From positions 1 to 35,603 of the forward strand of contig JAHIKF010000008.1 of NCBI GenBank assembly GCA_018897875.1: a DNA stretch of 35,603 nucleotides, written 5' to 3'. This stretch comes from Pseudomonadota bacterium. GTDB taxonomy: Bacteria > Desulfobacterota > Desulfobaccia > Desulfobaccales > 0-14-0-80-60-11. A program made the position numbers and the translations under genes. The notes beneath the pieces were generated by a model. That model saw nothing but the letters and a program-made list of their open reading frames with translations, searched no databases and had not been told where the DNA came from. Below are positions 1-35,603 of this stretch, piece after piece; within the stretch, counting starts at the first letter, position 1, and every line of letters begins with the position of its first letter.

Positions 1-227
1 AGCCGCCAACACCTTGTAGCCGCACTTCCTCGCCGGCCGGCACCCCCGCTGAGGATCATGACCTCTATCTGGATAAACTACCAGCTTGCCAAGATCCTGC
101 TCATCATGTAAATTATGTTTAAGGACGACCTGAGTAGTTACCAATGTTCTTGAGTCTCAAATTCCTCGGCCGCGGCGCCTTGCTTAATCTCTGGCTTCAT
201 CATCCTCTGCGCTCCTATTATACCGGA

Positions 228-705
228 TTAATCCCCTGTCTTTGCCCCGGGCGGCGGCGGGGAAAAACCCTCCGGCCATTGGGTGGTCTCATCCCAAATT
301 GACTGCTCGAAATTAAAAGCCTTCGCTTCTCGTAAATCTGTCCCCTGGATTTTGGCCCCCTGGAGGTCGGCCATCTCGAAAGACGCCCCCTGGAAGTTGG
401 ATCTCCTGAGGTCGGCCCTCATAAGCTTGGCTCCCCTGAAGTCAGCCCCATGGAGGTTGGCATTATAGATGGATGCCTTCTGGAGGTTGCTTCCATAGAA
501 AACCGCTGCCTGGAGGTTGGCTTTTTTGAGGAATCCCCCCCTGGAGGTTGGCTTCCGTGAAGACCGCCCCTTGGAGCTTGGCATTGAAGAGTTTCGCCCC
601 CTGAAGATTGGAACGCATAAAGACAGCCCCCTGAAAGTTGCCCTGCGGCAAGTTTGCTCCCGCCAGATGGGTTTCACTTAAATCCAGACGTTGCTCGGTC
701 ATCAT
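228..705 (-). pseudogene. Pentapeptide-repeat protein gene interrupted by a 1-nt frameshift
   Basis: Two overlapping minus-strand ORFs (463..807 and 228..677) both encode A(D/N)LxG-type pentapeptide repeats: ...NLQGAKLFNAKLQGAVFTEANLQGG and then FLKKANLQAAVFYGSNLQKASIYNANLHGADFRGAKL.... The reading frame switches inside a C7 run at 535-541 (G7 on the coding strand). Removing one G joins the two ORFs into one ~158-aa repeat protein starting at ATG 705. Confidence 0.75.
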
Positions 706-904
706 TACTTCCAACCTGGGCTTCGCCGATTGGACCCAGGTCTTTGGCGAACCCTCTTTGACTGGGGCGCTGTTGGATCGCCTGACCCACAAAGCGCACA
801 TTGTCACCTGTGACTGGGAAAGCTTCAGGCTTCAAGAGAGTTTGAAAGTCAAAGGCGGAGTTGTGGCCAAAGAGAAACCGGGGGGGACAAGCCTTGGCCG
901 GTAG
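695..904 (+). pseudogene. istB: IstB (IS21 helper ATPase) C-terminal fragment
   Basis: The translation SVIITSNLGFADWTQVFGEPSLTGALLDRLTHKAHIVTCDWESFRLQES matches the conserved IstB C-terminus pattern (xIxTSN..F..W...F.D..L..A.LDRL.H....I...G.S.R). The Walker A/B N-terminal two thirds are absent. Confidence 0.75.
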
Positions 905-1023
905 AAAGTTCAAGGCATAATGGTAGGGCGTGCTCGGCCTGCCCGCATATTTGGGGTGCCGCCAGGCCGAGCACGCTTTGCCCCGACCGGCGGGCTTGCC
1001 TATCACCAACGGTGGCACCAACA

Positions 1024-1329
1024 TTAAATCGAAACCATATGACAAAGGGGGGTCAATTTTCGGTTGTCGCGAGGGGTCATTTTTCGGTTGCCATTTACAA
1101 GTACCTGGGCGACGGTCTTAATGAAATCATTCTTAACCGTGAATCGGTCTTTTAGATCCGCCACCCGACCCATGCTAATCCAATATCCCCAAGTCTGATA
1201 ACAGAGGTAGGCCAAGAAAAGAATAGAAAGGCAAAACAGCGAAACAAGCACGATTTTCCGTGATTTCGGTAGGGACGCAAGCCGCTTCTGCATGGCGCAC
1301 TTGTCTGGCGACCACTTAAATTCAGTCAT
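1024..1329 (-). CDS. Hypothetical small membrane protein, probably truncated by the IS21 end
   Basis: 101-aa ORF with one hydrophobic helix (IVLVSLFCLSILFLAYLCY). The last ~25 codons (NRKMTPRDNRKLTP...) are translated from the IS terminal repeats, so the native C-terminus appears to have been replaced. Confidence 0.4.
   Translation of the reverse strand: MTEFKWSPDKCAMQKRLASLPKSRKIVLVSLFCLSILFLAYLCYQTWGYWISMGRVADLKDRFTVKNDFIKTVAQVLVNGNRKMTPRDNRKLTPLCHMVSI
1049..1090 (+). repeat. Two direct 18-bp copies (GGGGTCAaTTTTCGGTTG / GGGGTCAtTTTTCGGTTG), 24-bp period; probable IS21 terminal transposase-binding repeats
   Basis: Read directly from the sequence at 1049-1066 and 1073-1090, with 17/18 identity. 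The repeats lie just inside the presumed IS end. Confidence 0.7.
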
Positions 1330-1462
1330 GCTTTAATTATTTTTATCGGAAGAAAGGACCAGCTAATATTATATGCCTAGTGGATGCGATCATCTGACGC
1401 CGAATCATCTGGGGGATATTTTCCGACACCTAGCCGGGAGATATTTCACTCCAATAAGATCG

Positions 1463-2977
1463 CTACTGGCCGGCCCGCCTGATTTGCAGAGCCCGCGGGG
1501 TGACCCCCAATTTACGGGCGGCTCGTTGGATATTCCCCTCTTCTTCCGACAACGCAATCCTGATCAAGGTTTCCACCACCACTTTCCTGATCTCTTTGAG
1601 CCCCAGACCTAAATGGATGGCACGGCGCATGGTATGCTCCAACCTCAAATCACACCAATCCTCAGACTCATCTTCGACCGAAGGCCGTTCATCCTCGGGA
1701 ATATCTCCCACGGTAATAGGACCGGGACTGACATAGCTTAACAACATGCGGGTGGTTAGTTGCTTAAGTTCCCGCACATTGCCGTGATATTCCCGGGTCA
1801 GCAACCAGGCCTGGACCGCCTCATCCAACTCCGGAGTATCCTCGGGTCTCAGGAGGTGGATAAAATGCCGGGCCAAGGGCACGATATCCTCGGGCCGCTC
1901 TTGTAAGGCGGGCAGGTGACAGGTTATCGTGGCCATCCGGTAATACAGGTCCCGTCTGAACTCCCCGCGCAATACCTTCTCCATGAGGTTCTGATTGGTG
2001 GCGCACACCAGGCGGAACCTGGTATCATGCCAAGAATTGCCTCCCACCCGTTTATAGGTGCCCTCTTGGATGACCCGAAGCAACTGGGCTTGGAGAGTCA
2101 AGGGCAACTCCCCAACTTCGTCCAGGAATAGGGTCCCCCCGTTGGCCAGGGCAAAGGCTCCGTCTCGAGACGATACCGCCCCCGTAAACGCCCCCCTCTC
2201 GTGCCCGAAAAACTCACTTCCTGACAGCTCCGGCACAATGGTGGCGCAATCCAGGATAATAAGTTTGCCTTTGCCGGGCCGGGAGTCCAAACTGTGGATC
2301 AGCCTGGCAGCCAGTTCCTTACCCGTGCCAGTTTCTCCCTCCAGCAGCACCGAGGCTTCGGTGAACTGGGCCGCTTCCACCAAGCGTCTCAGAATGGCTA
2401 GCCAAACGGAGCTCTTACCTACCAAATTATCAGTGATCAGGGGTGAGTTGATCAGGCTCTCGATGCTTTCCCAGCGTTCAATCCTGGCTGCTAATTTCTC
2501 GGCCGGGCTGTTCATGCGATCCCAAACGAAAATATCGGCGGCGCCGGCCTGAAGTAATCGCCAGATCTGGGTAACCGGCAGGTTCGTGCGTTTTATGGCT
2601 ATGCCTACAATTCGAGAGCTATTTGGTTGGCCGGCTTGCCGTAAAAAATCGAGCACCCCCGAGGTTACCTCATCGAAGAAGAGGATGCCCGCAAATGACC
2701 GGGCATTCGCAGCAAACGGCACCAGTTCTAACCTGTGCTTCCGCAAGGTATTCATCATGCCGTCGGTAGAAGCTGGGCTATCCTTGGTTAGGAAGTGGTA
2801 CCAAACTTTCAAAGGAAATTCCTTTGGGGCATCCTCGACAATCAAAGTCGGGATTTTAGAGGAGACTGAAGACGTATGAATGAATCGAAATCCACAGGTC
2901 TTGTCGATAAACCGATGATGCAGCCAGAACACCGGGGCGTTGGGTGGAGATGAGTGCAATCCATTCGCACCCGTCAT
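1463..2977 (-). CDS. Sigma54-dependent transcriptional activator (NtrC/Fis family bacterial enhancer-binding protein)
   Basis: It has an AAA+ Walker A motif (GETGTGKE), the sigma54-contact GAFTGA loop (GHERGAFTGA) and a C-terminal Fis-type HTH (NIQRAARKLGVTPRALQIRR). The N-terminal ~170 aa look receiver-like (TLIVEDA...ILFFDE...AGAADIFVW). The true start may be internal to the 504-aa ORF. Confidence 0.9.
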   Translation of the reverse strand: MTGANGLHSSPPNAPVFWLHHRFIDKTCGFRFIHTSSVSSKIPTLIVEDAPKEFPLKVWYHFLTKDSPASTDGMMNTLRKHRLELVPFAANARSFAGILFFDEVTSGVLDFLRQAGQPNSSRIVGIAIKRTNLPVTQIWRLLQAGAADIFVWDRMNSPAEKLAARIERWESIESLINSPLITDNLVGKSSVWLAILRRLVEAAQFTEASVLLEGETGTGKELAARLIHSLDSRPGKGKLIILDCATIVPELSGSEFFGHERGAFTGAVSSRDGAFALANGGTLFLDEVGELPLTLQAQLLRVIQEGTYKRVGGNSWHDTRFRLVCATNQNLMEKVLRGEFRRDLYYRMATITCHLPALQERPEDIVPLARHFIHLLRPEDTPELDEAVQAWLLTREYHGNVRELKQLTTRMLLSYVSPGPITVGDIPEDERPSVEDESEDWCDLRLEHTMRRAIHLGLGLKEIRKVVVETLIRIALSEEEGNIQRAARKLGVTPRALQIRRAGQ

Positions 2978-3047
2978 ATTCTTCTAGTCTTGGCGAACTC
3001 GAATAGCATACTCCCCAGAATGTGTCAATCATTTTGAGACACCCGGT

Positions 3048-3617
3048 CTAAGAAATTAGTGTAGCGGTTTTATGCTCCTCCTCATCCTTGCCGGGGGGAT
3101 TGGTCCAGGCCGACCTGGGCAACGCTTGGGGGACTGGCGGGTTATGTACAAAGCGTTCCGGATTAGCGGCGTAAGCAGCCTGCAGGACTTCCTGCCAAGC
3201 CGCAATGACGGTCTCGTGACGGTCTCGGTGCGGTGGTAATGCACGGTCTCCGGAGTTCATAAGGCGATAGCATAGTGGCGGTGTAGGGTGGTGTACCAGG
3301 GAATAAACGTGCGGCAAAACCTCCAGCTAACCTCCAGGGAGCCATCCAAAAAACCGAATAATATAGACCTCACTATGCACCTGGTAGCATGTACCTGCCC
3401 TCTGTACGTACCTCAAATAAATAAAATTGGTAGTCGAGATCAGCTTGCCATGATCGACAATTATCACCTTACCCGGAAAAATGCCAGATAATATCCGCAT
3501 ATCTTGCACTAACATCTGTAGGGAGGATAGGACCTCACCCGCCGGGGACACCGGCACCCTGAGATGCGCCCCCAGACCTCCCTCCCGGAACGATAAATCT
3601 ACGGCGCACAGGGCCAC
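3048..3617 (-). pseudogene. Degenerate DDE transposase (integrase-core type) remnant
   Basis: ORF 3048..3317 ends with ...HETVIAAWQEVLQAAYAANPERFVHNPPVPQALPRSAWTNPP. This is the typical C-terminal tail of rve-type transposases (..VL..AY..HPERFV..P..P.LP...WIN.P). The upstream pieces (VIIVDHGKLISTTNF...) lie in other frames, which implies frameshifts and decay. Confidence 0.55.
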
Positions 3618-3840
3618 TCACAGCCCCGCCACGGCCCGCAAAGGGGGACCCAAGGGGAAGTTACAGGGGGGCCTGTGAAATTCTTAAATCACCCCTGCCA
3701 GCCCCGCCAACCGGCCACATTTTGCTTATAAAATTTTTAGACCTGGGTCGCATCTTGGGGGGGCATTTTCTGCTGGGTTTTTCCCTGGGGAAAAAAACCA
3801 ATGAATGATTTTTTGATAAAAATTGCCGGCCTTGGCATTT

Positions 3841-4470
3841 AGCATGAGGGGGGTGCCGGAGTCCCTTTCCCTTTCCGTGTTCCCGGCTGTGGGGCAGCAG
3901 TACCCCTCTCATCCAGGCCAGGGCAGGAAGGGCCGGGCCGGTCGCTGCTGTACCGTGGCGCGGGGGCGCTGGGTGAAGGGGCGTGGGGGTCCAGGCAGGG
4001 CAGGCTCAGGCAGCCACGAGTACAGGCACAGCGCAGAGCAAGCATGGACAAGGCCAGCAAGGGCACCCCGCGGGGCGGCTGGGCCTGACCGGCGGGGACG
4101 GGGTGGTGGCCGGTTCGTTGCGCTCCGGTGGTGGTGGCTCCGGTAGGGGGCAGGGGCCGCGGCAGCCCCAGGGTGACCACGCGTGGGCGTGGGTGCGTGG
4201 GCGCAGGAGGGGGTGTCCTGGCGCTGGGCCAGGGATCGGTGGTTGATGAGTACACATGGTGCGGGGTGCGCGTCAGGAGGGGCAGGGCCGGCGCCTGGCG
4301 GGGCGCCAGAGGCCGGCGGGCAAGAGGCAGGATAGGGCCAGGGGACGGCCAATCACTTCAGGGCGGGCCTCTCATGGGTGCAGGTGGCGGCGGGCCCCAC
4401 ATGGCCGCGGCGGGCCGAGGGAGACGCTGGTGGTACGCCTGCGCTCTGGGCGCAAGGCTTGGGTTAGCGA
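3841..4470. other. Very GC-rich, strongly G-over-C skewed (plus strand) island without credible coding frame; multiple G-quadruplex motifs
   Basis: ORFs are open in all six frames, and they encode only Pro/Gly/Arg/Ala-rich low-complexity strings. There are repeated GGGCAGG-type motifs. Canonical G3+N1-7 x4 motifs occur at 3962-3989 and 4185-4213. The island is flanked by much more AT-rich sequence. Confidence 0.6.
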
Positions 4471-4479
4471 ACCATCATG

Positions 4480-4512
4480 TCCGACATTGACGGTATAATT
4501 TACAATGTCGGA
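4480..4512. repeat. Perfect 10-bp inverted repeat TCCGACATTG-N13-CAATGTCGGA with TATAAT in the spacer
   Basis: Read directly from the sequence: the arms are 4480-4489 and 4503-4512, and TATAAT lies at 4494-4499. It could be an operator or a stem-loop at the edge of the GC-rich island. Confidence 0.5.
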
Positions 4513-4740
4513 TGACTTTTATTGCAGATATGAAAAATATCTCAACTACCAATTTTTTTTATTTAAGGTGCTGAGGGCAGATAGCGCCACCCCATACCAA
4601 GGCTGATCAAAGTGGGCACTATGGTTTCTTATCATGCCCGGAGATGGTATGTTCATGTGGCCATGGCCTTTCCCCTGGTGCACCGCTACCGGGCGCTGCT
4701 GGCCGGGGGGTCATAGGCTTCCCAGAAATGTGCCATCTAC

Positions 4741-4927
4741 TCGCCGAGAATCGGGTAGGCCCGAGAATTGAGTGCGAAAATAAGATTTCTTCAAAAAAAT
4801 GTGTTATCTTGTGCCCGTACTGGTCCCTACGAGAAGAACTGGCTTCGATAAAAGGGTCGGTTAGGAGCCTCCCCTCGGGCCAAGAGGTCCAAAAAACCTC
4901 GTTGGGACAGAAACAGCTATGGACGCG
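4741..4927 (+). promoter_or_regulatory. Left copy of the duplicated operon leader, with a sigma54-like -24/-12 core
   Basis: It is similar to the reverse complement of 35227-35400. The 18-nt block CGAGAAGAACTGGCTTCG (4830-4847) and the 22-nt block TTGGGACAGAAACAGCTATGGA (4902-4923) are identical in both copies, with 54 vs 53 nt between them. The core TGGGAC-N-..-AGCT has GG(4904-5)-N10-GC(4916-7). The ACP start lies 60 bp downstream. Confidence 0.55.
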
Positions 4928-4986
4928 GCATAATCTCGCCTTAGAAGTTTTACATTGGCCAATTCGAAAAATCAGGATAGACGCAT

Positions 4987-5313
4987 ATGGAGGATCACCT
5001 GAAAAACGGCGCTTCCCGCATAGATAAAGCGCAAAAATCGATCAGTATCCCTGGGCGCGAAGAGATTATTGCCATCCTGAACAAGATTTTGGAAGAGGAC
5101 TTTGAGATCGATCCCTCCATATTGAAGCCTGAGGCCTCCCTCCGTGATGATCTTGACCTCGATAGTTTAGACGGAGTCGACCTCGTAGTCGCCATTGAAA
5201 AGAAGTTTCGATTCCGCGTGGATGAGGAAGAAGCCAGGTCAATTCGCACCTTAAATGATATTTATGAATCCGTAGACCGCCGTCTCCGACAAATCGCCGA
5301 AGAACAGCCCTGA
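4987..5313 (+). CDS. Acyl carrier protein (phosphopantetheine-binding)
   Basis: It has the DLDLDSLDGVDLVVAIE motif containing the Ser attachment site. It is a small acidic helical protein with a ~25-aa N-terminal extension, so the start is uncertain. Confidence 0.85.
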   Translation: MEDHLKNGASRIDKAQKSISIPGREEIIAILNKILEEDFEIDPSILKPEASLRDDLDLDSLDGVDLVVAIEKKFRFRVDEEEARSIRTLNDIYESVDRRLRQIAEEQP

Positions 5314-5354
5314 GTGGCTAATGCATCAATTTAAATTTAGAGTTTAGGCCGAAG

Positions 5355-6323
5355 ATGCAAACCCAAGGTGGTACTTCCCGGCAAATAAATCGCTGGACTG
5401 GTAGGACCAGGGGGGGGTATCTCGGCAACTGGATATTTGTTAATTTACTCCGAGTCGGCGGTCCATGGCTCGGCTATTTCTTTTTAGTTCCAGTAACTTT
5501 CTATTATCTCCTTTTCGCATCTCAGGCTGTCAAGGCATCTCAAACTTATTTACGGCGACTGGGTTATAAGCTCGAGTCCGGGTTTGAGCGGTGGTGGCTC
5601 ACGTACAAGCATTTTTACTCCTTTGGACAAAGCCTCTTGGATCGCATTGCCATCATTGCAGGAAATGCCTCAAGATATGCCTTTGTGTTTGAAGGACAAC
5701 ATCATATAGAAACCGCCTTGGCCGAGGGAAAGGGGGTTCTTATCATCAGCGCTCATTTCGGGAACTGGCAGGCAGCAGCTCATCTTTTAGGCACATTGAA
5801 CGTGCCCGTGCATATTGTTGCTTATGATAACGAGGTGGCGCCTATCAACCAACTCTTTGCCAAGGCCTTAAAGAAAAGGCTTTTTTCTGTTATTTCCCTG
5901 GACAATGACGCTGCCAGTTTAGAGATTATAACCGCATTGAAGCGGGGGGAAATTGTCGCTATGCACGCGGATAGAAGCATCGGTGATAAGCATAGTGTGC
6001 GGCTAAATTTTTTAGGGTCCCCAGCCAATTTCCCTTCCGGTCCTTACACTGTGGCGGCGCTTAGTGGCGCTCCCCTTATCCATACCTTTGCCGTGAGACG
6101 GCAAGTTTGCTCCTATCATCTTTATGCCTATCCTTCCCAGCAGCTGGCTTTTGGCAGTCGCCAGGACCGGCCCAAACAATTGGAGCAATGGGTTTCATTG
6201 TTTGTCCAGCGACTGGAAGCGCATCTAAAAAGTTATCCTTTCCAGTGGTGCAACTTTTATGAGTTCTGGGAAGGACCGCTCTCCCCCTCTTCTTTGAGGA
6301 AAGGACACCTTGAGAAAGAATAA
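5355..6323 (+). CDS. LpxL/HtrB-like lysophospholipid (lipid A-type) acyltransferase family protein (ApeD-like)
   Basis: It has N-terminal TM segments and an ISAHFGNWQ motif (HxxxxD/E-type acyltransferase box). Its length and architecture match LPLAT/LpxL-family members found in Ape-type clusters. Confidence 0.8.
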   Translation: MQTQGGTSRQINRWTGRTRGGYLGNWIFVNLLRVGGPWLGYFFLVPVTFYYLLFASQAVKASQTYLRRLGYKLESGFERWWLTYKHFYSFGQSLLDRIAIIAGNASRYAFVFEGQHHIETALAEGKGVLIISAHFGNWQAAAHLLGTLNVPVHIVAYDNEVAPINQLFAKALKKRLFSVISLDNDAASLEIITALKRGEIVAMHADRSIGDKHSVRLNFLGSPANFPSGPYTVAALSGAPLIHTFAVRRQVCSYHLYAYPSQQLAFGSRQDRPKQLEQWVSLFVQRLEAHLKSYPFQWCNFYEFWEGPLSPSSLRKGHLEKE

Positions 6324-7647
6324 AGTCTTACTGATTTCTCCTAATACGGAAACGGCTCCCATGCCTGTTTATCCGCTCTCCCTGGCGAGGCTGGCCAGGG
6401 CGGTTGAAACCAGAGGAGATCAGGTCAGGCAATTTGACCTTCTGGTTCATGGGAACCATCAGTTGCCTGGAGTTCTGCAAGAGTATCAGCCTAATCTGGT
6501 AGCCCTCTCGCTACGCAACCTTGATAATCTCGACACCACGGCCTATCGCTCTTACCTCTCGAGTTATCGGGAAATTATGAACATTATCTGCTCGCATACC
6601 CAGGCCCCCGTGGTCTTGGGAGGTAGTGGCTTTTCCCTGCTGCCCCACGAGTTGCTCCAGCGTTTGGATGGCAACCTCGGGGTAATCGGGCCGGGAGAGG
6701 GAGCCTTGAGCGCCATTCTTCAGGCGCTGGATGAAGGTGCAAGTTCCTTTCCCCAGATTCTTAACGGCACTGAATACAATGATGGCGCTTTTCAGAGCCG
6801 GCATGAACCGGAATTGGTGGAATACTATTGGCGCTTTGGTGGCATGATTGGCCTTCAAACCAAGAGAGGTTGTCCTCGTCACTGTTCCTACTGCACTTAC
6901 CCTCTGATCGATGGCAACCGAACCAGGTATGCTGAAATACCTGCGTTAGTAGAGGAGATCGAACTCCTGGTCCGGAAAATGGGAGTAACCTATTTTTACT
7001 TTGTTGATTCGGTCTTTAACCAGGACCGAGAGCATGAGTTGGCGTTCGCCGAGGAAATTCTCAGGCGCGATCTGGCGATTAGATGGTGTGCCTTTTTTGC
7101 CCCCTCCGGACTTGACCGGGAATATCTGAAAGTTCTTAAGAAAAGTGGGCTCACCCACGTGGAATTCGGAACTGAGGCCATGTGTGACCGAATGCTCTCT
7201 TCCTATAAAAAAGGATTCAACACTGCAGAGGTTGTCCACAATTCCAGCCTGGCCAATGAACTCGGGCTTCATGTTTGCCACTATCTTCTCTTCGGCGGGC
7301 CGGGGGAGGCGCCGGATACCGTCCGGGAGACCTTGACCCATGCAAGGAAGCTTTCAGATTGCGTATTCTTCCCTTTCGTGGGGGTGCGGATTTACCCCGG
7401 TACAGACGTATACTTGCAGGCCTTGAATGAAAATCAGGTTCAGGTGGATAGCGATTACTTTGCTCCCATATTTTACAATCCAGAGGGCTTTGCACGCGAG
7501 GCCATTTGGGAAATGTTGCGCCGCGAGACCGAAGGTTTGACTAACTGGCTCTTCCCGTCTAAGTATGAAGACATCAGCAGAATCTTGAAACGGTTGCGGC
7601 AGCGAGGATTGAAAGGTCCGCTCTGGGAGTATTTGCTGCAAAACTAA
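6310..7647 (+). CDS. B12-binding-domain radical SAM protein (class B rSAM)
   Basis: The N-terminus is a Rossmann-like B12-binding region (KVLLISPNTE...VALSLRNLDN). A CxxxCxxC cluster motif, RGCPRHCSYCTYP, lies at 6871-6894. The TTG start overlaps the upstream stop by 14 nt. Confidence 0.88.
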   Translation: MRKNKVLLISPNTETAPMPVYPLSLARLARAVETRGDQVRQFDLLVHGNHQLPGVLQEYQPNLVALSLRNLDNLDTTAYRSYLSSYREIMNIICSHTQAPVVLGGSGFSLLPHELLQRLDGNLGVIGPGEGALSAILQALDEGASSFPQILNGTEYNDGAFQSRHEPELVEYYWRFGGMIGLQTKRGCPRHCSYCTYPLIDGNRTRYAEIPALVEEIELLVRKMGVTYFYFVDSVFNQDREHELAFAEEILRRDLAIRWCAFFAPSGLDREYLKVLKKSGLTHVEFGTEAMCDRMLSSYKKGFNTAEVVHNSSLANELGLHVCHYLLFGGPGEAPDTVRETLTHARKLSDCVFFPFVGVRIYPGTDVYLQALNENQVQVDSDYFAPIFYNPEGFAREAIWEMLRRETEGLTNWLFPSKYEDISRILKRLRQRGLKGPLWEYLLQN

Positions 7648-7652
7648 GGGGA

Positions 7653-8087
7653 TTGAAAGATTTGAACTTTCAACTGGAAGAACTTCTGCCGCATCGACAC
7701 CCCATGCTGATGCTGGATAGCATTCTTGAGGCCAGCACTGGCCGCCTGTTGGCGGAAAAGGTTTTTCAGCCTGATGATTATGGAGTGTCAGAGGGCCACG
7801 TTCTGGCAGGCGCACTTATCGAAACCATGGCTCAGGCTGTGGCTGCCATTCAGGGTTTGGCGGCGGCATCTCGGGGAGACCTGCCTCCTAAAGGGATGCT
7901 GGTAGGCGTGGAAGGACTTACGGTGTTGGCGCCGGTGAATTTAGGTCGGCACCTCGGAATTCTCGTGGAGATCACTCGACAATTGCGTCCCTTTATCATG
8001 GCTGACGGTTCCATTTTTCAGGACGGAACTTTAATAGCCAAAGGGTGTCTAAAGTTTTTCGTCGAGGGCGGCCCCAATGAGGCTTAG
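7653..8087 (+). CDS. Hotdog-fold 3-hydroxyacyl-ACP dehydratase (ApeI-like)
   Basis: It has the LPHRHPMLMLD N-terminal motif typical of ApeI/FabA-Z-like dehydratases, and its size of 144 aa fits a hotdog fold. Confidence 0.8.
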   Translation: MKDLNFQLEELLPHRHPMLMLDSILEASTGRLLAEKVFQPDDYGVSEGHVLAGALIETMAQAVAAIQGLAAASRGDLPPKGMLVGVEGLTVLAPVNLGRHLGILVEITRQLRPFIMADGSIFQDGTLIAKGCLKFFVEGGPNEA

Positions 8088-8544
8088 ACGAGGCCGCAGA
8101 CCCAAAGGTAGGTACCTGGAACACCAGGTTCCAGTCCGGGTCAGATTCAATGAAGTGGATTCTCTAAGCATTGTTTGGCACGGGCATTTCCTCAAATATT
8201 TTGAAGATGGCCGTTGTGGCTTTGGGGAGCGCTACGGCATCGGTTATTTGGACCTGCTCAAAGCCGGGCTCTTGGTTCCCGTGGTTCACGCCTCCTGCGA
8301 CCATTTTGAGCCAGCCAGGTTTGGCGATGAATTAATCGTCACCACCAGGCTCTATGAACTGGAAAGCTCCAAGATTTTCTATTATTATGAGGTGAGCCGG
8401 GCATCCGATGGCTCCATCCTGGCTGCCGGCAGGACTATCCAGGCCTTCCTGGACCAGGAACTTAACCTTATTCTCACCTTGCCCGACTATATGAGGTCAT
8501 TCTACGAGCGCTGGAAAGACCACATGCTGGTGTCCGATGGCTGA
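8077..8544 (+). CDS. YbgC/4HBT-family acyl-CoA/ACP thioesterase (ApeK-like)
   Basis: It has VRVRFNEVDSLSIVWHGHFLKYFE (the catalytic Asp region of 4HBT-class thioesterases). The ATG overlaps the upstream gene by 11 nt. Confidence 0.85.
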   Translation: MRLRRGRRPKGRYLEHQVPVRVRFNEVDSLSIVWHGHFLKYFEDGRCGFGERYGIGYLDLLKAGLLVPVVHASCDHFEPARFGDELIVTTRLYELESSKIFYYYEVSRASDGSILAAGRTIQAFLDQELNLILTLPDYMRSFYERWKDHMLVSDG

Positions 8545-9721
8545 ACCTTGCGCAATCATAGGTCTGGACCTGATAAATGCCCTGGGGGCAGGCCCGGATG
8601 CGGTTTGGGACGAGATGATGGCATATACTTGCGGTATCCGGCCTCTTAATCGTTTCGACCACGGTAGATACCGGTCCGATATGGCCGCGGAGATCCCCGG
8701 GCCCTTGCTGGCCCAACTTCGGGATGAGGCGGGGGAAAGGCATTTCTCATTAGCATACAGCATAGCCAGACGCGCGGTCCATGGAGCCTTGGAAGCAGCA
8801 TTTGGGGAACAGAGAAGCAACACCCCTCGCCGGGTAGGCCTGGTGTTGGCCACGACCAAGGGGGATATCCCGGAGTTTGAACGCCAGGTCCAGAACCGGG
8901 AAGTTCCCGCCAAAGGACGCTACAATCCTTACCTTCTGGCCCTGGAACTGGCTCGAGACCTGAAGCTTGAGGGTCCGGTGCTGGCAGTTTCAGGGGCGTG
9001 TGCTACCGGACTCCTGGCAATGATCCATGCCGTTCGCCTGGTCCAAAGGGGGGGCGCGGAAGCGGTAGTAGCTGTGGGAGTAGACGTTCTGTCGGATTTT
9101 GTCCTCTCCGGTTTTAGCAGCGTTGGCGCTCTGGCCCCTGAACCATGCCGCCCATATGACGAAAAGCGAAACGGCCTTTCCCTGGGTGAAGGTGCCGGCG
9201 CGGTAGTCCTATCGCCCCGGGGAGCTTTCCCTCAAAAGGAATTGGCTTTGATCAGCGGTTGGGGAGTTGCTAATGACGCCCGGCACATTACCGCCCCTTC
9301 GCCCACCGCCAACGGTTTGATCCAGGCCCTGCGTCAGACCATGGCTATGGCCTGCTTAGAAGTGGACGAAGTGCATTACCTCAACGCTCACGGCACCGGC
9401 ACCATTTATAATGACGCCATGGAGGCCAGGGCAATTCACCAGGTTTTTGGCGAATCCCCGCCGCCAGTAAGTTCCATGAAAGGATATTTCGGACATACCC
9501 TGGGTGCTGCAGGTATAATCGAGGCCGTTTTAACGGTCGTAGCGTTGAGGCGCAAGACTGTTCCCGCCTCCCTTGGCCTGGAACACCCAGGGGCAGACAT
9601 CCCCATTCAGCCTCTAAGAACTCACCTCCACCGAACCCCCTTGACCCATGCCCTTACCATTAAAAGCGGCTTCGGTGGCATTAACGTGGCCTTGTCCCTA
9701 AGCGCCTTGCCTTTGCTATGA
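8537..9721 (+). CDS. Beta-ketoacyl-ACP synthase (KS, catalytic)
   Basis: A Cys-His-His triad context is present: AVSGACATGLLA, NAHGTGT, GYFGHTLGAAG. Confidence 0.92.
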   Translation: MAEPCAIIGLDLINALGAGPDAVWDEMMAYTCGIRPLNRFDHGRYRSDMAAEIPGPLLAQLRDEAGERHFSLAYSIARRAVHGALEAAFGEQRSNTPRRVGLVLATTKGDIPEFERQVQNREVPAKGRYNPYLLALELARDLKLEGPVLAVSGACATGLLAMIHAVRLVQRGGAEAVVAVGVDVLSDFVLSGFSSVGALAPEPCRPYDEKRNGLSLGEGAGAVVLSPRGAFPQKELALISGWGVANDARHITAPSPTANGLIQALRQTMAMACLEVDEVHYLNAHGTGTIYNDAMEARAIHQVFGESPPPVSSMKGYFGHTLGAAGIIEAVLTVVALRRKTVPASLGLEHPGADIPIQPLRTHLHRTPLTHALTIKSGFGGINVALSLSALPLL

Positions 9722-10539
9722 GTTCATCAATGGTCATTTCCTTGTTCGGCTATATTGATGCCACCGGTTGGGGTGGCAAGGAAGGGTCACACCGGTGGGA
9801 CCATTCTCAGGGCCAGTTGGCACAGGCGCTGCGATGGCGGATGGTTTCCGGAAGTGCCCACGATCGGTTTGGGCGCATGGATCTTCTGTCGAAGTATGTA
9901 AGTGTCGCGGTGGAAATGTTGGGTCTCCCCTTGCTTGGGAAACAGGATCTCCGTCTAGAGACGGCGATGGTTATGGGCACTATGGTTGGGTGCTATGGGG
10001 CGGACCTGGATTTCTATCGGGGGATCCTTCAGGGGGATGGCCCTTCACCTACCATGTTCGCCTACACCCTGCCCACCATTGCCCTGGGCGAAGTCGCGAT
10101 CCGCCACCGCCTGGGAGGGGCCAGTTACTGCTTTATGGCCGGCGCAGACAGCGGATTATTGGCCCTTTGGGAGAGCGTCAAGTTGTTGCAAGCCGGCGAA
10201 TGCCAGAAGTGCGTTTGTATAATGGCAGACGTCTTGTCCCAGCATGCTGAGATGATAGCCAGGAACATAGATCCAGCGGGGAAAGCCCTGACAGAATACG
10301 CTTACGCTTTTCTACTGGAGCGCCATGGCCATGCGCAAGCATGCGAACACCCCTCCATGGCCAGGGTCGCTATCACTTCTGGTGCCGATGGAACTGACTC
10401 CACTGAATCCTGGAAAGTTCCAGATAGCCTGATAGGCTTATTGAGGGAGGGAAGACCCGGGCGCCTTGATCTGGCTTCTCCTCCGGCTTCCGGCATAAAG
10501 GAGATTCTTTCAATTATTCGCTGTTCTCCAGTAATTTAA
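9718..10539 (+). CDS. KS-like protein lacking the active-site Cys (chain-length-factor-like partner, ApeC-like)
   Basis: It has thiolase-fold N-terminal similarity (PSPTMFAYTLPTIALGEVAIRHRLGGASYCF). The position of the nucleophile reads MAGADSG, and the HGTGT/GH motifs are absent. An ATGA overlap links it to the upstream KS. Confidence 0.7.
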   Translation: MSSSMVISLFGYIDATGWGGKEGSHRWDHSQGQLAQALRWRMVSGSAHDRFGRMDLLSKYVSVAVEMLGLPLLGKQDLRLETAMVMGTMVGCYGADLDFYRGILQGDGPSPTMFAYTLPTIALGEVAIRHRLGGASYCFMAGADSGLLALWESVKLLQAGECQKCVCIMADVLSQHAEMIARNIDPAGKALTEYAYAFLLERHGHAQACEHPSMARVAITSGADGTDSTESWKVPDSLIGLLREGRPGRLDLASPPASGIKEILSIIRCSPVI

Positions 10540-10549
10540 AAGGCACTCA

Positions 10550-10807
10550 ATGCATCAACTTATAAGCGATTTAAAGGTAAAAATTGTTGATATTCTGAAT
10601 TTGGAAGATGTCTCCCCAGAAGACATTGACGAGGCTGCGCCTCTTTTTGGAGAAGGCTTGGGGTTAGATTCTTTGGATGCCCTTGAATTAGTGGTACTGG
10701 TGGAAAAAGACTACGGTATTAAGATCACCGATATCGAAGTAGGACGGCAGGCTTTTGCTTCCGTCAATACGCTGGCCCGGTTTATCCTTGAAAAACAGGG
10801 GAAATAA
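10550..10807 (+). CDS. Acyl carrier protein
   Basis: It has the GLGLDSLDALELVVLVE phosphopantetheine attachment motif and is 85 aa long. Confidence 0.92.
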   Translation: MHQLISDLKVKIVDILNLEDVSPEDIDEAAPLFGEGLGLDSLDALELVVLVEKDYGIKITDIEVGRQAFASVNTLARFILEKQGK

Positions 10808-12036
10808 TGTCCTCCCGCATCATCGTCACCGGCATGGGTGTTGTCTCCGCCCTGGGCTGGACGCCGACCGCGATCTGGCAAGCTATGGAAGCAGGTTATA
10901 GCGGCCTTGGACCCTTGACCCTGTTCGCCTCCCCCCGCTGCGGACATTTCCCGGTGGGGCAGGTCCAGGGTGACCCAGCTCAGTCCAGCGGCCTGAGCCG
11001 GGGCTCCCGCAGCGACCATCTTGCGGCCTACGCCGCCAGTATGGCCTTTTTGGATGCCGGGTTAGACAAGGTTCCTGCCACCATCAGGAAAAGCATCGGC
11101 CTGGTTCTGGGTGGCACCACTGGCGGGATGCTGGACACCGAGTCTTTCTTCTTGAGAGTAGTCCGGGAAGGTTTCGTTGAAGGGTCCCTGCTGCGGCACC
11201 ACGAATGTTGCCACCCAGCCAATGCCACAGCTGAACTTCTGGGGCTCAATGGCTTCCGTGCTACTCAATCCACCGCTTGCAGCTCGGGACTTATGGCTAT
11301 TGCCACTGCCTGTGACGTCCTTAAAGCTGGTGAAGCCGAAATCATGCTGGCTGGAGGAGTAGACTCTTTAACCAGGCTCACTTTAAATGGTTTCGCCTCT
11401 TTGCTGATAATTGCCCCTGATGGCTGTCGTCCTTTCGATGCCAGACGCACCGGCATGAGCCTGGGGGAAGGAGCTGCGGTCCTGGTCTTGGAAAGGGAAG
11501 AAACGGCCTTGGCAAGGAAGGCGCCCATGCTGGCTGAAATAGGTGGATTCGCCCATACTTGTGAGGCTCATCATCCTACTGCACCCACCCCTGATGGTGC
11601 CGGAATCTACCAGGCTATGGCCTTGGCCTTGCAGCGCGCCGGTCTCACCCCGGCCGACGTGGATTATGTCAATGCTCATGGCACCGGCACCATCGACAAC
11701 GACCTGGCCGAAGGACGGGCCTTGAGCCGCCTGTTTGGTGAGGCGCCCCCCCCCATCTCATCTACCAAGCGCTTTTTCGGACACACCCTGGGTGCCGCCG
11801 GGGCCATCGAGACCGTGGTGTGCATTTTAGCCTTGCAGAATCAAAGGGTGCCAGGAACTCTTGGACTGCTCCACCCCGATCCGAAGATACCCATCAAACC
11901 GCTGCTTGCCCCCGTGAGCGCCACAGTCAAAACCGCGCTCAATAACTCTCTGGGCTTCGGGGGGGCCTGCTCCTCCTTGGTTATCGGCCAGGTGGGCTTT
12001 GGAAGGAATGGAGCCGTGCAAGATGACCGACCCTGA
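10807..12036 (+). CDS. Beta-ketoacyl-ACP synthase (FabF-like, catalytic)
   Basis: Active-site contexts are QSTACSSGLMAIA, NAHGTGT and FFGHTLGAAG. A TAATG overlap links it to the upstream ACP. Confidence 0.92.
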   Translation: MSSRIIVTGMGVVSALGWTPTAIWQAMEAGYSGLGPLTLFASPRCGHFPVGQVQGDPAQSSGLSRGSRSDHLAAYAASMAFLDAGLDKVPATIRKSIGLVLGGTTGGMLDTESFFLRVVREGFVEGSLLRHHECCHPANATAELLGLNGFRATQSTACSSGLMAIATACDVLKAGEAEIMLAGGVDSLTRLTLNGFASLLIIAPDGCRPFDARRTGMSLGEGAAVLVLEREETALARKAPMLAEIGGFAHTCEAHHPTAPTPDGAGIYQAMALALQRAGLTPADVDYVNAHGTGTIDNDLAEGRALSRLFGEAPPPISSTKRFFGHTLGAAGAIETVVCILALQNQRVPGTLGLLHPDPKIPIKPLLAPVSATVKTALNNSLGFGGACSSLVIGQVGFGRNGAVQDDRP

Positions 12037-13159
12037 CCGCGACGCGCTGGCCATCCTGGGCTGCGGCTCCATTCGCCCTGATAGAAACCTGGAACTGTTG
12101 CCTTTGCCGGCTGAGATGGGGGGAGGGGCGGTCTACGCCCACCTGTGCCCCCAATCCCTGGGCAAGGGAGTGATTCCCTCGGGGGTTTATAGAAAGGTGG
12201 GGCGAGCTCAGAAGATGGTGCTGCTGGCCGCACATAAGGCTCTGGAGGAATTCCCGCTCTCCCCATCGGCTCAGGATCAATCTGCGGTGTGCCTGGGGAC
12301 CGGGTTTGGCGAACTGGGAGAGACCTTGCTTTTCCTGGAAAACCTGGTGCGCCTTGAGGAGCGGGAGCCCAAGCCGACCCGGTTCGCCAACTCGGTTCAC
12401 AATTCCCTGGCTTCCCAGGTGGCGATTAATTTCGGCCTCAAAGGCGAAAACCATACCCTTACCCAGGGACCGATATCCTTCGAATTGGCCCTGTGGCAGG
12501 CCGCAGTGTTGCTGCAAACCGGCCGGGCTGGCCATGTTTTGGTCTGCGGGGTCGATGAACTCACGCCTTTCCTTGGCTTTCTCGGGGTCGAGTGCGGGTT
12601 TTGGGGCAAAGAGGATCCCCCTGACCTTCAGGAGATAGAAAGAACCGGCCACAACCACCGGCCCCGCCCCGGAGAAGGGGCGGCCGCTTTCGTGCTGGGA
12701 CTCAGAGGTGCGGCTCCTGCAAAAGGCCTTCTTCCCTGTGTTCATACCATCAAAGTGCAGCCCTTGGAATTGCGGCAGGGGCAGATTATTGATCCGATGG
12801 CGGAACTAAAGTTCGTAATGGATGCCCTTGCCGATAAGGGCGTCTCCCTCGGGAACCTCGACCTCATTATCCTTGGGGCTAATTGCTCGGGCCAGTTGGA
12901 GACGCTGTATCAACCAATATTACAGCTTATTTTTCAGGATATTAGGAAAGAGATTGGCGTTATCTCTTACAAGACTTTATGGGGCGAATTTTCCACCACC
13001 CCGGCACTGGGTCTGGGCCTGGCGGTGGACATCCTCCGGACCGGGAAGATTCCTCCCTGGGTTATTCCTGAGAAAAAGCCTCCTCCGGTTCTTAAGAATA
13101 TCCTCATGTACCAGGTGTCGCCCCTGGGGTTCCATAGTTTGTGCCTGGTAAGGATATGA
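12023..13159 (+). CDS. KS-like chain-length-factor-type protein (no active-site Cys)
   Basis: It has a thiolase-like N-terminal half (FANSVHNSLASQVAINFGLKGENHTLTQGPISFELAL) without the catalytic Cys/His/His. I prefer ATG 12023 because GGAG lies 9 nt upstream. The track ORF begins at TTG 11999. Confidence 0.7.
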   Translation: MTDPDRDALAILGCGSIRPDRNLELLPLPAEMGGGAVYAHLCPQSLGKGVIPSGVYRKVGRAQKMVLLAAHKALEEFPLSPSAQDQSAVCLGTGFGELGETLLFLENLVRLEEREPKPTRFANSVHNSLASQVAINFGLKGENHTLTQGPISFELALWQAAVLLQTGRAGHVLVCGVDELTPFLGFLGVECGFWGKEDPPDLQEIERTGHNHRPRPGEGAAAFVLGLRGAAPAKGLLPCVHTIKVQPLELRQGQIIDPMAELKFVMDALADKGVSLGNLDLIILGANCSGQLETLYQPILQLIFQDIRKEIGVISYKTLWGEFSTTPALGLGLAVDILRTGKIPPWVIPEKKPPPVLKNILMYQVSPLGFHSLCLVRI

Positions 13160-13938
13160 GCCGGTTCCAGATGGCAACCATCGCAGTTGTCGTCCTTGCG
13201 ACGGCCACCGGCGCCTTGGCCCCGGATCCTCTCCGGTGGTGGCTTTGGGGGGGACTTGCCGCTGCGTACCTGGCGCTGGTGGGTTTGGGGGTAACATTTA
13301 GCAGTTGGGGGCTTTTCGGACCGGCTATCTGCCTCGGCAGGCCGGGCGGCATGCGCGTAAGTCTCACATTTGATGACGGACCGGATCCCGCCAGCACTCC
13401 CCGATTGCTGGAAGTTTTGGAGCAACACCAGGTCAAGGCGGCATTTTTCTTGATCGGCCGGCATGCGGAAAGGCACCGCGCCTTGGTGCAGGCCATAGCC
13501 GACAAAGGGCATCTGGTGGGGAATCACACCTACCGCCATGCCTGGTGGACCAATTTTTTATGGGGCGACAGATTAGATCGGGAAATTCAGCGGGCCCAGC
13601 GGGTGTTCCAGGACATCCTGGGAACTGCGCCCCGTTTTTTCCGCAGCCCCATGGGCCTGACCAACCCACAGTTATTCGGAGCCCTGAAACGTATCGGCCT
13701 CCGGTTCGTGGGTTGGGATCTTCGAGGTCTGGACCAGCGGGCTGGCGCGGCGGCACCGGTTATTCGCCGGCTCGCGCACCGATGCCGGGACGGCAGTATA
13801 ATCCTGCTGCACGATGGGGGAGCCAATCCGCAAGTCCTGGTGGACATCGTCCATACCATCATTCCGGCCCTGCGTAATCAAGGTTTTACTTTTGTGCGGC
13901 TTGATGAATCCCTATCCCTGCCTGAAAAGGAAAACTAA
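13156..13938 (+). CDS. Membrane-anchored polysaccharide deacetylase (NodB homology domain)
   Basis: NodB motifs are present: LTFDDGPD and VGNHTYRH. There are N-terminal TM helices. ATG 13156 forms an ATGA overlap with the upstream stop, and GTG 13141 is an alternative start. Confidence 0.88.
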   Translation: MSRFQMATIAVVVLATATGALAPDPLRWWLWGGLAAAYLALVGLGVTFSSWGLFGPAICLGRPGGMRVSLTFDDGPDPASTPRLLEVLEQHQVKAAFFLIGRHAERHRALVQAIADKGHLVGNHTYRHAWWTNFLWGDRLDREIQRAQRVFQDILGTAPRFFRSPMGLTNPQLFGALKRIGLRFVGWDLRGLDQRAGAAAPVIRRLAHRCRDGSIILLHDGGANPQVLVDIVHTIIPALRNQGFTFVRLDESLSLPEKEN

Positions 13939-13942
13939 TTTA

Positions 13943-14698
13943 ATGCAAGTAATCCGTACCTGGTTCCTGATAGCTTGCCTGGTTGGGCTAATTTTAGGAA
14001 ACACCGCGAGTGCGGGCGCGGCTGAAAAGCCCGGTCGGAAAGGTCTGGCCAAGGAAACAGCCGCAGTGAGGAAATCCGCGCACAAGCTCTCCCCAGAGGA
14101 ACTGGCCCAGCTTCTGGAGCGTATTGAAAAGAAGCTGGGCAAAATCCAATCACTCTACACCGATTTTATTCAGGAAAAGCACCTGGAAATTTTCACCCGG
14201 CCGGCAGTAGCTAAGGGGCGGTGCATTTTCCAAAACCCCGGAAAGATGCGGTTTGAAATCATCGAGCCATTCCAGTCAGTCCTCATCGTCAACGACAAGG
14301 CCGTCGCTAAATATGAACTGGTAGAAGGTAAGTGGCAAAAACTCCAATCCAGCCAGCAGCAACTGGTGCTGTTGATCATCGACCACATCACTTTGTGGTT
14401 GCAGGGGCGGCTGCGAGGTAAAGAGGATATTTATGCAATTTCGGCGGAAAAGGGGGAAACCACCAAAGTGATCCTGACCCCCAGGAACGAGGGGTTCAGA
14501 AAACACCTGACAGCCATTGAGCTGGTTATGAACCGGGATGAATCCGGGATCAGGCAGATCATTCTCCGGGAACCAGGGCCAGATTACACGGTGGTCACTT
14601 TTATCAACGACCGGCGGAACCTGGCGATACCCCAGGAAGTATTCAACACCAATAGTCCCGAGCCCCCCCCGATTCCGGATGGATTGGCTGCACCATGA
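13943..14698 (+). CDS. LolA-like outer-membrane lipoprotein carrier family protein (ApeL-like)
   Basis: It has a signal peptide (MQVIRTWFLIACLVGLILGNTASAGA). The pattern after it is LolA-like: LYTDFIQEKHLEIFTRPAVAKGRCIFQNPGKMRFEI. The ATG start at 13943 lies 5 nt after the upstream stop. Confidence 0.7.
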   Translation: MQVIRTWFLIACLVGLILGNTASAGAAEKPGRKGLAKETAAVRKSAHKLSPEELAQLLERIEKKLGKIQSLYTDFIQEKHLEIFTRPAVAKGRCIFQNPGKMRFEIIEPFQSVLIVNDKAVAKYELVEGKWQKLQSSQQQLVLLIIDHITLWLQGRLRGKEDIYAISAEKGETTKVILTPRNEGFRKHLTAIELVMNRDESGIRQIILREPGPDYTVVTFINDRRNLAIPQEVFNTNSPEPPPIPDGLAAP

Positions 14699-15381
14699 TC
14701 CGGGCCTTTCTTTTTCTTATGCTCCTCGCCCAGTTGGCTCCTGGTTGCTGCTCGGTGTCCAAACAGCCTGGCCAGCCTCTGGAAGACCCGGTCCTGTCCC
14801 AAGGGCTGCGTCAGAACCTGGAGAGGCTTTATCCCCATTCCTTCCAAGTCAGCCATCGGTGCATTCTCGAGGCTGCCGGCCGGCAGTTTGTCCTGGAAGG
14901 TTATCTTCGCGTCAATGAACCCGAGAGCTTCAGGCTCTTAGCCAAAGGGGACATGGGTGGCACCGTCTTTGAACTCCAGCAAGTTAAAGGGGAGAAGCCC
15001 GAGGTTGTCAAAAATCCGGTTTCGCTTCGACCTTCGTGGCTTTTGGAGGGAGCGGCCCGAGATATCTCCGTCCTTTATTTTCGGTCGCCACAACCTCAAT
15101 CGCGCCTGGTCCGGTATCAGACCGGGGACATAGGTCTGGCACAGGAAGTTAAGCCTGGTCTTTGGGAAGAATTTCACTTCCAGCCTGAAACCGGCCGCTT
15201 GCTTGCCTATATGCTAATTCAAGGGGGGGAACCGTTTTATCGGGCTGACTTCGGATATTTCGAAGCCTTGTCGCCAGGGGGGCGTGAAGTGCCGCGCACA
15301 ATCACTATCGTCGATCACCGCATGCACTATCGCCTGACTGTCAGAGTCCTGGAAATTGGCGAGATCACCGGTAATCCCTGA
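14695..15381 (+). CDS. Probable lipoprotein, DUF3261-like (ApeN-like position)
   Basis: It has a signal sequence with Cys (MIRAFLFLMLLAQLAPGCC) and an ATGA overlap with the LolA-like gene. The family assignment rests mainly on synteny, since DUF3261 follows LolA/MMPL genes in Ape-type clusters. Confidence 0.5.
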   Translation: MIRAFLFLMLLAQLAPGCCSVSKQPGQPLEDPVLSQGLRQNLERLYPHSFQVSHRCILEAAGRQFVLEGYLRVNEPESFRLLAKGDMGGTVFELQQVKGEKPEVVKNPVSLRPSWLLEGAARDISVLYFRSPQPQSRLVRYQTGDIGLAQEVKPGLWEEFHFQPETGRLLAYMLIQGGEPFYRADFGYFEALSPGGREVPRTITIVDHRMHYRLTVRVLEIGEITGNP

Positions 15382-15394
15382 ATCAAAGGAAATC

Positions 15395-15769
15395 ATGATG
15401 AACATGTGGTCTGACCTTCAGGATTCCCTTGTCACCATCGATCCTGGAATTGAACCTGGCACCTGGGAGGCCAAATTCTGTTTTGCCCCCAGCCTTTCCC
15501 TGTTCAGGGGACATTTTCCCGACAACCCCCTCCTGCCCGGGGTAATGCAAGTGGAAATGGCGCACCTGGCCATGGTCAGAATCACCGGAGCGAATTATCG
15601 GATTGTCGGGGTCAAGAAGGCCAAGTTCACCGGACAAGTTTTCCCCGGCGACCAGATCACGGTCCGCCTGGCAGCCAAAGACCGGGAGGATTACCTCCAG
15701 GTCAGGGACCAGCTTAGTGTGGGGGAAAAAAGGGTGGGGAGCGTCATCCTGGACTTGCAGGCATCATAA
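15395..15769 (+). CDS. fabZ: FabZ-like 3-hydroxyacyl-ACP dehydratase (ApeP-like)
   Basis: The FRGHFPDNPLLPGVMQVEMAHLA motif carries the catalytic His and Glu of FabZ-type hotdog dehydratases. An AAAGGA Shine-Dalgarno sequence lies 5 nt upstream of ATG 15395. Confidence 0.85.
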   Translation: MMNMWSDLQDSLVTIDPGIEPGTWEAKFCFAPSLSLFRGHFPDNPLLPGVMQVEMAHLAMVRITGANYRIVGVKKAKFTGQVFPGDQITVRLAAKDREDYLQVRDQLSVGEKRVGSVILDLQAS

Positions 15770-15778
15770 GGTTTCTAA

Positions 15779-17020
15779 ATGAGCATCGAGCCCCAGCCAG
15801 CCTTTAAAAAATTGGAATCTTCCCTCCGCCTGAAACAATTAATGGCCAGCCATTTTTATGAGCTGGATGAGGCCGCGCGGCGCGGGAGCCACAAAATTGC
15901 CTGGTGCTCCAGTGTGGGGCCCGCGGAACTATTGCGCAGCTTGGGCTTCCTGGTGTATTTCCCCGAAAACCACGCAGCCCTTTTGGGGGCCACCCGGAAG
16001 GCCACCGATTACATCCCCGCCGCCAACGCCATCGGCTATTCTCCGGAGATTTGCAGCTACCTGACCAGTGACATCGGTGCCTGCATCATGGGAGAAACTC
16101 CCCTGTCCAGAGCTTATCCCGGTATTACCCGGGTGCCGCCTCCGGACGTGCTGGTGTACAATACCAATCAATGCCGCGCCGTCAAGGATTGGTTCCAGTG
16201 GTACTCTCGAAAATTCCGGGTTCCCTGTCTGGGCGTGCAAAGCTTTCGCCAAATGGATGAGGTTACCACCCTGCATGTGGCGGCAATAAGCACGCAATTA
16301 CAGCAGTTAATTCCCCCGCTCCAGGAAATATCGGGCACCCGCTTCGACATCGACCGCCTGCGGGAAACCATAGAGCTTTCCCGGCAGTGCAGTGAGCTCT
16401 GGGGGCAGGTACTCGAGACTGCGGCTCATCGGCCCAGCCCTCTCACCTTTTTCGATGGCACCATCCACATGGGCCCCGCAGTTATTGCCCGGGGGACTCA
16501 ATCCGCAGTGGATTACTATATTTTTTTACTGGCCGAACTCCGACAGCGTATCGAGGCCGGGGTGGCTGCGGTGAATCACGAAAATTGTCGTATTTATTGG
16601 GAAGGAATGCCTATCTGGGGAAAACTCCGGGAACTGGCCGCCCTCTTCCTCAGACTCAAGACCTGCGTTGTCGCCTCTACCTATTGTAATTCTTGGATCT
16701 TCTCAGATCTGGACCCCAGAGACCCATTTGAATCCATGGCCCGGGCTTACACCGAATTGTTCATCACGCGAGCCGATGCCTGCAAAGAACGATATATTAA
16801 GCAAATGGTTGAGTTCTATCGGATTGACGGCATCCTGTTTCACGAAGCCAAGACCTGCCCCGACAATTCCAACAGTCTCTACGGGATGCCCCAGCGCCTG
16901 TATCAGCAACTTGGCATTCCCACAGTGGTAATCCATGGGGACCTGAATGACCTCAGGCTTTTCAGCGAAGAGCAAGCCGTGACACGCCTGGAGGCATTTA
17001 TCGAACAGGTCCAGGGTTAA
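15779..17020 (+). CDS. 2-hydroxyacyl-CoA dehydratase / benzoyl-CoA reductase BcrBC-HgdAB family (HGD-D) protein, single subunit
   Basis: The family pattern runs along the whole length: KIAWCSSVGPAELLRSLGFLVYFPENH...CRIYWEGMPIWGKLRELAALF...IDGILFHEAKTCPDNS...LGIPTVVIHGDLNDLR. Conserved Cys residues could serve as Fe-S ligands. No second HGD-D subunit is adjacent. Confidence 0.8.
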   Translation: MSIEPQPAFKKLESSLRLKQLMASHFYELDEAARRGSHKIAWCSSVGPAELLRSLGFLVYFPENHAALLGATRKATDYIPAANAIGYSPEICSYLTSDIGACIMGETPLSRAYPGITRVPPPDVLVYNTNQCRAVKDWFQWYSRKFRVPCLGVQSFRQMDEVTTLHVAAISTQLQQLIPPLQEISGTRFDIDRLRETIELSRQCSELWGQVLETAAHRPSPLTFFDGTIHMGPAVIARGTQSAVDYYIFLLAELRQRIEAGVAAVNHENCRIYWEGMPIWGKLRELAALFLRLKTCVVASTYCNSWIFSDLDPRDPFESMARAYTELFITRADACKERYIKQMVEFYRIDGILFHEAKTCPDNSNSLYGMPQRLYQQLGIPTVVIHGDLNDLRLFSEEQAVTRLEAFIEQVQG

Positions 17021-17025
17021 GAGAC

Positions 17026-17808
17026 ATGAGCGAACTTTACCTGGGCATCGATCTCGGGGCTTCGGCCACCAAGGCGGTTCTTCTCGATAGCCGCCGGCAG
17101 ATTGTCGCCAGGACGGTAGTGGCTACTGGCCTTGATTTCACCCGTGTAGGACAAGAGGTATTGGAGGCCGTCCTCCGACAGGCCGGAGCAGACATGGAGC
17201 ACATCCGGTGCGCCGTGGCCACCGGGTACGGCCGAAAAAATGTGCACTTTCCCTGTCTCAGCAAGACCGAGATCTCCTGCCATGGGCGCGGAGCTTATCA
17301 CTACTTTCCTGAAGCCATCACGGTGGTGGATATTGGCGGCCAGGACACCAAAATCATCAGGCTCGGACCGGATGGCCGTCTCCTCGACTTCCAGATGAAC
17401 CGCAAATGCGCCGCCGGCACGGGCGCTTTCTTGGAAGAGATGGCCCGCCGGCTCGATCTCTCTTTGAGCGAACTGGAGCAACTGGCCGGGCAAAGCCAAC
17501 AGGATGTCAAGCTCGGCTCGTATTGCACGGTCTTTACTTTTACCGAAATCCTGGCCCTGAGCCGCCGTGGGATAGCTGTCCCGGACCTGGTCAAAGCTAT
17601 CTTTAACGCCATTGTCCAACGAGTTACAGAGTTGGGCGTCCTATCCGGCAAGATCGTGGCCACTGGCGGGGTGGTAGCCTACAACCCCACTGTTGCCAAC
17701 CTTCTTGCCAACAGAATCGGCGTTGACCCCCTGATCCCGCCAGAGCCTCAACTTATCGGCGCCCTGGGTGCCGCCCTTTTCGCCTTTGAGGAAGCCGAGC
17801 ATGCATAA
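17026..17808 (+). CDS. BcrAD/BadFG/HgdC-type ATPase (acyl-CoA dehydratase activase)
   Basis: It has an ASKHA fold start (LYLGIDLGASATKAVLLD), then VVDIGGQDTKII, and MNRKCAAGTGAFLE and GSYCTVF (Cys ligands of the bridging [4Fe-4S] cluster in HgdC-type activators). Confidence 0.9.
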   Translation: MSELYLGIDLGASATKAVLLDSRRQIVARTVVATGLDFTRVGQEVLEAVLRQAGADMEHIRCAVATGYGRKNVHFPCLSKTEISCHGRGAYHYFPEAITVVDIGGQDTKIIRLGPDGRLLDFQMNRKCAAGTGAFLEEMARRLDLSLSELEQLAGQSQQDVKLGSYCTVFTFTEILALSRRGIAVPDLVKAIFNAIVQRVTELGVLSGKIVATGGVVAYNPTVANLLANRIGVDPLIPPEPQLIGALGAALFAFEEAEHA

Positions 17809-19189
17809 ACCGCAAGATCGCCACATTTTAGACTTCCTGTTCCAGCCGCGCTCCGTAGCCGTCATCGGGGCCAGCAAGCGGCCGCTCACCATCGGCAACC
17901 GGATTGTCCGAAACTTGATGGACATGCAGTTTACCGGGCCCATCTATCCGGTTCATCCCAAGGACTCGGAAATTGAGGGTCTGGCTGCCTACCCCTCCAT
18001 TTCTCATGTCCCGGGGGACGTGGACCTGGCCCACATCATCGTCAAAAACGTCCAGGTGCCCCGCGTTCTGGCCGACTGCGCCCGCAAGGGTGTGAAGATA
18101 GCCATCATCAACACTGCCGGTTTTAAAGAAGTGGGGCCGGAAGGGGCCCGCCTGGAAGCCGAACTGGTTCGCCTCGCCCAGAGCAACGGGATTCGCATTT
18201 TTGGCCCCAATTGCCAGGGTATCATCAATACTGATCCGGAGGTAAATGCTTATTGCAACTTTACCTTTACCAAACCCCTGGCCGGCTATATCTCAATTTT
18301 TTCTCAGTCGGGGGGTGTGGGGGAGGTGATAAACAATCGCCTTTGCGAACTGGGCGAAGGGTTGCGCATGTATGCCTCCACCGGCAATGCCTGCGACATC
18401 GACTGTCCGGAGATCCTGGAGTTCTGGGGTGATGACCCGGATACCCGGGTCATCATCTGTCACCTGGAAAATATTGAAGACCCGGGAAACTTCATCAAGG
18501 TGGCCCGGGAAGTCTCCCAAAAGAAACCCATTCTCGTTATGCTCACTGGCCGCACCAGTATTGGGGCACGGGCCGTAGCCTTTCATTGTGGCGGGACGAT
18601 TACCGGAAGAATAGGGGACGAATCCCTGGCTGCCGAGTCCGGGGTTCTGGCATTCCGCAGTCTCGAAGAAATCTGCCAGGCTGCGCGTGCCTTTGTCCAT
18701 ATGAAAATTCCACGAGGCAGACGCGTCGGCGTCATCACCAACACGGGGGGGCCAGGGATTATTGCCGCGGATGAACTGAGCGAAGCCGGCTGCGAACTAC
18801 CCGAGCCGGACGAAGCAACCAAGAAAATACTCAGGAGTGCACTTTATCCTGAAGCTATTGTTTCAAACCCGGTTGATGTTCTGGCCACAGCCGGACCGGA
18901 GCACTTTAGGGCGGTGCTGGAGGCAATGCTTGGGGACCCCAATATAGATAGCCTACTCTTTAGTTTCGTTACGCCGTTTTTCGTGGATTGCGAGGCAGTA
19001 GCTCGGGTGGTGGTGGAAGCTAGAGCAAAAACCCATAAGCCGATTGTATGCGTGGTAATGACCGATAAAACTTTATGGAGTTCCACCTTAGAAATTTTTC
19101 GACAGGCCGGGATTCCTACCTACGCCCAGCCGGAGATCGGCGCTCGGGTCCTTGCGGCTATGACCACGTATGGACTAATTGCATCTTAA
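17801..19189 (+). CDS. CoA-binding protein of the ADP-forming acyl-CoA synthetase (ACD/NDP-forming) alpha type; no ATP-grasp beta domain
   Basis: It has LFQPRSVAVIGAS...IYPVHP (CoA-binding Rossmann), GIRIFGPNCQGIIN and a His-loop region (AVAFHCGGTITG). At 462 aa it lacks the ATP-grasp part of fused ACDs. ATG 17801 overlaps the activase stop. Confidence 0.8.
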   Translation: MHKPQDRHILDFLFQPRSVAVIGASKRPLTIGNRIVRNLMDMQFTGPIYPVHPKDSEIEGLAAYPSISHVPGDVDLAHIIVKNVQVPRVLADCARKGVKIAIINTAGFKEVGPEGARLEAELVRLAQSNGIRIFGPNCQGIINTDPEVNAYCNFTFTKPLAGYISIFSQSGGVGEVINNRLCELGEGLRMYASTGNACDIDCPEILEFWGDDPDTRVIICHLENIEDPGNFIKVAREVSQKKPILVMLTGRTSIGARAVAFHCGGTITGRIGDESLAAESGVLAFRSLEEICQAARAFVHMKIPRGRRVGVITNTGGPGIIAADELSEAGCELPEPDEATKKILRSALYPEAIVSNPVDVLATAGPEHFRAVLEAMLGDPNIDSLLFSFVTPFFVDCEAVARVVVEARAKTHKPIVCVVMTDKTLWSSTLEIFRQAGIPTYAQPEIGARVLAAMTTYGLIAS

Positions 19190-19235
19190 TGTTGGCCTCC
19201 GTGGAGACCGAGAAAAATAGAGGATCGCGGTCATC

Positions 19236-19835
19236 TCACTTAAAATACCGGCCCAACATGAAAATTACGGACTCGACTCCCTTATTGTTATGATTCAATC
19301 CGGCGTTGGAGATGTGATGATACCGTGCAGCCGCGAAAAACGGCAACCCTGAACCAATCATGATTTCGGTGCCGATACCCGCCTGGGGATTGAAATTTAT
19401 CCGCGAGCCCTGCCCCTTCACCTGAAAGTCGGTATAGATAACGCCGATGCCCCCTTCGATATAGGGACGCGTATAGCGGGTGGAGATAAAATCCAGGTAA
19501 TATAAGGCCAGCATCCCCAGTGAGGTCATAAAGCGGGCCTGGGGTGTCAGGCTCGAGCCGATGGTACCCTCTAATTTCCACCGCAACAACTTGGGCGCCG
19601 GGTGATGCCAGACCTTGGCATAATCCCACATGCCAAAGGCCGAGAGTTGCAGGAAGCGGATATCAGACTGGGGCGCAAAAGTGTTGCCATAGATGAGAGC
19701 AGCACCGTAGCGACCGCGCACTTCTTCCTCCTCCGGAGCCTGGCCCGACGCCAGGCCGGAGAAGATTGGAAGAAGCAAGCATGCCAACATTATCGGCAGG
19801 AATAGATGTGCCCGGAAAGGATAGTTCCTAAACAT
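19236..19835 (-). CDS. pagL: PagL-like lipid A 3-O-deacylase / acyloxyacyl hydrolase outer-membrane protein
   Basis: It has a signal peptide, a beta-barrel-like alternating pattern and a C-terminal Phe-rich end. The motif HHISNAG...NKGVE (19272-19316) has His-x-Ser and a Glu 12 residues after the Ser, the same spacing as the PagL His126/Ser128/Glu140 triad. Confidence 0.85.
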   Translation of the reverse strand: MFRNYPFRAHLFLPIMLACLLLPIFSGLASGQAPEEEEVRGRYGAALIYGNTFAPQSDIRFLQLSAFGMWDYAKVWHHPAPKLLRWKLEGTIGSSLTPQARFMTSLGMLALYYLDFISTRYTRPYIEGGIGVIYTDFQVKGQGSRINFNPQAGIGTEIMIGSGLPFFAAARYHHISNAGLNHNNKGVESVIFMLGRYFK

Positions 19836-19908
19836 AGTAGTAGCATATGCTCGCTTTTCAGAGTTATTTGTCGGTCATATCCAGATAAGTCCTTCTTCCC
19901 AATCAGGT

Positions 19909-20493
19909 CTAACCTCTGCGGTAAAAATACTTATTGATTCTATGTGGGACAATACGAGCAAGCTTGACAAGACGATCTTGAATATCATCTGGTTTAGCAT
20001 GTATTTGCTGAAACCATAACTTCTGCCCGGTCTTAGCGTCAAACAAATTAATGTCCATTAATACCATGGGGCCATAAGTATAAGTAACTACAGCTATTGC
20101 ATCATAATCATTTATGTTTGTGAAGCGCACCGTGGGCGGAGAGGTGCTGGCATCTACCGAGGCATCAGGGATAGTGTTCACTTTTGGTAAGGCTGAAAGA
20201 TACCTGGGCACTGATTCCGCAATTTTCCCTAAGATCATGGGGACATATTTTGCGTCAGCTCCGGTCCCCGGGGCGCACACAATGGCCAGACGGCCATACT
20301 TAGCTGCCCGGGTGCCTTGCATGGGGTAAGGTTTTTGTTCAGCGGGGGTTTCCACCGCCACTGACTTTTCCGCAGGTGCAGCCTCCGGCGCAATGGATGT
20401 TTCCGGAGTGGTCTCCGTGCGAGCGGAGCTGCCGGCGCAGCCAACCGCTCCCACCAAACAAGCCACCAACAAAACCATGATTGTTTTTTTCAT
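19909..20493 (-). CDS. Probable lipoprotein of unknown function
   Basis: It has MKKTIMVLLVACLVGAVGCAGSS (signal peptide plus a lipobox-like Cys), followed by a Pro/Ala/Glu-rich linker and a globular domain. I recognise no family. Confidence 0.6.
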   Translation of the reverse strand: MKKTIMVLLVACLVGAVGCAGSSARTETTPETSIAPEAAPAEKSVAVETPAEQKPYPMQGTRAAKYGRLAIVCAPGTGADAKYVPMILGKIAESVPRYLSALPKVNTIPDASVDASTSPPTVRFTNINDYDAIAVVTYTYGPMVLMDINLFDAKTGQKLWFQQIHAKPDDIQDRLVKLARIVPHRINKYFYRRG

Positions 20494-20785
20494 GCCAGTC
20501 TCCTATGAGGAATGTATGTCTATTTCATCCTTGTTTAGGTGTTATGGTTCCTGCATGCCTTACTCGCCTGTTCGGAGGGTGGTGCTACGCTGGAGAGCGA
20601 CCTGAACACCGACCAGAATTTAAATCAAGCACAGCTGCTTTAAATTTGCAAGGAAAAACCCCTGCTGTCTGGCACGCTAATTGAGTGGCAAAGGTTGGCG
20701 ATTATCAGGTGGTCCAGAGCAAAGCATAGCCTATATGTCACAACGTTCCATGAGCATGGTTTGGGCTTATATGGCCCCGGTGGCC

Positions 20786-23431
20786 TTACTCCAAAGCCAT
20801 GAGGATCAGCTCGGCAATATCCATCACTTTCACCACATCTCCTGGTTCCCGGCTCTTGCTGATTCCCCTGGTTAGTTGGCGTTTGCACATCGGACAAGCG
20901 GTGCCAATAATCTGGGCTCCGGATTCTCGGCTTTGTCCAGCCCGCCTTGCAGCCATGTGTACGGCAAGCTCCCCTGATAATGCCGGCACGCCGCTGCCGC
21001 CACCACAGCATACCGACTCCTCCCGCTGTTGGGGAAATTCCATCAGCGTGACCCCGGGGATGGATTCCAGAAGCCGGCGCGGTTCCGTGTAGATCCCCAG
21101 ATGTCTGCCGAGGAGGCAGGGATCATGATAAATTACCTGCTGCCCTAAACTGCGTTTGAACTCCAGCTTGCCGTTGGCAAACATCTGGTAAAGGTATTCA
21201 GGGATGCTTTGCACCTTAAGACGCCAACCATCCACTACCTGGGGATATAGCTGCCCCAGGGCGATCAAACAGCTGGGGCAAGGAGTTATGACCAACTCCG
21301 GGCTATGGGTGATAATTCTGGCCGCCAACGCCCTGGCGGCCTGGCGGAATGCTTCCTCCCCGCCCCATTGAGCTAAGGGTTGACCACAGCAAATCTCATC
21401 GTCCAGAACGGCATAGGGCACCCGGGCCAGATCCAGGATGCGCAGCAGTGAAAAAGAGAGGCGCCGGTCCAGATAGCTGGCGTCGCAACCCAAATAAACC
21501 AGCACCTTGGCTTGCTTACTATTTGAAATACACTGCCCTTGGGGGAACTGGCCGCGCCGGAACCGCTTTTCCCGGGATAGACCGTAAGGGTTCCCGGTAC
21601 GTTGGAGCTTGGCCACCATGGCTTGATACTCTTTGGGGAGATAGCCGGACTTGAAGCTTTGCCGTCGCATGGTCGTCACCAGACCGGCCACGTCAATCTC
21701 AGCGGGGCAATGGCTCTGGCAGGCCCCGCAAGTGGTGCAAAGGTAAAATTTCCGCGCTACTTCCTCGGAAAGGGCAAGCCCGCCGGTGCGCACCAGGTTC
21801 GCCAGCTGCATTTTGCCGCGCACATTGTCCCCCTCACGCCCGGTGACTGCAAAAATAGGACATGCCGCACGGCAGAAGCCGCACATCATGCAAAGGAGGG
21901 CATCGCGATCGGCGCGCTTAGAGCCCAGGCTGGCCAGGCTCCCCGGCCTGGTGCTTGGAACAGCGAAGGCGAAGTGGCTTGGCTTGACTGGAAAATCGGC
22001 GAAAAATCCCAGCTTGCCCGGGTTCATGATATCTTGCGGGTCAAGAAAATTCTTTACCTGGTGCATCAGGGCATGGCTGGTGCCCAGTTCTTGCTTGATG
22101 AAAGAGGCTTTTGCCAGACCAATGCCATGCTCCGCGGAAATTGTTCCTCCCAGCTCAAGAGCCAGGCGATGCAAGTCATCGGCCAGTTGTTTGGCTTTCT
22201 CCCATTCCTCTCTATCAAGAGGATTGATTATAAAAGTGGTGTGGATGTTCCCGTCTCCTGCATGACCAAAGAGGACAACCCGCACCCCTGAGGCCGCGGC
22301 CAATTCCTGGCTGCGGCGGACGGCCTCGGGGACCCTGCTCACCGGCACCCCGATATCTTCGGCCATGGGCACGAGCCGCGTCCCATTCCGGCAGGAACTC
22401 AGCGCGGTCACCAAGTGCTGTCGCCAGCGCCAGATTTTCTCCCGCTCACTGGACTTTTCTATGACATATACCCGGGTGGCACCGACTTGAGTGCATAGAG
22501 CATGCAACTCTTCAATCTTACCGGTTACCATTGAGTTGGGGCCATCTATTTCCAGAAGGAGCATGCCCCTGGTGTCAGGGAAATCGAGGCCGGTATCCGG
22601 GGTGAACCCCTGGAGTGAATACCAGTCCATCAACTCACAAGCCGAGAGAGGCATACCGCTCGCGAGGATTTGGACTGCGGCTTGCGCTGCCGCCTCCAAA
22701 GAAGGAAAACCGGCGATACAGGTGCGGATGGCTTCCGGCCGGGGTAGGATGCGCAGGGTGGCCTCGGTAATCACTCCCATCGTGCCTTCAGCGGACACAA
22801 ATAGGCGGGTCAGATCAAACCCTGTCGAGGCTTTGGGTGTGCGGTGCCCGGGGTGGATAATTTCCCCCGTTGCCAGGACCACTTCCAAAGCCAGGACATA
22901 ATCGGCGGTAGTCCCATATTTGAGGGCGCTCCGGCCGGAGGCGTTGGTGGAGATCATCCCCCCGATGGTGGCCACTTCCAGGCTCCCGGGGTCCGGAGGG
23001 AAATAATAGGTCGGCGCCAGGGCAGCATTGAGCCGGCCACAGACGACCCCCGGTTCCACTACGACATATTGATCCACCAGATTTATCTCTTTGATACGGT
23101 TCATCCCGGAAAGATCCAGGACAATTCCACCCTTGATAGGGATCACGGCTCCGGTAACACTGGTTCCGGCCCCTCGGGGCGTGATGGGAATTTTATTTTG
23201 GAGGGCGAACTTCAGGATTTTCTGGACATCGCTCGCACCTTCGGCCATGACCACGGCATCGGGGACCGCCGTATAAATGGACATGTCCCTGGAATAGGCC
23301 ACGCATTCAGGGCCCTTTCCAAGTATTTTCTTGCTTCCCAGGAGGTTGGTTAATTCGTGAATCAAATTGAACTTCATATCCGGAGCAGTGACCCTTACCT
23401 TCCCGAGTTCGGTAACTGGATTCTCTCCCAT
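20786..23431 (-). CDS. FAD-linked oxidase (GlcD / PCMH type) fused to 4Fe-4S dicluster and CCG (GlcF/HdrD-like) domains
   Basis: The N-terminus matches FAD_binding_4 (PDAVVMAEGASDVQKILKFALQNKIPITPRGAGTSVTG). The middle carries two CxxCxxCxxxCP motifs (CMMCGFCRAACP, CTTCGACQSHCP). The C-terminus has two Cys-rich CCG-type repeats (LGCDASY...EICCGQP; HDPCLLGRH...VCCGGGSG). Confidence 0.88.
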   Translation of the reverse strand: MGENPVTELGKVRVTAPDMKFNLIHELTNLLGSKKILGKGPECVAYSRDMSIYTAVPDAVVMAEGASDVQKILKFALQNKIPITPRGAGTSVTGAVIPIKGGIVLDLSGMNRIKEINLVDQYVVVEPGVVCGRLNAALAPTYYFPPDPGSLEVATIGGMISTNASGRSALKYGTTADYVLALEVVLATGEIIHPGHRTPKASTGFDLTRLFVSAEGTMGVITEATLRILPRPEAIRTCIAGFPSLEAAAQAAVQILASGMPLSACELMDWYSLQGFTPDTGLDFPDTRGMLLLEIDGPNSMVTGKIEELHALCTQVGATRVYVIEKSSEREKIWRWRQHLVTALSSCRNGTRLVPMAEDIGVPVSRVPEAVRRSQELAAASGVRVVLFGHAGDGNIHTTFIINPLDREEWEKAKQLADDLHRLALELGGTISAEHGIGLAKASFIKQELGTSHALMHQVKNFLDPQDIMNPGKLGFFADFPVKPSHFAFAVPSTRPGSLASLGSKRADRDALLCMMCGFCRAACPIFAVTGREGDNVRGKMQLANLVRTGGLALSEEVARKFYLCTTCGACQSHCPAEIDVAGLVTTMRRQSFKSGYLPKEYQAMVAKLQRTGNPYGLSREKRFRRGQFPQGQCISNSKQAKVLVYLGCDASYLDRRLSFSLLRILDLARVPYAVLDDEICCGQPLAQWGGEEAFRQAARALAARIITHSPELVITPCPSCLIALGQLYPQVVDGWRLKVQSIPEYLYQMFANGKLEFKRSLGQQVIYHDPCLLGRHLGIYTEPRRLLESIPGVTLMEFPQQREESVCCGGGSGVPALSGELAVHMAARRAGQSRESGAQIIGTACPMCKRQLTRGISKSREPGDVVKVMDIAELILMALE

Positions 23432-23491
23432 CCTTGATTGAGGAATTTTCAGAAGAGAATTTAATGGTGAGAATTCAAATCGGAGTGCACC

Positions 23492-24733
23492 CTATCGTAA
23501 ATCACATCCTTCCACATGCCGGAAGTCAAACAGCAGCGAGGCGTAGGTTCCTCCGAAACCAAAGGAGTTGGAAAGGGCCATTCTGATTCTTGCCGGAGTG
23601 CATTCGGTGATAATCTTGATTCTGGGGCAATCTGGCTGGAAACTGTTGAAATTCAGATTCGGAGCGATGAAGCCTTCCCGGGCCATCAGGATAGTGTAAA
23701 GAGCCTCGCTTGCCCCCGCCATCCAACATTCATGGCCGGTCATGGATTTAGTTGAAGAGACGGGAACACCTTCGCCGAACACCGCCGCAATGGCCTGGGC
23801 TTCCACAAGATCCCCTGCAGGAGTGGAGGTGGCGTGGGCGTTAATGTAATCGACCTCTTGGTGACCAATCCCGCCATCTTGCAAGGCCATCTGCATGGCC
23901 CTTATGGCCCCTGAAAGGCTCGGTTCCGAAAGGTTGGCGCCTACCTGAGAGGCAAAGCCATAACCCCTGACGATCCCGTAAATCCGCGCACCCCGTTTCC
24001 GGGCGTGCTCCAGTTCCTCCAGGATCAAACAGGCAGCGCCACCACTGGGCACCAATCCATCCCGTTCGGCATCGAAAGGCCGGGAAGCTTTCTCTGGGGC
24101 ATCGTGACGGCGGGAAAAGGCCCCTAAGGCATCGAAGCTGGCTATGCTTTGCCAGTTGGTCTCCTGGGCCCCGCCGACGATGACGATATCCTGCAACCCG
24201 CTGCGGATAAGCATCAGGGCCTGGCCAATGACGTGGGCCCCGCTGGCACAGGCGGCGCTTAATGACCAATTCGCACCCTGGGTGCCAAAATAGGCAGCCA
24301 GATTCATGGATATGGTGGAGTTCATAGACTTGAACACGTAGCCTGATCCCAGATAATGAGTTCCGCCATGTTCATTCACCAGATCGATGGCCTCTACTGC
24401 CGCGCCGACAGTGCTATCGTTGCCGAAGATAAGGCCGCACCGGTCATTGCGAAGATGCTCCTCCAAGAGACCTGAGTCCTTGACGGCAGCGATGGCCGCG
24501 GCCGCGGCATATTGCGCCGGTTCTCCCATGGTGTTTAGGTGCTTGCGTTTCAAGCCCCATTGTCGCGGGTCGAAGTCTGCAATCCGACCGGTCAGGCCAG
24601 ACCGAAACCCCCGTTTTATCCTGTCCTCATCTAATATAACCCCAGATTTTCCTTGCTTTAATGAACAAGCGACCTCATTGAGGGTTTGCCCGATACAGGA
24701 AATTATTCCCAACCCGGTAATTGCAACTGTCAT
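23492..24733 (-). CDS. Beta-ketoacyl-ACP synthase, FabB (KAS I)-like
   Basis: Active-site contexts are SLSAACASGAHVIGQA and NAHATSTPAGD. It also has KSMTGHECWMAGASEALYTILMAREGFIAPNLN, a FabB-like tail with an unusual ECWM in place of LLGA. I prefer ATG 24733 (MTVAITGLGII, with GGAG 6 nt upstream). The track ORF extends to ATG 24805. Confidence 0.88.
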   Translation of the reverse strand: MTVAITGLGIISCIGQTLNEVACSLKQGKSGVILDEDRIKRGFRSGLTGRIADFDPRQWGLKRKHLNTMGEPAQYAAAAAIAAVKDSGLLEEHLRNDRCGLIFGNDSTVGAAVEAIDLVNEHGGTHYLGSGYVFKSMNSTISMNLAAYFGTQGANWSLSAACASGAHVIGQALMLIRSGLQDIVIVGGAQETNWQSIASFDALGAFSRRHDAPEKASRPFDAERDGLVPSGGAACLILEELEHARKRGARIYGIVRGYGFASQVGANLSEPSLSGAIRAMQMALQDGGIGHQEVDYINAHATSTPAGDLVEAQAIAAVFGEGVPVSSTKSMTGHECWMAGASEALYTILMAREGFIAPNLNFNSFQPDCPRIKIITECTPARIRMALSNSFGFGGTYASLLFDFRHVEGCDLR

Positions 24734-24808
24734 TCCGATCTCCGAGGAAGGCAAGTTTGCCAAAGCCTTACTGGAATCCATGCCGCTTTTGTCTCCAGCC
24801 GGCATAGG

Positions 24809-25543
24809 TTAAAACACTCCCCCGTTCACTCCTATTACCTGGCCCGTGATATAGGCGGCGTCGGGCGAGCAGAGAAAAACCACCAGTGCCGCCACCTCCT
24901 CAGGCCTCCCGAGCCTGGCCATTGGTATGGTCTTAACGATCTCTTGTAAGGGCAAACCCTGAAGCATTTCGGTATCAATGAAGCCCGGTGCTATGGCATT
25001 GACAGAGATGCCACGCTTGGCAACTTCTTTGGCCAGAGCCTGGGTAGCCCCGATAAGCCCGGCTTTGGCGGCGGAGTAATTCACCTGTCCCGGCATGCCC
25101 GATTGTCCCGACGTCGAAGAAATATTTATGATGCGGCCGAAGCGCTTGAGAAGCATCTCTTTGACTATAGGGCGGGTCACATTGTAAAAGCCTGTAAGGG
25201 TAGTGTCAATCACATTATGCCAGCTCTTCTGCTCCATCCACACCAGCAGCATATCGTTTCGGATACCGGCGTTGTTCACCAGAATGTGCAGAGTGCCGTG
25301 ACGCTCAAGGATGTTGGTAACGGCCGTTTCGGTGGCTTCATGGTCAGTGACGTCGAAAGGGACTAGCTCCCCGGAGCCGCCGGAAGCTTCCACCTGGGTT
25401 AACGTTTCCCTGGCAGCATCCTCTGCAGTGTGGTAATTGATCAGCACATGCCTGCCAGTACTCGCCAGGGCGATGGCTATCGCCTTGCCGATCCCTCGGC
25501 TGGCCCCGGTTACCAATGCTACTTGTTTGGTCTTCTCGTCCAC
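24809..25543 (-). CDS. fabG: 3-oxoacyl-ACP reductase (SDR)
   Basis: It has VALVTGASRGIGKAIA (TGxxxGxG), NNAG, and YSAAK (catalytic Tyr-x3-Lys). I prefer GTG 25543, which is preceded by GAGGAAGGA-N5. ATG 25594 is an alternative. The 342-aa track ORF overlaps the upstream gene and is too long. Confidence 0.9.
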   Translation of the reverse strand: MDEKTKQVALVTGASRGIGKAIAIALASTGRHVLINYHTAEDAARETLTQVEASGGSGELVPFDVTDHEATETAVTNILERHGTLHILVNNAGIRNDMLLVWMEQKSWHNVIDTTLTGFYNVTRPIVKEMLLKRFGRIINISSTSGQSGMPGQVNYSAAKAGLIGATQALAKEVAKRGISVNAIAPGFIDTEMLQGLPLQEIVKTIPMARLGRPEEVAALVVFLCSPDAAYITGQVIGVNGGVF

Positions 25544-25616
25544 TTGGTTCCTTCCTCTTTTGGCTTTGAGCCGGGTGACAGGCGCGCTTTCCATGGTTGC
25601 CGCCCGCAAGGCGGCT

Positions 25617-27314
25617 TCAGTGTTTCGCTGTCCGGCCTGCCAGTTGGGCCAGCATTTCCTGGATCTCCTGGCGCTCGTGGGCAAAAGCCGGATAGAGCCT
25701 TTGAGCCTTATCCAGATATTCGTGAGCTTCCTGGGTTTTCCCTTGCAGGGCGGCAATCTTCCCCAAAAGCCACCAGGGCCTGTAATAACCCGGGTTGAGA
25801 TCGCAGGCGGCCAGTGCCTCCCGCCACGCTCCATCAAAATCGCCTGCTTTCATGAATTCCTGGGCCAGGAGCCGGTTTTTCTCTGCGGTTAGATAGCGTT
25901 CATAGGAGCCATTCTCCAACATCCTGTCTGGAGGGATGAGCCTGACATTCTGGGGGTTATCGAAATTGGCCAGGTCGAAGGGAACAAAGGCTCCCAGCTG
26001 ATGCGGAGCCTGGGAGACCCAGATGATGCCCGCGGTTACATCAATAATAACGGAATGGGTGGCAATTAAGGGATTAATCGCAGCTTCGTTGCCGTAAGCT
26101 ATCTTATTTCCACCCGGCACCTCCCGGTCCCGGAGAATCGTCGCCGCCACCTCCGGGGCCAGGCTCCCATCAAATTTGTCCACCAACTCAAACATCCGGT
26201 GGTAACGGTCCAGCGACGTCCCCTCGGCTATATACTTCAGATTGTCCGGGTCCCGTTCGAGTTCTCGAGTCTGGAAGTGGTTGGCACAGACGATGAAGTC
26301 CCCGGAGACCTGGCGTACTGAGCATTTGGTGGGAGTTTTTTCAACTACCACCGCCCGGGAGGTCTTGCCAGAGGCCACCAGGTAGAGGTCGGAGACGAAC
26401 ACCCGGCTCCGCCTGATGATTTCCACTGCTTCCTCCAGGGTCCGGGCGTATTGCAGGACCTCCCGCATGACCAGGGATACCGGCGTCCCAACCGTGTGTG
26501 GCAGGGCGGACCGGGCGCCGTTAATGGTGACCGCAATATGGGCATCGTTAATACCGGAGACCGCTCCGGCCATACCGGACCAGGCTACGGAAATAAACCC
26601 CAAGCCACGATCTGGTTTTACTTTGATAACGATCTTGTTTTCATCGAACCATCTGCCGGGATTGAAATCGAAGTTCCGGCCCACCAGGAGGTGCCCATCG
26701 GCTGTCTTTCCCCCCCACGCCGCGAAAGAGGTACACCCCATCAGGGGACTGTCCATCACCACATGGGAGATATCATGCGCGGCGTGGTAATTGAGAATTC
26801 GGTGGTACAGCGAGGCAATGCCCCGGAACGGGTCCACATAGCCGCGGGAAAGCCCATAAATTTCCATCTGATAGTCGGAGGGCACATAGTCGGGCAGGTT
26901 CCGGTTCATCCAGTAGACATAAAGAGTCAGGAGCCACAGTTTCACCTTAGAGGGAACGAACTGCCGTACGGTATGGTAAAGGCTCTCTTCCTGTTTCTGC
27001 ATATAGTCCTGGGTCAACCGGGCATTGCAGTAACCCAGGGTGAAAGGATCTCCCTCGAGATACATGCGGAGAATCCCATCTTTCTTGGCAATCCAGGACT
27101 TGCCGATGATGGCGCGCTCGCCGTCTTTGACGAGGCTCTCTTTCAAGATAGGAGGAGTCCCGAGGAGCACCGGCTCCCGGGCGGTGCAATACCACACCGT
27201 AAACCAGGAGAAACCCAGGATCAGGGCCGAAACACCTAGGAAGACCGCCGCCGTAACTTTCAGGACTTTCTTAGCCCGGTGCGGGCGCTGGTATGCTTTT
27301 TCTGTAATCTTCAT
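25617..27314 (-). CDS. Membrane-anchored C45-family Ntn acyltransferase/hydrolase (acyl-CoA:6-APA acyltransferase-like) with C-terminal TPR
   Basis: It has an N-terminal TM helix (VTAAVFLGVSALILGFSWFTVWY), a putative autoprocessing/nucleophile site (MGCTSFAAWG), VGRNFDF, and a C-terminal TPR-like helical repeat (FMKAGDFDGAWREALAACDLNPGYYRPWWLLGKIAALQGKTQEAHEYLDKA). Confidence 0.8.
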   Translation of the reverse strand: MKITEKAYQRPHRAKKVLKVTAAVFLGVSALILGFSWFTVWYCTAREPVLLGTPPILKESLVKDGERAIIGKSWIAKKDGILRMYLEGDPFTLGYCNARLTQDYMQKQEESLYHTVRQFVPSKVKLWLLTLYVYWMNRNLPDYVPSDYQMEIYGLSRGYVDPFRGIASLYHRILNYHAAHDISHVVMDSPLMGCTSFAAWGGKTADGHLLVGRNFDFNPGRWFDENKIVIKVKPDRGLGFISVAWSGMAGAVSGINDAHIAVTINGARSALPHTVGTPVSLVMREVLQYARTLEEAVEIIRRSRVFVSDLYLVASGKTSRAVVVEKTPTKCSVRQVSGDFIVCANHFQTRELERDPDNLKYIAEGTSLDRYHRMFELVDKFDGSLAPEVAATILRDREVPGGNKIAYGNEAAINPLIATHSVIIDVTAGIIWVSQAPHQLGAFVPFDLANFDNPQNVRLIPPDRMLENGSYERYLTAEKNRLLAQEFMKAGDFDGAWREALAACDLNPGYYRPWWLLGKIAALQGKTQEAHEYLDKAQRLYPAFAHERQEIQEMLAQLAGRTAKH

Positions 27315-27401
27315 AAGGGCGGCGTTAGAAATTGAAACAGCCTCGGGCGCAAGGGACAGCCAGCCGTGCGGACTTATTTTGACCTCTGGAGTCCCATATT
27401 T

Positions 27402-28625
27402 TCAGGATTCCTTTTTTACAATAAGCACGGCGTTGACCCCACCGAAGGCGAAGTTGCTGGTCATTACCAGATCCAACTCGGTTTCTATCTTTTCCTGGAC
27501 ATGACCGATACCGCGGCAGGCGGGGTCTATCTCCTCCAGATTGAGGGTGGGAGCGATAAATCCGTGCTTCATCATCAGCAGGCAGAATATCAGCTCAATA
27601 GCCCCACACGCTGCCAGGGTGTGGCCCGTGTATCCCTTGGTGCTGCTCACAGGCACCTTGTCGCCTATCAGTTCCTTAATGGCCTGGCATTCCGCTATAT
27701 CACCCAAATCAGTGCCGGTGGCATGGGCATTGATATAAGCCAGGTCAGTATTCTGGATGGCGGCAGCTTCCAACGCCGCACGCATACAACGGACCATACC
27801 ATCCTGGCTGGGTGTAGTCATGTGGCTGCCGTCGCAACAAGTCCCGTATCCTAAAATTTCACCGTAGATTTTGGCGCCTCGCTCCCGGGCGCGGCCATAT
27901 TCTTCTAAAACCACAACGGCCCCACCTTCGCTAACCACTAAACCGTCGCGGCGAATATCAAAAGGCCGCGGGGTGGTGTGGGGGGCGTCGTTAAAACTCC
28001 TGGAGGCTGCATGCAGGATGTCAAAGACCCCGGCGGTGATGGGATGAAGATCATCGGCGCCGCCGCAGAACATCAGGTCCTGGTAGCCGTCTTTAATTGC
28101 CTCATAACCGTAGCCAATGGCCTGGGTTGATGAAGCACAGGCGCTACAGGGGGCGATCAAGCGGCCCTTAACGCCAAGCATCGTCCCCACATTAGCGGCT
28201 ACCGTATGCCCCATGATTTTCATGAAGTTGGTGCCTTCTTGTTCCAAAATGCCGCCGGTGGCCAGGTAACTGCCAAAAAAGTTTTCCAGAACTGGCACTG
28301 AGCCTGTGGTGGAACCCATGGCAACACCGGTGCGCTCCGACGTAACATCGTCCTCGCCCAGGTTGGCGTCCGCCATGGCGTCCTGCGAGGCCAGGGCCGC
28401 CAGGATGCCTACCCTGCCCATGGTCCGGCGATGCTTGCGCTCAATCAGGCGCGGCTCAATCCCGTCTACTACCCCAGCTACCAGGGATCTCAGGCCCTGG
28501 ATTCGCTCCCATTCCGACATGCGCCGAATTCCCGACTTACCGCTAAGCAAACTTGCCAGCACCGCCTCAAGGGAATTGCCGATGGGAGAAAGGATGCCGA
28601 TACCGGTAATGGCCACCCGCCTCAT
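27402..28625 (-). CDS. Beta-ketoacyl-ACP synthase, FabB/FabF-like
   Basis: It starts MRRVAITGIGILSPIG and has PCSACASSTQAIG, NAHATGT and GYTGHTLAACGAIE...HGFIAPTLNLEEID. Confidence 0.92.
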   Translation of the reverse strand: MRRVAITGIGILSPIGNSLEAVLASLLSGKSGIRRMSEWERIQGLRSLVAGVVDGIEPRLIERKHRRTMGRVGILAALASQDAMADANLGEDDVTSERTGVAMGSTTGSVPVLENFFGSYLATGGILEQEGTNFMKIMGHTVAANVGTMLGVKGRLIAPCSACASSTQAIGYGYEAIKDGYQDLMFCGGADDLHPITAGVFDILHAASRSFNDAPHTTPRPFDIRRDGLVVSEGGAVVVLEEYGRARERGAKIYGEILGYGTCCDGSHMTTPSQDGMVRCMRAALEAAAIQNTDLAYINAHATGTDLGDIAECQAIKELIGDKVPVSSTKGYTGHTLAACGAIELIFCLLMMKHGFIAPTLNLEEIDPACRGIGHVQEKIETELDLVMTSNFAFGGVNAVLIVKKES

Positions 28626-30115
28626 GAGGTTTCTTCCTTGATCTTGTTTATGAGATAGTTGCGACCCAAAATGGCAGTGCCGGTATAAACCCCGCTGATC
28701 AGCGCCCCCATGACTCCTGGCTGGACAATGCTCTGCCCGGCTAAAAACAAGTTTTTGACTTTCGTTTCGGTGCTAAGCTGGGCATGCCTGAAGTTGCTGG
28801 CCGATTTAATAATACCATAAGCCGTACCCCAGGGTGTCAGGGTATAGTCCCGGAAGGTAAGGGGGGTACAGGCGTCCACCATCTTCAGGGATGGCGCCTG
28901 CTCTGGCCAGTGCTCCTGCAAGGTGTCCAGGATGCGCCTGGCCAGGGAACGCTTTGCGGCTTGGTAGGCTTCGGAGCGTTCCCCTCTTCGGGTCAGCTCA
29001 AAAGGTGTCATCTCTCCCGGAGCTATCCCCACCAAAGCAGTTACCGCATATTCGCGGTTGGCTTCTTGGGGCATGGCGCAGCAATAGATCATGCTGGGCC
29101 TCTGGGAAAGGGAAACTAATTTTTGGTGATATTGCGCTTCCGTGTCCCAGCTATTGTAGATAAAGGTATCACACTGGACCAGGGTACAATCAGGGTGCCC
29201 CCAACTGAGCGCCAGGGCAAAAGCGCCGAAGGTGTCCTGCGTATCTTCCAGTCTGTGCCTGAAGGCGGGGCGGAAGGAGCCGGGCGGGCAGAGGGTGAGG
29301 ATCTGGCGGGGATGGCCCGTAAAGATCACGAGGTCTGTCGGAATGTATTCCGCATTTGCCAGCACCACGCCTTCGACTCGCCCCCCGCTGGCCGAGATAT
29401 TGGTCACCAGGGCGTTACAGCGAACTTCACCGCCATGGGCCAGTAAGCTTTTGACAAAAGCTTCCGCCAGAGGTGTGGCACACTCGTCGACCCGCCACGA
29501 ACTATTAAGAAACGAGTCCATGACCAGGAAATGAGTGTGCAGCGGGCATTCACTCGGGGGAATCCCATAGAGCGGATTGCTGGCAGAGAGAATCCCTTTA
29601 AGTTCCCGGGAGCAGTTCAAGTGGTCCAGGTAGGAAGCCAGAGATATGCTTTCCAGAATCGGCCCCGACCTCTCAGATTCGTTCAACAGGTTATAAAGAG
29701 GAAACTGGGAAACCAGGCGATTCATATCCGTGAAGAACTGATCGATTGCCACTTTCTCCCGGGGAAAATATTGGTGCAGGCGCTCGCGAAAAGCATCCTG
29801 GCCGATGGGAACCCTGAATCGTAAGCCGGGAAAGGAGTATTCTTCAAATCCGTCTGCGGACATACGCTTCAGGCTCAGTTTATCCCGAACCTCAAGATAC
29901 TGGAAGTACCGACTCAGGATCTGTCCATCGTCCAGGGAACCAAGACGGTGAACCCCGGTGGGAAAGACCAGGGCTTGGCGGCGAAAATGCTGCATGAGCC
30001 CCCCTGGCTGGGAGTGTTGCTCCAATACGAGGACCCGCCGTCCTTCCTTGGCGAGGATGATGGCTACGGTCATCCCGCTAACCCCGGAGCCGATTATGAC
30101 CGCGTCGTAGCGCAT
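28622..30115 (-). CDS. NAD(P)/FAD-dependent oxidoreductase of the phytoene desaturase (CrtI) family
   Basis: It has the dinucleotide fold YDAVIIGSGVSGMTVAIILAKEGRRVLVLEQHSQPGG and the C-terminal CrtI-type motif LFLAGQSIVQPGVMGALISG. An ATGA-type 4-nt overlap links it to the downstream KS. Confidence 0.85.
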   Translation of the reverse strand: MRYDAVIIGSGVSGMTVAIILAKEGRRVLVLEQHSQPGGLMQHFRRQALVFPTGVHRLGSLDDGQILSRYFQYLEVRDKLSLKRMSADGFEEYSFPGLRFRVPIGQDAFRERLHQYFPREKVAIDQFFTDMNRLVSQFPLYNLLNESERSGPILESISLASYLDHLNCSRELKGILSASNPLYGIPPSECPLHTHFLVMDSFLNSSWRVDECATPLAEAFVKSLLAHGGEVRCNALVTNISASGGRVEGVVLANAEYIPTDLVIFTGHPRQILTLCPPGSFRPAFRHRLEDTQDTFGAFALALSWGHPDCTLVQCDTFIYNSWDTEAQYHQKLVSLSQRPSMIYCCAMPQEANREYAVTALVGIAPGEMTPFELTRRGERSEAYQAAKRSLARRILDTLQEHWPEQAPSLKMVDACTPLTFRDYTLTPWGTAYGIIKSASNFRHAQLSTETKVKNLFLAGQSIVQPGVMGALISGVYTGTAILGRNYLINKIKEETS

Positions 30116-33100
30116 CCTGATTCCTTCTTGAAGACCAAGACAATATTGGAGCCGCGGCCTAGGTCTGGAACCTCCGCAAGAAACTTGACTCCTTGCTTGG
30201 TAAAGGCGTTTATAAAAAACTCCTTGGTCTGAAAATACAGGCCGGTCCCTCTTTGGTTATGCCCCACCTTAACCCCGAAATATTCTCCCATCCTTACCGC
30301 CAGATGGCCAAATGAACGAGTGCTAAAAGCATCTCTAAATACAATTGATCCCCCTTCACGGAGGGCCTGGCAGGCTTTGGCGATTACCTCCAATTGCCTG
30401 CCCTCGGGCCAATAGTGGAGGGAATCAATCAACAACACCACGTCTACCGGAGGATATTCCCATTCCAGAAAATTTTCCCTATGGAATTCTATATTGGGGA
30501 AAGCCAGGGCCACTCCCTGACTGACCCTAAACTTTCTCTCGTCAAAGTCAATGCCCAGTATGTGTCTGTGCCTCGATTTACGGGCCAAAATTGCCGCCAT
30601 CAGCCCATAGCCAGATCCCAGGTCCAGAACGGTTCCTTCTTGGGGCACCAGGTCGTTTATACCCTTATAGATGGGATCCAATCTTAATTTCCAGGAAATA
30701 TAACTCTCTACATAACTGCCACGGTAATTATAAAGCGATCTGATGTTATGCCAGAAGGACGGGCCATCCTGGGATAGTTGCCAATCCTGGAGTTCATAGC
30801 GCTGCAGCATTTTCTTGACATGCCGGGAAAGTTCTCGGGCTTCCAGGGAATAATCGAACTGGTCCCTGGTTACCCGGTCCAGCACCCGCACCACCGTCTG
30901 GTGGTCTCCCACCCAAAAGGCCTTGGGAGGAACGCAATCCTTGGAATTGGAAATCAATACCGGTAAGATATCGCTTTCAGTTTCCAGCGCCAGCTTGAAC
31001 GCTCCCACGTGGAAGCGCCTGAGTTGGCCATCCGGGGAACGGCTGCCCTCCGGGAAAATCATGATGGAAATCCCTTTTTCCAGGCATTCCCGGCTCTGTT
31101 GTAAAATTCCCTGATATGATTCTTGATCCACAAGTATATAGCCAGCATCCTGGATCAGGGGTCCGATCACCGGCGCATCCCAAACCCATTGTTTAACCAC
31201 CATCACCATCTCCACCGGGAGGGCAAGCATCAGCATGATGTCAAAGGAGGATTGGTGATTACTGATGATAACGGACGGCCGAGCAAATTTATCTGGCTCC
31301 GCTCCGAGGTATATGCGCCGGCTGTCCAAGTAAGGAATATGTCGCACCAGTGCTGCCGCCACCATATGGAGATAACGTCGGCAAAACTTGCGTCTGGCTT
31401 CCGAGTCCTGGGGATAGCGCAGTCTCATGACCCAGCGAAGGCAATAGCTATATAGGAAGGCAGCCCCTACAAGATAAACTGCGGCCCAGGCGGCTCCCGC
31501 CATTGTCTTCAGAGAAGGAGTCCCATGGCTCCCGTCTTGCCACAAGAGCCGTTTCATGTAGGATGGCACAATCACCAAAGCCGCCGCCACGCTGGCAAGC
31601 ATGGAGATCAGTCCCGTGAGACCCATAGAAAATAGCATGCTGTGCCTGGCAAATACCAGGCTGAAAAAACCGCCTGCGCTGGTTAAAGCGCAAATTATGA
31701 CCGCCCCGCACATGAGGGACTCATGGCCACCCTGGCTCCGATACTGATTCAGGGCGCTGCTCATCAGGAAGATGCTGAAGTCCACCCCCACCCCAAAAAT
31801 AAAAACCACGAAGAGGAGACTCATAAGATTGATGCGGACGCCCAAAAAGCCCATCATTCCCATGGTGACGACCACGCTGGCCAGAACCGGCAGCAGATTC
31901 ACTATTACCAGTTCCGCCCGCCGGAGAAAGAGGAACAGGACGAGAGTGATGGCCCCGAGAGCAATAAGCAGCAGTTTGTGGAACTCCCCTTTGACCAGGG
32001 TGCCCATATGTTCCACAAAGGCTTTCTTATCCACCACTATGGCCCCCGGTACCGCCGCCGCGATCCTGGTTTCGATCTCGGGCAGTCGGGAACGGTCCTC
32101 CAGGAAAAAAGAGCTCATTACCAGGCTCTCCGTTCCGTCAGTCACCACCTTGCTGGCCATCAGGTACTTTAGTGGCGTGGACTGAAAGTCTTTAAGGGTG
32201 ACAGGTGGAGGCGTTTGATCCAACGCATCAAAAAAGGGTCCGAAGATTTTCGAATTAAACCCCTGGGCTTCTGCCTCCTTTTCAAGACTTGACCTCAGGG
32301 CACTGCGGCGTGAAGCTGACCAGAATTCTTTCCATCTCTGGAGATTGTCCTCCTGGGTCCTGAGCGCGGGAAGGATGGGAGAGATTGACCCGAACCGGAC
32401 AATCTTTCCGGCCGCCATGAGCTCCTTTAACACCTCGAACACGCGGTCATTTGCTTCCAGGGCTTCTTCAAGGTTGGCGCCGTGCACAACCGTCGCGGTT
32501 GGAGAAAAACTACCCCATACTTTCAGTATCTTTTCTGAGTCCCTTTGGTTTTCCGGATTAAGGTGGCTTAACCGGGAGACGTCCCCCTCGAACTGTAGCC
32601 AGGTGATCCCGTAAGCGCCCAGCGCCAGCAAACTTACCCCCGCAATCAGGGTCCAGCGGCGATAATTATCCCTCCATTCTCGAAACCGGAAGCAAAAAGT
32701 ATCCAGGGGAAAAACAGGTCTGGATACTTTACCGGGGCGGTCGGGGATAAAATATCGTAAACCCAAGATGGCAAAAAGCATGGCGCCGATAATCCCGAGA
32801 CTGGCAAACCATCCCATCTGCCGCTGACCTGGCAGGGACATGAAAGTCAGACCGGCGAATCCGGCAATAGTGGTGGCCGCGCCCATCACCAATGGAAATA
32901 CCAGGGCGCGCAGTACCTGTTTCCGCTTCGTCCTCCCGGTTTCCACGTTGTCCAGGTGGTAGAGAAGTAAAACGCCATAATCCACCGCAATCCCTACCAG
33001 CACTGTGCCGCAGCCCAGGGCGATAGCAGAAAAGAATGGGTCCCAGAGAGCTATTACCCCGGCCGCCATGGTCAGACCAAATGCGGCTGGCAAAAAGATC

Positions 33101-33972
33101 AGAAGCACGAACAGTCTGCGGCGAAAGACCAAGAAGCCAAGCAACAACAGGCCAAGCGACATGGAAATGGTGGCCCGGGTAACGTCACCTTTGATGGTTA
33201 AAGAATTATCGAGGGTCGATATATGACTGCCGGTAAAACTTATTCCGACCCGACTCCTGGGGGAGACCTCGACCGACTCGCGGCGCGCCTGGTTAAGCAG
33301 TTCCACCAGCTTCTCTCCCCGTTTGGTATCCACTGCCGGGAAGTCTGGAAGGGCGATCATAAGAATATGCTTGCCATCCTCGTTCCACAAACGGCCGGCT
33401 TGCATCTGGGTTCCGGCAGAATCCGCCCGTAAGATTTCCAGCTTTTGTAAAACCAGGTCATCAAGGTTTAGCGGATCCCGGCTCACCCGGCCGCTCCAGA
33501 ATACTCCGGCGGGCTCGAGCAGACGGCGCTTGGCAGCCGCAAGCAACCGGCGAACCTCCTCATCCTTCAGGCGAGAGCCATAACGAGCCATATCAGTCTC
33601 CCCCGCCAGACGGGCCTTTCTGGAACTCAGTAAGACGATAAGGTTGCCGAATTGATCGCCGGAAATTTTATAAAAAATATTGGCGAAAATCCCAGAACGG
33701 TGCAACCTCTCGTAAAAGGCATCGGCCACGGATTCGGCATCCTGTTGGTCTCCTGGCTTTGCCGACTCGGATTCGATATCCACATAGACTGCATCCAACA
33801 CATGGAAGCGCTGGGCTACGAACAGGTATCGGTTGAATATCGGGTCGGTATCCGGCAGCATGGACGTAAGCCGTTCGTCCAGATGCAGTCGGCTAGCTGA
33901 AATCAGACTCAAAATTAAGAGGGTACCCAGAGCGAGGATGGCTCCCCAGCGTCGCCGATTTTCAGGTTTCAT
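30094..33972 (-). CDS. Triple-fusion protein: MMPL/RND-type lipid exporter + PlsC-type (LPLAT) acyltransferase + class I SAM methyltransferase
   Basis: The MMPL part has two 6-TM bundles with GIAVDYGVLLLYH and GVGVDFSIFLMSS. The PlsC part has motifs NHQSSFD (31240-31260) and FPEGSRS (31036-31056). The SAM-binding motif I is VLDLGSGYG (30604-30630). All lie in one uninterrupted frame. I prefer ATG 33972 (AGGAGAGGA Shine-Dalgarno). The track ORF starts at 34017. Confidence 0.88.
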   Translation of the reverse strand: MKPENRRRWGAILALGTLLILSLISASRLHLDERLTSMLPDTDPIFNRYLFVAQRFHVLDAVYVDIESESAKPGDQQDAESVADAFYERLHRSGIFANIFYKISGDQFGNLIVLLSSRKARLAGETDMARYGSRLKDEEVRRLLAAAKRRLLEPAGVFWSGRVSRDPLNLDDLVLQKLEILRADSAGTQMQAGRLWNEDGKHILMIALPDFPAVDTKRGEKLVELLNQARRESVEVSPRSRVGISFTGSHISTLDNSLTIKGDVTRATISMSLGLLLLGFLVFRRRLFVLLIFLPAAFGLTMAAGVIALWDPFFSAIALGCGTVLVGIAVDYGVLLLYHLDNVETGRTKRKQVLRALVFPLVMGAATTIAGFAGLTFMSLPGQRQMGWFASLGIIGAMLFAILGLRYFIPDRPGKVSRPVFPLDTFCFRFREWRDNYRRWTLIAGVSLLALGAYGITWLQFEGDVSRLSHLNPENQRDSEKILKVWGSFSPTATVVHGANLEEALEANDRVFEVLKELMAAGKIVRFGSISPILPALRTQEDNLQRWKEFWSASRRSALRSSLEKEAEAQGFNSKIFGPFFDALDQTPPPVTLKDFQSTPLKYLMASKVVTDGTESLVMSSFFLEDRSRLPEIETRIAAAVPGAIVVDKKAFVEHMGTLVKGEFHKLLLIALGAITLVLFLFLRRAELVIVNLLPVLASVVVTMGMMGFLGVRINLMSLLFVVFIFGVGVDFSIFLMSSALNQYRSQGGHESLMCGAVIICALTSAGGFFSLVFARHSMLFSMGLTGLISMLASVAAALVIVPSYMKRLLWQDGSHGTPSLKTMAGAAWAAVYLVGAAFLYSYCLRWVMRLRYPQDSEARRKFCRRYLHMVAAALVRHIPYLDSRRIYLGAEPDKFARPSVIISNHQSSFDIMLMLALPVEMVMVVKQWVWDAPVIGPLIQDAGYILVDQESYQGILQQSRECLEKGISIMIFPEGSRSPDGQLRRFHVGAFKLALETESDILPVLISNSKDCVPPKAFWVGDHQTVVRVLDRVTRDQFDYSLEARELSRHVKKMLQRYELQDWQLSQDGPSFWHNIRSLYNYRGSYVESYISWKLRLDPIYKGINDLVPQEGTVLDLGSGYGLMAAILARKSRHRHILGIDFDERKFRVSQGVALAFPNIEFHRENFLEWEYPPVDVVLLIDSLHYWPEGRQLEVIAKACQALREGGSIVFRDAFSTRSFGHLAVRMGEYFGVKVGHNQRGTGLYFQTKEFFINAFTKQGVKFLAEVPDLGRGSNIVLVFKKESGCATTRS

Positions 33973-34176
33973 GTTCCTCTCCTGGGACCGGGCAAAGCCC
34001 AAGAAGTTGCGGCGCATAGGGGAGCGACGGCAGGAAGCCGATAGATTGGGGTACGTTGGCGGTAGTTGAAGCGGAAAAATATTGCTTTAAGGCCATGAGC
34101 TGGCCCCGTCTACCTCAGAGGGATTTAGGCATTCGGAGAGGTTGAAAGGAAAAATTGCCATTACTTCCCATTTGAA

Positions 34177-34980
34177 CTAAGTATTTCGACCAGTTCCCTT
34201 GCCGTAGGCACATGGCATTTTCTGAATTATCTTTTGGAATAACAGAGAAATAATCAAAACGGAAACCAACATGAAATCTCGAAAAGGACGAAAATGCGAC
34301 TTACTGCCTGGGACATAGTTTACAGCAATGGGAACTTCCCGTATCGGGGTGCCCGCCCACAGGGCCATTACCAATACTTCAATTTCAAAATCATATTTTT
34401 GCTTTTTCAAGGGAAGTTCAAGAATGGAAGCCAGGGGATAGGCCCGGAACCCGCATTGAGAATCACCCACCCACTTTTGTGTGAGAACCCATACCCAGAA
34501 ATTGGAATGGGCCCGCAAGAGCCGGCTTTTTAGTCGCTTACCTCCTCCGGCCAGATTACGCCGCCCAACGATCAGAGCGTCTGGGTGGTTTTCCATTTCC
34601 TCAAGAAATTTCGACAAGTCCACTGCCAGATGTTGCCCGTCTCCGTCCATGGTTATCGTATAATTATAATTAGAGTGAGCGGCAAACCGAAGGCCACTGA
34701 CTAAAGCCGCACCCTTCCCCAAGTTGCGTTCATGGGTAATTACCGTAATACCCGGAATCGCCGACAAGACCTTGTCGGCCCCATCGGTTGAGCCATCATT
34801 CACTACTATCAGGTCCGGTGTTACTTTCAGAATATCCTTTATCACGTCACCCATGGTGAGTTGATTGTTGTACGTCGGCACAACGATACAAAATGATGAA
34901 GGGGATCTGTTGATATCGTTTGGCGGGGATGCCCTCTCACCCTCGGGGGTTGAGCGTTTCACTTCCTCAGGTGGCCTCAT
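34177..34980 (-). CDS. Family 2 glycosyltransferase (ApeG-like / Dpm1-like)
   Basis: It has FCIVVPTYNN, VVNDGSTDG and TMDGDGQH motifs typical of GT2 (GT-A fold), plus a C-terminal hydrophobic helix. Confidence 0.88.
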   Translation of the reverse strand: MRPPEEVKRSTPEGERASPPNDINRSPSSFCIVVPTYNNQLTMGDVIKDILKVTPDLIVVNDGSTDGADKVLSAIPGITVITHERNLGKGAALVSGLRFAAHSNYNYTITMDGDGQHLAVDLSKFLEEMENHPDALIVGRRNLAGGGKRLKSRLLRAHSNFWVWVLTQKWVGDSQCGFRAYPLASILELPLKKQKYDFEIEVLVMALWAGTPIREVPIAVNYVPGSKSHFRPFRDFMLVSVLIISLLFQKIIQKMPCAYGKGTGRNT

Positions 34981-35206
34981 AGATCACTTTCCCATACTTG
35001 TTGGCTTGATAGGATAGGCCCCCGATGACGCCCTTACTTTCCTCGAAGCGCTCCGTGGCCATGACGATAATGTCGAAGGGATGCTTCAAACCGTTTAGGG
35101 CCAGCCGCCGTGTGCCGAGAAATGCAGCCAGTCGGAGAGCCAGATGTCGAAATTCGGCGCGTCCGGTTCGATGAGCGGGGAAGGGAAACGGAGACACTCT
35201 GACCAC
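34967..35206 (-). pseudogene. Possible remnant of a minimal nucleotidyltransferase (MNT/Pol-beta-like) gene
   Basis: The C-terminal half, HPFDIIVMATERFEESKGVIGGLSYQANKYGKVIYEA, fits the tail pattern of small nucleotidyltransferases (P.D.IV.T.EEF.......L..A...GKVLYE). The expected GS..RG...SD.D catalytic region is degenerate (FPAHRTGRAEFRHLAL), and there is no ATG (GTG start only). Confidence 0.35.
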
Positions 35207-35226
35207 CGAGCCTTTCCTCGGCTCTA

Positions 35227-35400
35227 CGCATCCATAGCTGTTTCTGTCCCAAGGAGGTTTTGCAGCCTCTTTGGCCGAGTAAAATCTCTCAAACGGTCCT
35301 CTTCACGAAGCCAGTTCTTCTCGCAGGTGGCAAAATAGCACAAATTAGGGCGGAAAGTCAATTTTCCCCAGATTTCGAGCATACCAATCCCTCGGCGATC
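35227..35400 (-). promoter_or_regulatory. Right copy of the duplicated operon leader with a sigma54-like -24/-12 core
   Basis: Its reverse complement aligns with 4741-4927. The 18-mer (35306-35323) and the 22-mer (35231-35252) are identical to the left copy. The GG-N10-GC core lies at 35236-35251 on the minus strand, pointing into the minus-strand operon. Confidence 0.55.
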
Positions 35401-35603
35401 AGATGCTAACTGGCTGGTAAGCCTATGATCCCCAGGCCATCACCGCCCGGCAATAGTAAAGCAAAATGGCCAGAGATTATTGATGGATGTGCTGATGGCT
35501 TGCCACTATACGCCCTTTCGCTTATTTTGTAATTGATCACAGGGTATGAAAAAAAAGAAAACGGCAGCATTTTTAGCTGGCGACAAAATTAACTTTGTGA
35601 TAA

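Follow-up and report, generated by a model that had tools for sequence, protein, structure and literature searches.

The window analysed here, which is the entire 35,603-nt contig of an uncultured Desulfobacterales-type MAG, probably carries between about 4.99 and 35.4 kb one biosynthetic locus, which combines membership in an orphan family of lipid clusters with an added 2-hydroxyacyl-CoA dehydratase/benzoyl-CoA reductase (HGD) module. Judged by its sequence, the locus belongs to a cross-phylum family, with TIGR04072 as the marker, of lipid clusters that anaerobes carry and that are of the type II FAS/PKS kind. In this family an APE-like synthesis and export kit is accompanied by the TIGR04072 B12-binding radical SAM enzyme (B12-rSAM), a CrtI-like flavoprotein, a NodB deacetylase and a C45 protein. 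When all large ORFs were scanned against Pfam and NCBIfam, the following gene content was observed:

4987..5313, plus strand: ACP1 (PF00550, E 1.3e-8; NF003757, 70.8 bits, cut-off 65)
5355..6323, plus: LpxL/HtrB-like (Lip_A_acyltrans) acyltransferase (PF03279, E 4.5e-23)
6310..7647, plus: B12-rSAM, marker of the cluster family (TIGR04072 rSAM_ladder_B12, 429 bits, cut-off 360)
7653..8087, plus: FabZ/ApeP-like hotdog dehydratase (PF07977)
8077..8544, plus: 4HBT/YbgC-type thioesterase, ApeK-like (PF13279, TIGR00051)
8537..9721, plus: KS1, Cys-His-His intact (PF00109/PF02801; alignment of KS/CLF catalytic residues)
9718..10539, plus: CLF-like partner 1 (weak PF00109; the alignment shows Asp in place of Cys and no C-terminal half)
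10550..10807, plus: ACP2 (PF00550; NF006617, 72.9 bits, cut-off 70)
10807..12036, plus: KS2, Cys-His-His intact (profile scans; KS/CLF alignment)
11999..13159, plus: CLF-like partner 2, without Cys and without His (PF13723/PF00109; alignment)
13141..13938, plus: NodB-type polysaccharide deacetylase (PF01522, E 1.3e-32)
13814..14698, plus: LolA-like periplasmic carrier (PF03548; LolA2_flexi, 99 bits, cut-off 125)
14695..15381, plus: lipoprotein, weakly DUF3261/ApeN-like (PF11659, E 0.075, below the Pfam cut-off, full profile covered; signal peptide and Cys)
15356..15769, plus: ApeI-like hotdog dehydratase (PF22818, PF07977)
15779..17020, plus: single-subunit HGD-D (PF06050, E 8.7e-60)
17026..17808, plus: ATP-dependent activase, BcrAD/BadFG/HgdC type (PF01869, E 4.5e-50; TIGR00241, 211 bits, cut-off 125)
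17768..19189, plus: alpha-only NDP-forming acyl-CoA synthetase (ACD) homologue (PF13380/PF13607/PF19045; length and loop comparisons; without ATP-grasp, catalytic His kept)
19236..19835, minus: PagL-like outer-membrane beta-barrel (PF09411, E 3.2e-18; signal peptide)
19909..20493, minus: small lipoprotein, TolB-N/GNA1162/PelC-like fold at low confidence (lipobox; predicted model)
20786..23431, minus: GlcD-like FAD oxidase with 4Fe-4S dicluster and two CCG domains, 2-hydroxyacid dehydrogenase type (GlcD-FeS; PF01565, PF02913, PF13183, PF02754)
23492..24805, minus: KS3, FabB-like, Cys-His-His intact (profile scans; KS/CLF alignment)
24809..25837, minus: FabG/ApeQ-type ketoreductase (FlxB_rubin_SDR, 338.7 bits, cut-off 340; FabG models pass)
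25617..27314, minus: C45 (acyl-CoA:6-APA acyltransferase-like) protein (PF03417; NF040521, 205 bits, cut-off 85; C-terminal TPR)
27402..28625, minus: KS4, ApeR-like, Cys-His-His intact (NF006587, 462.9 bits, cut-off 470)
28622..30115, minus: CrtI/CrtD-like FAD amine-oxidase-family protein (PF01593, TIGR02733/02734, all below cut-off)
30094..34017, minus: 1307-aa fusion of MMPL/RND exporter, PlsC-type acyltransferase and SAM methyltransferase (PF03176, PF01553, PF13649)
34177..34980, minus: GT2 glycosyltransferase, first gene of the minus-strand operon (PF00535, E 8.2e-24)
35207..35603, no strand: non-coding leader/promoter region of the minus-strand operon, AT-rich and without conserved ORF, at the right edge of the cluster

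About 27 conserved genes thus lie at 4.99-35.2 kb, in the two convergent operons that the initial annotation had described; the packing is indeed tight, as neighbouring genes mostly overlap by 1-40 nt or stand less than 10 nt apart. Its count of two ACPs, four catalytic KS, two Cys-less CLF-like proteins, one FabG and three hotdog proteins was reproduced by the profile scans and the KS/CLF alignment, and its LolA, GT2, NodB, C45, CrtI-like, B12-rSAM, HGD, activase, ACD-alpha and GlcD-FeS/CCG proteins were recovered at their coordinates by Pfam and NCBIfam. The MMPL, acyltransferase and methyltransferase functions are present, but in one fusion protein instead of separate genes, and the PagL-like barrel and the small lipoprotein had been overlooked. 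Some gene borders probably require correction: ACP1 would start later than 4987 (its domain begins at residue ~24), the ketoreductase appears to start near 25530 (SDR domain from residue ~103), a start near 13943 would likely give the LolA-like protein its signal peptide, and the unconserved ORFs 4644-5027 and 34967-35206 are probably not genes. The arrangement is not an assembly artefact, since the contig of an independent MAG runs colinear with the window for 19.6 kb, across the convergent junction, with 95% nucleotide identity, and a further contig is colinear at ~90%.

The gene set was observed again, in synteny, in several phyla, so the association of its genes is not due to chance. In other phyla it forms a single co-directional operon with GT2 first and ApeI last, in contrast to the two convergent operons of the window; the core was found in this form in Planctomycetota (L083/L089), on an Elusimicrobia-type contig (L086) and in L087. 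Proteins of the window are 35-69% identical to those of the planctomycetal operon L083 (C45 48%, CrtI 49%, NodB 43%). Consequently, the claim that the locus bears extra enzymes typical of anaerobes holds for HGD, activase, ACD-alpha and GlcD-FeS, but not for B12-rSAM, CrtI-like, NodB and C45, which are part of the family core; only the former four and the outer-membrane proteins are specific to the window's lineage. C45, NodB, KS1/CLF1 and the thioesterase are each absent from some relatives, and the scheme of lipid attachment is therefore not universal. The B12-rSAM has >2300 homologues at E<=1e-30.

Among the chain-building proteins, ACP1 is 60-74% identical to the ACP of L081-L083, CLF-like partner 1 is kept in L082, L083 and L087, and the 44-55% identical orthologues of the FabZ/ApeP-like protein carry PF22817 (ApeP-like). 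No FabD, FabH, FabI or Acc genes and no enoyl reductase were found at the locus; the latter absence makes a polyunsaturated chain the expected product, as had been fairly proposed. Six-frame tblastn of the window with two AMP-ligases, Ralstonia ApeH, HAL/TAL and the ATP-grasp domain detected none of these, which bears out the earlier statement that neither an adenylating activator nor a lyase is present. AMP-ligase, lyase and HGD were likewise not found in L083/L089, L086 and L087, the operons of which were covered in full or almost in full, and an AMP-binding gene occurs in two other relatives, L085 and L090. As these three core relatives also do without a starter activator, it is simpler to assume ordinary priming with malonyl or acetyl units, and the missing activator does not imply an aryl starter.

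Among the genes for attachment and export, the order of GT2 upstream of the MMPL fusion recurs in L088-L090, and the MMPL-PlsC-methyltransferase fusion in ~25 protein clusters. Membrane segments were detected at the N-termini of the NodB and C45 proteins. The initially reported DUF3261-like protein stands by its full-profile match and its position between LolA and ApeI, kept in L082, L083 and L086 (the position is a gap in L087), with 35-47% identity to the L083 and L082 proteins, but its similarity to the family is only weak. The small lipoprotein, whose model (pLDDT 71.5) gave Foldseek TM values of about 0.35-0.44, is 43-74% conserved in L001 and L006.

The HGD has HadB, the alpha subunit of 2-hydroxyisocaproyl-CoA dehydratase, as its best PDB match (3o3m, E 4.6e-43). 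In contrast to the classical dehydratases, heterodimers in which each subunit has three Cys, the HGD here is encoded by a single gene and has six conserved Cys, three beyond the canonical ones; it may be a BCR/double-cubane-type reductase instead of a dehydratase. The ACD-alpha protein, which represents the alpha portion of an NDP-forming acyl-CoA synthetase, has no ATP-grasp half, nor does the window encode one separately, so that CoA ligation needs a partner encoded elsewhere. In lipid contexts alpha-only ACDs measure 463-473 aa, while all 47 other complete triad-adjacent ACDs of GTDB genomes (683-963 aa) have the alpha and ATP-grasp parts fused; the alpha-only form occurs in ~14 of the top 120 protein clusters and, in one case (L158), adjoins an HGD outside a lipid context. 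The ApeI-HGD-activase-ACD-alpha unit is complete in L082, L091 and L093, as well as in L092 with the HGD called as two pieces, and all four genes were matched by tblastn in L006. GlcD-FeS also follows KS3 in L088, L090 and L092; in five non-lipid loci its homologue adjoins HGD and activase without ACD.

In a tree with 39 other triad HGDs, the FAS/PKS-linked HGDs were observed as one clade (100/100 NJ bootstraps), and all its members with readable flanks adjoin FAS/PKS genes, of type II or, once, of type I. In all five type II lineages read upstream the HGD gene lies <=~50 nt 3' of the ApeI-like dehydratase gene; in the type I case (L004) HGD and activase occur without ACD, the HGD directly 3' of a KS-AT-ACP-KR-DH synthase and overlapping its PS-DH end by 14 nt. 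The general triad is tied to 2-hydroxyacid metabolism by its neighbours, namely PanE/ApbA 2-oxoacid reductase (23 of 80 loci), enoyl-CoA hydratase, thiolase and AMP-ligase. The HGD of the window appears, from its sequence relationships, to be a dedicated paralogue of a widespread 2-hydroxyacid/2-hydroxyacyl-CoA module. Only one position is strictly diagnostic between the clade and the general HGDs, hence its chemistry may be unchanged, and the presence of HGD could reflect inherited synteny.

We infer every chemical step of the following pathway from the gene set. Housekeeping malonyl-ACP would feed chain growth on the two dedicated ACPs, with two KS/CLF heterodimers, two stand-alone KS, one ketoreductase and ApeP/ApeI-type dehydratases as the presumed chain builders. 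The B12-rSAM, the CrtI-like enzyme and the methyltransferase domain would tailor the chain, GT2 and then NodB would provide an amino-sugar acceptor, and the LpxL-like, PlsC-like and C45 acyltransferases with the thioesterase would join the two. The MMPL fusion, LolA, the DUF3261-like lipoprotein and the outer-membrane proteins would bring the lipid to the outer membrane, in line with the exported, glycosylated/acylated unsaturated lipid previously suggested, a reasonable expectation from the genes. The ApeI-HGD-activase-alpha-only ACD unit and GlcD-FeS-CCG dehydrogenase were presumably gained at the operon ends in the window's lineage. Most likely, HGD would perform ATP-primed ketyl-radical chemistry on a pathway thioester; it might, for instance, turn a 2-hydroxyacyl thioester into its 2-enoyl counterpart, which would then act as a special starter or acyl donor.

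Other roles of the module have to be weighed against this. That HGD, activase, ACD-alpha and GlcD-FeS are a catabolic or fermentative 2-hydroxyacid module lodged between lipid operons, with no role in the lipid, is unlikely: the triad is indeed very common apart from lipid genes (77 of 80 GTDB loci are without KS, ACP or rSAM genes; >580 relatives), the HGD active-site region is essentially unchanged, and in each operon the added genes stand at the distal end, but the fully supported FAS/PKS-linked clade, the tight junctions with dehydratase or type I PKS genes and the loss of ATP-grasp specific to lipid contexts argue against it. Still less probable, in our estimation, is a true APE cluster with an aryl starter made independently of oxygen and lyase, in which arylpyruvate would be turned into aryl-lactate by the GlcD-FeS type dehydrogenase, converted to aryl-lactyl-CoA by ACD-alpha with a beta subunit in trans, and dehydrated by HGD and activase to cinnamoyl- or coumaroyl-CoA as the KS primer. 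The KS/CLF, KR, DH and export kit are all APE-like, phenyllactate-type dehydratases do fall in the HGD family, the HGD unit sits next to ApeI, to which the starter ligase ApeH is adjacent or fused in canonical APE clusters, and in L091 the unit is followed by B12-rSAM and KAS III, an enzyme type accepting acyl-CoA starters. Nevertheless, nothing points to an aromatic substrate, the core family in other phyla does without the module, neither an ATP-grasp domain nor a CoA-transferase was found in the window, and the type I PKS case lacks the ACD. Comparably doubtful is a lipid-modifying reductase of the PlsA/PlsR or BCR/double-cubane type, which would turn an ester of the finished lipid into a (vinyl) ether or, driven by ATP, reduce the conjugated polyenoyl thioester in place of an enoyl reductase. 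The plasmalogen synthase PlsA/PlsR is a BCR/HAD family member acting on a lipid (PMC12838417); six conserved Cys would suit an extra or double cluster, the locus has no enoyl reductase, and HGD comes after the DH step in both architectures. However, neither NCBIfam nor PDB gave an above-noise match to PlsR- or DCCP-type proteins (double_cubane model 50 bits, cut-off 350), the co-conserved ACD-alpha indicates CoA thioesters, and the neighbours of the general triad indicate 2-hydroxyacid chemistry.

As to the product and unity of the locus, ladderane lipids, proposed for related anammox clusters, are very improbable. The B12-rSAM exceeds the 'rSAM_ladder_B12' cut-off, and the ACP, FabZ-like, KS, non-canonical KS and CrtI-like genes parallel kuste3603-3608 (PMC4790861), but the host is a Desulfobacterales-type MAG and not an anammox planctomycete, Desulfotalea with a syntenic cluster has no ladderanes (PMC2649909), and the link between cluster and ladderanes is unproven in anammox bacteria themselves (PMC10139942, PMC13459092). 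The idea, initially named as what could overturn the cluster, that its halves are unrelated housekeeping fatty-acid synthesis genes deserves hardly any credence: FabF/FabB/FabG/FabZ-like families are present, yet both halves share one co-directional operon in other phyla, the FabD, FabH, FabI and Acc set is missing, and CLF-like partners, export and glycosyl-/acyl-transfer genes are not parts of a housekeeping FAS.

We thus favour the reading of an orphan-family lipid cluster with an added HGD module. The TIGR04072-type FASII-like clusters were first described in 2009 in Kuenenia, Desulfotalea, Geobacter and Pelobacter (PMC2649909), and antiSMASH now labels them 'ladderane' in non-anammox anaerobes (PMC9902471); these orphan "ladderane-like" clusters resemble the family of our locus. 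The latter had been described as essentially the Ape gene set of E. coli and Xenorhabdus; an APE-like FAS/PKS with envelope export is indeed present, but the nearest relatives are the TIGR04072 clusters, and proteins of the canonical Ralstonia APE cluster are only 24-49% identical to those of the window (KS4 46%, thioesterase 33%). The LpxL/HtrB-like acyltransferase corresponds to the C-terminal half of ApeJ, with a 30% match to the 3' half of a Ralstonia 'glycosyltransferase' gene, and the ApeI-like protein aligns with the C-terminal tail of the Ralstonia ApeH-ApeI fusion. As had been claimed, no characterised pathway covers the locus. The family has been noticed already though not characterised, and the novelty lies in a predicted dedicated ATP-driven iron-sulfur radical enzyme set joined to FAS/PKS machinery.

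ORF listing and Pfam/NCBIfam scans of the window, which is one complete contig of 35,603 nt, resolved two convergent operons with the lipid-synthesis content ascribed to them in the initial annotation:

about 4.99-19.19 kb, plus strand: plus operon, in the order ACP1, LpxL-like acyltransferase, B12-binding radical SAM protein (B12-rSAM), FabZ/ApeP-like dehydratase, 4HBT thioesterase; KS1, CLF1, ACP2, KS2, CLF2, NodB deacetylase, LolA, 228-aa lipoprotein; and, at the distal end, ApeI-like dehydratase, HGD-D protein, activase, ACD-alpha
14695-15381, plus strand: the 228-aa lipoprotein
15779-17020, plus strand: the HGD-D protein (hereafter HGD)
17026-17808, plus strand: the activase
17768-19189, plus strand: ACD-alpha
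35.2 down to 19.24 kb, minus strand: minus operon, in the order GT2, 1307-aa MMPL/PlsC-type acyltransferase/methyltransferase fusion, CrtI-like flavoprotein, KS4; C45+TPR, FabG, KS3, GlcD-4Fe4S-CCG, 194-aa lipoprotein, PagL-like outer-membrane barrel

All four ketosynthases (KS1-KS4) keep the Cys-His-His residues in the alignment, and the CLF of each of the two KS/CLF pairs is devoid of the Cys, which is replaced by Asp in CLF1, where the C-terminal half is absent as well, and is lost together with the His residues in CLF2. Export signals were detected on cluster proteins by inspection of their N-terminal sequences. Most of the families initially listed were recovered; the MMPL, acyltransferase and methyltransferase, however, form one fusion protein rather than separate genes, and the PagL-like barrel and one lipoprotein had been overlooked. 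The DUF3261 match reported for the 228-aa lipoprotein exists, but is weak (PF11659, E 0.075, below the cut-off); the single-sequence AlphaFold model of this protein (pLDDT 40) was unusable, and the model of the 194-aa lipoprotein showed no more than a generic lipoprotein fold of TolB-N/GNA1162/PelC-like type. L001, a contig of an independent MAG, runs colinear with the window over 19.6 kb at 95% nucleotide identity, spanning the convergent junction, and a further related locus (L092) is colinear at about 90% nucleotide identity, so that the arrangement is not an assembly artefact.

Two terminal ORFs, 4644-5027 (plus strand, with a low-complexity, Gly/Pro-rich N-terminus) and 34967-35206 (minus strand), lie at the cluster edges, display neither a family match nor a homologue in the related loci and are probably not genes. 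At the left contig end, a pentapeptide-repeat protein unrelated to the cluster is encoded at 228-677 (minus strand), and a sigma-54 enhancer-binding activator at 1463-2977 (minus strand), divergent from and upstream of the plus operon. No convincing sigma-54 site was found upstream of either operon: the promoter pattern with up to two mismatches gave 32 matches vs 18.7 expected, and a -24/-12-like site at 4614-4629 (plus strand, GGGCAC-N5-TTTCT, 2 mismatches), which precedes the ACP1 ORF by about 370 nt, is a weak candidate, statistically like the background. Rfam and tRNA scans of the window returned nothing, and no terminator signal above that of shuffled sequences was detected at the convergent junction.

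The B12-rSAM matched TIGR04072 ('rSAM_ladder_B12', lipid biosynthesis B12-binding/radical SAM protein) over its full length with 429.4 bits at a cut-off of 360; over 2300 homologues of it are found at E<=1e-30. Co-clustered with it in the window are a dedicated ACP, a FabZ-like dehydratase, canonical and non-canonical KS and the CrtI-like flavoprotein. Examination of the neighbourhoods of B12-rSAM homologues of growing distance revealed a single operon with all genes co-directional in a Planctomycetota MAG (L083/L089), in an Elusimicrobia-type locus (L086) and in a metagenomic contig (L087), its order being GT2 - MMPL/acyltransferase/methyltransferase fusion - CrtI-like - KS4 - (C45) - FabG - KS3 - ACP1 - LpxL-like - B12-rSAM - ApeP-like dehydratase - (thioesterase) - (KS1-CLF1) - ACP2 - KS2 - CLF2 - (NodB) - LolA - ~230-aa protein - ApeI-like dehydratase. 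The window proteins share 35-69% identity with those of the Planctomycetota operon (C45 48%, CrtI-like 49%, NodB 43%, 228-aa protein 35%). The B12-rSAM, CrtI-like, NodB and C45 genes, which had been taken for special additions to the cluster, thus occur in operons of other phyla and are core genes of a known uncharacterised family. In the window, the ancestral single operon is split and inverted to give two convergent halves.

The core of the cluster adds one member to a class of systems that the literature has noticed but never characterised. FASII-like clusters of Kuenenia stuttgartiensis were put forward as ladderane candidates and are syntenic in Desulfotalea psychrophila, Geobacter and Pelobacter (Rattray 2009, PMC2649909); they comprise ACPs, FabZ, canonical and non-canonical FabF, and phytoene-desaturase-like, rSAM, methylase and glycosyltransferase genes (PMC2649909; PMC4790861, Table 2). 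Such clusters carry the antiSMASH label 'ladderane' in non-anammox phyla, Desulfobacterota and Planctomycetota among them, with function unassigned (PMC9902471), and none of them has an experimental product assignment (PMC10139942; PMC13459092); likewise, the literature searched held nothing relevant on a characterised product of the TIGR04072-type family. The host of the window is named Desulfobacterales/Deltaproteobacteria in the source records and is not the anammox bacterium that a ladderane assignment would call for.

Several variations were seen among the relatives. The window GT2 (34177-34980, minus strand, 267 aa) is without the C-terminal DUF2062 found on the ~400-aa GT2 of L089 (8805-10004) and L090 (8809-10014), the short form being common to L088 and the window. 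L090 carries a fusion protein 54% identical to that of the window and, upstream of GT2, an extra cassette (3036-8675) of an ACP, an unknown protein, a FAD oxidoreductase and an AMP-binding enzyme; a second B12-rSAM lies there between C45 and FabG (18449-19897). DUF4410 and DUF1207 genes follow ApeI in L086 and L087.

The initial claim that an aryl-activating enzyme and a lyase are missing held. No window ORF matched PF00501 or the ammonia lyase and chorismate lyase Pfam families, and six-frame tblastn of the whole window revealed no adenylation domain, HAL/TAL or ATP-grasp domain, the three AMP-binding query proteins matching only through an ApeI-like tail. Both marks of an aryl starter, an AMP-binding ApeH and an ammonia or chorismate lyase, are therefore missing from the window. 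FabD, FabH, FabI and Acc genes are also absent from the cluster, which consequently is not a housekeeping FAS and must take malonyl-ACP from one. The same holds for the starter genes in the core relatives: L083/L089, L086 and L087, in which the operon was followed from GT2, or the gene next to it, through to ApeI, contain no AMP-ligase, lyase or HGD, and an AMP-binding gene is present in two variants, beside the KS genes in L085 and upstream of GT2 in L090. Type II systems are able to prime from malonyl- or acetyl-ACP, and in the simplest interpretation the core pathway does so; the product then need not be 'aryl'. The analysis thereby separates a conserved core, lacking a starter activator also in its fully read representatives, from lineage-specific additions, namely the module of HGD, activase, ACD-alpha and GlcD-FeS genes.

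HGD scored 203 bits against PF06050 and its activase 211 against TIGR00241 (cut-off 125). The best solved relatives of HGD are HadB (E 4.6e-43), MbdO and BzdO, with whose cluster cysteines C92, C132 and C360 align; three extra cysteines (C43, C204 and C303) are conserved throughout the family of HGD-activase-ACD triads. The window and all of the best 80 related loci contain a single HGD-D gene each, without the gene pair of a heterodimer. One gene per locus together with six conserved Cys marks the enzyme, as judged from its sequence, as a homomeric HAD/BCR-family member, in which a second or a double-cubane cluster is a possibility.

A search of the GTDB species genomes with the HGD protein yielded over 580 relatives, about 60-70% identical to it, from Desulfobacterota, Planctomycetota, Aminicenantes, Zixibacteria, Anaerolineae, Ignavibacteria and archaeal-labelled MAGs. 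The triad is widespread and slowly evolving (~60-70% amino acid identity between phyla), with Planctomycetota/Phycisphaerae among its carriers. In 77 of the best 80 loci out of these >580 relatives, HGD is flanked by no KS, ACP or rSAM genes, its partners there being an activase (71 loci) and an ACD (51); recurrent neighbours encode a PanE/ApbA-type 2-oxoacid reductase (23 loci), AMP-ligase (21), enoyl-CoA hydratase (15), ACT-domain protein (12) and thiolase (11), and in five non-lipid loci a GlcD-FeS homologue replaces the ACD beside HGD and activase. By these neighbours and the GlcD-FeS homologue the general triad looks like a module leading from 2-oxo/2-hydroxyacids to acyl-CoA. The same gene neighbourhoods favour a dehydratase for HGD itself, and candidate genes for 2-hydroxyacyl-CoA supply are present in the window (ACD-alpha, without ATP-grasp, and the GlcD-FeS-CCG protein); alternatively, HGD may be a reductase of the BCR/double-cubane or PlsA/PlsR type.

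The HGDs linked to lipid clusters stand apart from those of the general triad. The proteins of the window, L001, L006, L082, L091, L093 and L004 form one clade, separated from 39 other triad HGDs in 100 of 100 NJ bootstraps; L001 is a contig of the window's own species and was not counted as a separate lineage. Beyond it, five clade members reside in type II lipid clusters (L006, L082, L091, L092, L093), with an ApeI-like gene immediately upstream of HGD in all except L006, where the ApeI match lies at the contig edge. In L004 (99-8717), from an uncultured Desulfobacterales, a PfaA-like type I KS-AT-ACP-KR-PS-DH synthase of 2192 aa is encoded immediately upstream of HGD and activase and overlaps them by 14 nt; no ACD is found downstream of the HGD/activase genes. 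The HGD of L092 (3785-5027) is divided between two ORF calls of 160 and 261 aa, through either a frameshift or an error in sequencing, and an extra DUF4410 lipoprotein gene (7323-7913) lies in that locus between ACD-alpha and the PagL-like gene. Only one strictly diagnostic position was found when clade-specific changes in the HGD active site were sought.

In the lipid contexts the ACD is alpha-only (463-473 aa), whereas all 47 other complete triad-adjoining ACDs in GTDB genomes are proteins of 683-963 aa with a fused ATP-grasp_5; just about 14 of the 120 nearest ACD protein clusters are alpha-only. The usual triad ACD (loci L002-L080 and L096-L172) is a full-length protein of ~693 aa. ACD-alpha of the window contains the CoA-binding, Succ_CoA_lig and Ligase_CoA domains and the catalytic His, its loop reading AVAFHCGG vs AVSSHTGG, and the ATP-grasp (beta) domain of the full-length relatives is absent from it and from the six frames of the window. 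Since the loop His is kept in all alpha-only proteins, they may work with a beta subunit supplied in trans. The HCGG loop was considered as a mark of all alpha-only ACDs and rejected, distant members keeping HTGG or HTGS; a confinement of alpha-only ACDs to lipid clusters was weakened by the non-lipid locus L158 (2472-5112), where an alpha-only ACD (464 aa, HTGS loop) stands beside HGD with a PriA-like gene upstream, membrane proteins downstream and no adjacent activase. The most divergent alpha-only ACD examined (56% identity) is that of L091, in which ApeI-HGD-activase-ACD-alpha is followed by B12-rSAM and KAS III. The whole divergent cluster (L091, 4964-13869; PPCM01000662) reads ACP-ApeP-LolA-..-ApeI-HGD-activase-ACD-alpha-B12-rSAM-KAS III, with an ABC transporter in the stead of MMPL. 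The HGD unit hence travels between differing lipid-cluster architectures.

The position of GlcD-FeS after KS3 recurs in L088, L090 and L092. Taken together with the clade support, the ApeI/PKS adjacency and the alpha-only ACD, it leads us to argue that the window HGD is a dedicated paralogue of the general triad. Full-text literature searches found neither an HGD-type enzyme inside a PKS/FAS cluster nor an FAS/PKS-associated HGD clade, and the module of HGD, activase, alpha-only ACD and GlcD-FeS within a lipid cluster did not appear there, being new with respect to the literature searched. For the enzymology of polyketides and fatty acids this module is a real surprise; the analysis also defines a well-supported HGD clade linked to FAS/PKS genes.

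From the gene families, catalytic residues, synteny, export signals and clade structure observed here, we infer a working model whose functional assignments are predictions from uncultured MAGs. A polyunsaturated acyl chain would be built on the dedicated ACPs, enoyl reductase being absent, and tailored by the B12-rSAM, the CrtI-like enzyme and the methyltransferase; GT2 and NodB would ready an amino-sugar acceptor, to which the LpxL-like, PlsC-like and C45 acyltransferases would join the chain, and MMPL, LolA, the DUF3261-like lipoprotein and the outer-membrane proteins would bring the lipid to the outer membrane. The role predicted for the HGD unit of this lineage is to supply or alter a thioester, the simplest case being conversion of a 2-hydroxyacyl to a 2-enoyl thioester. 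It is a tentative and rather unlikely generalization that a distinct HGD/BCR-type subfamily of single-subunit iron-sulfur enzymes, each with six conserved Cys and a dedicated ATP-dependent activase, works with FAS/PKS systems (with type II after an ApeI-like dehydratase, with type I after PS-DH) and performs low-potential ketyl-radical chemistry on the growing or priming thioester. Such an action could provide an unusual enoyl (possibly aryl-acryloyl) starter without oxygen, ammonia lyase or adenylation, or else reduce or isomerise a conjugated polyenoyl chain; either, if true, would add a new enzymatic logic to the anaerobic assembly of lipids or polyketides and offer a handle on non-anammox 'ladderane-like' products. 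Should acyl thioesters of the pathway be substrates of HGD, the reach of ATP-driven radical (de)hydration or reduction would widen beyond fermentation and aromatic degradation to the biosynthesis of lipids and polyketides. The family spans several phyla of anoxic habitats, is labelled 'arylpolyene' or 'ladderane' by mining tools, and bears on how ladderanes and possibly anaerobic polyunsaturated lipids arise.

Among known systems, the reference aryl-polyene (APE) cluster is apeA-R of E. coli CFT073 (PMC8253772). The Ralstonia solanacearum megaplasmid cluster (L084), which carries ApeH, HAL/TAL and ApeG, was taken as the canonical APE reference for the comparison, and the KS4 gene gave no blastn match in all complete E. 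coli genomes. The window resembles the Ralstonia cluster at just 24-49% identity, sharing with the APE clusters a KS/CLF pair (KS1 35% identical to the KS in the ApeO position), two ACPs, an ApeR-like KS (KS4, 46%; 462.9 against NF006587, slightly below the cut-off of 470), an ApeQ-like ketoreductase (FabG, 49%), dehydratases of ApeI and ApeP type (the former matching PF22818, orthologues of the latter carrying PF22817), an ApeK-like thioesterase, acyl/glycosyl transferases resembling ApeD and ApeJ but split or fused in another manner, a methyltransferase, clear LolA and MMPL, a candidate DUF3261-like protein with an E value of 0.075, below the cut-off, and the absence of enoyl reductase. In contrast to the APE clusters, it is without ApeH acyl-ACP synthetase, ApeG and ammonia lyase, and has as extras the second KS/CLF pair, B12-rSAM, CrtI-like, C45, NodB and the HGD module. 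Flexirubin clusters are approached by FabG (338.7 vs the FlxB cut-off of 340) and LolA (99 vs the LolA2_flexi cut-off of 125) in the NCBIfam scan, but both scores fall below the cut-offs, and DarA/DarB and tyrosine ammonia lyase are absent from the window. The celluxanthene/flavoaffinin arylpolyenes of anaerobes were considered as relatives and set aside as unrelated, being made by a type I iterative PKS.

With the 2-hydroxyacyl-CoA dehydratases (HadBC/HadI, HgdAB/HgdC, FldBC/FldI) and class I benzoyl-CoA reductases the module shares an HGD-D protein with three cluster cysteines and a separate ATP-dependent activase. It differs from these systems in its single HGD without an alpha/beta pair, the three additional conserved Cys, the location inside an FAS/PKS operon and an alpha-only ACD partner in place of a CoA-transferase. 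The PlsA/PlsR plasmalogen synthase is a BCR/HAD-family enzyme acting on lipids (PMC12838417); HGD belongs to the same superfamily as this participant in anaerobic lipid biosynthesis, but differs in domain organisation and gave no specific sequence match to it. The Kuenenia candidate clusters kuste3603-3608 and kuste3335-3352 (PMC4790861, Table 2) share with the window, by gene lists, a TIGR04072-type B12-rSAM, dedicated ACPs, a FabZ-like dehydratase, Cys-less and canonical FabF paralogues, a CrtI/phytoene-desaturase-like flavoprotein, FabG, GT2 and a SAM methyltransferase. Unlike them, the window is without a phenylacetyl-CoA-ligase-type gene and adds C45, NodB, LolA, a DUF3261-like lipoprotein and the MMPL fusion, a set that forms the core of its own sub-family, and, beyond these, the HGD, activase, ACD-alpha and GlcD-FeS module.

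Follow-up and report, generated by a model that had tools for sequence, protein, structure and literature searches.

Strong outward promoters are a feature of IS1380-family insertion sequences (IS) such as ISEcp1 and ISPme1, which also mobilise the DNA adjacent to their 3' ends (PMC9330008). An ISEcp1 remnant of about 200 bp that includes the promoter lies upstream of blaOXA-232, an arrangement termed 'promoter fixation' (PMC9330008). We analyzed a 35,603-nt stretch of DNA (hereafter, the window) in which two convergent operons are each preceded by a copy of the same repeat, and these copies are very probably independent, 5'-truncated right-end relics of an IS1380-family element carrying an outward promoter-like site. 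The intact element resembles ISEcp1 and ISPme1 in having one DDE transposase gene within about 1.6 kb, terminal repeats of about 15 bp starting with CC, 5-bp target duplications, a 3' tail with an outward –35/–10 promoter-like site (here a consensus match) in front of the right repeat, and 3' DNA mobilised via a surrogate right repeat (PMC9330008; here at the loci L033 and L036). It differs from them in its host, an uncultured Desulfobaccales-type lineage, and in its neighbors, which form a lipid or polyene-like cluster and are not resistance genes. Like the ISEcp1 remnant at blaOXA-232, the copies in the window are right-end fragments (about 230–345 bp) with a predicted outward promoter directly upstream of a co-oriented gene. 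Unlike that remnant, however, they are two separate relics serving two convergent operons, the –35 element of the left one is degraded, and the relics are common to relatives whose neighboring proteins are 79–92% identical. The locus is a case of the phenomenon known from ISEcp1 and ISPme1 in a new IS and a new host.

According to Pfam annotation, the two convergent operons make up an aryl-polyene-like or unusual-lipid cluster. The plus-strand operon (4987–19189) encodes an ACP, an LpxL-type acyltransferase, a B12-radical-SAM enzyme, FabA-type dehydratases and a thioesterase, then several ketosynthases, a second ACP, a deacetylase, LolA and an ApeI-like dehydratase, together with a 2-hydroxyacyl-CoA dehydratase with its activase and a CoA ligase. 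The minus-strand operon (34980–19236) encodes a GT2, an MMPL-acyltransferase-methyltransferase fusion and an amine-oxidase-type flavoprotein, as well as ketosynthases, a ketoreductase, an FAD/CCG oxidase and PagL. A gene for a sigma-54 activator is located at 1463–2977. Exact-protein look-ups for the sequence past 35603 found neither the GT2 nor a 1307-aa protein on record, and the ketosynthase (KS) led only to a 3.3-kb contig.

Formal local alignment of the window at 4664–4927 (+) with the reverse complement of 35472–35227 gave 178 identical columns out of 264 (67.4%), in agreement with the 60–70% that the original prediction had estimated by eye, and the homology extended about 75 nt farther upstream than the range first proposed (4741–4927). 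A repeat search of the window independently listed the pair as inverted repeats. Within the alignment, the 22-mer TTGGGACAGAAACAGCTATGGA is exact at 4902–4923 (+) and 35231–35252 (–), and the 18-mer CGAGAAGAACTGGCTTCG at 4830–4847 (+) and 35306–35323 (–); no 18-mer match was expected in shuffled sequence. The two perfect blocks and their spacing were thus confirmed as predicted, with a gap of 54 nt on the left (4848–4901) and 53 nt on the right (35253–35305). Exact runs of 18 and 22 nt are unexpected at 67% identity (estimated chance about 0.07 and 0.01, respectively), so that the blockiness is real. No third match to the 22-mer with up to three mismatches was present in the window, with none expected from 100 shuffles, and a third partial copy at 28029–28058 (30 nt at 80%, within a KS gene) was treated as chance. 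Each copy is oriented toward its own operon, as had been proposed, the left one toward the ACP operon and the right one toward the GT2 operon, and the ATG of the ACP gene at 4987 indeed lies 60 nt past the end of the left copy at 4927. The view that conservation is at the nucleotide and not at the protein level also proved correct. The ORF over the left copy (4644–5027) has no Pfam match, and its frame differs from that of a transposase remnant described below. A protein-coding reading of the upstream block, based on the motif PGxxGxGxIGxP in both copies, was discarded, as this block derives from the final part of the transposase gene, translated in a frame other than its own.

The IS is common in Desulfobaccales-type genomes and occurs intact in some metagenome-assembled ones; its reference copy was found in L033 (4481–6093, 1613 bp). 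Its transposase ORF (4551–5885, 444 aa) matched PF13701 (E = 4e-123) and NF033539, 'IS1380 family transposase', with 351.9 bits (cutoff 180). The nearest named transposases in plasmids, those of ISKpn23 and IS1247, are only about 41% identical, and the IS itself is therefore new. Intact copies start with the left terminal repeat CCTGGATTATGCCGC and end with the right repeat GCGGCATAATATCGG (reverse-complemented CCGATATTATGCCGC), both about 15 bp and starting with CC; the consensus of the right repeat is GCGGCATAATCTCGG. Between the transposase gene and the right terminal repeat there is a non-coding tail of about 208 nt. A perfect 5-bp target duplication, TCAAT, surrounds the intact metagenomic copy L049. 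L033 and L036, which are located on one chromosome, are 99.96% identical over 2398 nt, comprising the IS and 785 nt of downstream DNA. This passenger DNA carries a PilZ ORF and ends at a look-alike right repeat, GGCGCATAATCTCAG, and the two units are flanked by 5-bp duplications of their own, TTCAA for L033 and GTAAC for L036. The IS can thus demonstrably mobilise 3'-adjacent DNA via a surrogate right repeat. The target duplications and terminal repeats also argue against the tail being a target site instead of part of the IS.

The left copy begins with a transposase remnant at 4594–4716 (+), which consists of the last 39–40 codons and the stop codon TAG (4714–4716) and marks the 5' limit of the relic. 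Residues 405–443 of the intact L033 transposase matched the window at 4594–4710 with 77% identity (tblastn, E = 3e-12). From the stop codon, the non-coding tail runs to the right terminal inverted repeat (4717–4939, +), and at the DNA level the window at 4606–4938 aligned with positions 1295–1612 of the 1613-bp IS (73% identity, 334 columns). The right terminal inverted repeat itself (IRR; 4925–4939, +), GCGGCATAATCTCGC, agrees with GCGGCATAATCTCGG at 14 of 15 positions. It is the inverse of the left repeat, and homology among copies ends at it in all loci. The left 22-mer constitutes a subterminal block just inside this repeat; the left 18-mer corresponds to IS tail positions of about 1505–1522, just downstream of the predicted transcription start, and differs from the IS consensus (GAATTGG) by 1 nt, both window copies sharing C for T. 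The segment between the IRR and the ACP start codon (4940–4986, +) is not IS-derived; it is the ACP gene's own 5' UTR with the ribosome-binding region, and it is kept in L006, L007–L009 and L114 despite the diverged or partly deleted IS relic there.

The right copy (35227–35457, –) comprises 231 nt of the IS 3' tail. It still contains about 30 nt from the 3' end of the transposase gene, stop codon included (TAG, 35425–35423), and the final 12 nt of the terminal repeat are missing. Its identity to the IS is 89.2% across 231 columns and 91% across a 217-nt stretch (35443–35227, corresponding to IS positions 1385–1601). The 146 nt from the relic to the end of the window (35458–35603) showed no similarity to the transposase at the DNA or protein level, and the rest of the window had no match to the IS beyond the two relics; as the window stops there, an intact IS might still lie close by outside it. 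The 5' junction of the right relic, ATGGATGCG followed by TAGAG, is identical in L044 and L045. Between the relic and the start codon of the GT2 gene (34980) lies a spacer of 246 nt (34981–35226, –) that is not IS-derived; it is kept in L044 and L045 and partly in L046. A 79-aa ORF at 34967–35206 in this spacer had no family match. At the level of sequence, these comparisons establish both what the repeat is, an IS relic, and where it came from.

In the original prediction, the pair was a duplicated cis-regulatory region through which the two halves of the cluster would come under common control. The orientation of both copies toward their operons fits this proposal, as does the sigma-54 activator gene nearby (1463–2977). 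The blocks are exact in the window and decayed in orthologous relics, which could reflect lineage-specific constraint. However, the identity of the copies to the IS (73% for the left, 89–91% for the right) exceeds their identity to each other (67%). They therefore stem from different copies of the IS and not from a duplication within the cluster. Moreover, the blocks are conserved parts of the IS tail throughout the family, dozens of loci have the tail in front of genes unrelated to one another, L007–L009 have the same operon without the blocks, and recombination inside the L114 relic (see below) indicates that patchy identity can come from gene conversion. We therefore consider co-control through a duplicated leader very unlikely. 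The part of the prediction that stands is a promoter-like site inside the repeat, TTGACT-18-TATTTT in the right copy; the repeat is neither specific to the cluster nor duplicated within it. For the independent relics, the following history is proposed. One IS would have inserted just upstream of the ACP operon, co-oriented with it, and another in front of the GT2 operon; both would later have lost their transposase genes and left ends, leaving only the tails. The exact 18-mer and 22-mer, the best conserved parts of the IS tail across the family, would have been inherited by both relics and may have been refreshed by gene conversion; they would not be operators that arose for this cluster.

Both relics have counterparts in related genomes. 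Contigs with an identical ACP have an identical leader and were uninformative, and relatives with 85–87% identical neighboring proteins have a diverged leader at the same position. The left relic is orthologous in L006 and L114, and the right relic in L044 (GT2 87% identical) and L045 (GT2 79% identical); L044 aligns with the window without a break from 35457 to 28177 (91.5%). In the Desulfobaccales metagenome-assembled genome (MAG) L046 the relic is farther upstream. Since the relics occupy the same positions in relatives, they are old. The L114 sequence is 96% identical to the window over 2862 nt but strongly different upstream of 4845, and an insertion of 11–13 nt in the left copy of the window (about 4811–4823) is common to L006 only and absent from the nearer L114. 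This incongruence of L114 indicates recombination or gene conversion within the relic. The 18-mer is decayed in L006, L114, L044 and L045, while it is exact in both window copies. The exact 18-mers are simply explained by gene conversion, whether between the two relics or with IS copies of the genome as donors, although selection fits equally.

It had also been suggested that the copies mark the ends of a mobilised unit or mediate inversion. They were considered here as ends of a composite transposon or as inversion substrates that would move or flip the 30-kb cluster. Two inverted copies of one IS family do flank the cluster, the IS demonstrably mobilises adjacent DNA (L033/L036), and phage or mobile genes are found just outside the cluster in relatives. 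On the other hand, both copies are devoid of the transposase and the left end, the right copy is also devoid of the terminal repeat, and the right ends point toward the interior of the cluster. The relics are also old and occupy syntenic positions in relatives. No surrogate terminal repeat was found above chance in the window, including the convergent junction at 19189–19236, and for the same reason the idea that each operon is a unit mobilised by the IS was dropped. With 67% identity and a longest exact run of 22 nt, the copies are also poor substrates for homologous recombination, which makes inversion via the copies unlikely. The suggestion was right in that the copies are IS ends, but as truncated relics with inward-facing right ends they are not functional ends of a composite transposon, and we give mobilisation or inversion of the cluster by this pair very little credence.

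To describe how widely the tail occurs, one genome per species was scanned with AAAACNTCNTTGGGACAGAA, which gave 31 loci. About 11 of these are clear homologues of the whole element, and all of them belong to Desulfobaccales, 'Deltaproteobacteria' or Thermodesulfobacteriota MAGs; some MAGs have several copies of the tail with a different sequence after each. At several of these loci the similarity runs on upstream into an ORF, which in L033 is the transposase gene. Scanning of metagenomes with TTGGGACAGAAAYAGCTATG gave at least 80 loci, and among the matches listed about 78 copies were homologous to the tail, with at least 54 distinct downstream flanks. The downstream genes are unrelated to each other (NorB, Band 7, rubrerythrin, FtsX, a LuxR regulator, a hydrolase, an aquaporin (MIP), PilZ, FkbM and WbqC), and therefore do not form a regulon. 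The motif thus occurs at many unrelated sites, about 11 MAG loci and at least 54 metagenome loci, which by the original prediction's own standard refutes the operator first proposed. Among the metagenome matches listed, the transposase is intact in L049 and L075 only, and full-length in three tblastn pieces in L118. The other listed copies are 5'-truncated at varied points, many of them at about aa 404–428, like the left copy of the window; the ratio of relics to intact copies is inflated, as the search motif sits in the right end and short-read assemblies break in repeats. Also among the matches listed, the longest ORF starting within 500 nt downstream was co-oriented with the tail in 40 of 55 loci (p = 0.001).

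The tail copies resemble MITE- or REP-like repeats in being short, non-coding and multi-copy, and in lying between genes in many genomes. In contrast to such repeats, they have a fixed 3' end and variable 5' truncation, no pair of terminal inverted repeats and no target duplication (TSD), and they often keep transposase codons. Target duplications at the 5' boundaries of the relics were seen in 4 of 46 cases among the matches listed, against 0.9 expected by chance, and one of the four was an intact IS. The lack of target duplications at these boundaries indicates that the relics arose by deletion or decay, and it speaks against transposition of solo tails from an internal surrogate left end. 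The tail copies are decay products and not mobilised miniature elements. A subgroup (L058, L069 and L097/L066) shares only the last 50 nt of the tail behind a different module of about 110 nt, and the members L058, L069 and L097 may be MITE-like.

A candidate promoter of the sigma-70 type was identified in the tail; promoter calls here are consensus matches and assume E. coli-like promoter rules for the host. In the intact IS, the consensus scan placed the site at 5947–5976 of L033 (TTGACT-18-TGcTATTTT), about 120 nt from the end of the element. The right relic holds the same outward-facing site at 35332–35361 (–), with the –35 element TTGACT (35361–35356), an 18-nt spacer and the TG-extended –10 element TATTTT (35337–35332). 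In the left relic, no sigma-70 site was found by the consensus scan, and the corresponding region (4781–4810, +), which aligns position by position with the site of the intact IS, is degraded: TAAGAT (4781–4786) stands at the –35 position, followed by the extended –10 TGtTATCTT (4802–4810). The pattern TGnTAnnnT is kept in diverged copies, with the –10 variants TATTTT, TATCTT, TAGCGT, TAACGT, TACTCT and TAGCTT, the exception being TACGTG in L045. Transcription is predicted to start at about 35325 (–), toward the GT2 operon, and at about 4817 (+). With these starts, both blocks would be transcribed as part of a 5' UTR derived from the IS, about 345 nt long in front of the GT2 gene and about 170 nt long in front of the ACP gene, and the spacer at 34981–35226 would belong to the 5' UTR if the IS promoter is used.

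We infer that read-out from the IS promoter may drive or boost both operons. Promoter use is plausible for the right copy, in which the predicted site is intact; the case is weaker for the left copy, which has lost the –35 element, retains only the extended –10 and has the 11–13-nt insertion directly behind it. In addition, about 17 of the 43 testable relics elsewhere (among the matches listed) are without the promoter region and nevertheless keep the last 50–110 nt. Since such promoter-less relics persist, retention of the promoter cannot be the sole cause of tail persistence.

Compared with L033, conservation amounts to 70–80% in the transposase C-terminus, 80–90% around the promoter and 90–99% in the last 110 nt, even in relics. 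The 22-mer lies within this best conserved part of the IS (90–99% match, in up to 68 flank-deduplicated copies). Conservation of the last 110 nt could reflect constraint in active elements, through binding of the transposase or a host factor, or a function at the level of the host.

A structured cis-acting RNA (riboswitch or attenuator) or an IS-borne small RNA in the ~110 nt downstream of the promoter was also considered. Both blocks would be transcribed if the promoter is used, conservation within the element peaks in these 110 nt, and most copies retain a short hairpin, CCAAAGAGG-N8-CCTCGTTGG. The folding analyses nevertheless led us to reject a structured RNA. The whole window had no Rfam match at the gathering score, and the left copy (4500–5100) had none at E ≤ 10; the predicted fold, with a minimum free energy of –23.2 kcal/mol (z = +0.93), was no better than that of shuffled sequences; and the covariation term of RNAalifold was no stronger than –0.71 kcal/mol, double changes of any kind being confined to 4 pairs. 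Furthermore, no terminator was found, the downstream genes are functionally unrelated, and a literature search for an IS1380-associated non-coding RNA returned nothing. An RNA function of this segment is accordingly highly improbable.

The 22-mer could instead be an outward sigma-54 promoter at the end of the IS, with starts at about 4929 (+) and 35225 (–) and with an enhancer-binding protein, for instance the product of the gene at 1463–2977, as its activator. When TGGGACA-N4-TAGCT is compared by eye with TGGCACG-N4-TTGCW, 10 of 12 positions agree for the family consensus and 9 of 12 for the window copies, and the GG at 4904–4905 and the GC at 4916–4917 are correctly spaced. The homology of the window copies breaks off exactly where transcription would start, the 22-mer block is kept upstream of co-oriented genes in relics that have no sigma-70 site, and the activator gene is adjacent. 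Against this, the T at –14 is replaced by A, and a strict TGG-N9-TGCW scan gave matches at chance level in the window and missed the site in the 22-mer. The IS would also need a host activator at each insertion site, no upstream activator-binding palindromes were identified, and the –12 half is deleted in L006 and the motif lost in L007, while the operon is kept in both. A sigma-54 promoter at this position hence appears quite unlikely.

A broader proposal takes the last ~110 nt as a portable expression module, made up of a promoter-proximal leader and perhaps a terminal sigma-54-type promoter, which would be retained by the host, homogenised by gene conversion and recruited to couple both operons, possibly via the adjacent enhancer-binding protein. 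If true, it would account for the 90–99% conservation of the terminal 50–110 nt in relics unable to transpose, for the persistence of relics in front of co-oriented genes even where the sigma-70 site is missing, and for blocks that are exact here and decayed in orthologous relics. We regard it as unlikely.

Recognition of the two copies as IS relics removes a false lead for annotation, as the repeat is neither a new riboswitch nor an operator. The terminal repeats, the tail consensus and the 5-bp duplication provide a signature with which the IS and its relics can be masked or annotated in Desulfobaccales-type MAGs. The relics also explain contig breaks in the cluster, in L002 near the GT2 start and in the window near the right relic. 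The element offers an environmental, non-clinical example of 3' DNA capture and, as its predicted promoter suggests, of promoter delivery of the IS1380 type. It further raises the possibility that a large polyene-like or unusual-lipid gene cluster may be transcribed from two domesticated IS ends.

The 30-kb biosynthetic cluster (window 4987-34980) consists of two convergent operons. Its aryl-polyene-type genes encode ACPs, KS/CLF pairs, ApeI/ApeP-like dehydratases, LolA, an LpxL-type acyltransferase, an MMPL exporter and a GT2 glycosyltransferase. Beside this set, the cluster encodes a B12-radical-SAM enzyme, a 2-hydroxyacyl-CoA dehydratase with its activase, a CoA ligase, a phytoene-desaturase-like flavoprotein, an FAD/CCG oxidase and PagL. 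For the acyltransferase, the nearest homologues share 50-55% identity and carry a Planctomycetota label; among the GT2 homologues with a taxon name, the closest (77% identity) carries a Desulfobaccales label.

GT2, the first gene of the minus-strand operon (34177-34980, minus strand), encodes 267 aa, a length also observed in its closest relatives (87-92% identity). Homologues at 73-82% identity or less are mostly 365-434 aa long, and most of them, including those of the related loci L045 and L046, carry a C-terminal DUF2062 domain; this domain of GT2 is lost in the window's lineage. The gap between GT2 and the MMPL gene measures 160 nt. Upstream of GT2, a 246-nt spacer (34981-35226, minus strand) extends to the right IS relic and is kept in L044 and L045, two relatives with the orthologous relic. 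Within it lies a 79-aa ORF (34967-35206), which had no family match; its L044 counterpart was called by the gene caller. The spacer could be the remnant of another element.

The two IS relics are truncated right ends of an IS1380-family element, which at L033 (4481-6878) and L036 (1507-3903) forms, together with a 785-nt passenger carrying a PilZ-domain ORF, an IS1380-type transposition unit ending in the surrogate right repeat GGCGCATAATCTCAG. These two copies of the unit lie on one closed chromosome (OY969108.1), each with its own 5-bp target duplication, and the unit is active-looking. Shorter sequences of about 150 nt that end at the IS right terminus were observed at L058, L069, L097 and L066. 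Only their last ~50 nt are common with the IS tail, the non-coding 3' end of the element; they are preceded by a different conserved module of ~110 nt, the start of which partly mirrors the IS right end (GCATCCAT..ATTTCT). No target duplication was found at these four loci; their sequence may derive from the IS as a MITE-like element that was mobilised in trans.

Independent assemblies of the cluster locus would stop at or near the IS relics, consistent with assembly breaks at a multi-copy repeat. The window itself ends (35603) 146 nt past the right relic, and L002 (contig JAHIMJ010000101.1, 31.8 kb) would, as estimated by arithmetic from its length, end near the GT2 start. Just beyond the relics in three relatives of the cluster, L007 (564-3122), which carries the left-hand operon, L044 (194-655) and L045 (3811-4341), we identified phage or plasmid-type genes for a Prim-Pol/DUF3987 primase, a GH108 lysozyme and an Amidase_2 endolysin. 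The cluster therefore may adjoin, or sit within, mobile DNA.

The DNA separating the cluster from the sigma-54 activator gene holds a 31-nt inverted repeat (3410-3440 and 4539-4569, 90% complementary), whose arms enclose 1.16 kb adjoining the left relic. Inside this segment (about 3800-4490) the G+C content is very high, and no ORF there is convincing. Two pieces, the arm region (4521-4586) and 84 nt at 3443-3527, were found again in other metagenome contigs. The bracketed segment probably represents a further mobile or repeat element. In the same region, the putative product of a minus-strand ORF (3048-3317), for which Pfam gave no match, ends in AAYAANPERFVHNPPVPQALPRSAWTNPP, which may resemble the C-terminus of IS481/IS3-type integrase-like transposases. 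If this is true, the region from the sigma-54 activator gene to the cluster would be a mobile-element graveyard.

Follow-up and report, generated by a model that had tools for sequence, protein, structure and literature searches.

Why should genes for a system of the oxygen-sensitive, ATP-primed kind that includes 2-hydroxyacyl-CoA dehydratases and benzoyl-CoA reductases stand at the end of an operon for a polyene-type lipid? The window analyzed here, an entire contig of 35,603 bp from the MAG of a Desulfobacterales member related to sulfate reducers, carries an ACP-based lipid/polyketide pathway for which Pfam and NCBIfam searches of the whole window found two ACPs, four KS and two CLF-like proteins and FabG, as well as ApeP-like and ApeI-like dehydratases, a thioesterase, an LpxL-like acyltransferase, a LolA-like protein, a CrtD-like desaturase, an MMPL fusion protein and a B12-rSAM protein matching TIGR04072 (429 bits; cutoff, 360). 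The plus-strand lipid operon (4987..15769) encodes, in order, an ACP, the LpxL-like acyltransferase, the TIGR04072 B12-rSAM, the ApeP-like dehydratase, the thioesterase, KS/CLF, an ACP, KS/CLF, a polysaccharide deacetylase, the LolA-like protein, a lipoprotein and the ApeI-like dehydratase, and is syntenic with loci L081, L164, and L088. The minus-strand operon (23492..34980) encodes a GT2, an MMPL-acyltransferase-methyltransferase fusion, the CrtD-like desaturase, KS, a C45 acyltransferase-TPR protein, FabG, and KS and, the C45 gene apart, is syntenic with L088.

The ApeI-like protein, a FabA/FabZ-type dehydratase (15356..15769, plus strand; Pfam FabA, 40 bits; ApeI-like, 34.7 bits), is the product of the final canonical gene of the plus-strand operon. 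Nine nucleotides past its stop codon begins the gene for a 413-aa HGD-D protein (15779..17020, plus strand; PF06050, 203.5 bits), the predicted [4Fe-4S] catalytic component. After a further 5 nt comes the gene for a 260-aa HadI/HgdC-type ATP-dependent activase, or archerase (17026..17808, plus strand; BcrAD_BadFG; TIGR00241, 211.5 bits against a cutoff of 125.4), followed by one for the alpha part only of an NDP-forming acyl-CoA synthetase (ACD; 17801..19189, plus strand; Pfam CoA_binding_2, Succ_CoA_lig, and Ligase_CoA_2). The open reading frames and domains thus agree with an earlier note on this DNA, which had described HGD-D, activase, and ACD alpha genes closing the plus-strand operon at 15779-19189. 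The overlap it reported between the second and third genes is real, yet it is 8 nt long if the ACD gene starts at ATG 17801, the likely start according to homologue alignment, and not 41 nt, as in the longest open reading frame, which starts at GTG 17768. By gene order, the trio sits within the lipid operon, as that note had said, and the tight spacing suggests that it may be cotranscribed with it. On the far side, a convergent gene for a PagL-like outer-membrane protein (19236..19835, minus strand; Pfam PagL, 66.6 bits) marks the site of the insertion and holds the equivalent place in L001, L081, L164, and L171.

The best solved relative of the HGD protein in profile searches is HadB (3o3m_A; 212 bits). 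An AF2 model (pLDDT, 86.6) gave Foldseek TM scores of 0.88 to 0.91 to HadB, ~0.86 to BzdO/MbdO, 0.77 to DCCP, and 0.69 to 0.74 to beta-type subunits, and the protein is a single subunit of the alpha (HadB/BzdO-like) type. In alignments, the three cluster cysteines of HadB and BzdO have their counterparts in C92, C132, and C360, and the conserved PEN(H) glutamate is present as E63 within a PENH motif. The position of the catalytic His131 of BzdO (this residue and the BzdN cluster-ligand list are from PMC11971306) is occupied by V135; it is Ala in HadB. Sequence and fold nearest to HadB, retention of the three cluster cysteines and of the PEN(H) Glu, and a Val in place of the BzdO His together point to dehydratase-like chemistry and to neither ring reduction nor a double-cubane protein. 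The same markers, together with a low double-cubane score, tell against the framing of the module in the earlier note as a low-potential redox system or one for ring dearomatization.

Some features of the protein would suit an enzyme that uses ATP for net reduction, like benzoyl-CoA reductases or double-cubane proteins, and whose substrate in the pathway would be a polyene, an aromatic head group, or some other unsaturated thioester. After HadB, BcrB and MbdO/BzdO come next among the relatives, the single-gene, presumably homodimeric architecture is like that of DCCP, and three further cysteines (C43, C204, and C303) are conserved, of which C43 and C303 follow beta-strands whose BzdN and DCCP counterparts also precede Cys. 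With C303 conserved at 90%, the protein has 5 or 6 conserved cysteines, so the cluster type is not fixed by sequence. However, C303 is Ala in ~10% of the family (Planctomycetota-type sequences) and is therefore unlikely to be an essential ligand, and the Val at the His131 position is what dehydratases have. NCBIfam scores also fall far short of the cutoffs (double_cubane [NF040772], 50 versus 350; BcrB, 175 versus 486.55; BzdO, 80 versus 448.6), and the module has only one ATPase gene and no gene for a ferredoxin or other electron donor. We regard a reductase as very improbable.

No second HGD-like open reading frame was found in the window, either by Pfam searches of all long open reading frames or by hmmsearch of every six-frame open reading frame with a family profile; the single HGD-type subunit that had been noted holds here and throughout the family. 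The dedicated HgdC-type activase is likewise present. Its best PDB match is HadI (4eht; 190 bits), and the KCAAGTG and CTVF cysteine motifs line up between the two; it also matches MbdQ at 187 bits. In nearly all of 80 related loci, the activase gene adjoins the HGD gene.

The third protein is less conventional. It scores 427 bits against TIGR02717, under the cutoff of 567, and has the alpha subunits 2csu and 4xyl as its best PDB matches. The phosphohistidine-loop His is retained (AFHCGG), and flanking residues are altered (Ser to Phe/Tyr; Lys248 to Leu/Tyr). A tblastn search found no ATP-grasp-like sequence anywhere in the 35.6-kb window or in L001 and L081, which bears out the description of an alpha-only ACD with a His loop, and without an ATP-grasp partner this protein alone cannot activate an acid with ATP. 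ACD relatives outside lipid clusters are fused alpha-plus-beta proteins of ~694 aa, and six alpha-only ACDs form one clade (100% neighbor-joining bootstrap). Within our sample, alpha-only ACDs with no neighboring ATP-grasp gene occur only beside HGD genes of the same clade as that of the window, and, on contigs long enough to show their surroundings, they adjoin lipid genes.

That clade comprises the HGD proteins of the window and of L001, L081, L164, L167, L168, and L003, which form a subclade of the single-subunit family with 100% bootstrap support in neighbor-joining trees, the only kind used. Any ACD gene present at these loci is of the alpha-only form, and wherever enough context is visible, the HGD gene adjoins thiotemplate lipid genes. 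It stands at the end of a KS/CLF operon in the window and in L001, L081, L164, and L171. In L167, it lies inside an operon, in a trio of overlapping genes between ApeI and the genes for a B12-rSAM and a StlD/DarB-family ketosynthase; in L168, it is beside an ACP gene; on the P0005 contig, it is between ApeI and an LpxL-like acyltransferase gene; and in L003, it overlaps a gene for a PfaA-type synthase by 14 nt. With at least five arrangements beside KS/CLF-ACP, DarB/StlD-type, or PfaA-type genes, the evolutionary link to thiotemplate lipid clusters is real.

The converse does not hold. The trio was found in none of 80 sampled orthologous lipid clusters anchored by the TIGR04072 rSAM gene, including L088, which is syntenic with the window gene for gene and has a SPASM rSAM gene that the window lacks. 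Of the co-occurrence proposed in the earlier note, the association of the subclade with KS/CLF-type genes thus stands, whereas the expectation that orthologous clusters would carry the trio, whose absence that note had named as evidence against its proposal, fails in 80 of 80 cases. In general, then, the lipid pathway can do without the trio.

Nor is the module peculiar to lipid operons. The parent HGD family is large (at least 598 species genomes) and single subunit, with 60 to 70% identity across bacterial and archaeal phyla. Among 73 parent-family loci, neighboring genes encode a full-length ACD in 51, an AMP-ligase in 27, a PanE-like reductase in 25, IOR/PaaK in ~10, a thiolase in 9, a GlcD-CCG protein directly upstream in 3, and enoyl-CoA hydratase and hydroxyacyl-CoA dehydrogenase in a few. 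Close relatives of the window protein (69 to 70% identity) keep the same company: full-length ACD, AMP-ligase, PanE-like or GlcD-CCG 2-hydroxyacid dehydrogenases, and sometimes IOR/PaaK. Such neighbors fit a pathway that runs from a 2-oxoacid through a 2-hydroxyacid and its CoA ester to an enoyl-CoA. The lipid-linked form thus branches off from a module that is autonomous, very widespread, and accompanied by catabolic-type neighbors, a kind of context that the earlier note had also listed against itself. The four core lipid-linked members depart from their non-lipid relatives at just one (V236I) of the 172 columns in which those relatives show 90% or higher conservation, and clade signatures are only four and weak, so there is no sequence sign of a new substrate.

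A further gene may belong with the trio. The minus-strand lipid operon ends with a gene (20786..23431, minus strand) for an 881-aa fusion of a GlcD-type FAD oxidase with 4Fe-4S and CCG domains (Pfam/NCBIfam; glcD, 374 bits), a probable D-2-hydroxyacid dehydrogenase by sequence that is a candidate for the fourth component of the module. The gene keeps this position in L001, L081, and L164 and is absent from the trio-less L088. A homologous fusion gene lies directly upstream of HGD-activase-AMP-ligase genes in the non-lipid loci L008, L046, and L073.

These observations could mean that the trio and GlcD-CCG are an ordinary module for 2-hydroxy acid fermentation or degradation that in a single ancestor came to lie between two lipid operons, was inherited in that place, and has no lipid role. 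The autonomy of the parent family, the absence of the trio from all of the sampled orthologous clusters, and catalytic positions essentially identical to those of non-lipid relatives agree with such an accident. So does the fact that the trio and GlcD-CCG are both extra relative to L088 and form one operon in L008, L046, and L073. Moreover, the lipid-linked copies are monophyletic, so a single insertion could explain most of the synteny, which could largely be inherited rather than independently selected. However, the linkage has outlived rearrangements (operon-internal in L167, ApeI-HGD-acyltransferase on P0005, and a different assembly-line type, PfaA, in L003), the loss of the ATP-grasp part coincides with the lipid-linked clade, and a degradative ACD minus its ATP-forming half makes little sense. 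On balance, we think chance insertion unlikely.

We tentatively favor the view that the trio is a lipid-cluster-dedicated branch of the widespread single-subunit 2-hydroxyacyl-CoA dehydratase system that feeds an unsaturated acyl-CoA to the KS/CLF pathway. By analogy with HadBC/HadI, the 413-aa protein, probably a homodimer, would hold an alpha-type [4Fe-4S] cluster on three cysteines with one open iron site, and the activase would deliver a single low-potential electron at the expense of ATP hydrolysis. In a bound (R)-2-hydroxyacyl-CoA, the thioester carbonyl would become a ketyl radical, the 2-hydroxyl would be lost, (E)-2-enoyl-CoA would be released, and the electron would be recycled, giving no net reduction. 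In this Desulfobacterales lineage, the module and the GlcD-FeS-CCG dehydrogenase would start from a 2-hydroxy or 2-oxo acid and make an alpha,beta-unsaturated acyl-CoA. The ACP-based KS/CLF pathway would take up this product, and its most plausible place there is that of a starter other than acetate. Cinnamoyl- and coumaroyl-CoA, the starters of the stilbene and flexirubin pathways, offer an analogy. Searches of the window turned up neither an adenylating enzyme nor an ammonia-lyase nor a FabH-type loader, which leaves no other candidate there for supplying a starter. The alpha-only ACD would handle the CoA thioester, either borrowing an ATP-grasp subunit from elsewhere or carrying out the CoA/phosphate half-reaction alone. 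Of the starters suggested earlier, a 2-hydroxy acid derivative is the one we favor, and the HadB-like markers disfavor the reduced-ring version.

The 2-hydroxyacyl-CoA dehydratase reactions are reversible, and the HGD protein most likely interconverts 2-hydroxyacyl-CoA and 2-enoyl-CoA for the lipid pathway. Run in reverse as a tailoring step, it might add water at C-2 of a trans-2-enoyl thioester from an ApeI-like or PS-DH dehydratase, an oxygen-independent alpha-hydroxylation yielding a 2-hydroxyacyl chain that GlcD-CCG could oxidize to the 2-oxo acid. A FabA/FabZ-type gene or domain directly precedes the HGD gene wherever the upstream gene is visible (ApeI in L001, L081, L082, L164, L167, L171, and the P0005 contig; the PS-DH domain of the PfaA-type synthase in L003), and a D-2-hydroxyacid dehydrogenase-type gene has been corecruited. 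However, ApeI closes the ancestral operon, so that adjacency may merely mark the insertion site. Furthermore, the dehydratase products are ACP bound, whereas, to our knowledge, all known HGD-family members act on CoA esters, and the module has a CoA-binding ACD. Hydration seems to us quite improbable, and we return to the dehydratase reading, under which the module probably supplies or modifies a building block of an anaerobic lipid.

Among known systems, HadBC/HadI of Clostridioides difficile (3O3M and 4EHT) shares with the window the HGD-D fold, the cluster cysteines, the PEN-motif Glu, and a single adjacent HadI-like activase gene. HadBC and the related 2-hydroxyglutaryl-, phenyllactyl-, and lactyl-CoA dehydratases also have a hydrophobic residue at the His131 position, and 2-oxoacid reductase or 2-hydroxyacid dehydrogenase genes stay close by in the parent family. 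In contrast to the alpha/beta heterodimer HadBC, the window module has one alpha-type subunit gene, whose product is ~26% identical to HadB (NCBIfam equivalog, 189 versus a cutoff of 750) and has two or three extra conserved cysteines. In place of a CoA-transferase gene, it has the alpha part of an NDP-forming synthetase, and its subclade resides in ACP-based lipid/polyketide clusters, not in amino acid fermentation operons. Class I benzoyl-CoA reductases (BcrABCD; BzdNOPQ, 8S02; MbdONPQ, 9G87/9GAI) belong to the same superfamily, with a three-Cys [4Fe-4S] site, a related ATPase, and an O/B-type subunit that is the second-best fold match, but they need two different HGD-type subunits, of which one bears an [8Fe-9S] cluster, along with ATPase subunits of two kinds. 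DCCP/DCCP-R of Carboxydothermus hydrogenoformans (6ENO and 7YYL) resembles the module in pairing one HGD-type gene with one activase gene, making a homodimer plausible; only the C-terminal half of the window protein aligns with DCCP (29 bits), and the six-Cys DCCP ligand set could not be demonstrated in it.

The ACD protein shares the three alpha-part domains and the phosphohistidine-loop His with Pyrococcus PH0766 (2CSU) and "Ca. Korarchaeum" ACD1 (4XYL), and archaeal ACDs, too, have a separate alpha polypeptide of ~460 aa; the window and related lipid-linked loci differ in lacking a beta (ATP-grasp) gene. The surroundings of the trio recall the aryl-polyene (E. coli ape) clusters and the "ladderane-like" type II lipid clusters of Desulfotalea psychrophila and Kuenenia stuttgartiensis (Rattray et al. 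2009, PMC2649909). Although those described clusters, like the 80 sampled orthologous loci, lack the HGD/activase/ACD trio and GlcD-CCG, the window resembles them in its KS/CLF pairs, ACPs, ApeI-like and ApeP-like dehydratases, LolA-like protein, LpxL-like acyltransferase, MMPL exporter, CrtD-like desaturase, and TIGR04072 B12-rSAM.

The HGD, activase, and ACD (NDP-forming acyl-CoA synthetase) alpha genes are co-directional on the plus strand, and inspection of the open reading frames (ORFs) together with domain scans bore out both the composition of this trio and its placement in a lipid operon, as the earlier note had described them. The HGD gene (15779 to 17020, +) starts 9 nt past the stop codon of a gene for an ApeI-like FabA/FabZ-type dehydratase (15356 to 15769) and encodes a 413-amino-acid protein matching the Pfam family HGD-D (PF06050; 203.5 bits versus a cutoff of 28.4). 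The activase (17026 to 17808, +; 260 amino acids) belongs to the BcrAD_BadFG/TIGR00241 family (211.5 bits versus a cutoff of 125.4). The ACD alpha gene runs from 17768 or 17801 to 19189 (+; 473 or 462 amino acids), and its product carries CoA_binding_2, Succ_CoA_lig, and Ligase_CoA_2 domains without ATP-grasp. Alignment of homologues made the ATG at 17801 the most likely start, giving the overlap with the activase gene that had been read from the sequence, of 8 nt.

The window is one whole contig of 35,603 bp from a Desulfobacterales metagenome-assembled genome. The setting of the trio is two convergent operons of an ACP-based lipid cluster of the aryl-polyene-like or "ladderane-like" kind. 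The B12-radical SAM protein (rSAM) of the plus operon passes the cutoff of the NCBIfam "lipid biosynthesis" equivalog TIGR04072 (429 bits versus 360), and the hallmarks of TIGR04072-type clusters are present in the window: rSAM_ladder_B12, KS/CLF, ACP, ApeI/ApeP-like dehydratases, a LolA-like protein, and an LpxL-like acyltransferase. Rattray et al. noted such a cluster type in Desulfotalea and Kuenenia (PMC2649909). Domain scans of the window found neither an adenylating enzyme nor an ammonia-lyase nor a loader of the FabH type. A search of positions 13000 to 24000 for promoters and terminators was uninformative, because the counts were not above those in shuffled sequence.

Several other features of the window were recorded. 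Upstream of the plus operon there is a gene for a sigma-54-dependent transcriptional activator (1463 to 2977, −), the contig start carries a gene for a pentapeptide-repeat protein (228 to 677, −), and positions 3000 to 4600 hold several small ORFs without a family match, in a stretch where G+C content (0.60) and GC skew peak relative to the rest of the window. In a 1307-amino-acid ORF (30094 to 34017, −), an MMPL/RND-type transporter is fused to a PlsC-type acyltransferase and a SAM-methyltransferase domain. Between KS4 and FabG lies a gene for a C45-family autoproteolytic acyltransferase with C-terminal TPR repeats (25617 to 27314, −). The longest FabG ORF (TTG 25837) overlaps this gene by ~220 nt, and its FabG domain starts only at residue 105, so the true FabG start is probably further downstream.

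The class of the HGD protein was assessed by NCBIfam, PDB-profile, and Foldseek scores, in place of a tree with HgdA/B, FldB/C, and YjiM. When the family profile was compared with the PDB, the best solved relative was HadB (212 bits), followed by MbdO and BzdO; the beta subunit HadC gave E = 0.005, and the double-cubane cluster protein (DCCP) matched with only 29 bits and over the C-terminal half only, the N-terminal halves failing to align. HadB (3o3m_A) binds the substrate as the alpha subunit of 2-hydroxyisocaproyl-CoA dehydratase. An AF2 model of the HGD protein (pLDDT 86.6) gave Foldseek TM scores of 0.88 to 0.91 with HadB 3o3m_A, ~0.86 with MbdO and BzdO, 0.77 with DCCP, and 0.69 to 0.74 with beta-type subunits. 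In the alignment, C92, C132, and C360 line up with the cluster cysteines of HadB, BzdO, and MbdO, and E63, within an invariant PENH motif (PENQ in HadB), is aligned with Glu65 of BzdO. The [4Fe-4S]-OH2 cluster of BzdO is held by Cys95/128/380, with Glu65 near the site, and the acid/base residue His131 adjoins the second cluster cysteine (PMC11971306). We predict from the aligned residues an alpha-type [4Fe-4S] site with three Cys ligands, an open fourth iron site, and a nearby Glu.

The protein nevertheless stands apart from each named family. It scored 189 bits against NF052455 (HadB; cutoff, 750), with 26% identity to HadB, 175 bits against BcrB (cutoff, 486.55), 80 bits against BzdO (cutoff, 448.6), and 50 bits against the double-cubane family NF040772 (cutoff, 350); it falls outside the two-subunit dehydratases, the benzoyl-CoA reductases (BCRs), and the DCCPs and is a separate, single-subunit, alpha-type lineage. 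Only one HGD-like ORF was found in the window by Pfam scans and a family-profile search of six-frame ORFs, one PF06050 gene is present in each of five related loci (L081, L164, L165, L166, and L167), and no conserved second HGD paralogue occurs among the neighbours of 73 loci, so the claim of a single subunit stands. The family conserves six Cys columns: C43 (100%), C92, C132, C204 (97%), and C360, all at 97 to 100%, and C303 at 90%, the last being Ala in Planctomycetota-type members. C43, C204, and C303 are all missing from HadB, Cys43 being common to MbdO, and these extra cysteines could form a second cluster or a disulfide or make contacts with the activase. The six-Cys pattern is suggestive of a double-cubane protein, an identity that we disfavour on the weak scores (50 bits versus 350; 29 bits). 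The earlier note had further proposed low-potential redox chemistry, including ring dearomatisation. The BcrB, BzdO, and NF040772 scores speak against this, as does Val135, which occupies the position of BzdO His131 (Ala in HadB), and we regard a net BCR- or DCCP-like reduction as very improbable.

The HGD protein has thousands of homologues at 60 to 70% identity, and a scan of one genome per species placed relatives in at least 598 candidate stretches. We sampled 80 loci from these, which came from Desulfobacterota, Planctomycetota, Acidobacteriota, Aminicenantes, Elusimicrobia, Chloroflexota, Zixibacteria, Thermoplasmatota, and Asgard archaea, and mapped all window proteins onto them. The activase gene lies beside the HGD gene in nearly all related loci, and an ACD gene is adjacent in about two thirds of the 80. 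Clustering of neighbours, which covered 73 loci, recovered a full-length fused ACD (alpha plus ATP-grasp_5, about 692 to 712 amino acids) in 51, a fatty-acyl-type AMP-ligase in 27, a PanE/ApbA-type 2-oxoacid reductase in 25, the alpha and beta subunits of indolepyruvate:ferredoxin oxidoreductase (IOR) in 11 and 8, an SSF transporter in 11, and a PaaK-like ligase and a thiolase in 9 each. In L008, L046, and L073, a GlcD-FeS-CCG fusion directly upstream of HGD-activase-AMP-ligase is homologous to the probable D-2-hydroxyacid dehydrogenase of the window (GlcD-CCG; 20786 to 23431, −). These neighbours make the parent module look like a route that converts a 2-oxoacid to enoyl-CoA by way of the 2-hydroxyacid and its CoA ester, apparently centred on a one-subunit dehydratase. 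Full-text literature searches found no published description of this single-subunit HGD family.

The wider family thus has a catabolic context of the kind that the earlier note had named as evidence against its reading, for example, in L165 and L166 (69 to 70% identity), both of them non-lipid loci that carry a full-length ACD together with an AMP-ligase. The trio might accordingly be an inherited catabolic module that is merely hitch-hiking beside lipid genes. A first count placed lipid genes beside the trio in 1 of 80 loci, and among these 80 loci lipid genes adjoin HGD only in L001 (97% identical, same lineage) and L003. Conversely, in a metagenome scan anchored on the TIGR04072 rSAM, none of the 80 loci sampled had HGD, activase, or ACD within 10 kb of the rSAM. 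Absence from orthologous clusters was likewise what the earlier note had said would tell against it, and it extends to L088, a distant locus (rSAM, 46% identical) that matches the window gene for gene between the MMPL fusion and ApeI and has neither the trio nor GlcD-CCG. The trio is not a regular component of the TIGR04072 cluster type and is confined to one clade. L088 has two extra genes (8904 to 9992 and 19752 to 20663), neither of which the window has: one encodes a SPASM-domain radical SAM protein and lies between the genes for the LpxL-like acyltransferase and the B12-rSAM; the other follows ApeI and encodes a DUF1207 outer-membrane protein. As these are the only extras, L088 shows no clear complementarity in the form of a starter-supply gene in place of the trio. 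L088 matches the MMPL fusion over residues 326 to 1299, the match beginning at the L088 edge, and it is without the C45 gene, since KS4 and FabG abut there.

Against hitch-hiking, closer relatives and homologues of the alpha-only ACD show recurrent linkage to lipid genes in several architectures. In L081 (HGD, 75% identity; rSAM, 61%), the order is LolA-lipoprotein-ApeI-HGD-activase-ACD alpha (463 amino acids), convergent with PagL and, farther on, GlcD-CCG-KS-FabG. L164 (HGD, 70%) is arranged in the same way, and L171 has ApeI-HGD-activase-ACD alpha (463 amino acids), again convergent with PagL; in the L164 lineage, a second B12-rSAM comes after FabG. These three loci provide the co-occurrence with KS/CLF-type lipid genes that the earlier note had proposed looking for, and four further loci show other thiotemplate settings. 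Two of the four, L167 and L168, came from a search with the alpha-only ACD as query. In L167 (ACD, 56% identity), the genes abut or overlap in the order ACP-ApeP-LolA-x-ApeI-HGD-activase-ACD alpha (466 amino acids)-B12 rSAM-StlD/DarB-family ketosynthase; in this cluster (4964 to 15881), the trio lies mid-operon, and the B12-rSAM after it is HpnR-like, not TIGR04072. The ketosynthase (534 bits versus a cutoff of 450) and this organisation suggest a dialkylresorcinol- or stilbene-like branch. L168 (ACD, 62%) has HGD-ACD alpha beside an ACP, and the P0005 contig (HGD, 71%) has ApeI-HGD-LpxL-like acyltransferase. In L003 (HGD, 65%), the gene for a 2192-amino-acid PfaA-type synthase (KS-AT-ACP-KR-DH; TIGR02813, 1350 bits versus a cutoff of 1010) shares a 14-nt overlap with HGD-activase. 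This locus (99 to 8717), from another Desulfobacterales metagenome-assembled genome, has the activase after HGD and no ACD before the contig end.

In neighbour-joining trees, the only kind built (200 bootstraps), the seven thiotemplate-linked HGDs formed one clade and the six alpha-only ACDs another, each with 100% bootstrap support. Together with the loci, these clades show that thiotemplate linkage and loss of ATP-grasp belong to a single, well-defined branch. Within this branch, HGD keeps its catalytic positions; a single column out of 172 conserved ones differs, and four positions are weak signatures. Because the lipid-linked clade is monophyletic, part of the synteny is simply inherited. 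The linkage has been kept through several rearrangements and with two synthase classes, which we take as moderate evidence for functional coupling of the trio with lipid assembly genes. On the recurrent linkage in several architectures, we dropped hitch-hiking as the main conclusion and keep it as an unlikely rival.

The activase is closest to HadI (4eht; 190 bits), with both cluster-Cys motifs aligned. ACD alpha matches PDB 2csu at 307 bits and the alpha subunit of 4xyl at 265 bits, and its score against TIGR02717 (AcCoA-syn-alpha) is 427.4 bits, below the cutoff of 567.15. As had been reported from the sequence, it retains the phosphohistidine-loop His (AFHCGG) and has no ATP-grasp_5 domain by Pfam; a tblastn search of the window, L001, and L081 for a separate ATP-grasp gene or a remnant of one had no hit, and none of the called genes of L081, L164, L167, and L171 encodes ATP-grasp_5. 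In a search with the alpha-only ACD, all 11 matches at ≥65% identity were alpha-only, and from 63% identity down almost all were fused (~694 amino acids). In L169 (825 to 2932), two adjacent genes, one for the alpha part (495 amino acids) and one for ATP-grasp (207 amino acids), make up an ACD relative (56% identical), and HGD is absent from the vicinity; outside the lipid-linked clade, there are therefore alpha-only genes that have a beta gene beside them.

Between the window and L081, protein identity is 49 to 75% for genes other than ACD alpha. Across window positions 17801 to 19835 and L081 positions 12025 to 14904, it reaches 87% for ACD alpha and 82% for PagL. Strong purifying selection on ACD alpha was rejected as the cause on the third-codon-position identity at identical residues, which is 82% for ACD alpha and 79% for PagL versus 46 to 52% for KS2, HGD, activase, GlcD-CCG, and KS3 (60 to 74% protein identity). 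The high third-position identity seems instead to reflect recent exchange of an ~2-kb segment between otherwise diverged lineages.

The mechanism that we favour, tentatively, is canonical 2-hydroxyacyl-CoA dehydratase (HAD) chemistry turned to biosynthetic use. The co-recruited GlcD-FeS-CCG dehydrogenase would handle a 2-oxo or 2-hydroxy acid, which would be carried as a CoA thioester with the involvement of ACD alpha. The activase would give ATP-driven one-electron priming, the CoA thioester would then be dehydrated, and the 2-enoyl-CoA product would feed the KS/CLF pathway, where a role as starter is the simplest. The Photorhabdus stilbene pathway (StlD) starts from cinnamoyl-CoA, and the IOR and PaaK genes beside about 1/10 of parent-family loci hint weakly at aryl-substituted substrates. 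The enzyme could also work backwards and hydrate the dehydratase product, which would yield 2-hydroxyacyl lipids without O2; we consider this improbable. In its general form, our proposal, which falls somewhat short of an even chance, is that this branch of the HAD/BCR superfamily, with a single subunit and an ACD lacking its ATP-grasp half, is a dedicated component of polyene- and polyunsaturated-fatty-acid-type thiotemplate lipid pathways of strict anaerobes. Its task would be one of two: turning a 2-hydroxy acid into an alpha,beta-unsaturated CoA starter, possibly an aryl-acryloyl one, with no need of an ammonia-lyase, or O2-free 2-hydroxylation of an enoyl thioester. Of the earlier interpretation, the lipid link and the idea of a 2-hydroxy acid or starter stand; the redox, dearomatisation, and double-cubane framing is disfavoured.

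These results describe a very large, highly conserved single-subunit HGD family across anaerobic bacteria and archaea, with a well-supported offshoot that accompanies lipid assembly genes of the ACP-based, DarB/StlD, and PfaA types. In annotation, genes of this family should not count as a sign of aromatic degradation or of glutamate fermentation. Should the link prove functional, ATP-primed ketyl-radical chemistry would join the toolbox of anaerobic lipid and polyketide biosynthesis, and the CoA-level side branch would offer a handle on the products of "ladderane-like" Desulfobacterota clusters. The literature searched held no link of the HAD family to aryl-polyene, flexirubin, ladderane-like, or Pfa clusters; a Geobacter activase paper concerns a different, activase-only gene. 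If our proposal is true, lipid or polyketide biosynthesis would gain its first assigned ketyl-radical dehydratase, as far as that literature shows, and a new role would be implied for the alpha-only ACD protein.

Judged from sequence and structural model, the HGD system would work like a HAD-type ketyl-radical dehydratase, a type that removes water from an (R)-2-hydroxyacyl-CoA in an ATP-primed, redox-neutral reaction. Like HAD systems, the trio has a catalytic component of the HGD-D fold and a dedicated activator of the HgdC/HadI type. HAD systems differ in being alpha/beta heterodimers encoded by side-by-side genes, whereas the trio has a single HGD gene, and in activating the 2-hydroxy acid with a CoA-transferase, whereas domain scans found no CoA-transferase domain in the window; ACD and/or AMP-ligase genes occupy the expected place in related loci. 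All characterised 2-hydroxyacyl-CoA dehydratases are, to our knowledge, two-subunit enzymes of amino-acid fermentation, and we know of no characterised class I BCR that is not a four-subunit enzyme of aromatic degradation. Class I BCRs combine two HGD-type with two BcrAD-type ATPase subunits, whereas the window has one gene of each type, and the acid/base His131 (BzdO) is replaced by Val in the HGD protein. With ACD enzymes, the window protein has in common the alpha-part domains and the His loop, whereas the ATP-grasp (beta) part is missing at the locus. The biochemical type of this system is known; its subunit composition, ACD partner, and biosynthetic context are new.

Follow-up and report, generated by a model that had tools for sequence, protein, structure and literature searches.

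Aryl polyene-type lipids are made and exported by sets of proteins that, in the characterised Ape clusters, are encoded separately. As the earlier note had stated, these functions are separate proteins: in E. coli CFT073 we found distinct genes for the MMPL transporter (772 aa), the LPLAT acyltransferase (273 aa), the methyltransferase (352 aa) and the GT2 glycosyltransferase (558 aa). Xenorhabdus ApeD has been proposed to acylate the sn-2 position of lysophosphatidylglycerol with a conjugated fatty acid made by the cluster, a role that rests on mutant intermediates and not on in vitro work (bioRxiv 10.1101/2020.12.19.423268). The xanthomonadin-type clusters of beta-proteobacteria encode acyltransferase and exporter in two separate, neighbouring genes (PMC3949708). 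In flexirubin-type clusters, fusion is the normal state: it was noted in a supplementary table of Schoner et al. 2014 (PMC3992019), the fused protein is identified as FlxU (PMC12968099), and RefSeq has a product name beginning 'trifunctional' for homologs such as the C. rupis and P. vulgatus proteins. The three-domain architecture is not new, and the family is already annotated in hundreds of genomes. No experimental study of any FlxU-type protein was found in the searchable literature.

The same concept is found in mycobacteria, where synthesis and export meet in the pairs MmpL7-PpsE, MmpL8-Chp1 and MmpL10-Chp2 and the final acylation of polyketide lipids takes place at the membrane beside an MMPL exporter. 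There, distinct polypeptides are coupled by protein-protein contact and the acyltransferases are not of the PlsC type, whereas in the FlxU-type protein a PlsC-type enzyme is covalently fused to the exporter.

We analysed a stretch of 35,603 nucleotides from a Desulfobaccales genome (the window) and found that one of its genes is probably the Desulfobaccales ortholog of FlxU, a trifunctional protein of the inner membrane encoded in lipid clusters of the flexirubin/aryl-polyene type (type II PKS). Its features were as follows, with residues in the 1307-aa numbering used for all domains of the fusion:

30094..33972, minus strand: complete FlxU-type coding sequence (single open frame, Shine-Dalgarno GGAGAGG, 1292-aa homologs, colinear with Chitinophaga rupis FlxU)
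33973..34017, minus strand: disfavoured N-terminal extension of 15 codons, read from an in-frame ATG further upstream
31528..33972, minus strand: MMPL/RND (HAE3/HpnN-like) lipid transporter domain, residues 16-830 (Pfam, HpnN 5KHN match, structure search)
32974..32994, minus strand: TM4 motif GIAVDYG (D346-Y347), candidate proton-relay pair
31774..31794, minus strand: TM10 motif GVGVDFS (D746), candidate proton-relay residue
31339..31512, minus strand: PlsC-type two-helix membrane anchor, residues 836-893 (AF2 helices, 5KYM alignment)
30844..31338, minus strand: LPLAT/PlsC catalytic core, residues 894-1058 (PF01553, 5KYM match)
31240..31260, minus strand: HX4D motif (NHQSSFD)
31036..31056, minus strand: FPEGSRS motif
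30097..30840, minus strand: class I SAM methyltransferase domain, residues 1060-1307 (Pfam, fold search)
30604..30630, minus strand: GxGxG motif (VLDLGSGYG)

The minus-strand frame runs over 30094..34017 (1307 aa) when read from the first ATG, or over 30094..33972 (1292 aa) from Met16. Met16 is the likelier start as judged from sequence, because GGAGAGG sits 3 nt 5' of its ATG and the closest homologs (P0001-P0003) are all 1292 aa; a single cluster member (P0168) was called at 1307 aa, and no Shine-Dalgarno sequence was found ahead of the ATG at 34017. The frame contains a single stop, the terminal one at 30094-30096, and no open frame was found at the ends of the window. All three domain types scored above their Pfam gathering thresholds in one chain, in the order MMPL, PF01553 acyltransferase, class I methyltransferase. 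The earlier note's uninterrupted 1292-aa frame, its three domain calls, the coordinates it gave for NHQSSFD, FPEGSRS and VLDLGSGYG and its two RND motifs, now located in TM4 and TM10, were all borne out.

Could two or three adjacent genes have been merged through a missed stop codon or a frameshift? We consider such an assembly or annotation artefact extremely improbable; we found no support for it, and the sole ambiguity was the choice of start codon (34017 or 33972). Two contigs are recorded with the identical sequence, ENA, Logan and NCBI assemblies supplied full-length 1292-aa homologs (94, 86 and 86% identity), and the same cluster holds further 1292-aa JGI members, so that proteins of equal length recur in independent assemblies. 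An intact fusion frame of at least 1200 aa was present in 74/79 genome loci from other organisms of several phyla, mostly Bacteroidota (for example Phocaeicola vulgatus, Chitinophaga and Flavobacterium). Linker and anchor are conserved in sequence among fusion proteins, and AF2 modelled the domain junctions with high confidence.

The earlier note had also suggested a search for the same architecture, and the domain order recurred in those 74 loci and in 91 of the best 150 matches to the acyltransferase-methyltransferase half, which were full-length three-domain proteins. That half was matched by 331 cluster representatives (50% identity clusters) at E <= 1e-30. The HX4D, FPEGxR and GxGxG motifs and the TM10 Asp were kept in 20 fusion proteins ranging from 94% down to 24% identity, and in 73-75 of 75 genome copies. 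Chitinophaga rupis FlxU aligned at 26.5% identity over 1279 aa (E = 6e-136) and the P. vulgatus protein gave E = 4e-144. The Bacteroidota proteins (1282-1284 aa against 1292 aa) have the same three domains in the same order, are colinear over about 1280 residues and share the catalytic motifs, as well as the neighbours FlxT (GT2) upstream and FlxV and FlxW downstream. Identity is nevertheless only 26-27%, and the host here belongs to the Thermodesulfobacteriota (Desulfobaccales).

The genes around the fusion that bear on its function were:

34177..34980, minus strand: GT2 glycosyltransferase, equivalent of FlxT and of the N-terminal half of ApeJ, adjoining the fusion upstream
28622..30115, minus strand: phytoene-desaturase-like FAD oxidoreductase, FlxV equivalent, overlapping the 3' end of the fusion gene
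25617..27314, minus strand: C45/Ntn-hydrolase (AAT) protein with a TPR tail, FlxW equivalent (NF040521, 205 bits against a cut-off of 85)
13814..14698, plus strand: LolA-like periplasmic carrier, FlxQ/ApeL equivalent, presumed acceptor of the exported lipid
5355..6323, plus strand: LpxL-like acyltransferase, equivalent of FlxE and of the C-terminal half of ApeJ, a separate gene
4987..5313, plus strand: acyl carrier protein 1 (ApeF-like), candidate acyl donor carrier
10550..10807, plus strand: acyl carrier protein 2 (ApeE-like), candidate acyl donor carrier

This context is of the FlxU type, with GT2 upstream, FlxV and FlxW downstream, and KS, ACP, LolA and deacetylase genes nearby. Across the genome loci, GT2 lay directly upstream of the fusion in 55/68, a FlxV-type oxidoreductase directly downstream in 52/67 and a FlxW-type Ntn hydrolase within 4.5 kb downstream in 44/59. 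The APE core set as defined by Grammbitter et al. 2020 (KS, CLF, two ACPs, DH, KR and RND transporter) was present. Counterparts of the E. coli and Xenorhabdus cluster genes ApeR, Q, O, K, J, I, E, F and C also lie in the window (ApeR, Q, O, C, E, F, I, K and M were each matched). We also observed a PagL-like (deacylase) gene, and a B12-radical-SAM enzyme (TIGR04072) that could carry out C-methylation. Compared with Bacteroidota flx clusters, the upstream GT2 lacks the DUF2062 tail present in most orthologs, an extra KS gene separates the FlxV and FlxW equivalents, and TAL (FlxA), CoA ligase (FlxY) and the methyltransferase FlxJ are all missing from the window; nor did we see any dialkylresorcinol genes. 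A search of the window for aryl-starter supply found no ApeH/FlxY ligase, AMP-binding gene or tyrosine ammonia-lyase/aromatic-lyase, which could lie elsewhere in the genome. The cluster is putatively of the aryl-polyene type, an aryl polyene being a possible product only, because recognisable aryl-starter genes are lacking; an ApeB/FlxJ gene is likewise absent from the window.

The transporter part gave an MMPL Pfam match of 60.8 bits (cut-off 20.5) in two stretches, one per transporter half, and has 12 TM helices with two periplasmic loops (238 and 205 residues) after TM1 and TM7. HpnN was the best match both in sequence (5KHN, E = 9e-19) and in the Foldseek structure search, where it was followed by MmpL4, MmpL5 and MmpL3. 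These lipid or siderophore exporters (HpnN: PDB 5KHN and 6WU0) are likewise 12-TM RND proteins with two periplasmic domains, but the solved structures lack fused enzyme domains whereas the fusion protein carries two. Assignment as HpnN itself was rejected (TIGR03480, 118 bits against a cut-off of 752; NF052374, 64 against 1100). Charged candidate relay residues are present in TM4 (D346-Y347) and TM10 (D746). D746 was kept in 74/75 sequences and Y347 in 72/75, while D346, the TM4 Asp of the presumed proton relay, was found in only 27/75; Asn or Ser takes the place of this Asp in the others, among them most Bacteroidota copies, which counts against the mechanism proposed below. PDB entry titles describe several MmpL5 structures as complexes with AcpM, an acyl carrier protein, so that there is a precedent for biosynthesis on carrier proteins and an MMPL transporter coming together at the cytoplasmic face.

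Within the cluster, the transporter part was the sole homolog of ApeM from E. coli CFT073 and Xenorhabdus doucetiae (22% over about 600 aa, E = 1e-15). Close stand-alone relatives among the MMPL transporters, 38-42% identical, serve similar clusters without an acyltransferase-methyltransferase tail, and covalent coupling is therefore not obligatory. There is also a two-domain MMPL-acyltransferase relative, whose gene is directly followed by those for an ACP and then an AMP-ligase; together with the adjacent, separate acyltransferase and exporter genes of xanthomonadin-type clusters, it points to a modular fusion.

The acyltransferase part belongs to the LPLAT/AGPAT (PlsC-fold) family, having the HX4D dyad, FPEGxR and the PlsC alpha-beta fold with its two-helix anchor. 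PF01553 scored 77.7 bits (cut-off 23; E = 9.5e-22), and across 75 copies H921 was conserved in 74, D926 in all and P-E-G-x-R in 74. Thermotoga maritima PlsC (5KYM) was found by sequence search (E = 1.5e-14) and matched over its whole chain, anchor included, with TMt 0.75-0.76 (244 columns over 232-241 residues); the two have 21% identity and HX4D and FPEGxR in common. The earlier note's 'extra hydrophobic segments' between transporter and acyltransferase are not additional TM helices; they form the two-helix membrane anchor at the N-terminus of the PlsC fold (H197-228 and H233-254 in the AF2 model). Unlike in 5KYM, this anchor is tethered to TM12 of the transporter, and a methyltransferase follows the catalytic core. 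The acyltransferase part is a candidate ApeD ortholog: in a comparison confined to window genes it was the sole homolog of ApeD from E. coli CFT073 and Xenorhabdus doucetiae (25-27% identity; 27% over 216 aa, E = 1e-16). The housekeeping PlsC equivalogs were rejected (TIGR00530, 76.9 bits against a cut-off of 102.95; PRK15018, 38.8 against 501), and by sequence the database name '1-acyl-sn-glycerol-3-phosphate acyltransferase' overstates what is known of this part.

Transporter-PlsC fusions can also serve lysolipid salvage. The acyltransferase domain matched positions 443-551 of the 1147-position NCBIfam profile NF006386, 'acyl-[ACP]--phospholipid O-acyltransferase', whose first part is an MFS transporter. 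By a similar, LplT-Aas-like logic, the transporter would bring in or present a lyso-lipid, for example the product of the PagL-like deacylase encoded in the cluster, for re-acylation, and export would not be the main role. We regard salvage as improbable, since HpnN, MmpL3, MmpL4 and MmpL5, the closest structural relatives, transport lipids or siderophores outwards, the LolA-like periplasmic carrier fits export, and flexirubin-type pigments are located in the outer membrane (PMC3992019).

The C-terminal part is a class I SAM methyltransferase: it shows a Rossmann-like fold, the GxGxG loop and, following beta-2, an acidic residue. Ahead of the Rossmann core lies a conserved helical cap rich in aromatic residues. 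Methyltransf_25 scored 46 bits (cut-off 27), five methyltransferase Pfam families were above cut-off, and 73-74 of 75 copies kept GxGxG and 73 kept D1157. The fold search returned solely generic class I small-molecule methyltransferases (TMt about 0.7). An ApeB/FlxJ assignment was rejected: BLASTP against ApeB gave E = 0.36, and the dimerisation domain is absent, whereas the ApeB/FlxJ type consists of a Methyltransf_2 core with a Dimerisation2-like N-terminal domain. ApeB had no match anywhere in the window.

The methyltransferase could still stand in for ApeB/FlxJ in this cluster and methylate the chromophore head group, not the lipid anchor, given that the window has no methyltransferase of the ApeB/FlxJ type and that the fusion bears the only class I methyltransferase domain among the window genes scanned. 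We think this unlikely. The similarity to ApeB is not significant, the B12-radical-SAM enzyme could offer another route to C-methylation, and the aryl-starter genes are absent from the window. In Chitinophaga the true ApeB ortholog (FlxJ, a separate 355-aa gene; 44% identity, E = 1e-118) coexists with FlxU in the cluster, and the ancestral role of the FlxU methyltransferase is therefore other than that of ApeB. The earlier note's mapping of Ape functions onto the fusion accordingly stood for ApeM and ApeD, whose sole cluster homologs lie inside it as one protein and which are separate genes in E. coli; ApeB has no counterpart there. Nor does ApeJ, in E. coli a GT2 fused with an LpxL-like acyltransferase: its halves match two separate genes, at 34177-34980 and 5355-6323.

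Since the acyltransferase is a general LPLAT superfamily member and no specific family could be assigned to the methyltransferase, both domains might serve bulk housekeeping phospholipids, or be structural or regulatory appendages of the transporter, with no role in the cluster product. This we consider very improbable: the near-invariant catalytic residues argue against a purely structural role, synteny with PKS-lipid genes is tight across phyla, and the housekeeping PlsC equivalog score is far below cut-off.

As to topology, the short cytoplasmic loops of the transporter contain 21 Lys/Arg in 94 residues and the short periplasmic loops 3 in 33, from which we infer a cytoplasmic C-terminus for the RND part. 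Lys/Arg also flank the hydrophobic core of the anchor on both sides. With the hydrophobic segments being a PlsC two-helix anchor, the acyltransferase is therefore expected on the cytoplasmic leaflet and the SAM-dependent methyltransferase in the cytoplasm. These Lys/Arg counts and the AF2 models supply the topology and structure prediction that the earlier note had proposed. AF2 gave pLDDT 93 and pTM 0.88 for residues 640-1307, and pLDDT 88 and pTM 0.80 for residues 108-1307; in a chain of several domains, such high pTM values suggest that the domains are fixed relative to one another. The fusion had been read earlier as a hint about the order and location of late steps. Co-location at the inner membrane is implied by a stable fusion, but the order does not follow, as a fusion shows location and partnership only.

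Coupled acylation, methylation and export is plausible for the FlxU-type protein. In an ApeD-equivalent step, the acyltransferase would transfer an ACP-bound, cluster-made acyl or polyene chain to a lyso-(glycero)lipid anchor in the inner leaflet. The methyltransferase would then methylate the lipid or the chromophore, an activity distinct from ApeB/FlxJ ring methylation. Driven by the proton-motive force, the RND domain would extract the finished lipid, which the LolA-like carrier would take over in the periplasm and deliver to the outer membrane. The fusion would thereby hold the last cytoplasmic tailoring steps beside the export site.

A stronger version, which we consider possible but doubtful, is that the fusion is a true channelling device: the PlsC site, anchored against the membrane domain of the transporter, would pass the acylated and methylated lipid straight to the RND entry site, with the methyltransferase also filling the missing ApeB/FlxJ role in this anaerobe. 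The pTM values fit a fixed assembly, though they do not demonstrate channelling. If channelling were true, synthesis and export would be one concerted event, and this would be the first RND transporter shown with its own biosynthetic enzymes.

The fusion is encoded on the minus strand by a single open frame that ends at 30094 and starts at either 34017 (first ATG, 1307 aa) or 33972 (Met16, 1292 aa). Because GGAGAGG lies upstream of Met16 and the closest homologs are 1292 aa long, we found the uninterrupted frame described in the earlier note, 30094-33972, to be the better gene model. Residue numbers used here refer to the 1307-aa frame. The three motifs assigned to the acyltransferase (AT) and methyltransferase (MT) parts were found exactly where that note had placed them:

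31240-31260, minus strand: NHQSSFD motif, fusion AT
31036-31056, minus strand: FPEGSRS motif, fusion AT
30604-30630, minus strand: VLDLGSGYG motif, fusion MT

All three domain calls (MMPL, PlsC-type AT and MT) passed the Pfam gathering thresholds. MMPL matched in two stretches (E = 1.4e-16), Acyltransferase PF01553 covered residues 913-1023 (E = 9.5e-22) and Methyltransf_25 with four related families covered residues 1125-1276. The nearest NCBIfam models were HpnN/HAE3 for the transporter and the AGPAT group for the AT, both below their equivalog cut-offs. A first homolog search found fifteen full-length three-domain proteins at 42-94% identity and four at 25-27%. When 20 three-domain proteins were aligned, the His and Asp of HX4D, FPEGxR, GxGxG, the acidic SAM-binding residues and the Asp of TM10 were invariant or nearly so, and the linkers between the domains were also conserved.

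We scanned one genome per species for relatives of the fusion and obtained at least 599 matching stretches; 589 of the 599 listed were confirmed as relatives. An assembly error or a missed stop codon was ruled out, since the frame was intact (at least 1200 aa) in 74 of the 79 best of these loci and 1292-aa homologs (94, 86 and 86% identity) came from separate ENA, Logan and NCBI assemblies. An identical sequence has been recorded for two contigs, and its cluster contains further 1292-aa JGI members. Promoter and terminator scans around the gene gave chance-level results only, and thus no support for internal elements expressing the domains separately. The best 79 loci were mostly from Bacteroidota (Phocaeicola vulgatus ATCC 8482, Bacteroides, Chitinophaga, Flavobacterium, Alistipes, Odoribacter, Mucilaginibacter, Porphyromonas), together with one Chlorobiota, one Planctomycetota (47% identity) and one Desulfobacterales (53%). 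A partial copy, 98% identical, was found in a 'Deltaproteobacteria' MAG, and the source of an 86%-identical homolog is labelled Desulfobaccales; on these grounds the window belongs to Thermodesulfobacteriota. Among 75 family sequences H921 was kept in 74, D926 in all 75, P-E-G-x-R in 74 and the three SAM-loop glycines in 73-74.

When the AT+MT half alone was used for an exhaustive HMMER search, 331 representatives of 50%-identity clusters matched at E <= 1e-30. Among the top 150 of these, 91 were full-length three-domain proteins and the others were mostly truncated fragments, so the AT+MT didomain is almost always tethered to the transporter. A word-indexed search with the same half gave mainly contig fragments from this family and was of little further use. 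The 90%-identity cluster of the P. vulgatus protein holds 19,787 member sequences (about 19,800), an upper bound with some 496-aa FlxV-like entries mixed in.

The family occurs in flexirubin-type and aryl-polyene (APE)-type clusters of Bacteroidota, abundant human-gut species included. A 2026 taxonomic paper equates the product name with FlxU of the flexirubin cluster (PMC12968099), and the three-domain architecture has been on record since 2014, as it is listed in the supplementary table of Schoner et al. When the literature was searched for studies of FlxU function or for the name 'trifunctional MMPL', annotation-level mentions only were found. The fusion thus belongs to a family that is known and already annotated, and is itself unstudied. 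The earlier note had observed it correctly and interpreted it partly right; the fusion is not novel. Our analysis corrects the database name '1-acyl-sn-glycerol-3-phosphate acyltransferase' and extends the FlxU family to Desulfobaccales, though the value for the window itself is modest.

The surrounding cluster consists of type II PKS/FAS-like lipid genes over about 30 kb:

4987, plus strand: ACP
5355-6323, plus strand: LpxL-like acyltransferase
6310-7647, plus strand: B12-radical SAM protein (TIGR04072, above equivalog cut-off)
7653, plus strand: FabA-like dehydratase
8077, plus strand: thioesterase
8537, plus strand: KS
9718, plus strand: CLF
10550, plus strand: ACP
10807, plus strand: KS
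11999, plus strand: KS-like gene
13141-13938, plus strand: polysaccharide deacetylase
13814, plus strand: LolA
14695, plus strand: gene of no assigned function, after LolA
15356-15769, plus strand: ApeI-like dehydratase, 137 aa (26% identity to E. coli ApeI, E = 3e-10)
15779, plus strand: HGD-D-type dehydratase
17026, plus strand: activase of the HGD-D-type dehydratase
17768, plus strand: ADP-forming CoA ligase
19236-19835, minus strand: PagL-like lipid A 3-O-deacylase homolog
28622-30115, minus strand: phytoene-desaturase-like FAD oxidase
34177-34980, minus strand: GT2

The order on the minus strand is GT2, fusion, FAD oxidase, KS, C45/Ntn hydrolase, KR, KS, GlcD-FeS-CCG oxidoreductase, an unassigned gene and PagL. 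The ApeI-like gene is below the ORF listing threshold of 150 aa and was found by comparison with ApeI. BLAST against the flx cluster of Chitinophaga rupis paired ACP, FlxN, FlxO, FlxP, FlxQ, FlxT, FlxU, FlxV and FlxW one-to-one with window genes, and comparison with P. vulgatus likewise gave one-to-one matches onto flx genes. In those of the 74 intact-fusion loci with sequence available, GT2 was directly upstream of the fusion in 55 of 68, the FAD oxidase directly downstream in 52 of 67 and the Ntn hydrolase within 4.5 kb in 44 of 59.

Several other features of the window were noted. Its GT2 is short (267 aa), without the DUF2062 membrane domain of the 388-414-aa orthologs (comparison loci L003, L028 and L044), and a gap of 160-205 bp separates it from the fusion in place of the usual start/stop overlap; the short form is shared with the Desulfobacterales locus L006. 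The nearest NCBIfam model for the window GT2 is polyprenyl-phospho-GalNAc synthase, below cut-off. The PagL-like protein, polysaccharide deacetylase, GT2 and LpxL-like AT together hint at an amino-sugar-containing, lipid-A-like anchor. The B12-radical SAM protein scored 429 bits (cut-off 360) against TIGR04072, 'lipid biosynthesis B12-binding/radical SAM protein', a marker of 'ladderane-type' lipid clusters, and could be a C-methylase or other radical tailoring enzyme. Rfam and tRNA scans of the window gave no matches. A GC-rich stretch at about 3800-4500 (GC 0.60, GC skew +0.17) has no convincing ORF, and the left edge carries:

near the window start: IstB-like fragment
228-677, minus strand: pentapeptide-repeat ORF
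1463-2977, minus strand: sigma-54 activator
3048-3317, minus strand: transposase C-terminal remnant

In E. coli CFT073 the transporter, AT and MT functions are on separate genes, as had been stated for characterised Ape clusters, whereas the window has them in one chain. The earlier note equated this chain with ApeM, ApeD/J and ApeB. The first two assignments held for ApeM and ApeD: the window has a single homolog of ApeM, the transporter part (22% identity, E about 1e-15), and a single homolog of ApeD, the AT part (27% identity over 216 aa, E = 1e-16). Identity of the AT with ApeJ was rejected, as ApeJ matches two other window genes, GT2 (36%) and the LpxL-like AT (27%). These are separate, distant genes in the window and in flx clusters, while E. 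coli ApeJ (558 aa; 8213-9889 of comparison locus L005) is a fusion of both. The ApeB assignment also failed. ApeB had no match in the window, its comparison with the fusion MT being non-significant (E = 0.36); it belongs to Methyltransf_2 and has a dimerisation domain, and FlxJ, its clear Chitinophaga ortholog (44% identity, E = 1e-118), has its own gene in the cluster that also encodes FlxU. The FlxU MT is thus an additional activity, distinct from ApeB.

Different lineages therefore fuse different pairs of late-step enzymes, which supports treating these enzymes as one membrane-bound assembly. In beta-proteobacterial xanthomonadin-type clusters, AT and exporter are adjacent but separate genes (PMC3949708). 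We also found two-domain relatives: an MMPL+AT protein (P0088, locus L085, 1312-6423) followed directly by ACP and AMP-ligase genes, and an MMPL+MT protein (P0094, locus L086, 722-6258) between an AMP-ligase and an LpxL-like AT. Both follow the modular logic of the fusion. Stand-alone Desulfobacterota MMPLs are closer to the window transporter part (38-42% identity) than are the Bacteroidota three-domain proteins (26%), suggesting repeated gain, loss or transfer of the AT-MT tail. A fission scenario would place adjacent AT and MT genes beside a stand-alone MMPL; none were found within 10 kb either side in locus L001, which has a PEMT-type methyltransferase and an LpxL-type AT instead.

Confident AlphaFold2 (AF2) models were obtained for residues 640-1307 (pLDDT 93, pTM 0.88) and 108-1307 (pLDDT 88, pTM 0.80), and such high pTM values for a multi-domain chain suggest that the domains are held in a fixed arrangement. 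The entire chain of T. maritima PlsC (5KYM) could be aligned with the fusion AT (244 columns, TMt 0.75-0.76; sequence E = 1.5e-14), including the N-terminal two-helix membrane motif (residues 836-867 and 872-893). The extra hydrophobic segments reported before the AT are thus present, but are the PlsC membrane anchor. Short cytoplasmic loops contain 21 Lys/Arg in 94 residues and short periplasmic loops 3 in 33, which fits an N-in, C-in topology, and Lys/Arg residues flank the anchor helix at either side. These charges would place the AT on the cytoplasmic leaflet and the SAM-dependent MT in the cytoplasm. An extra transmembrane helix leading to a periplasmic AT was rejected in favour of a monotopic PlsC anchor, given the AF2 model, the 5KYM match and the charges.

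The closest structural neighbour of the transporter was HpnN, followed by MmpL4, MmpL5 and MmpL3; in several of the matched MmpL5 entries the transporter is in complex with AcpM, an acyl carrier protein. The MT matched generic small-molecule class I methyltransferases only, giving no substrate clue. TM10 D746 was kept in 74 of 75 family sequences, while the position of TM4 D346 (32980-32982) was Asp in 27, Asn in 36 and Ser in 11, so in Bacteroidota copies the presumed RND proton relay may rest mainly on TM10.

No tyrosine ammonia-lyase, 4-coumarate or ApeH-type ligase or ApeB/FlxJ methyltransferase was found in the window cluster. A candidate starter module lies at 15779-19189 (plus strand) and 20786-23431 (minus strand). 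Its genes encode a HadB/benzoyl-CoA-reductase-B-like HGD-D, an activase of acyl-CoA dehydratase that scores above the TIGR00241 cut-off, the alpha subunit of an ADP-forming acyl-CoA ligase and a 2-hydroxyacid oxidoreductase of the GlcD-FeS-CCG type. Together they could convert a 2-hydroxy acid anaerobically into an enoyl-CoA starter (cinnamoyl or coumaroyl-like). In L006 the oxidoreductase is conserved along with the unassigned gene next to it. Among flx/ape-type clusters this one is a Desulfobaccales variant, with a 2-hydroxyacyl-CoA-dehydratase-like module in place of recognisable aryl-starter genes. Within the window, that module may be more original than the fusion.

In Xenorhabdus, mutant intermediates led to the proposal that ApeD transfers a conjugated, cluster-made fatty acid to sn-2 of lysophosphatidylglycerol before ApeJ adds sugar and aryl polyene (bioRxiv 10.1101/2020.12.19.423268). 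For FlxU the domains, motifs, conservation, synteny and fold were demonstrated, whereas substrates, order and actual coupling are inferred. By analogy with ApeD, the AT would probably acylate a lyso-lipid anchor from an ACP-bound chain; the MT would then modify the same lipid or its chromophore, and the RND part would export the product to the LolA-like carrier. The last acylation and a methylation would thus happen at the inner membrane, on its cytoplasmic side, in domains joined to the exporter that supplies this carrier. The FlxU family is very common, and its architecture offers a concrete, testable view of the poorly understood late steps of aryl-polyene/flexirubin lipid assembly.
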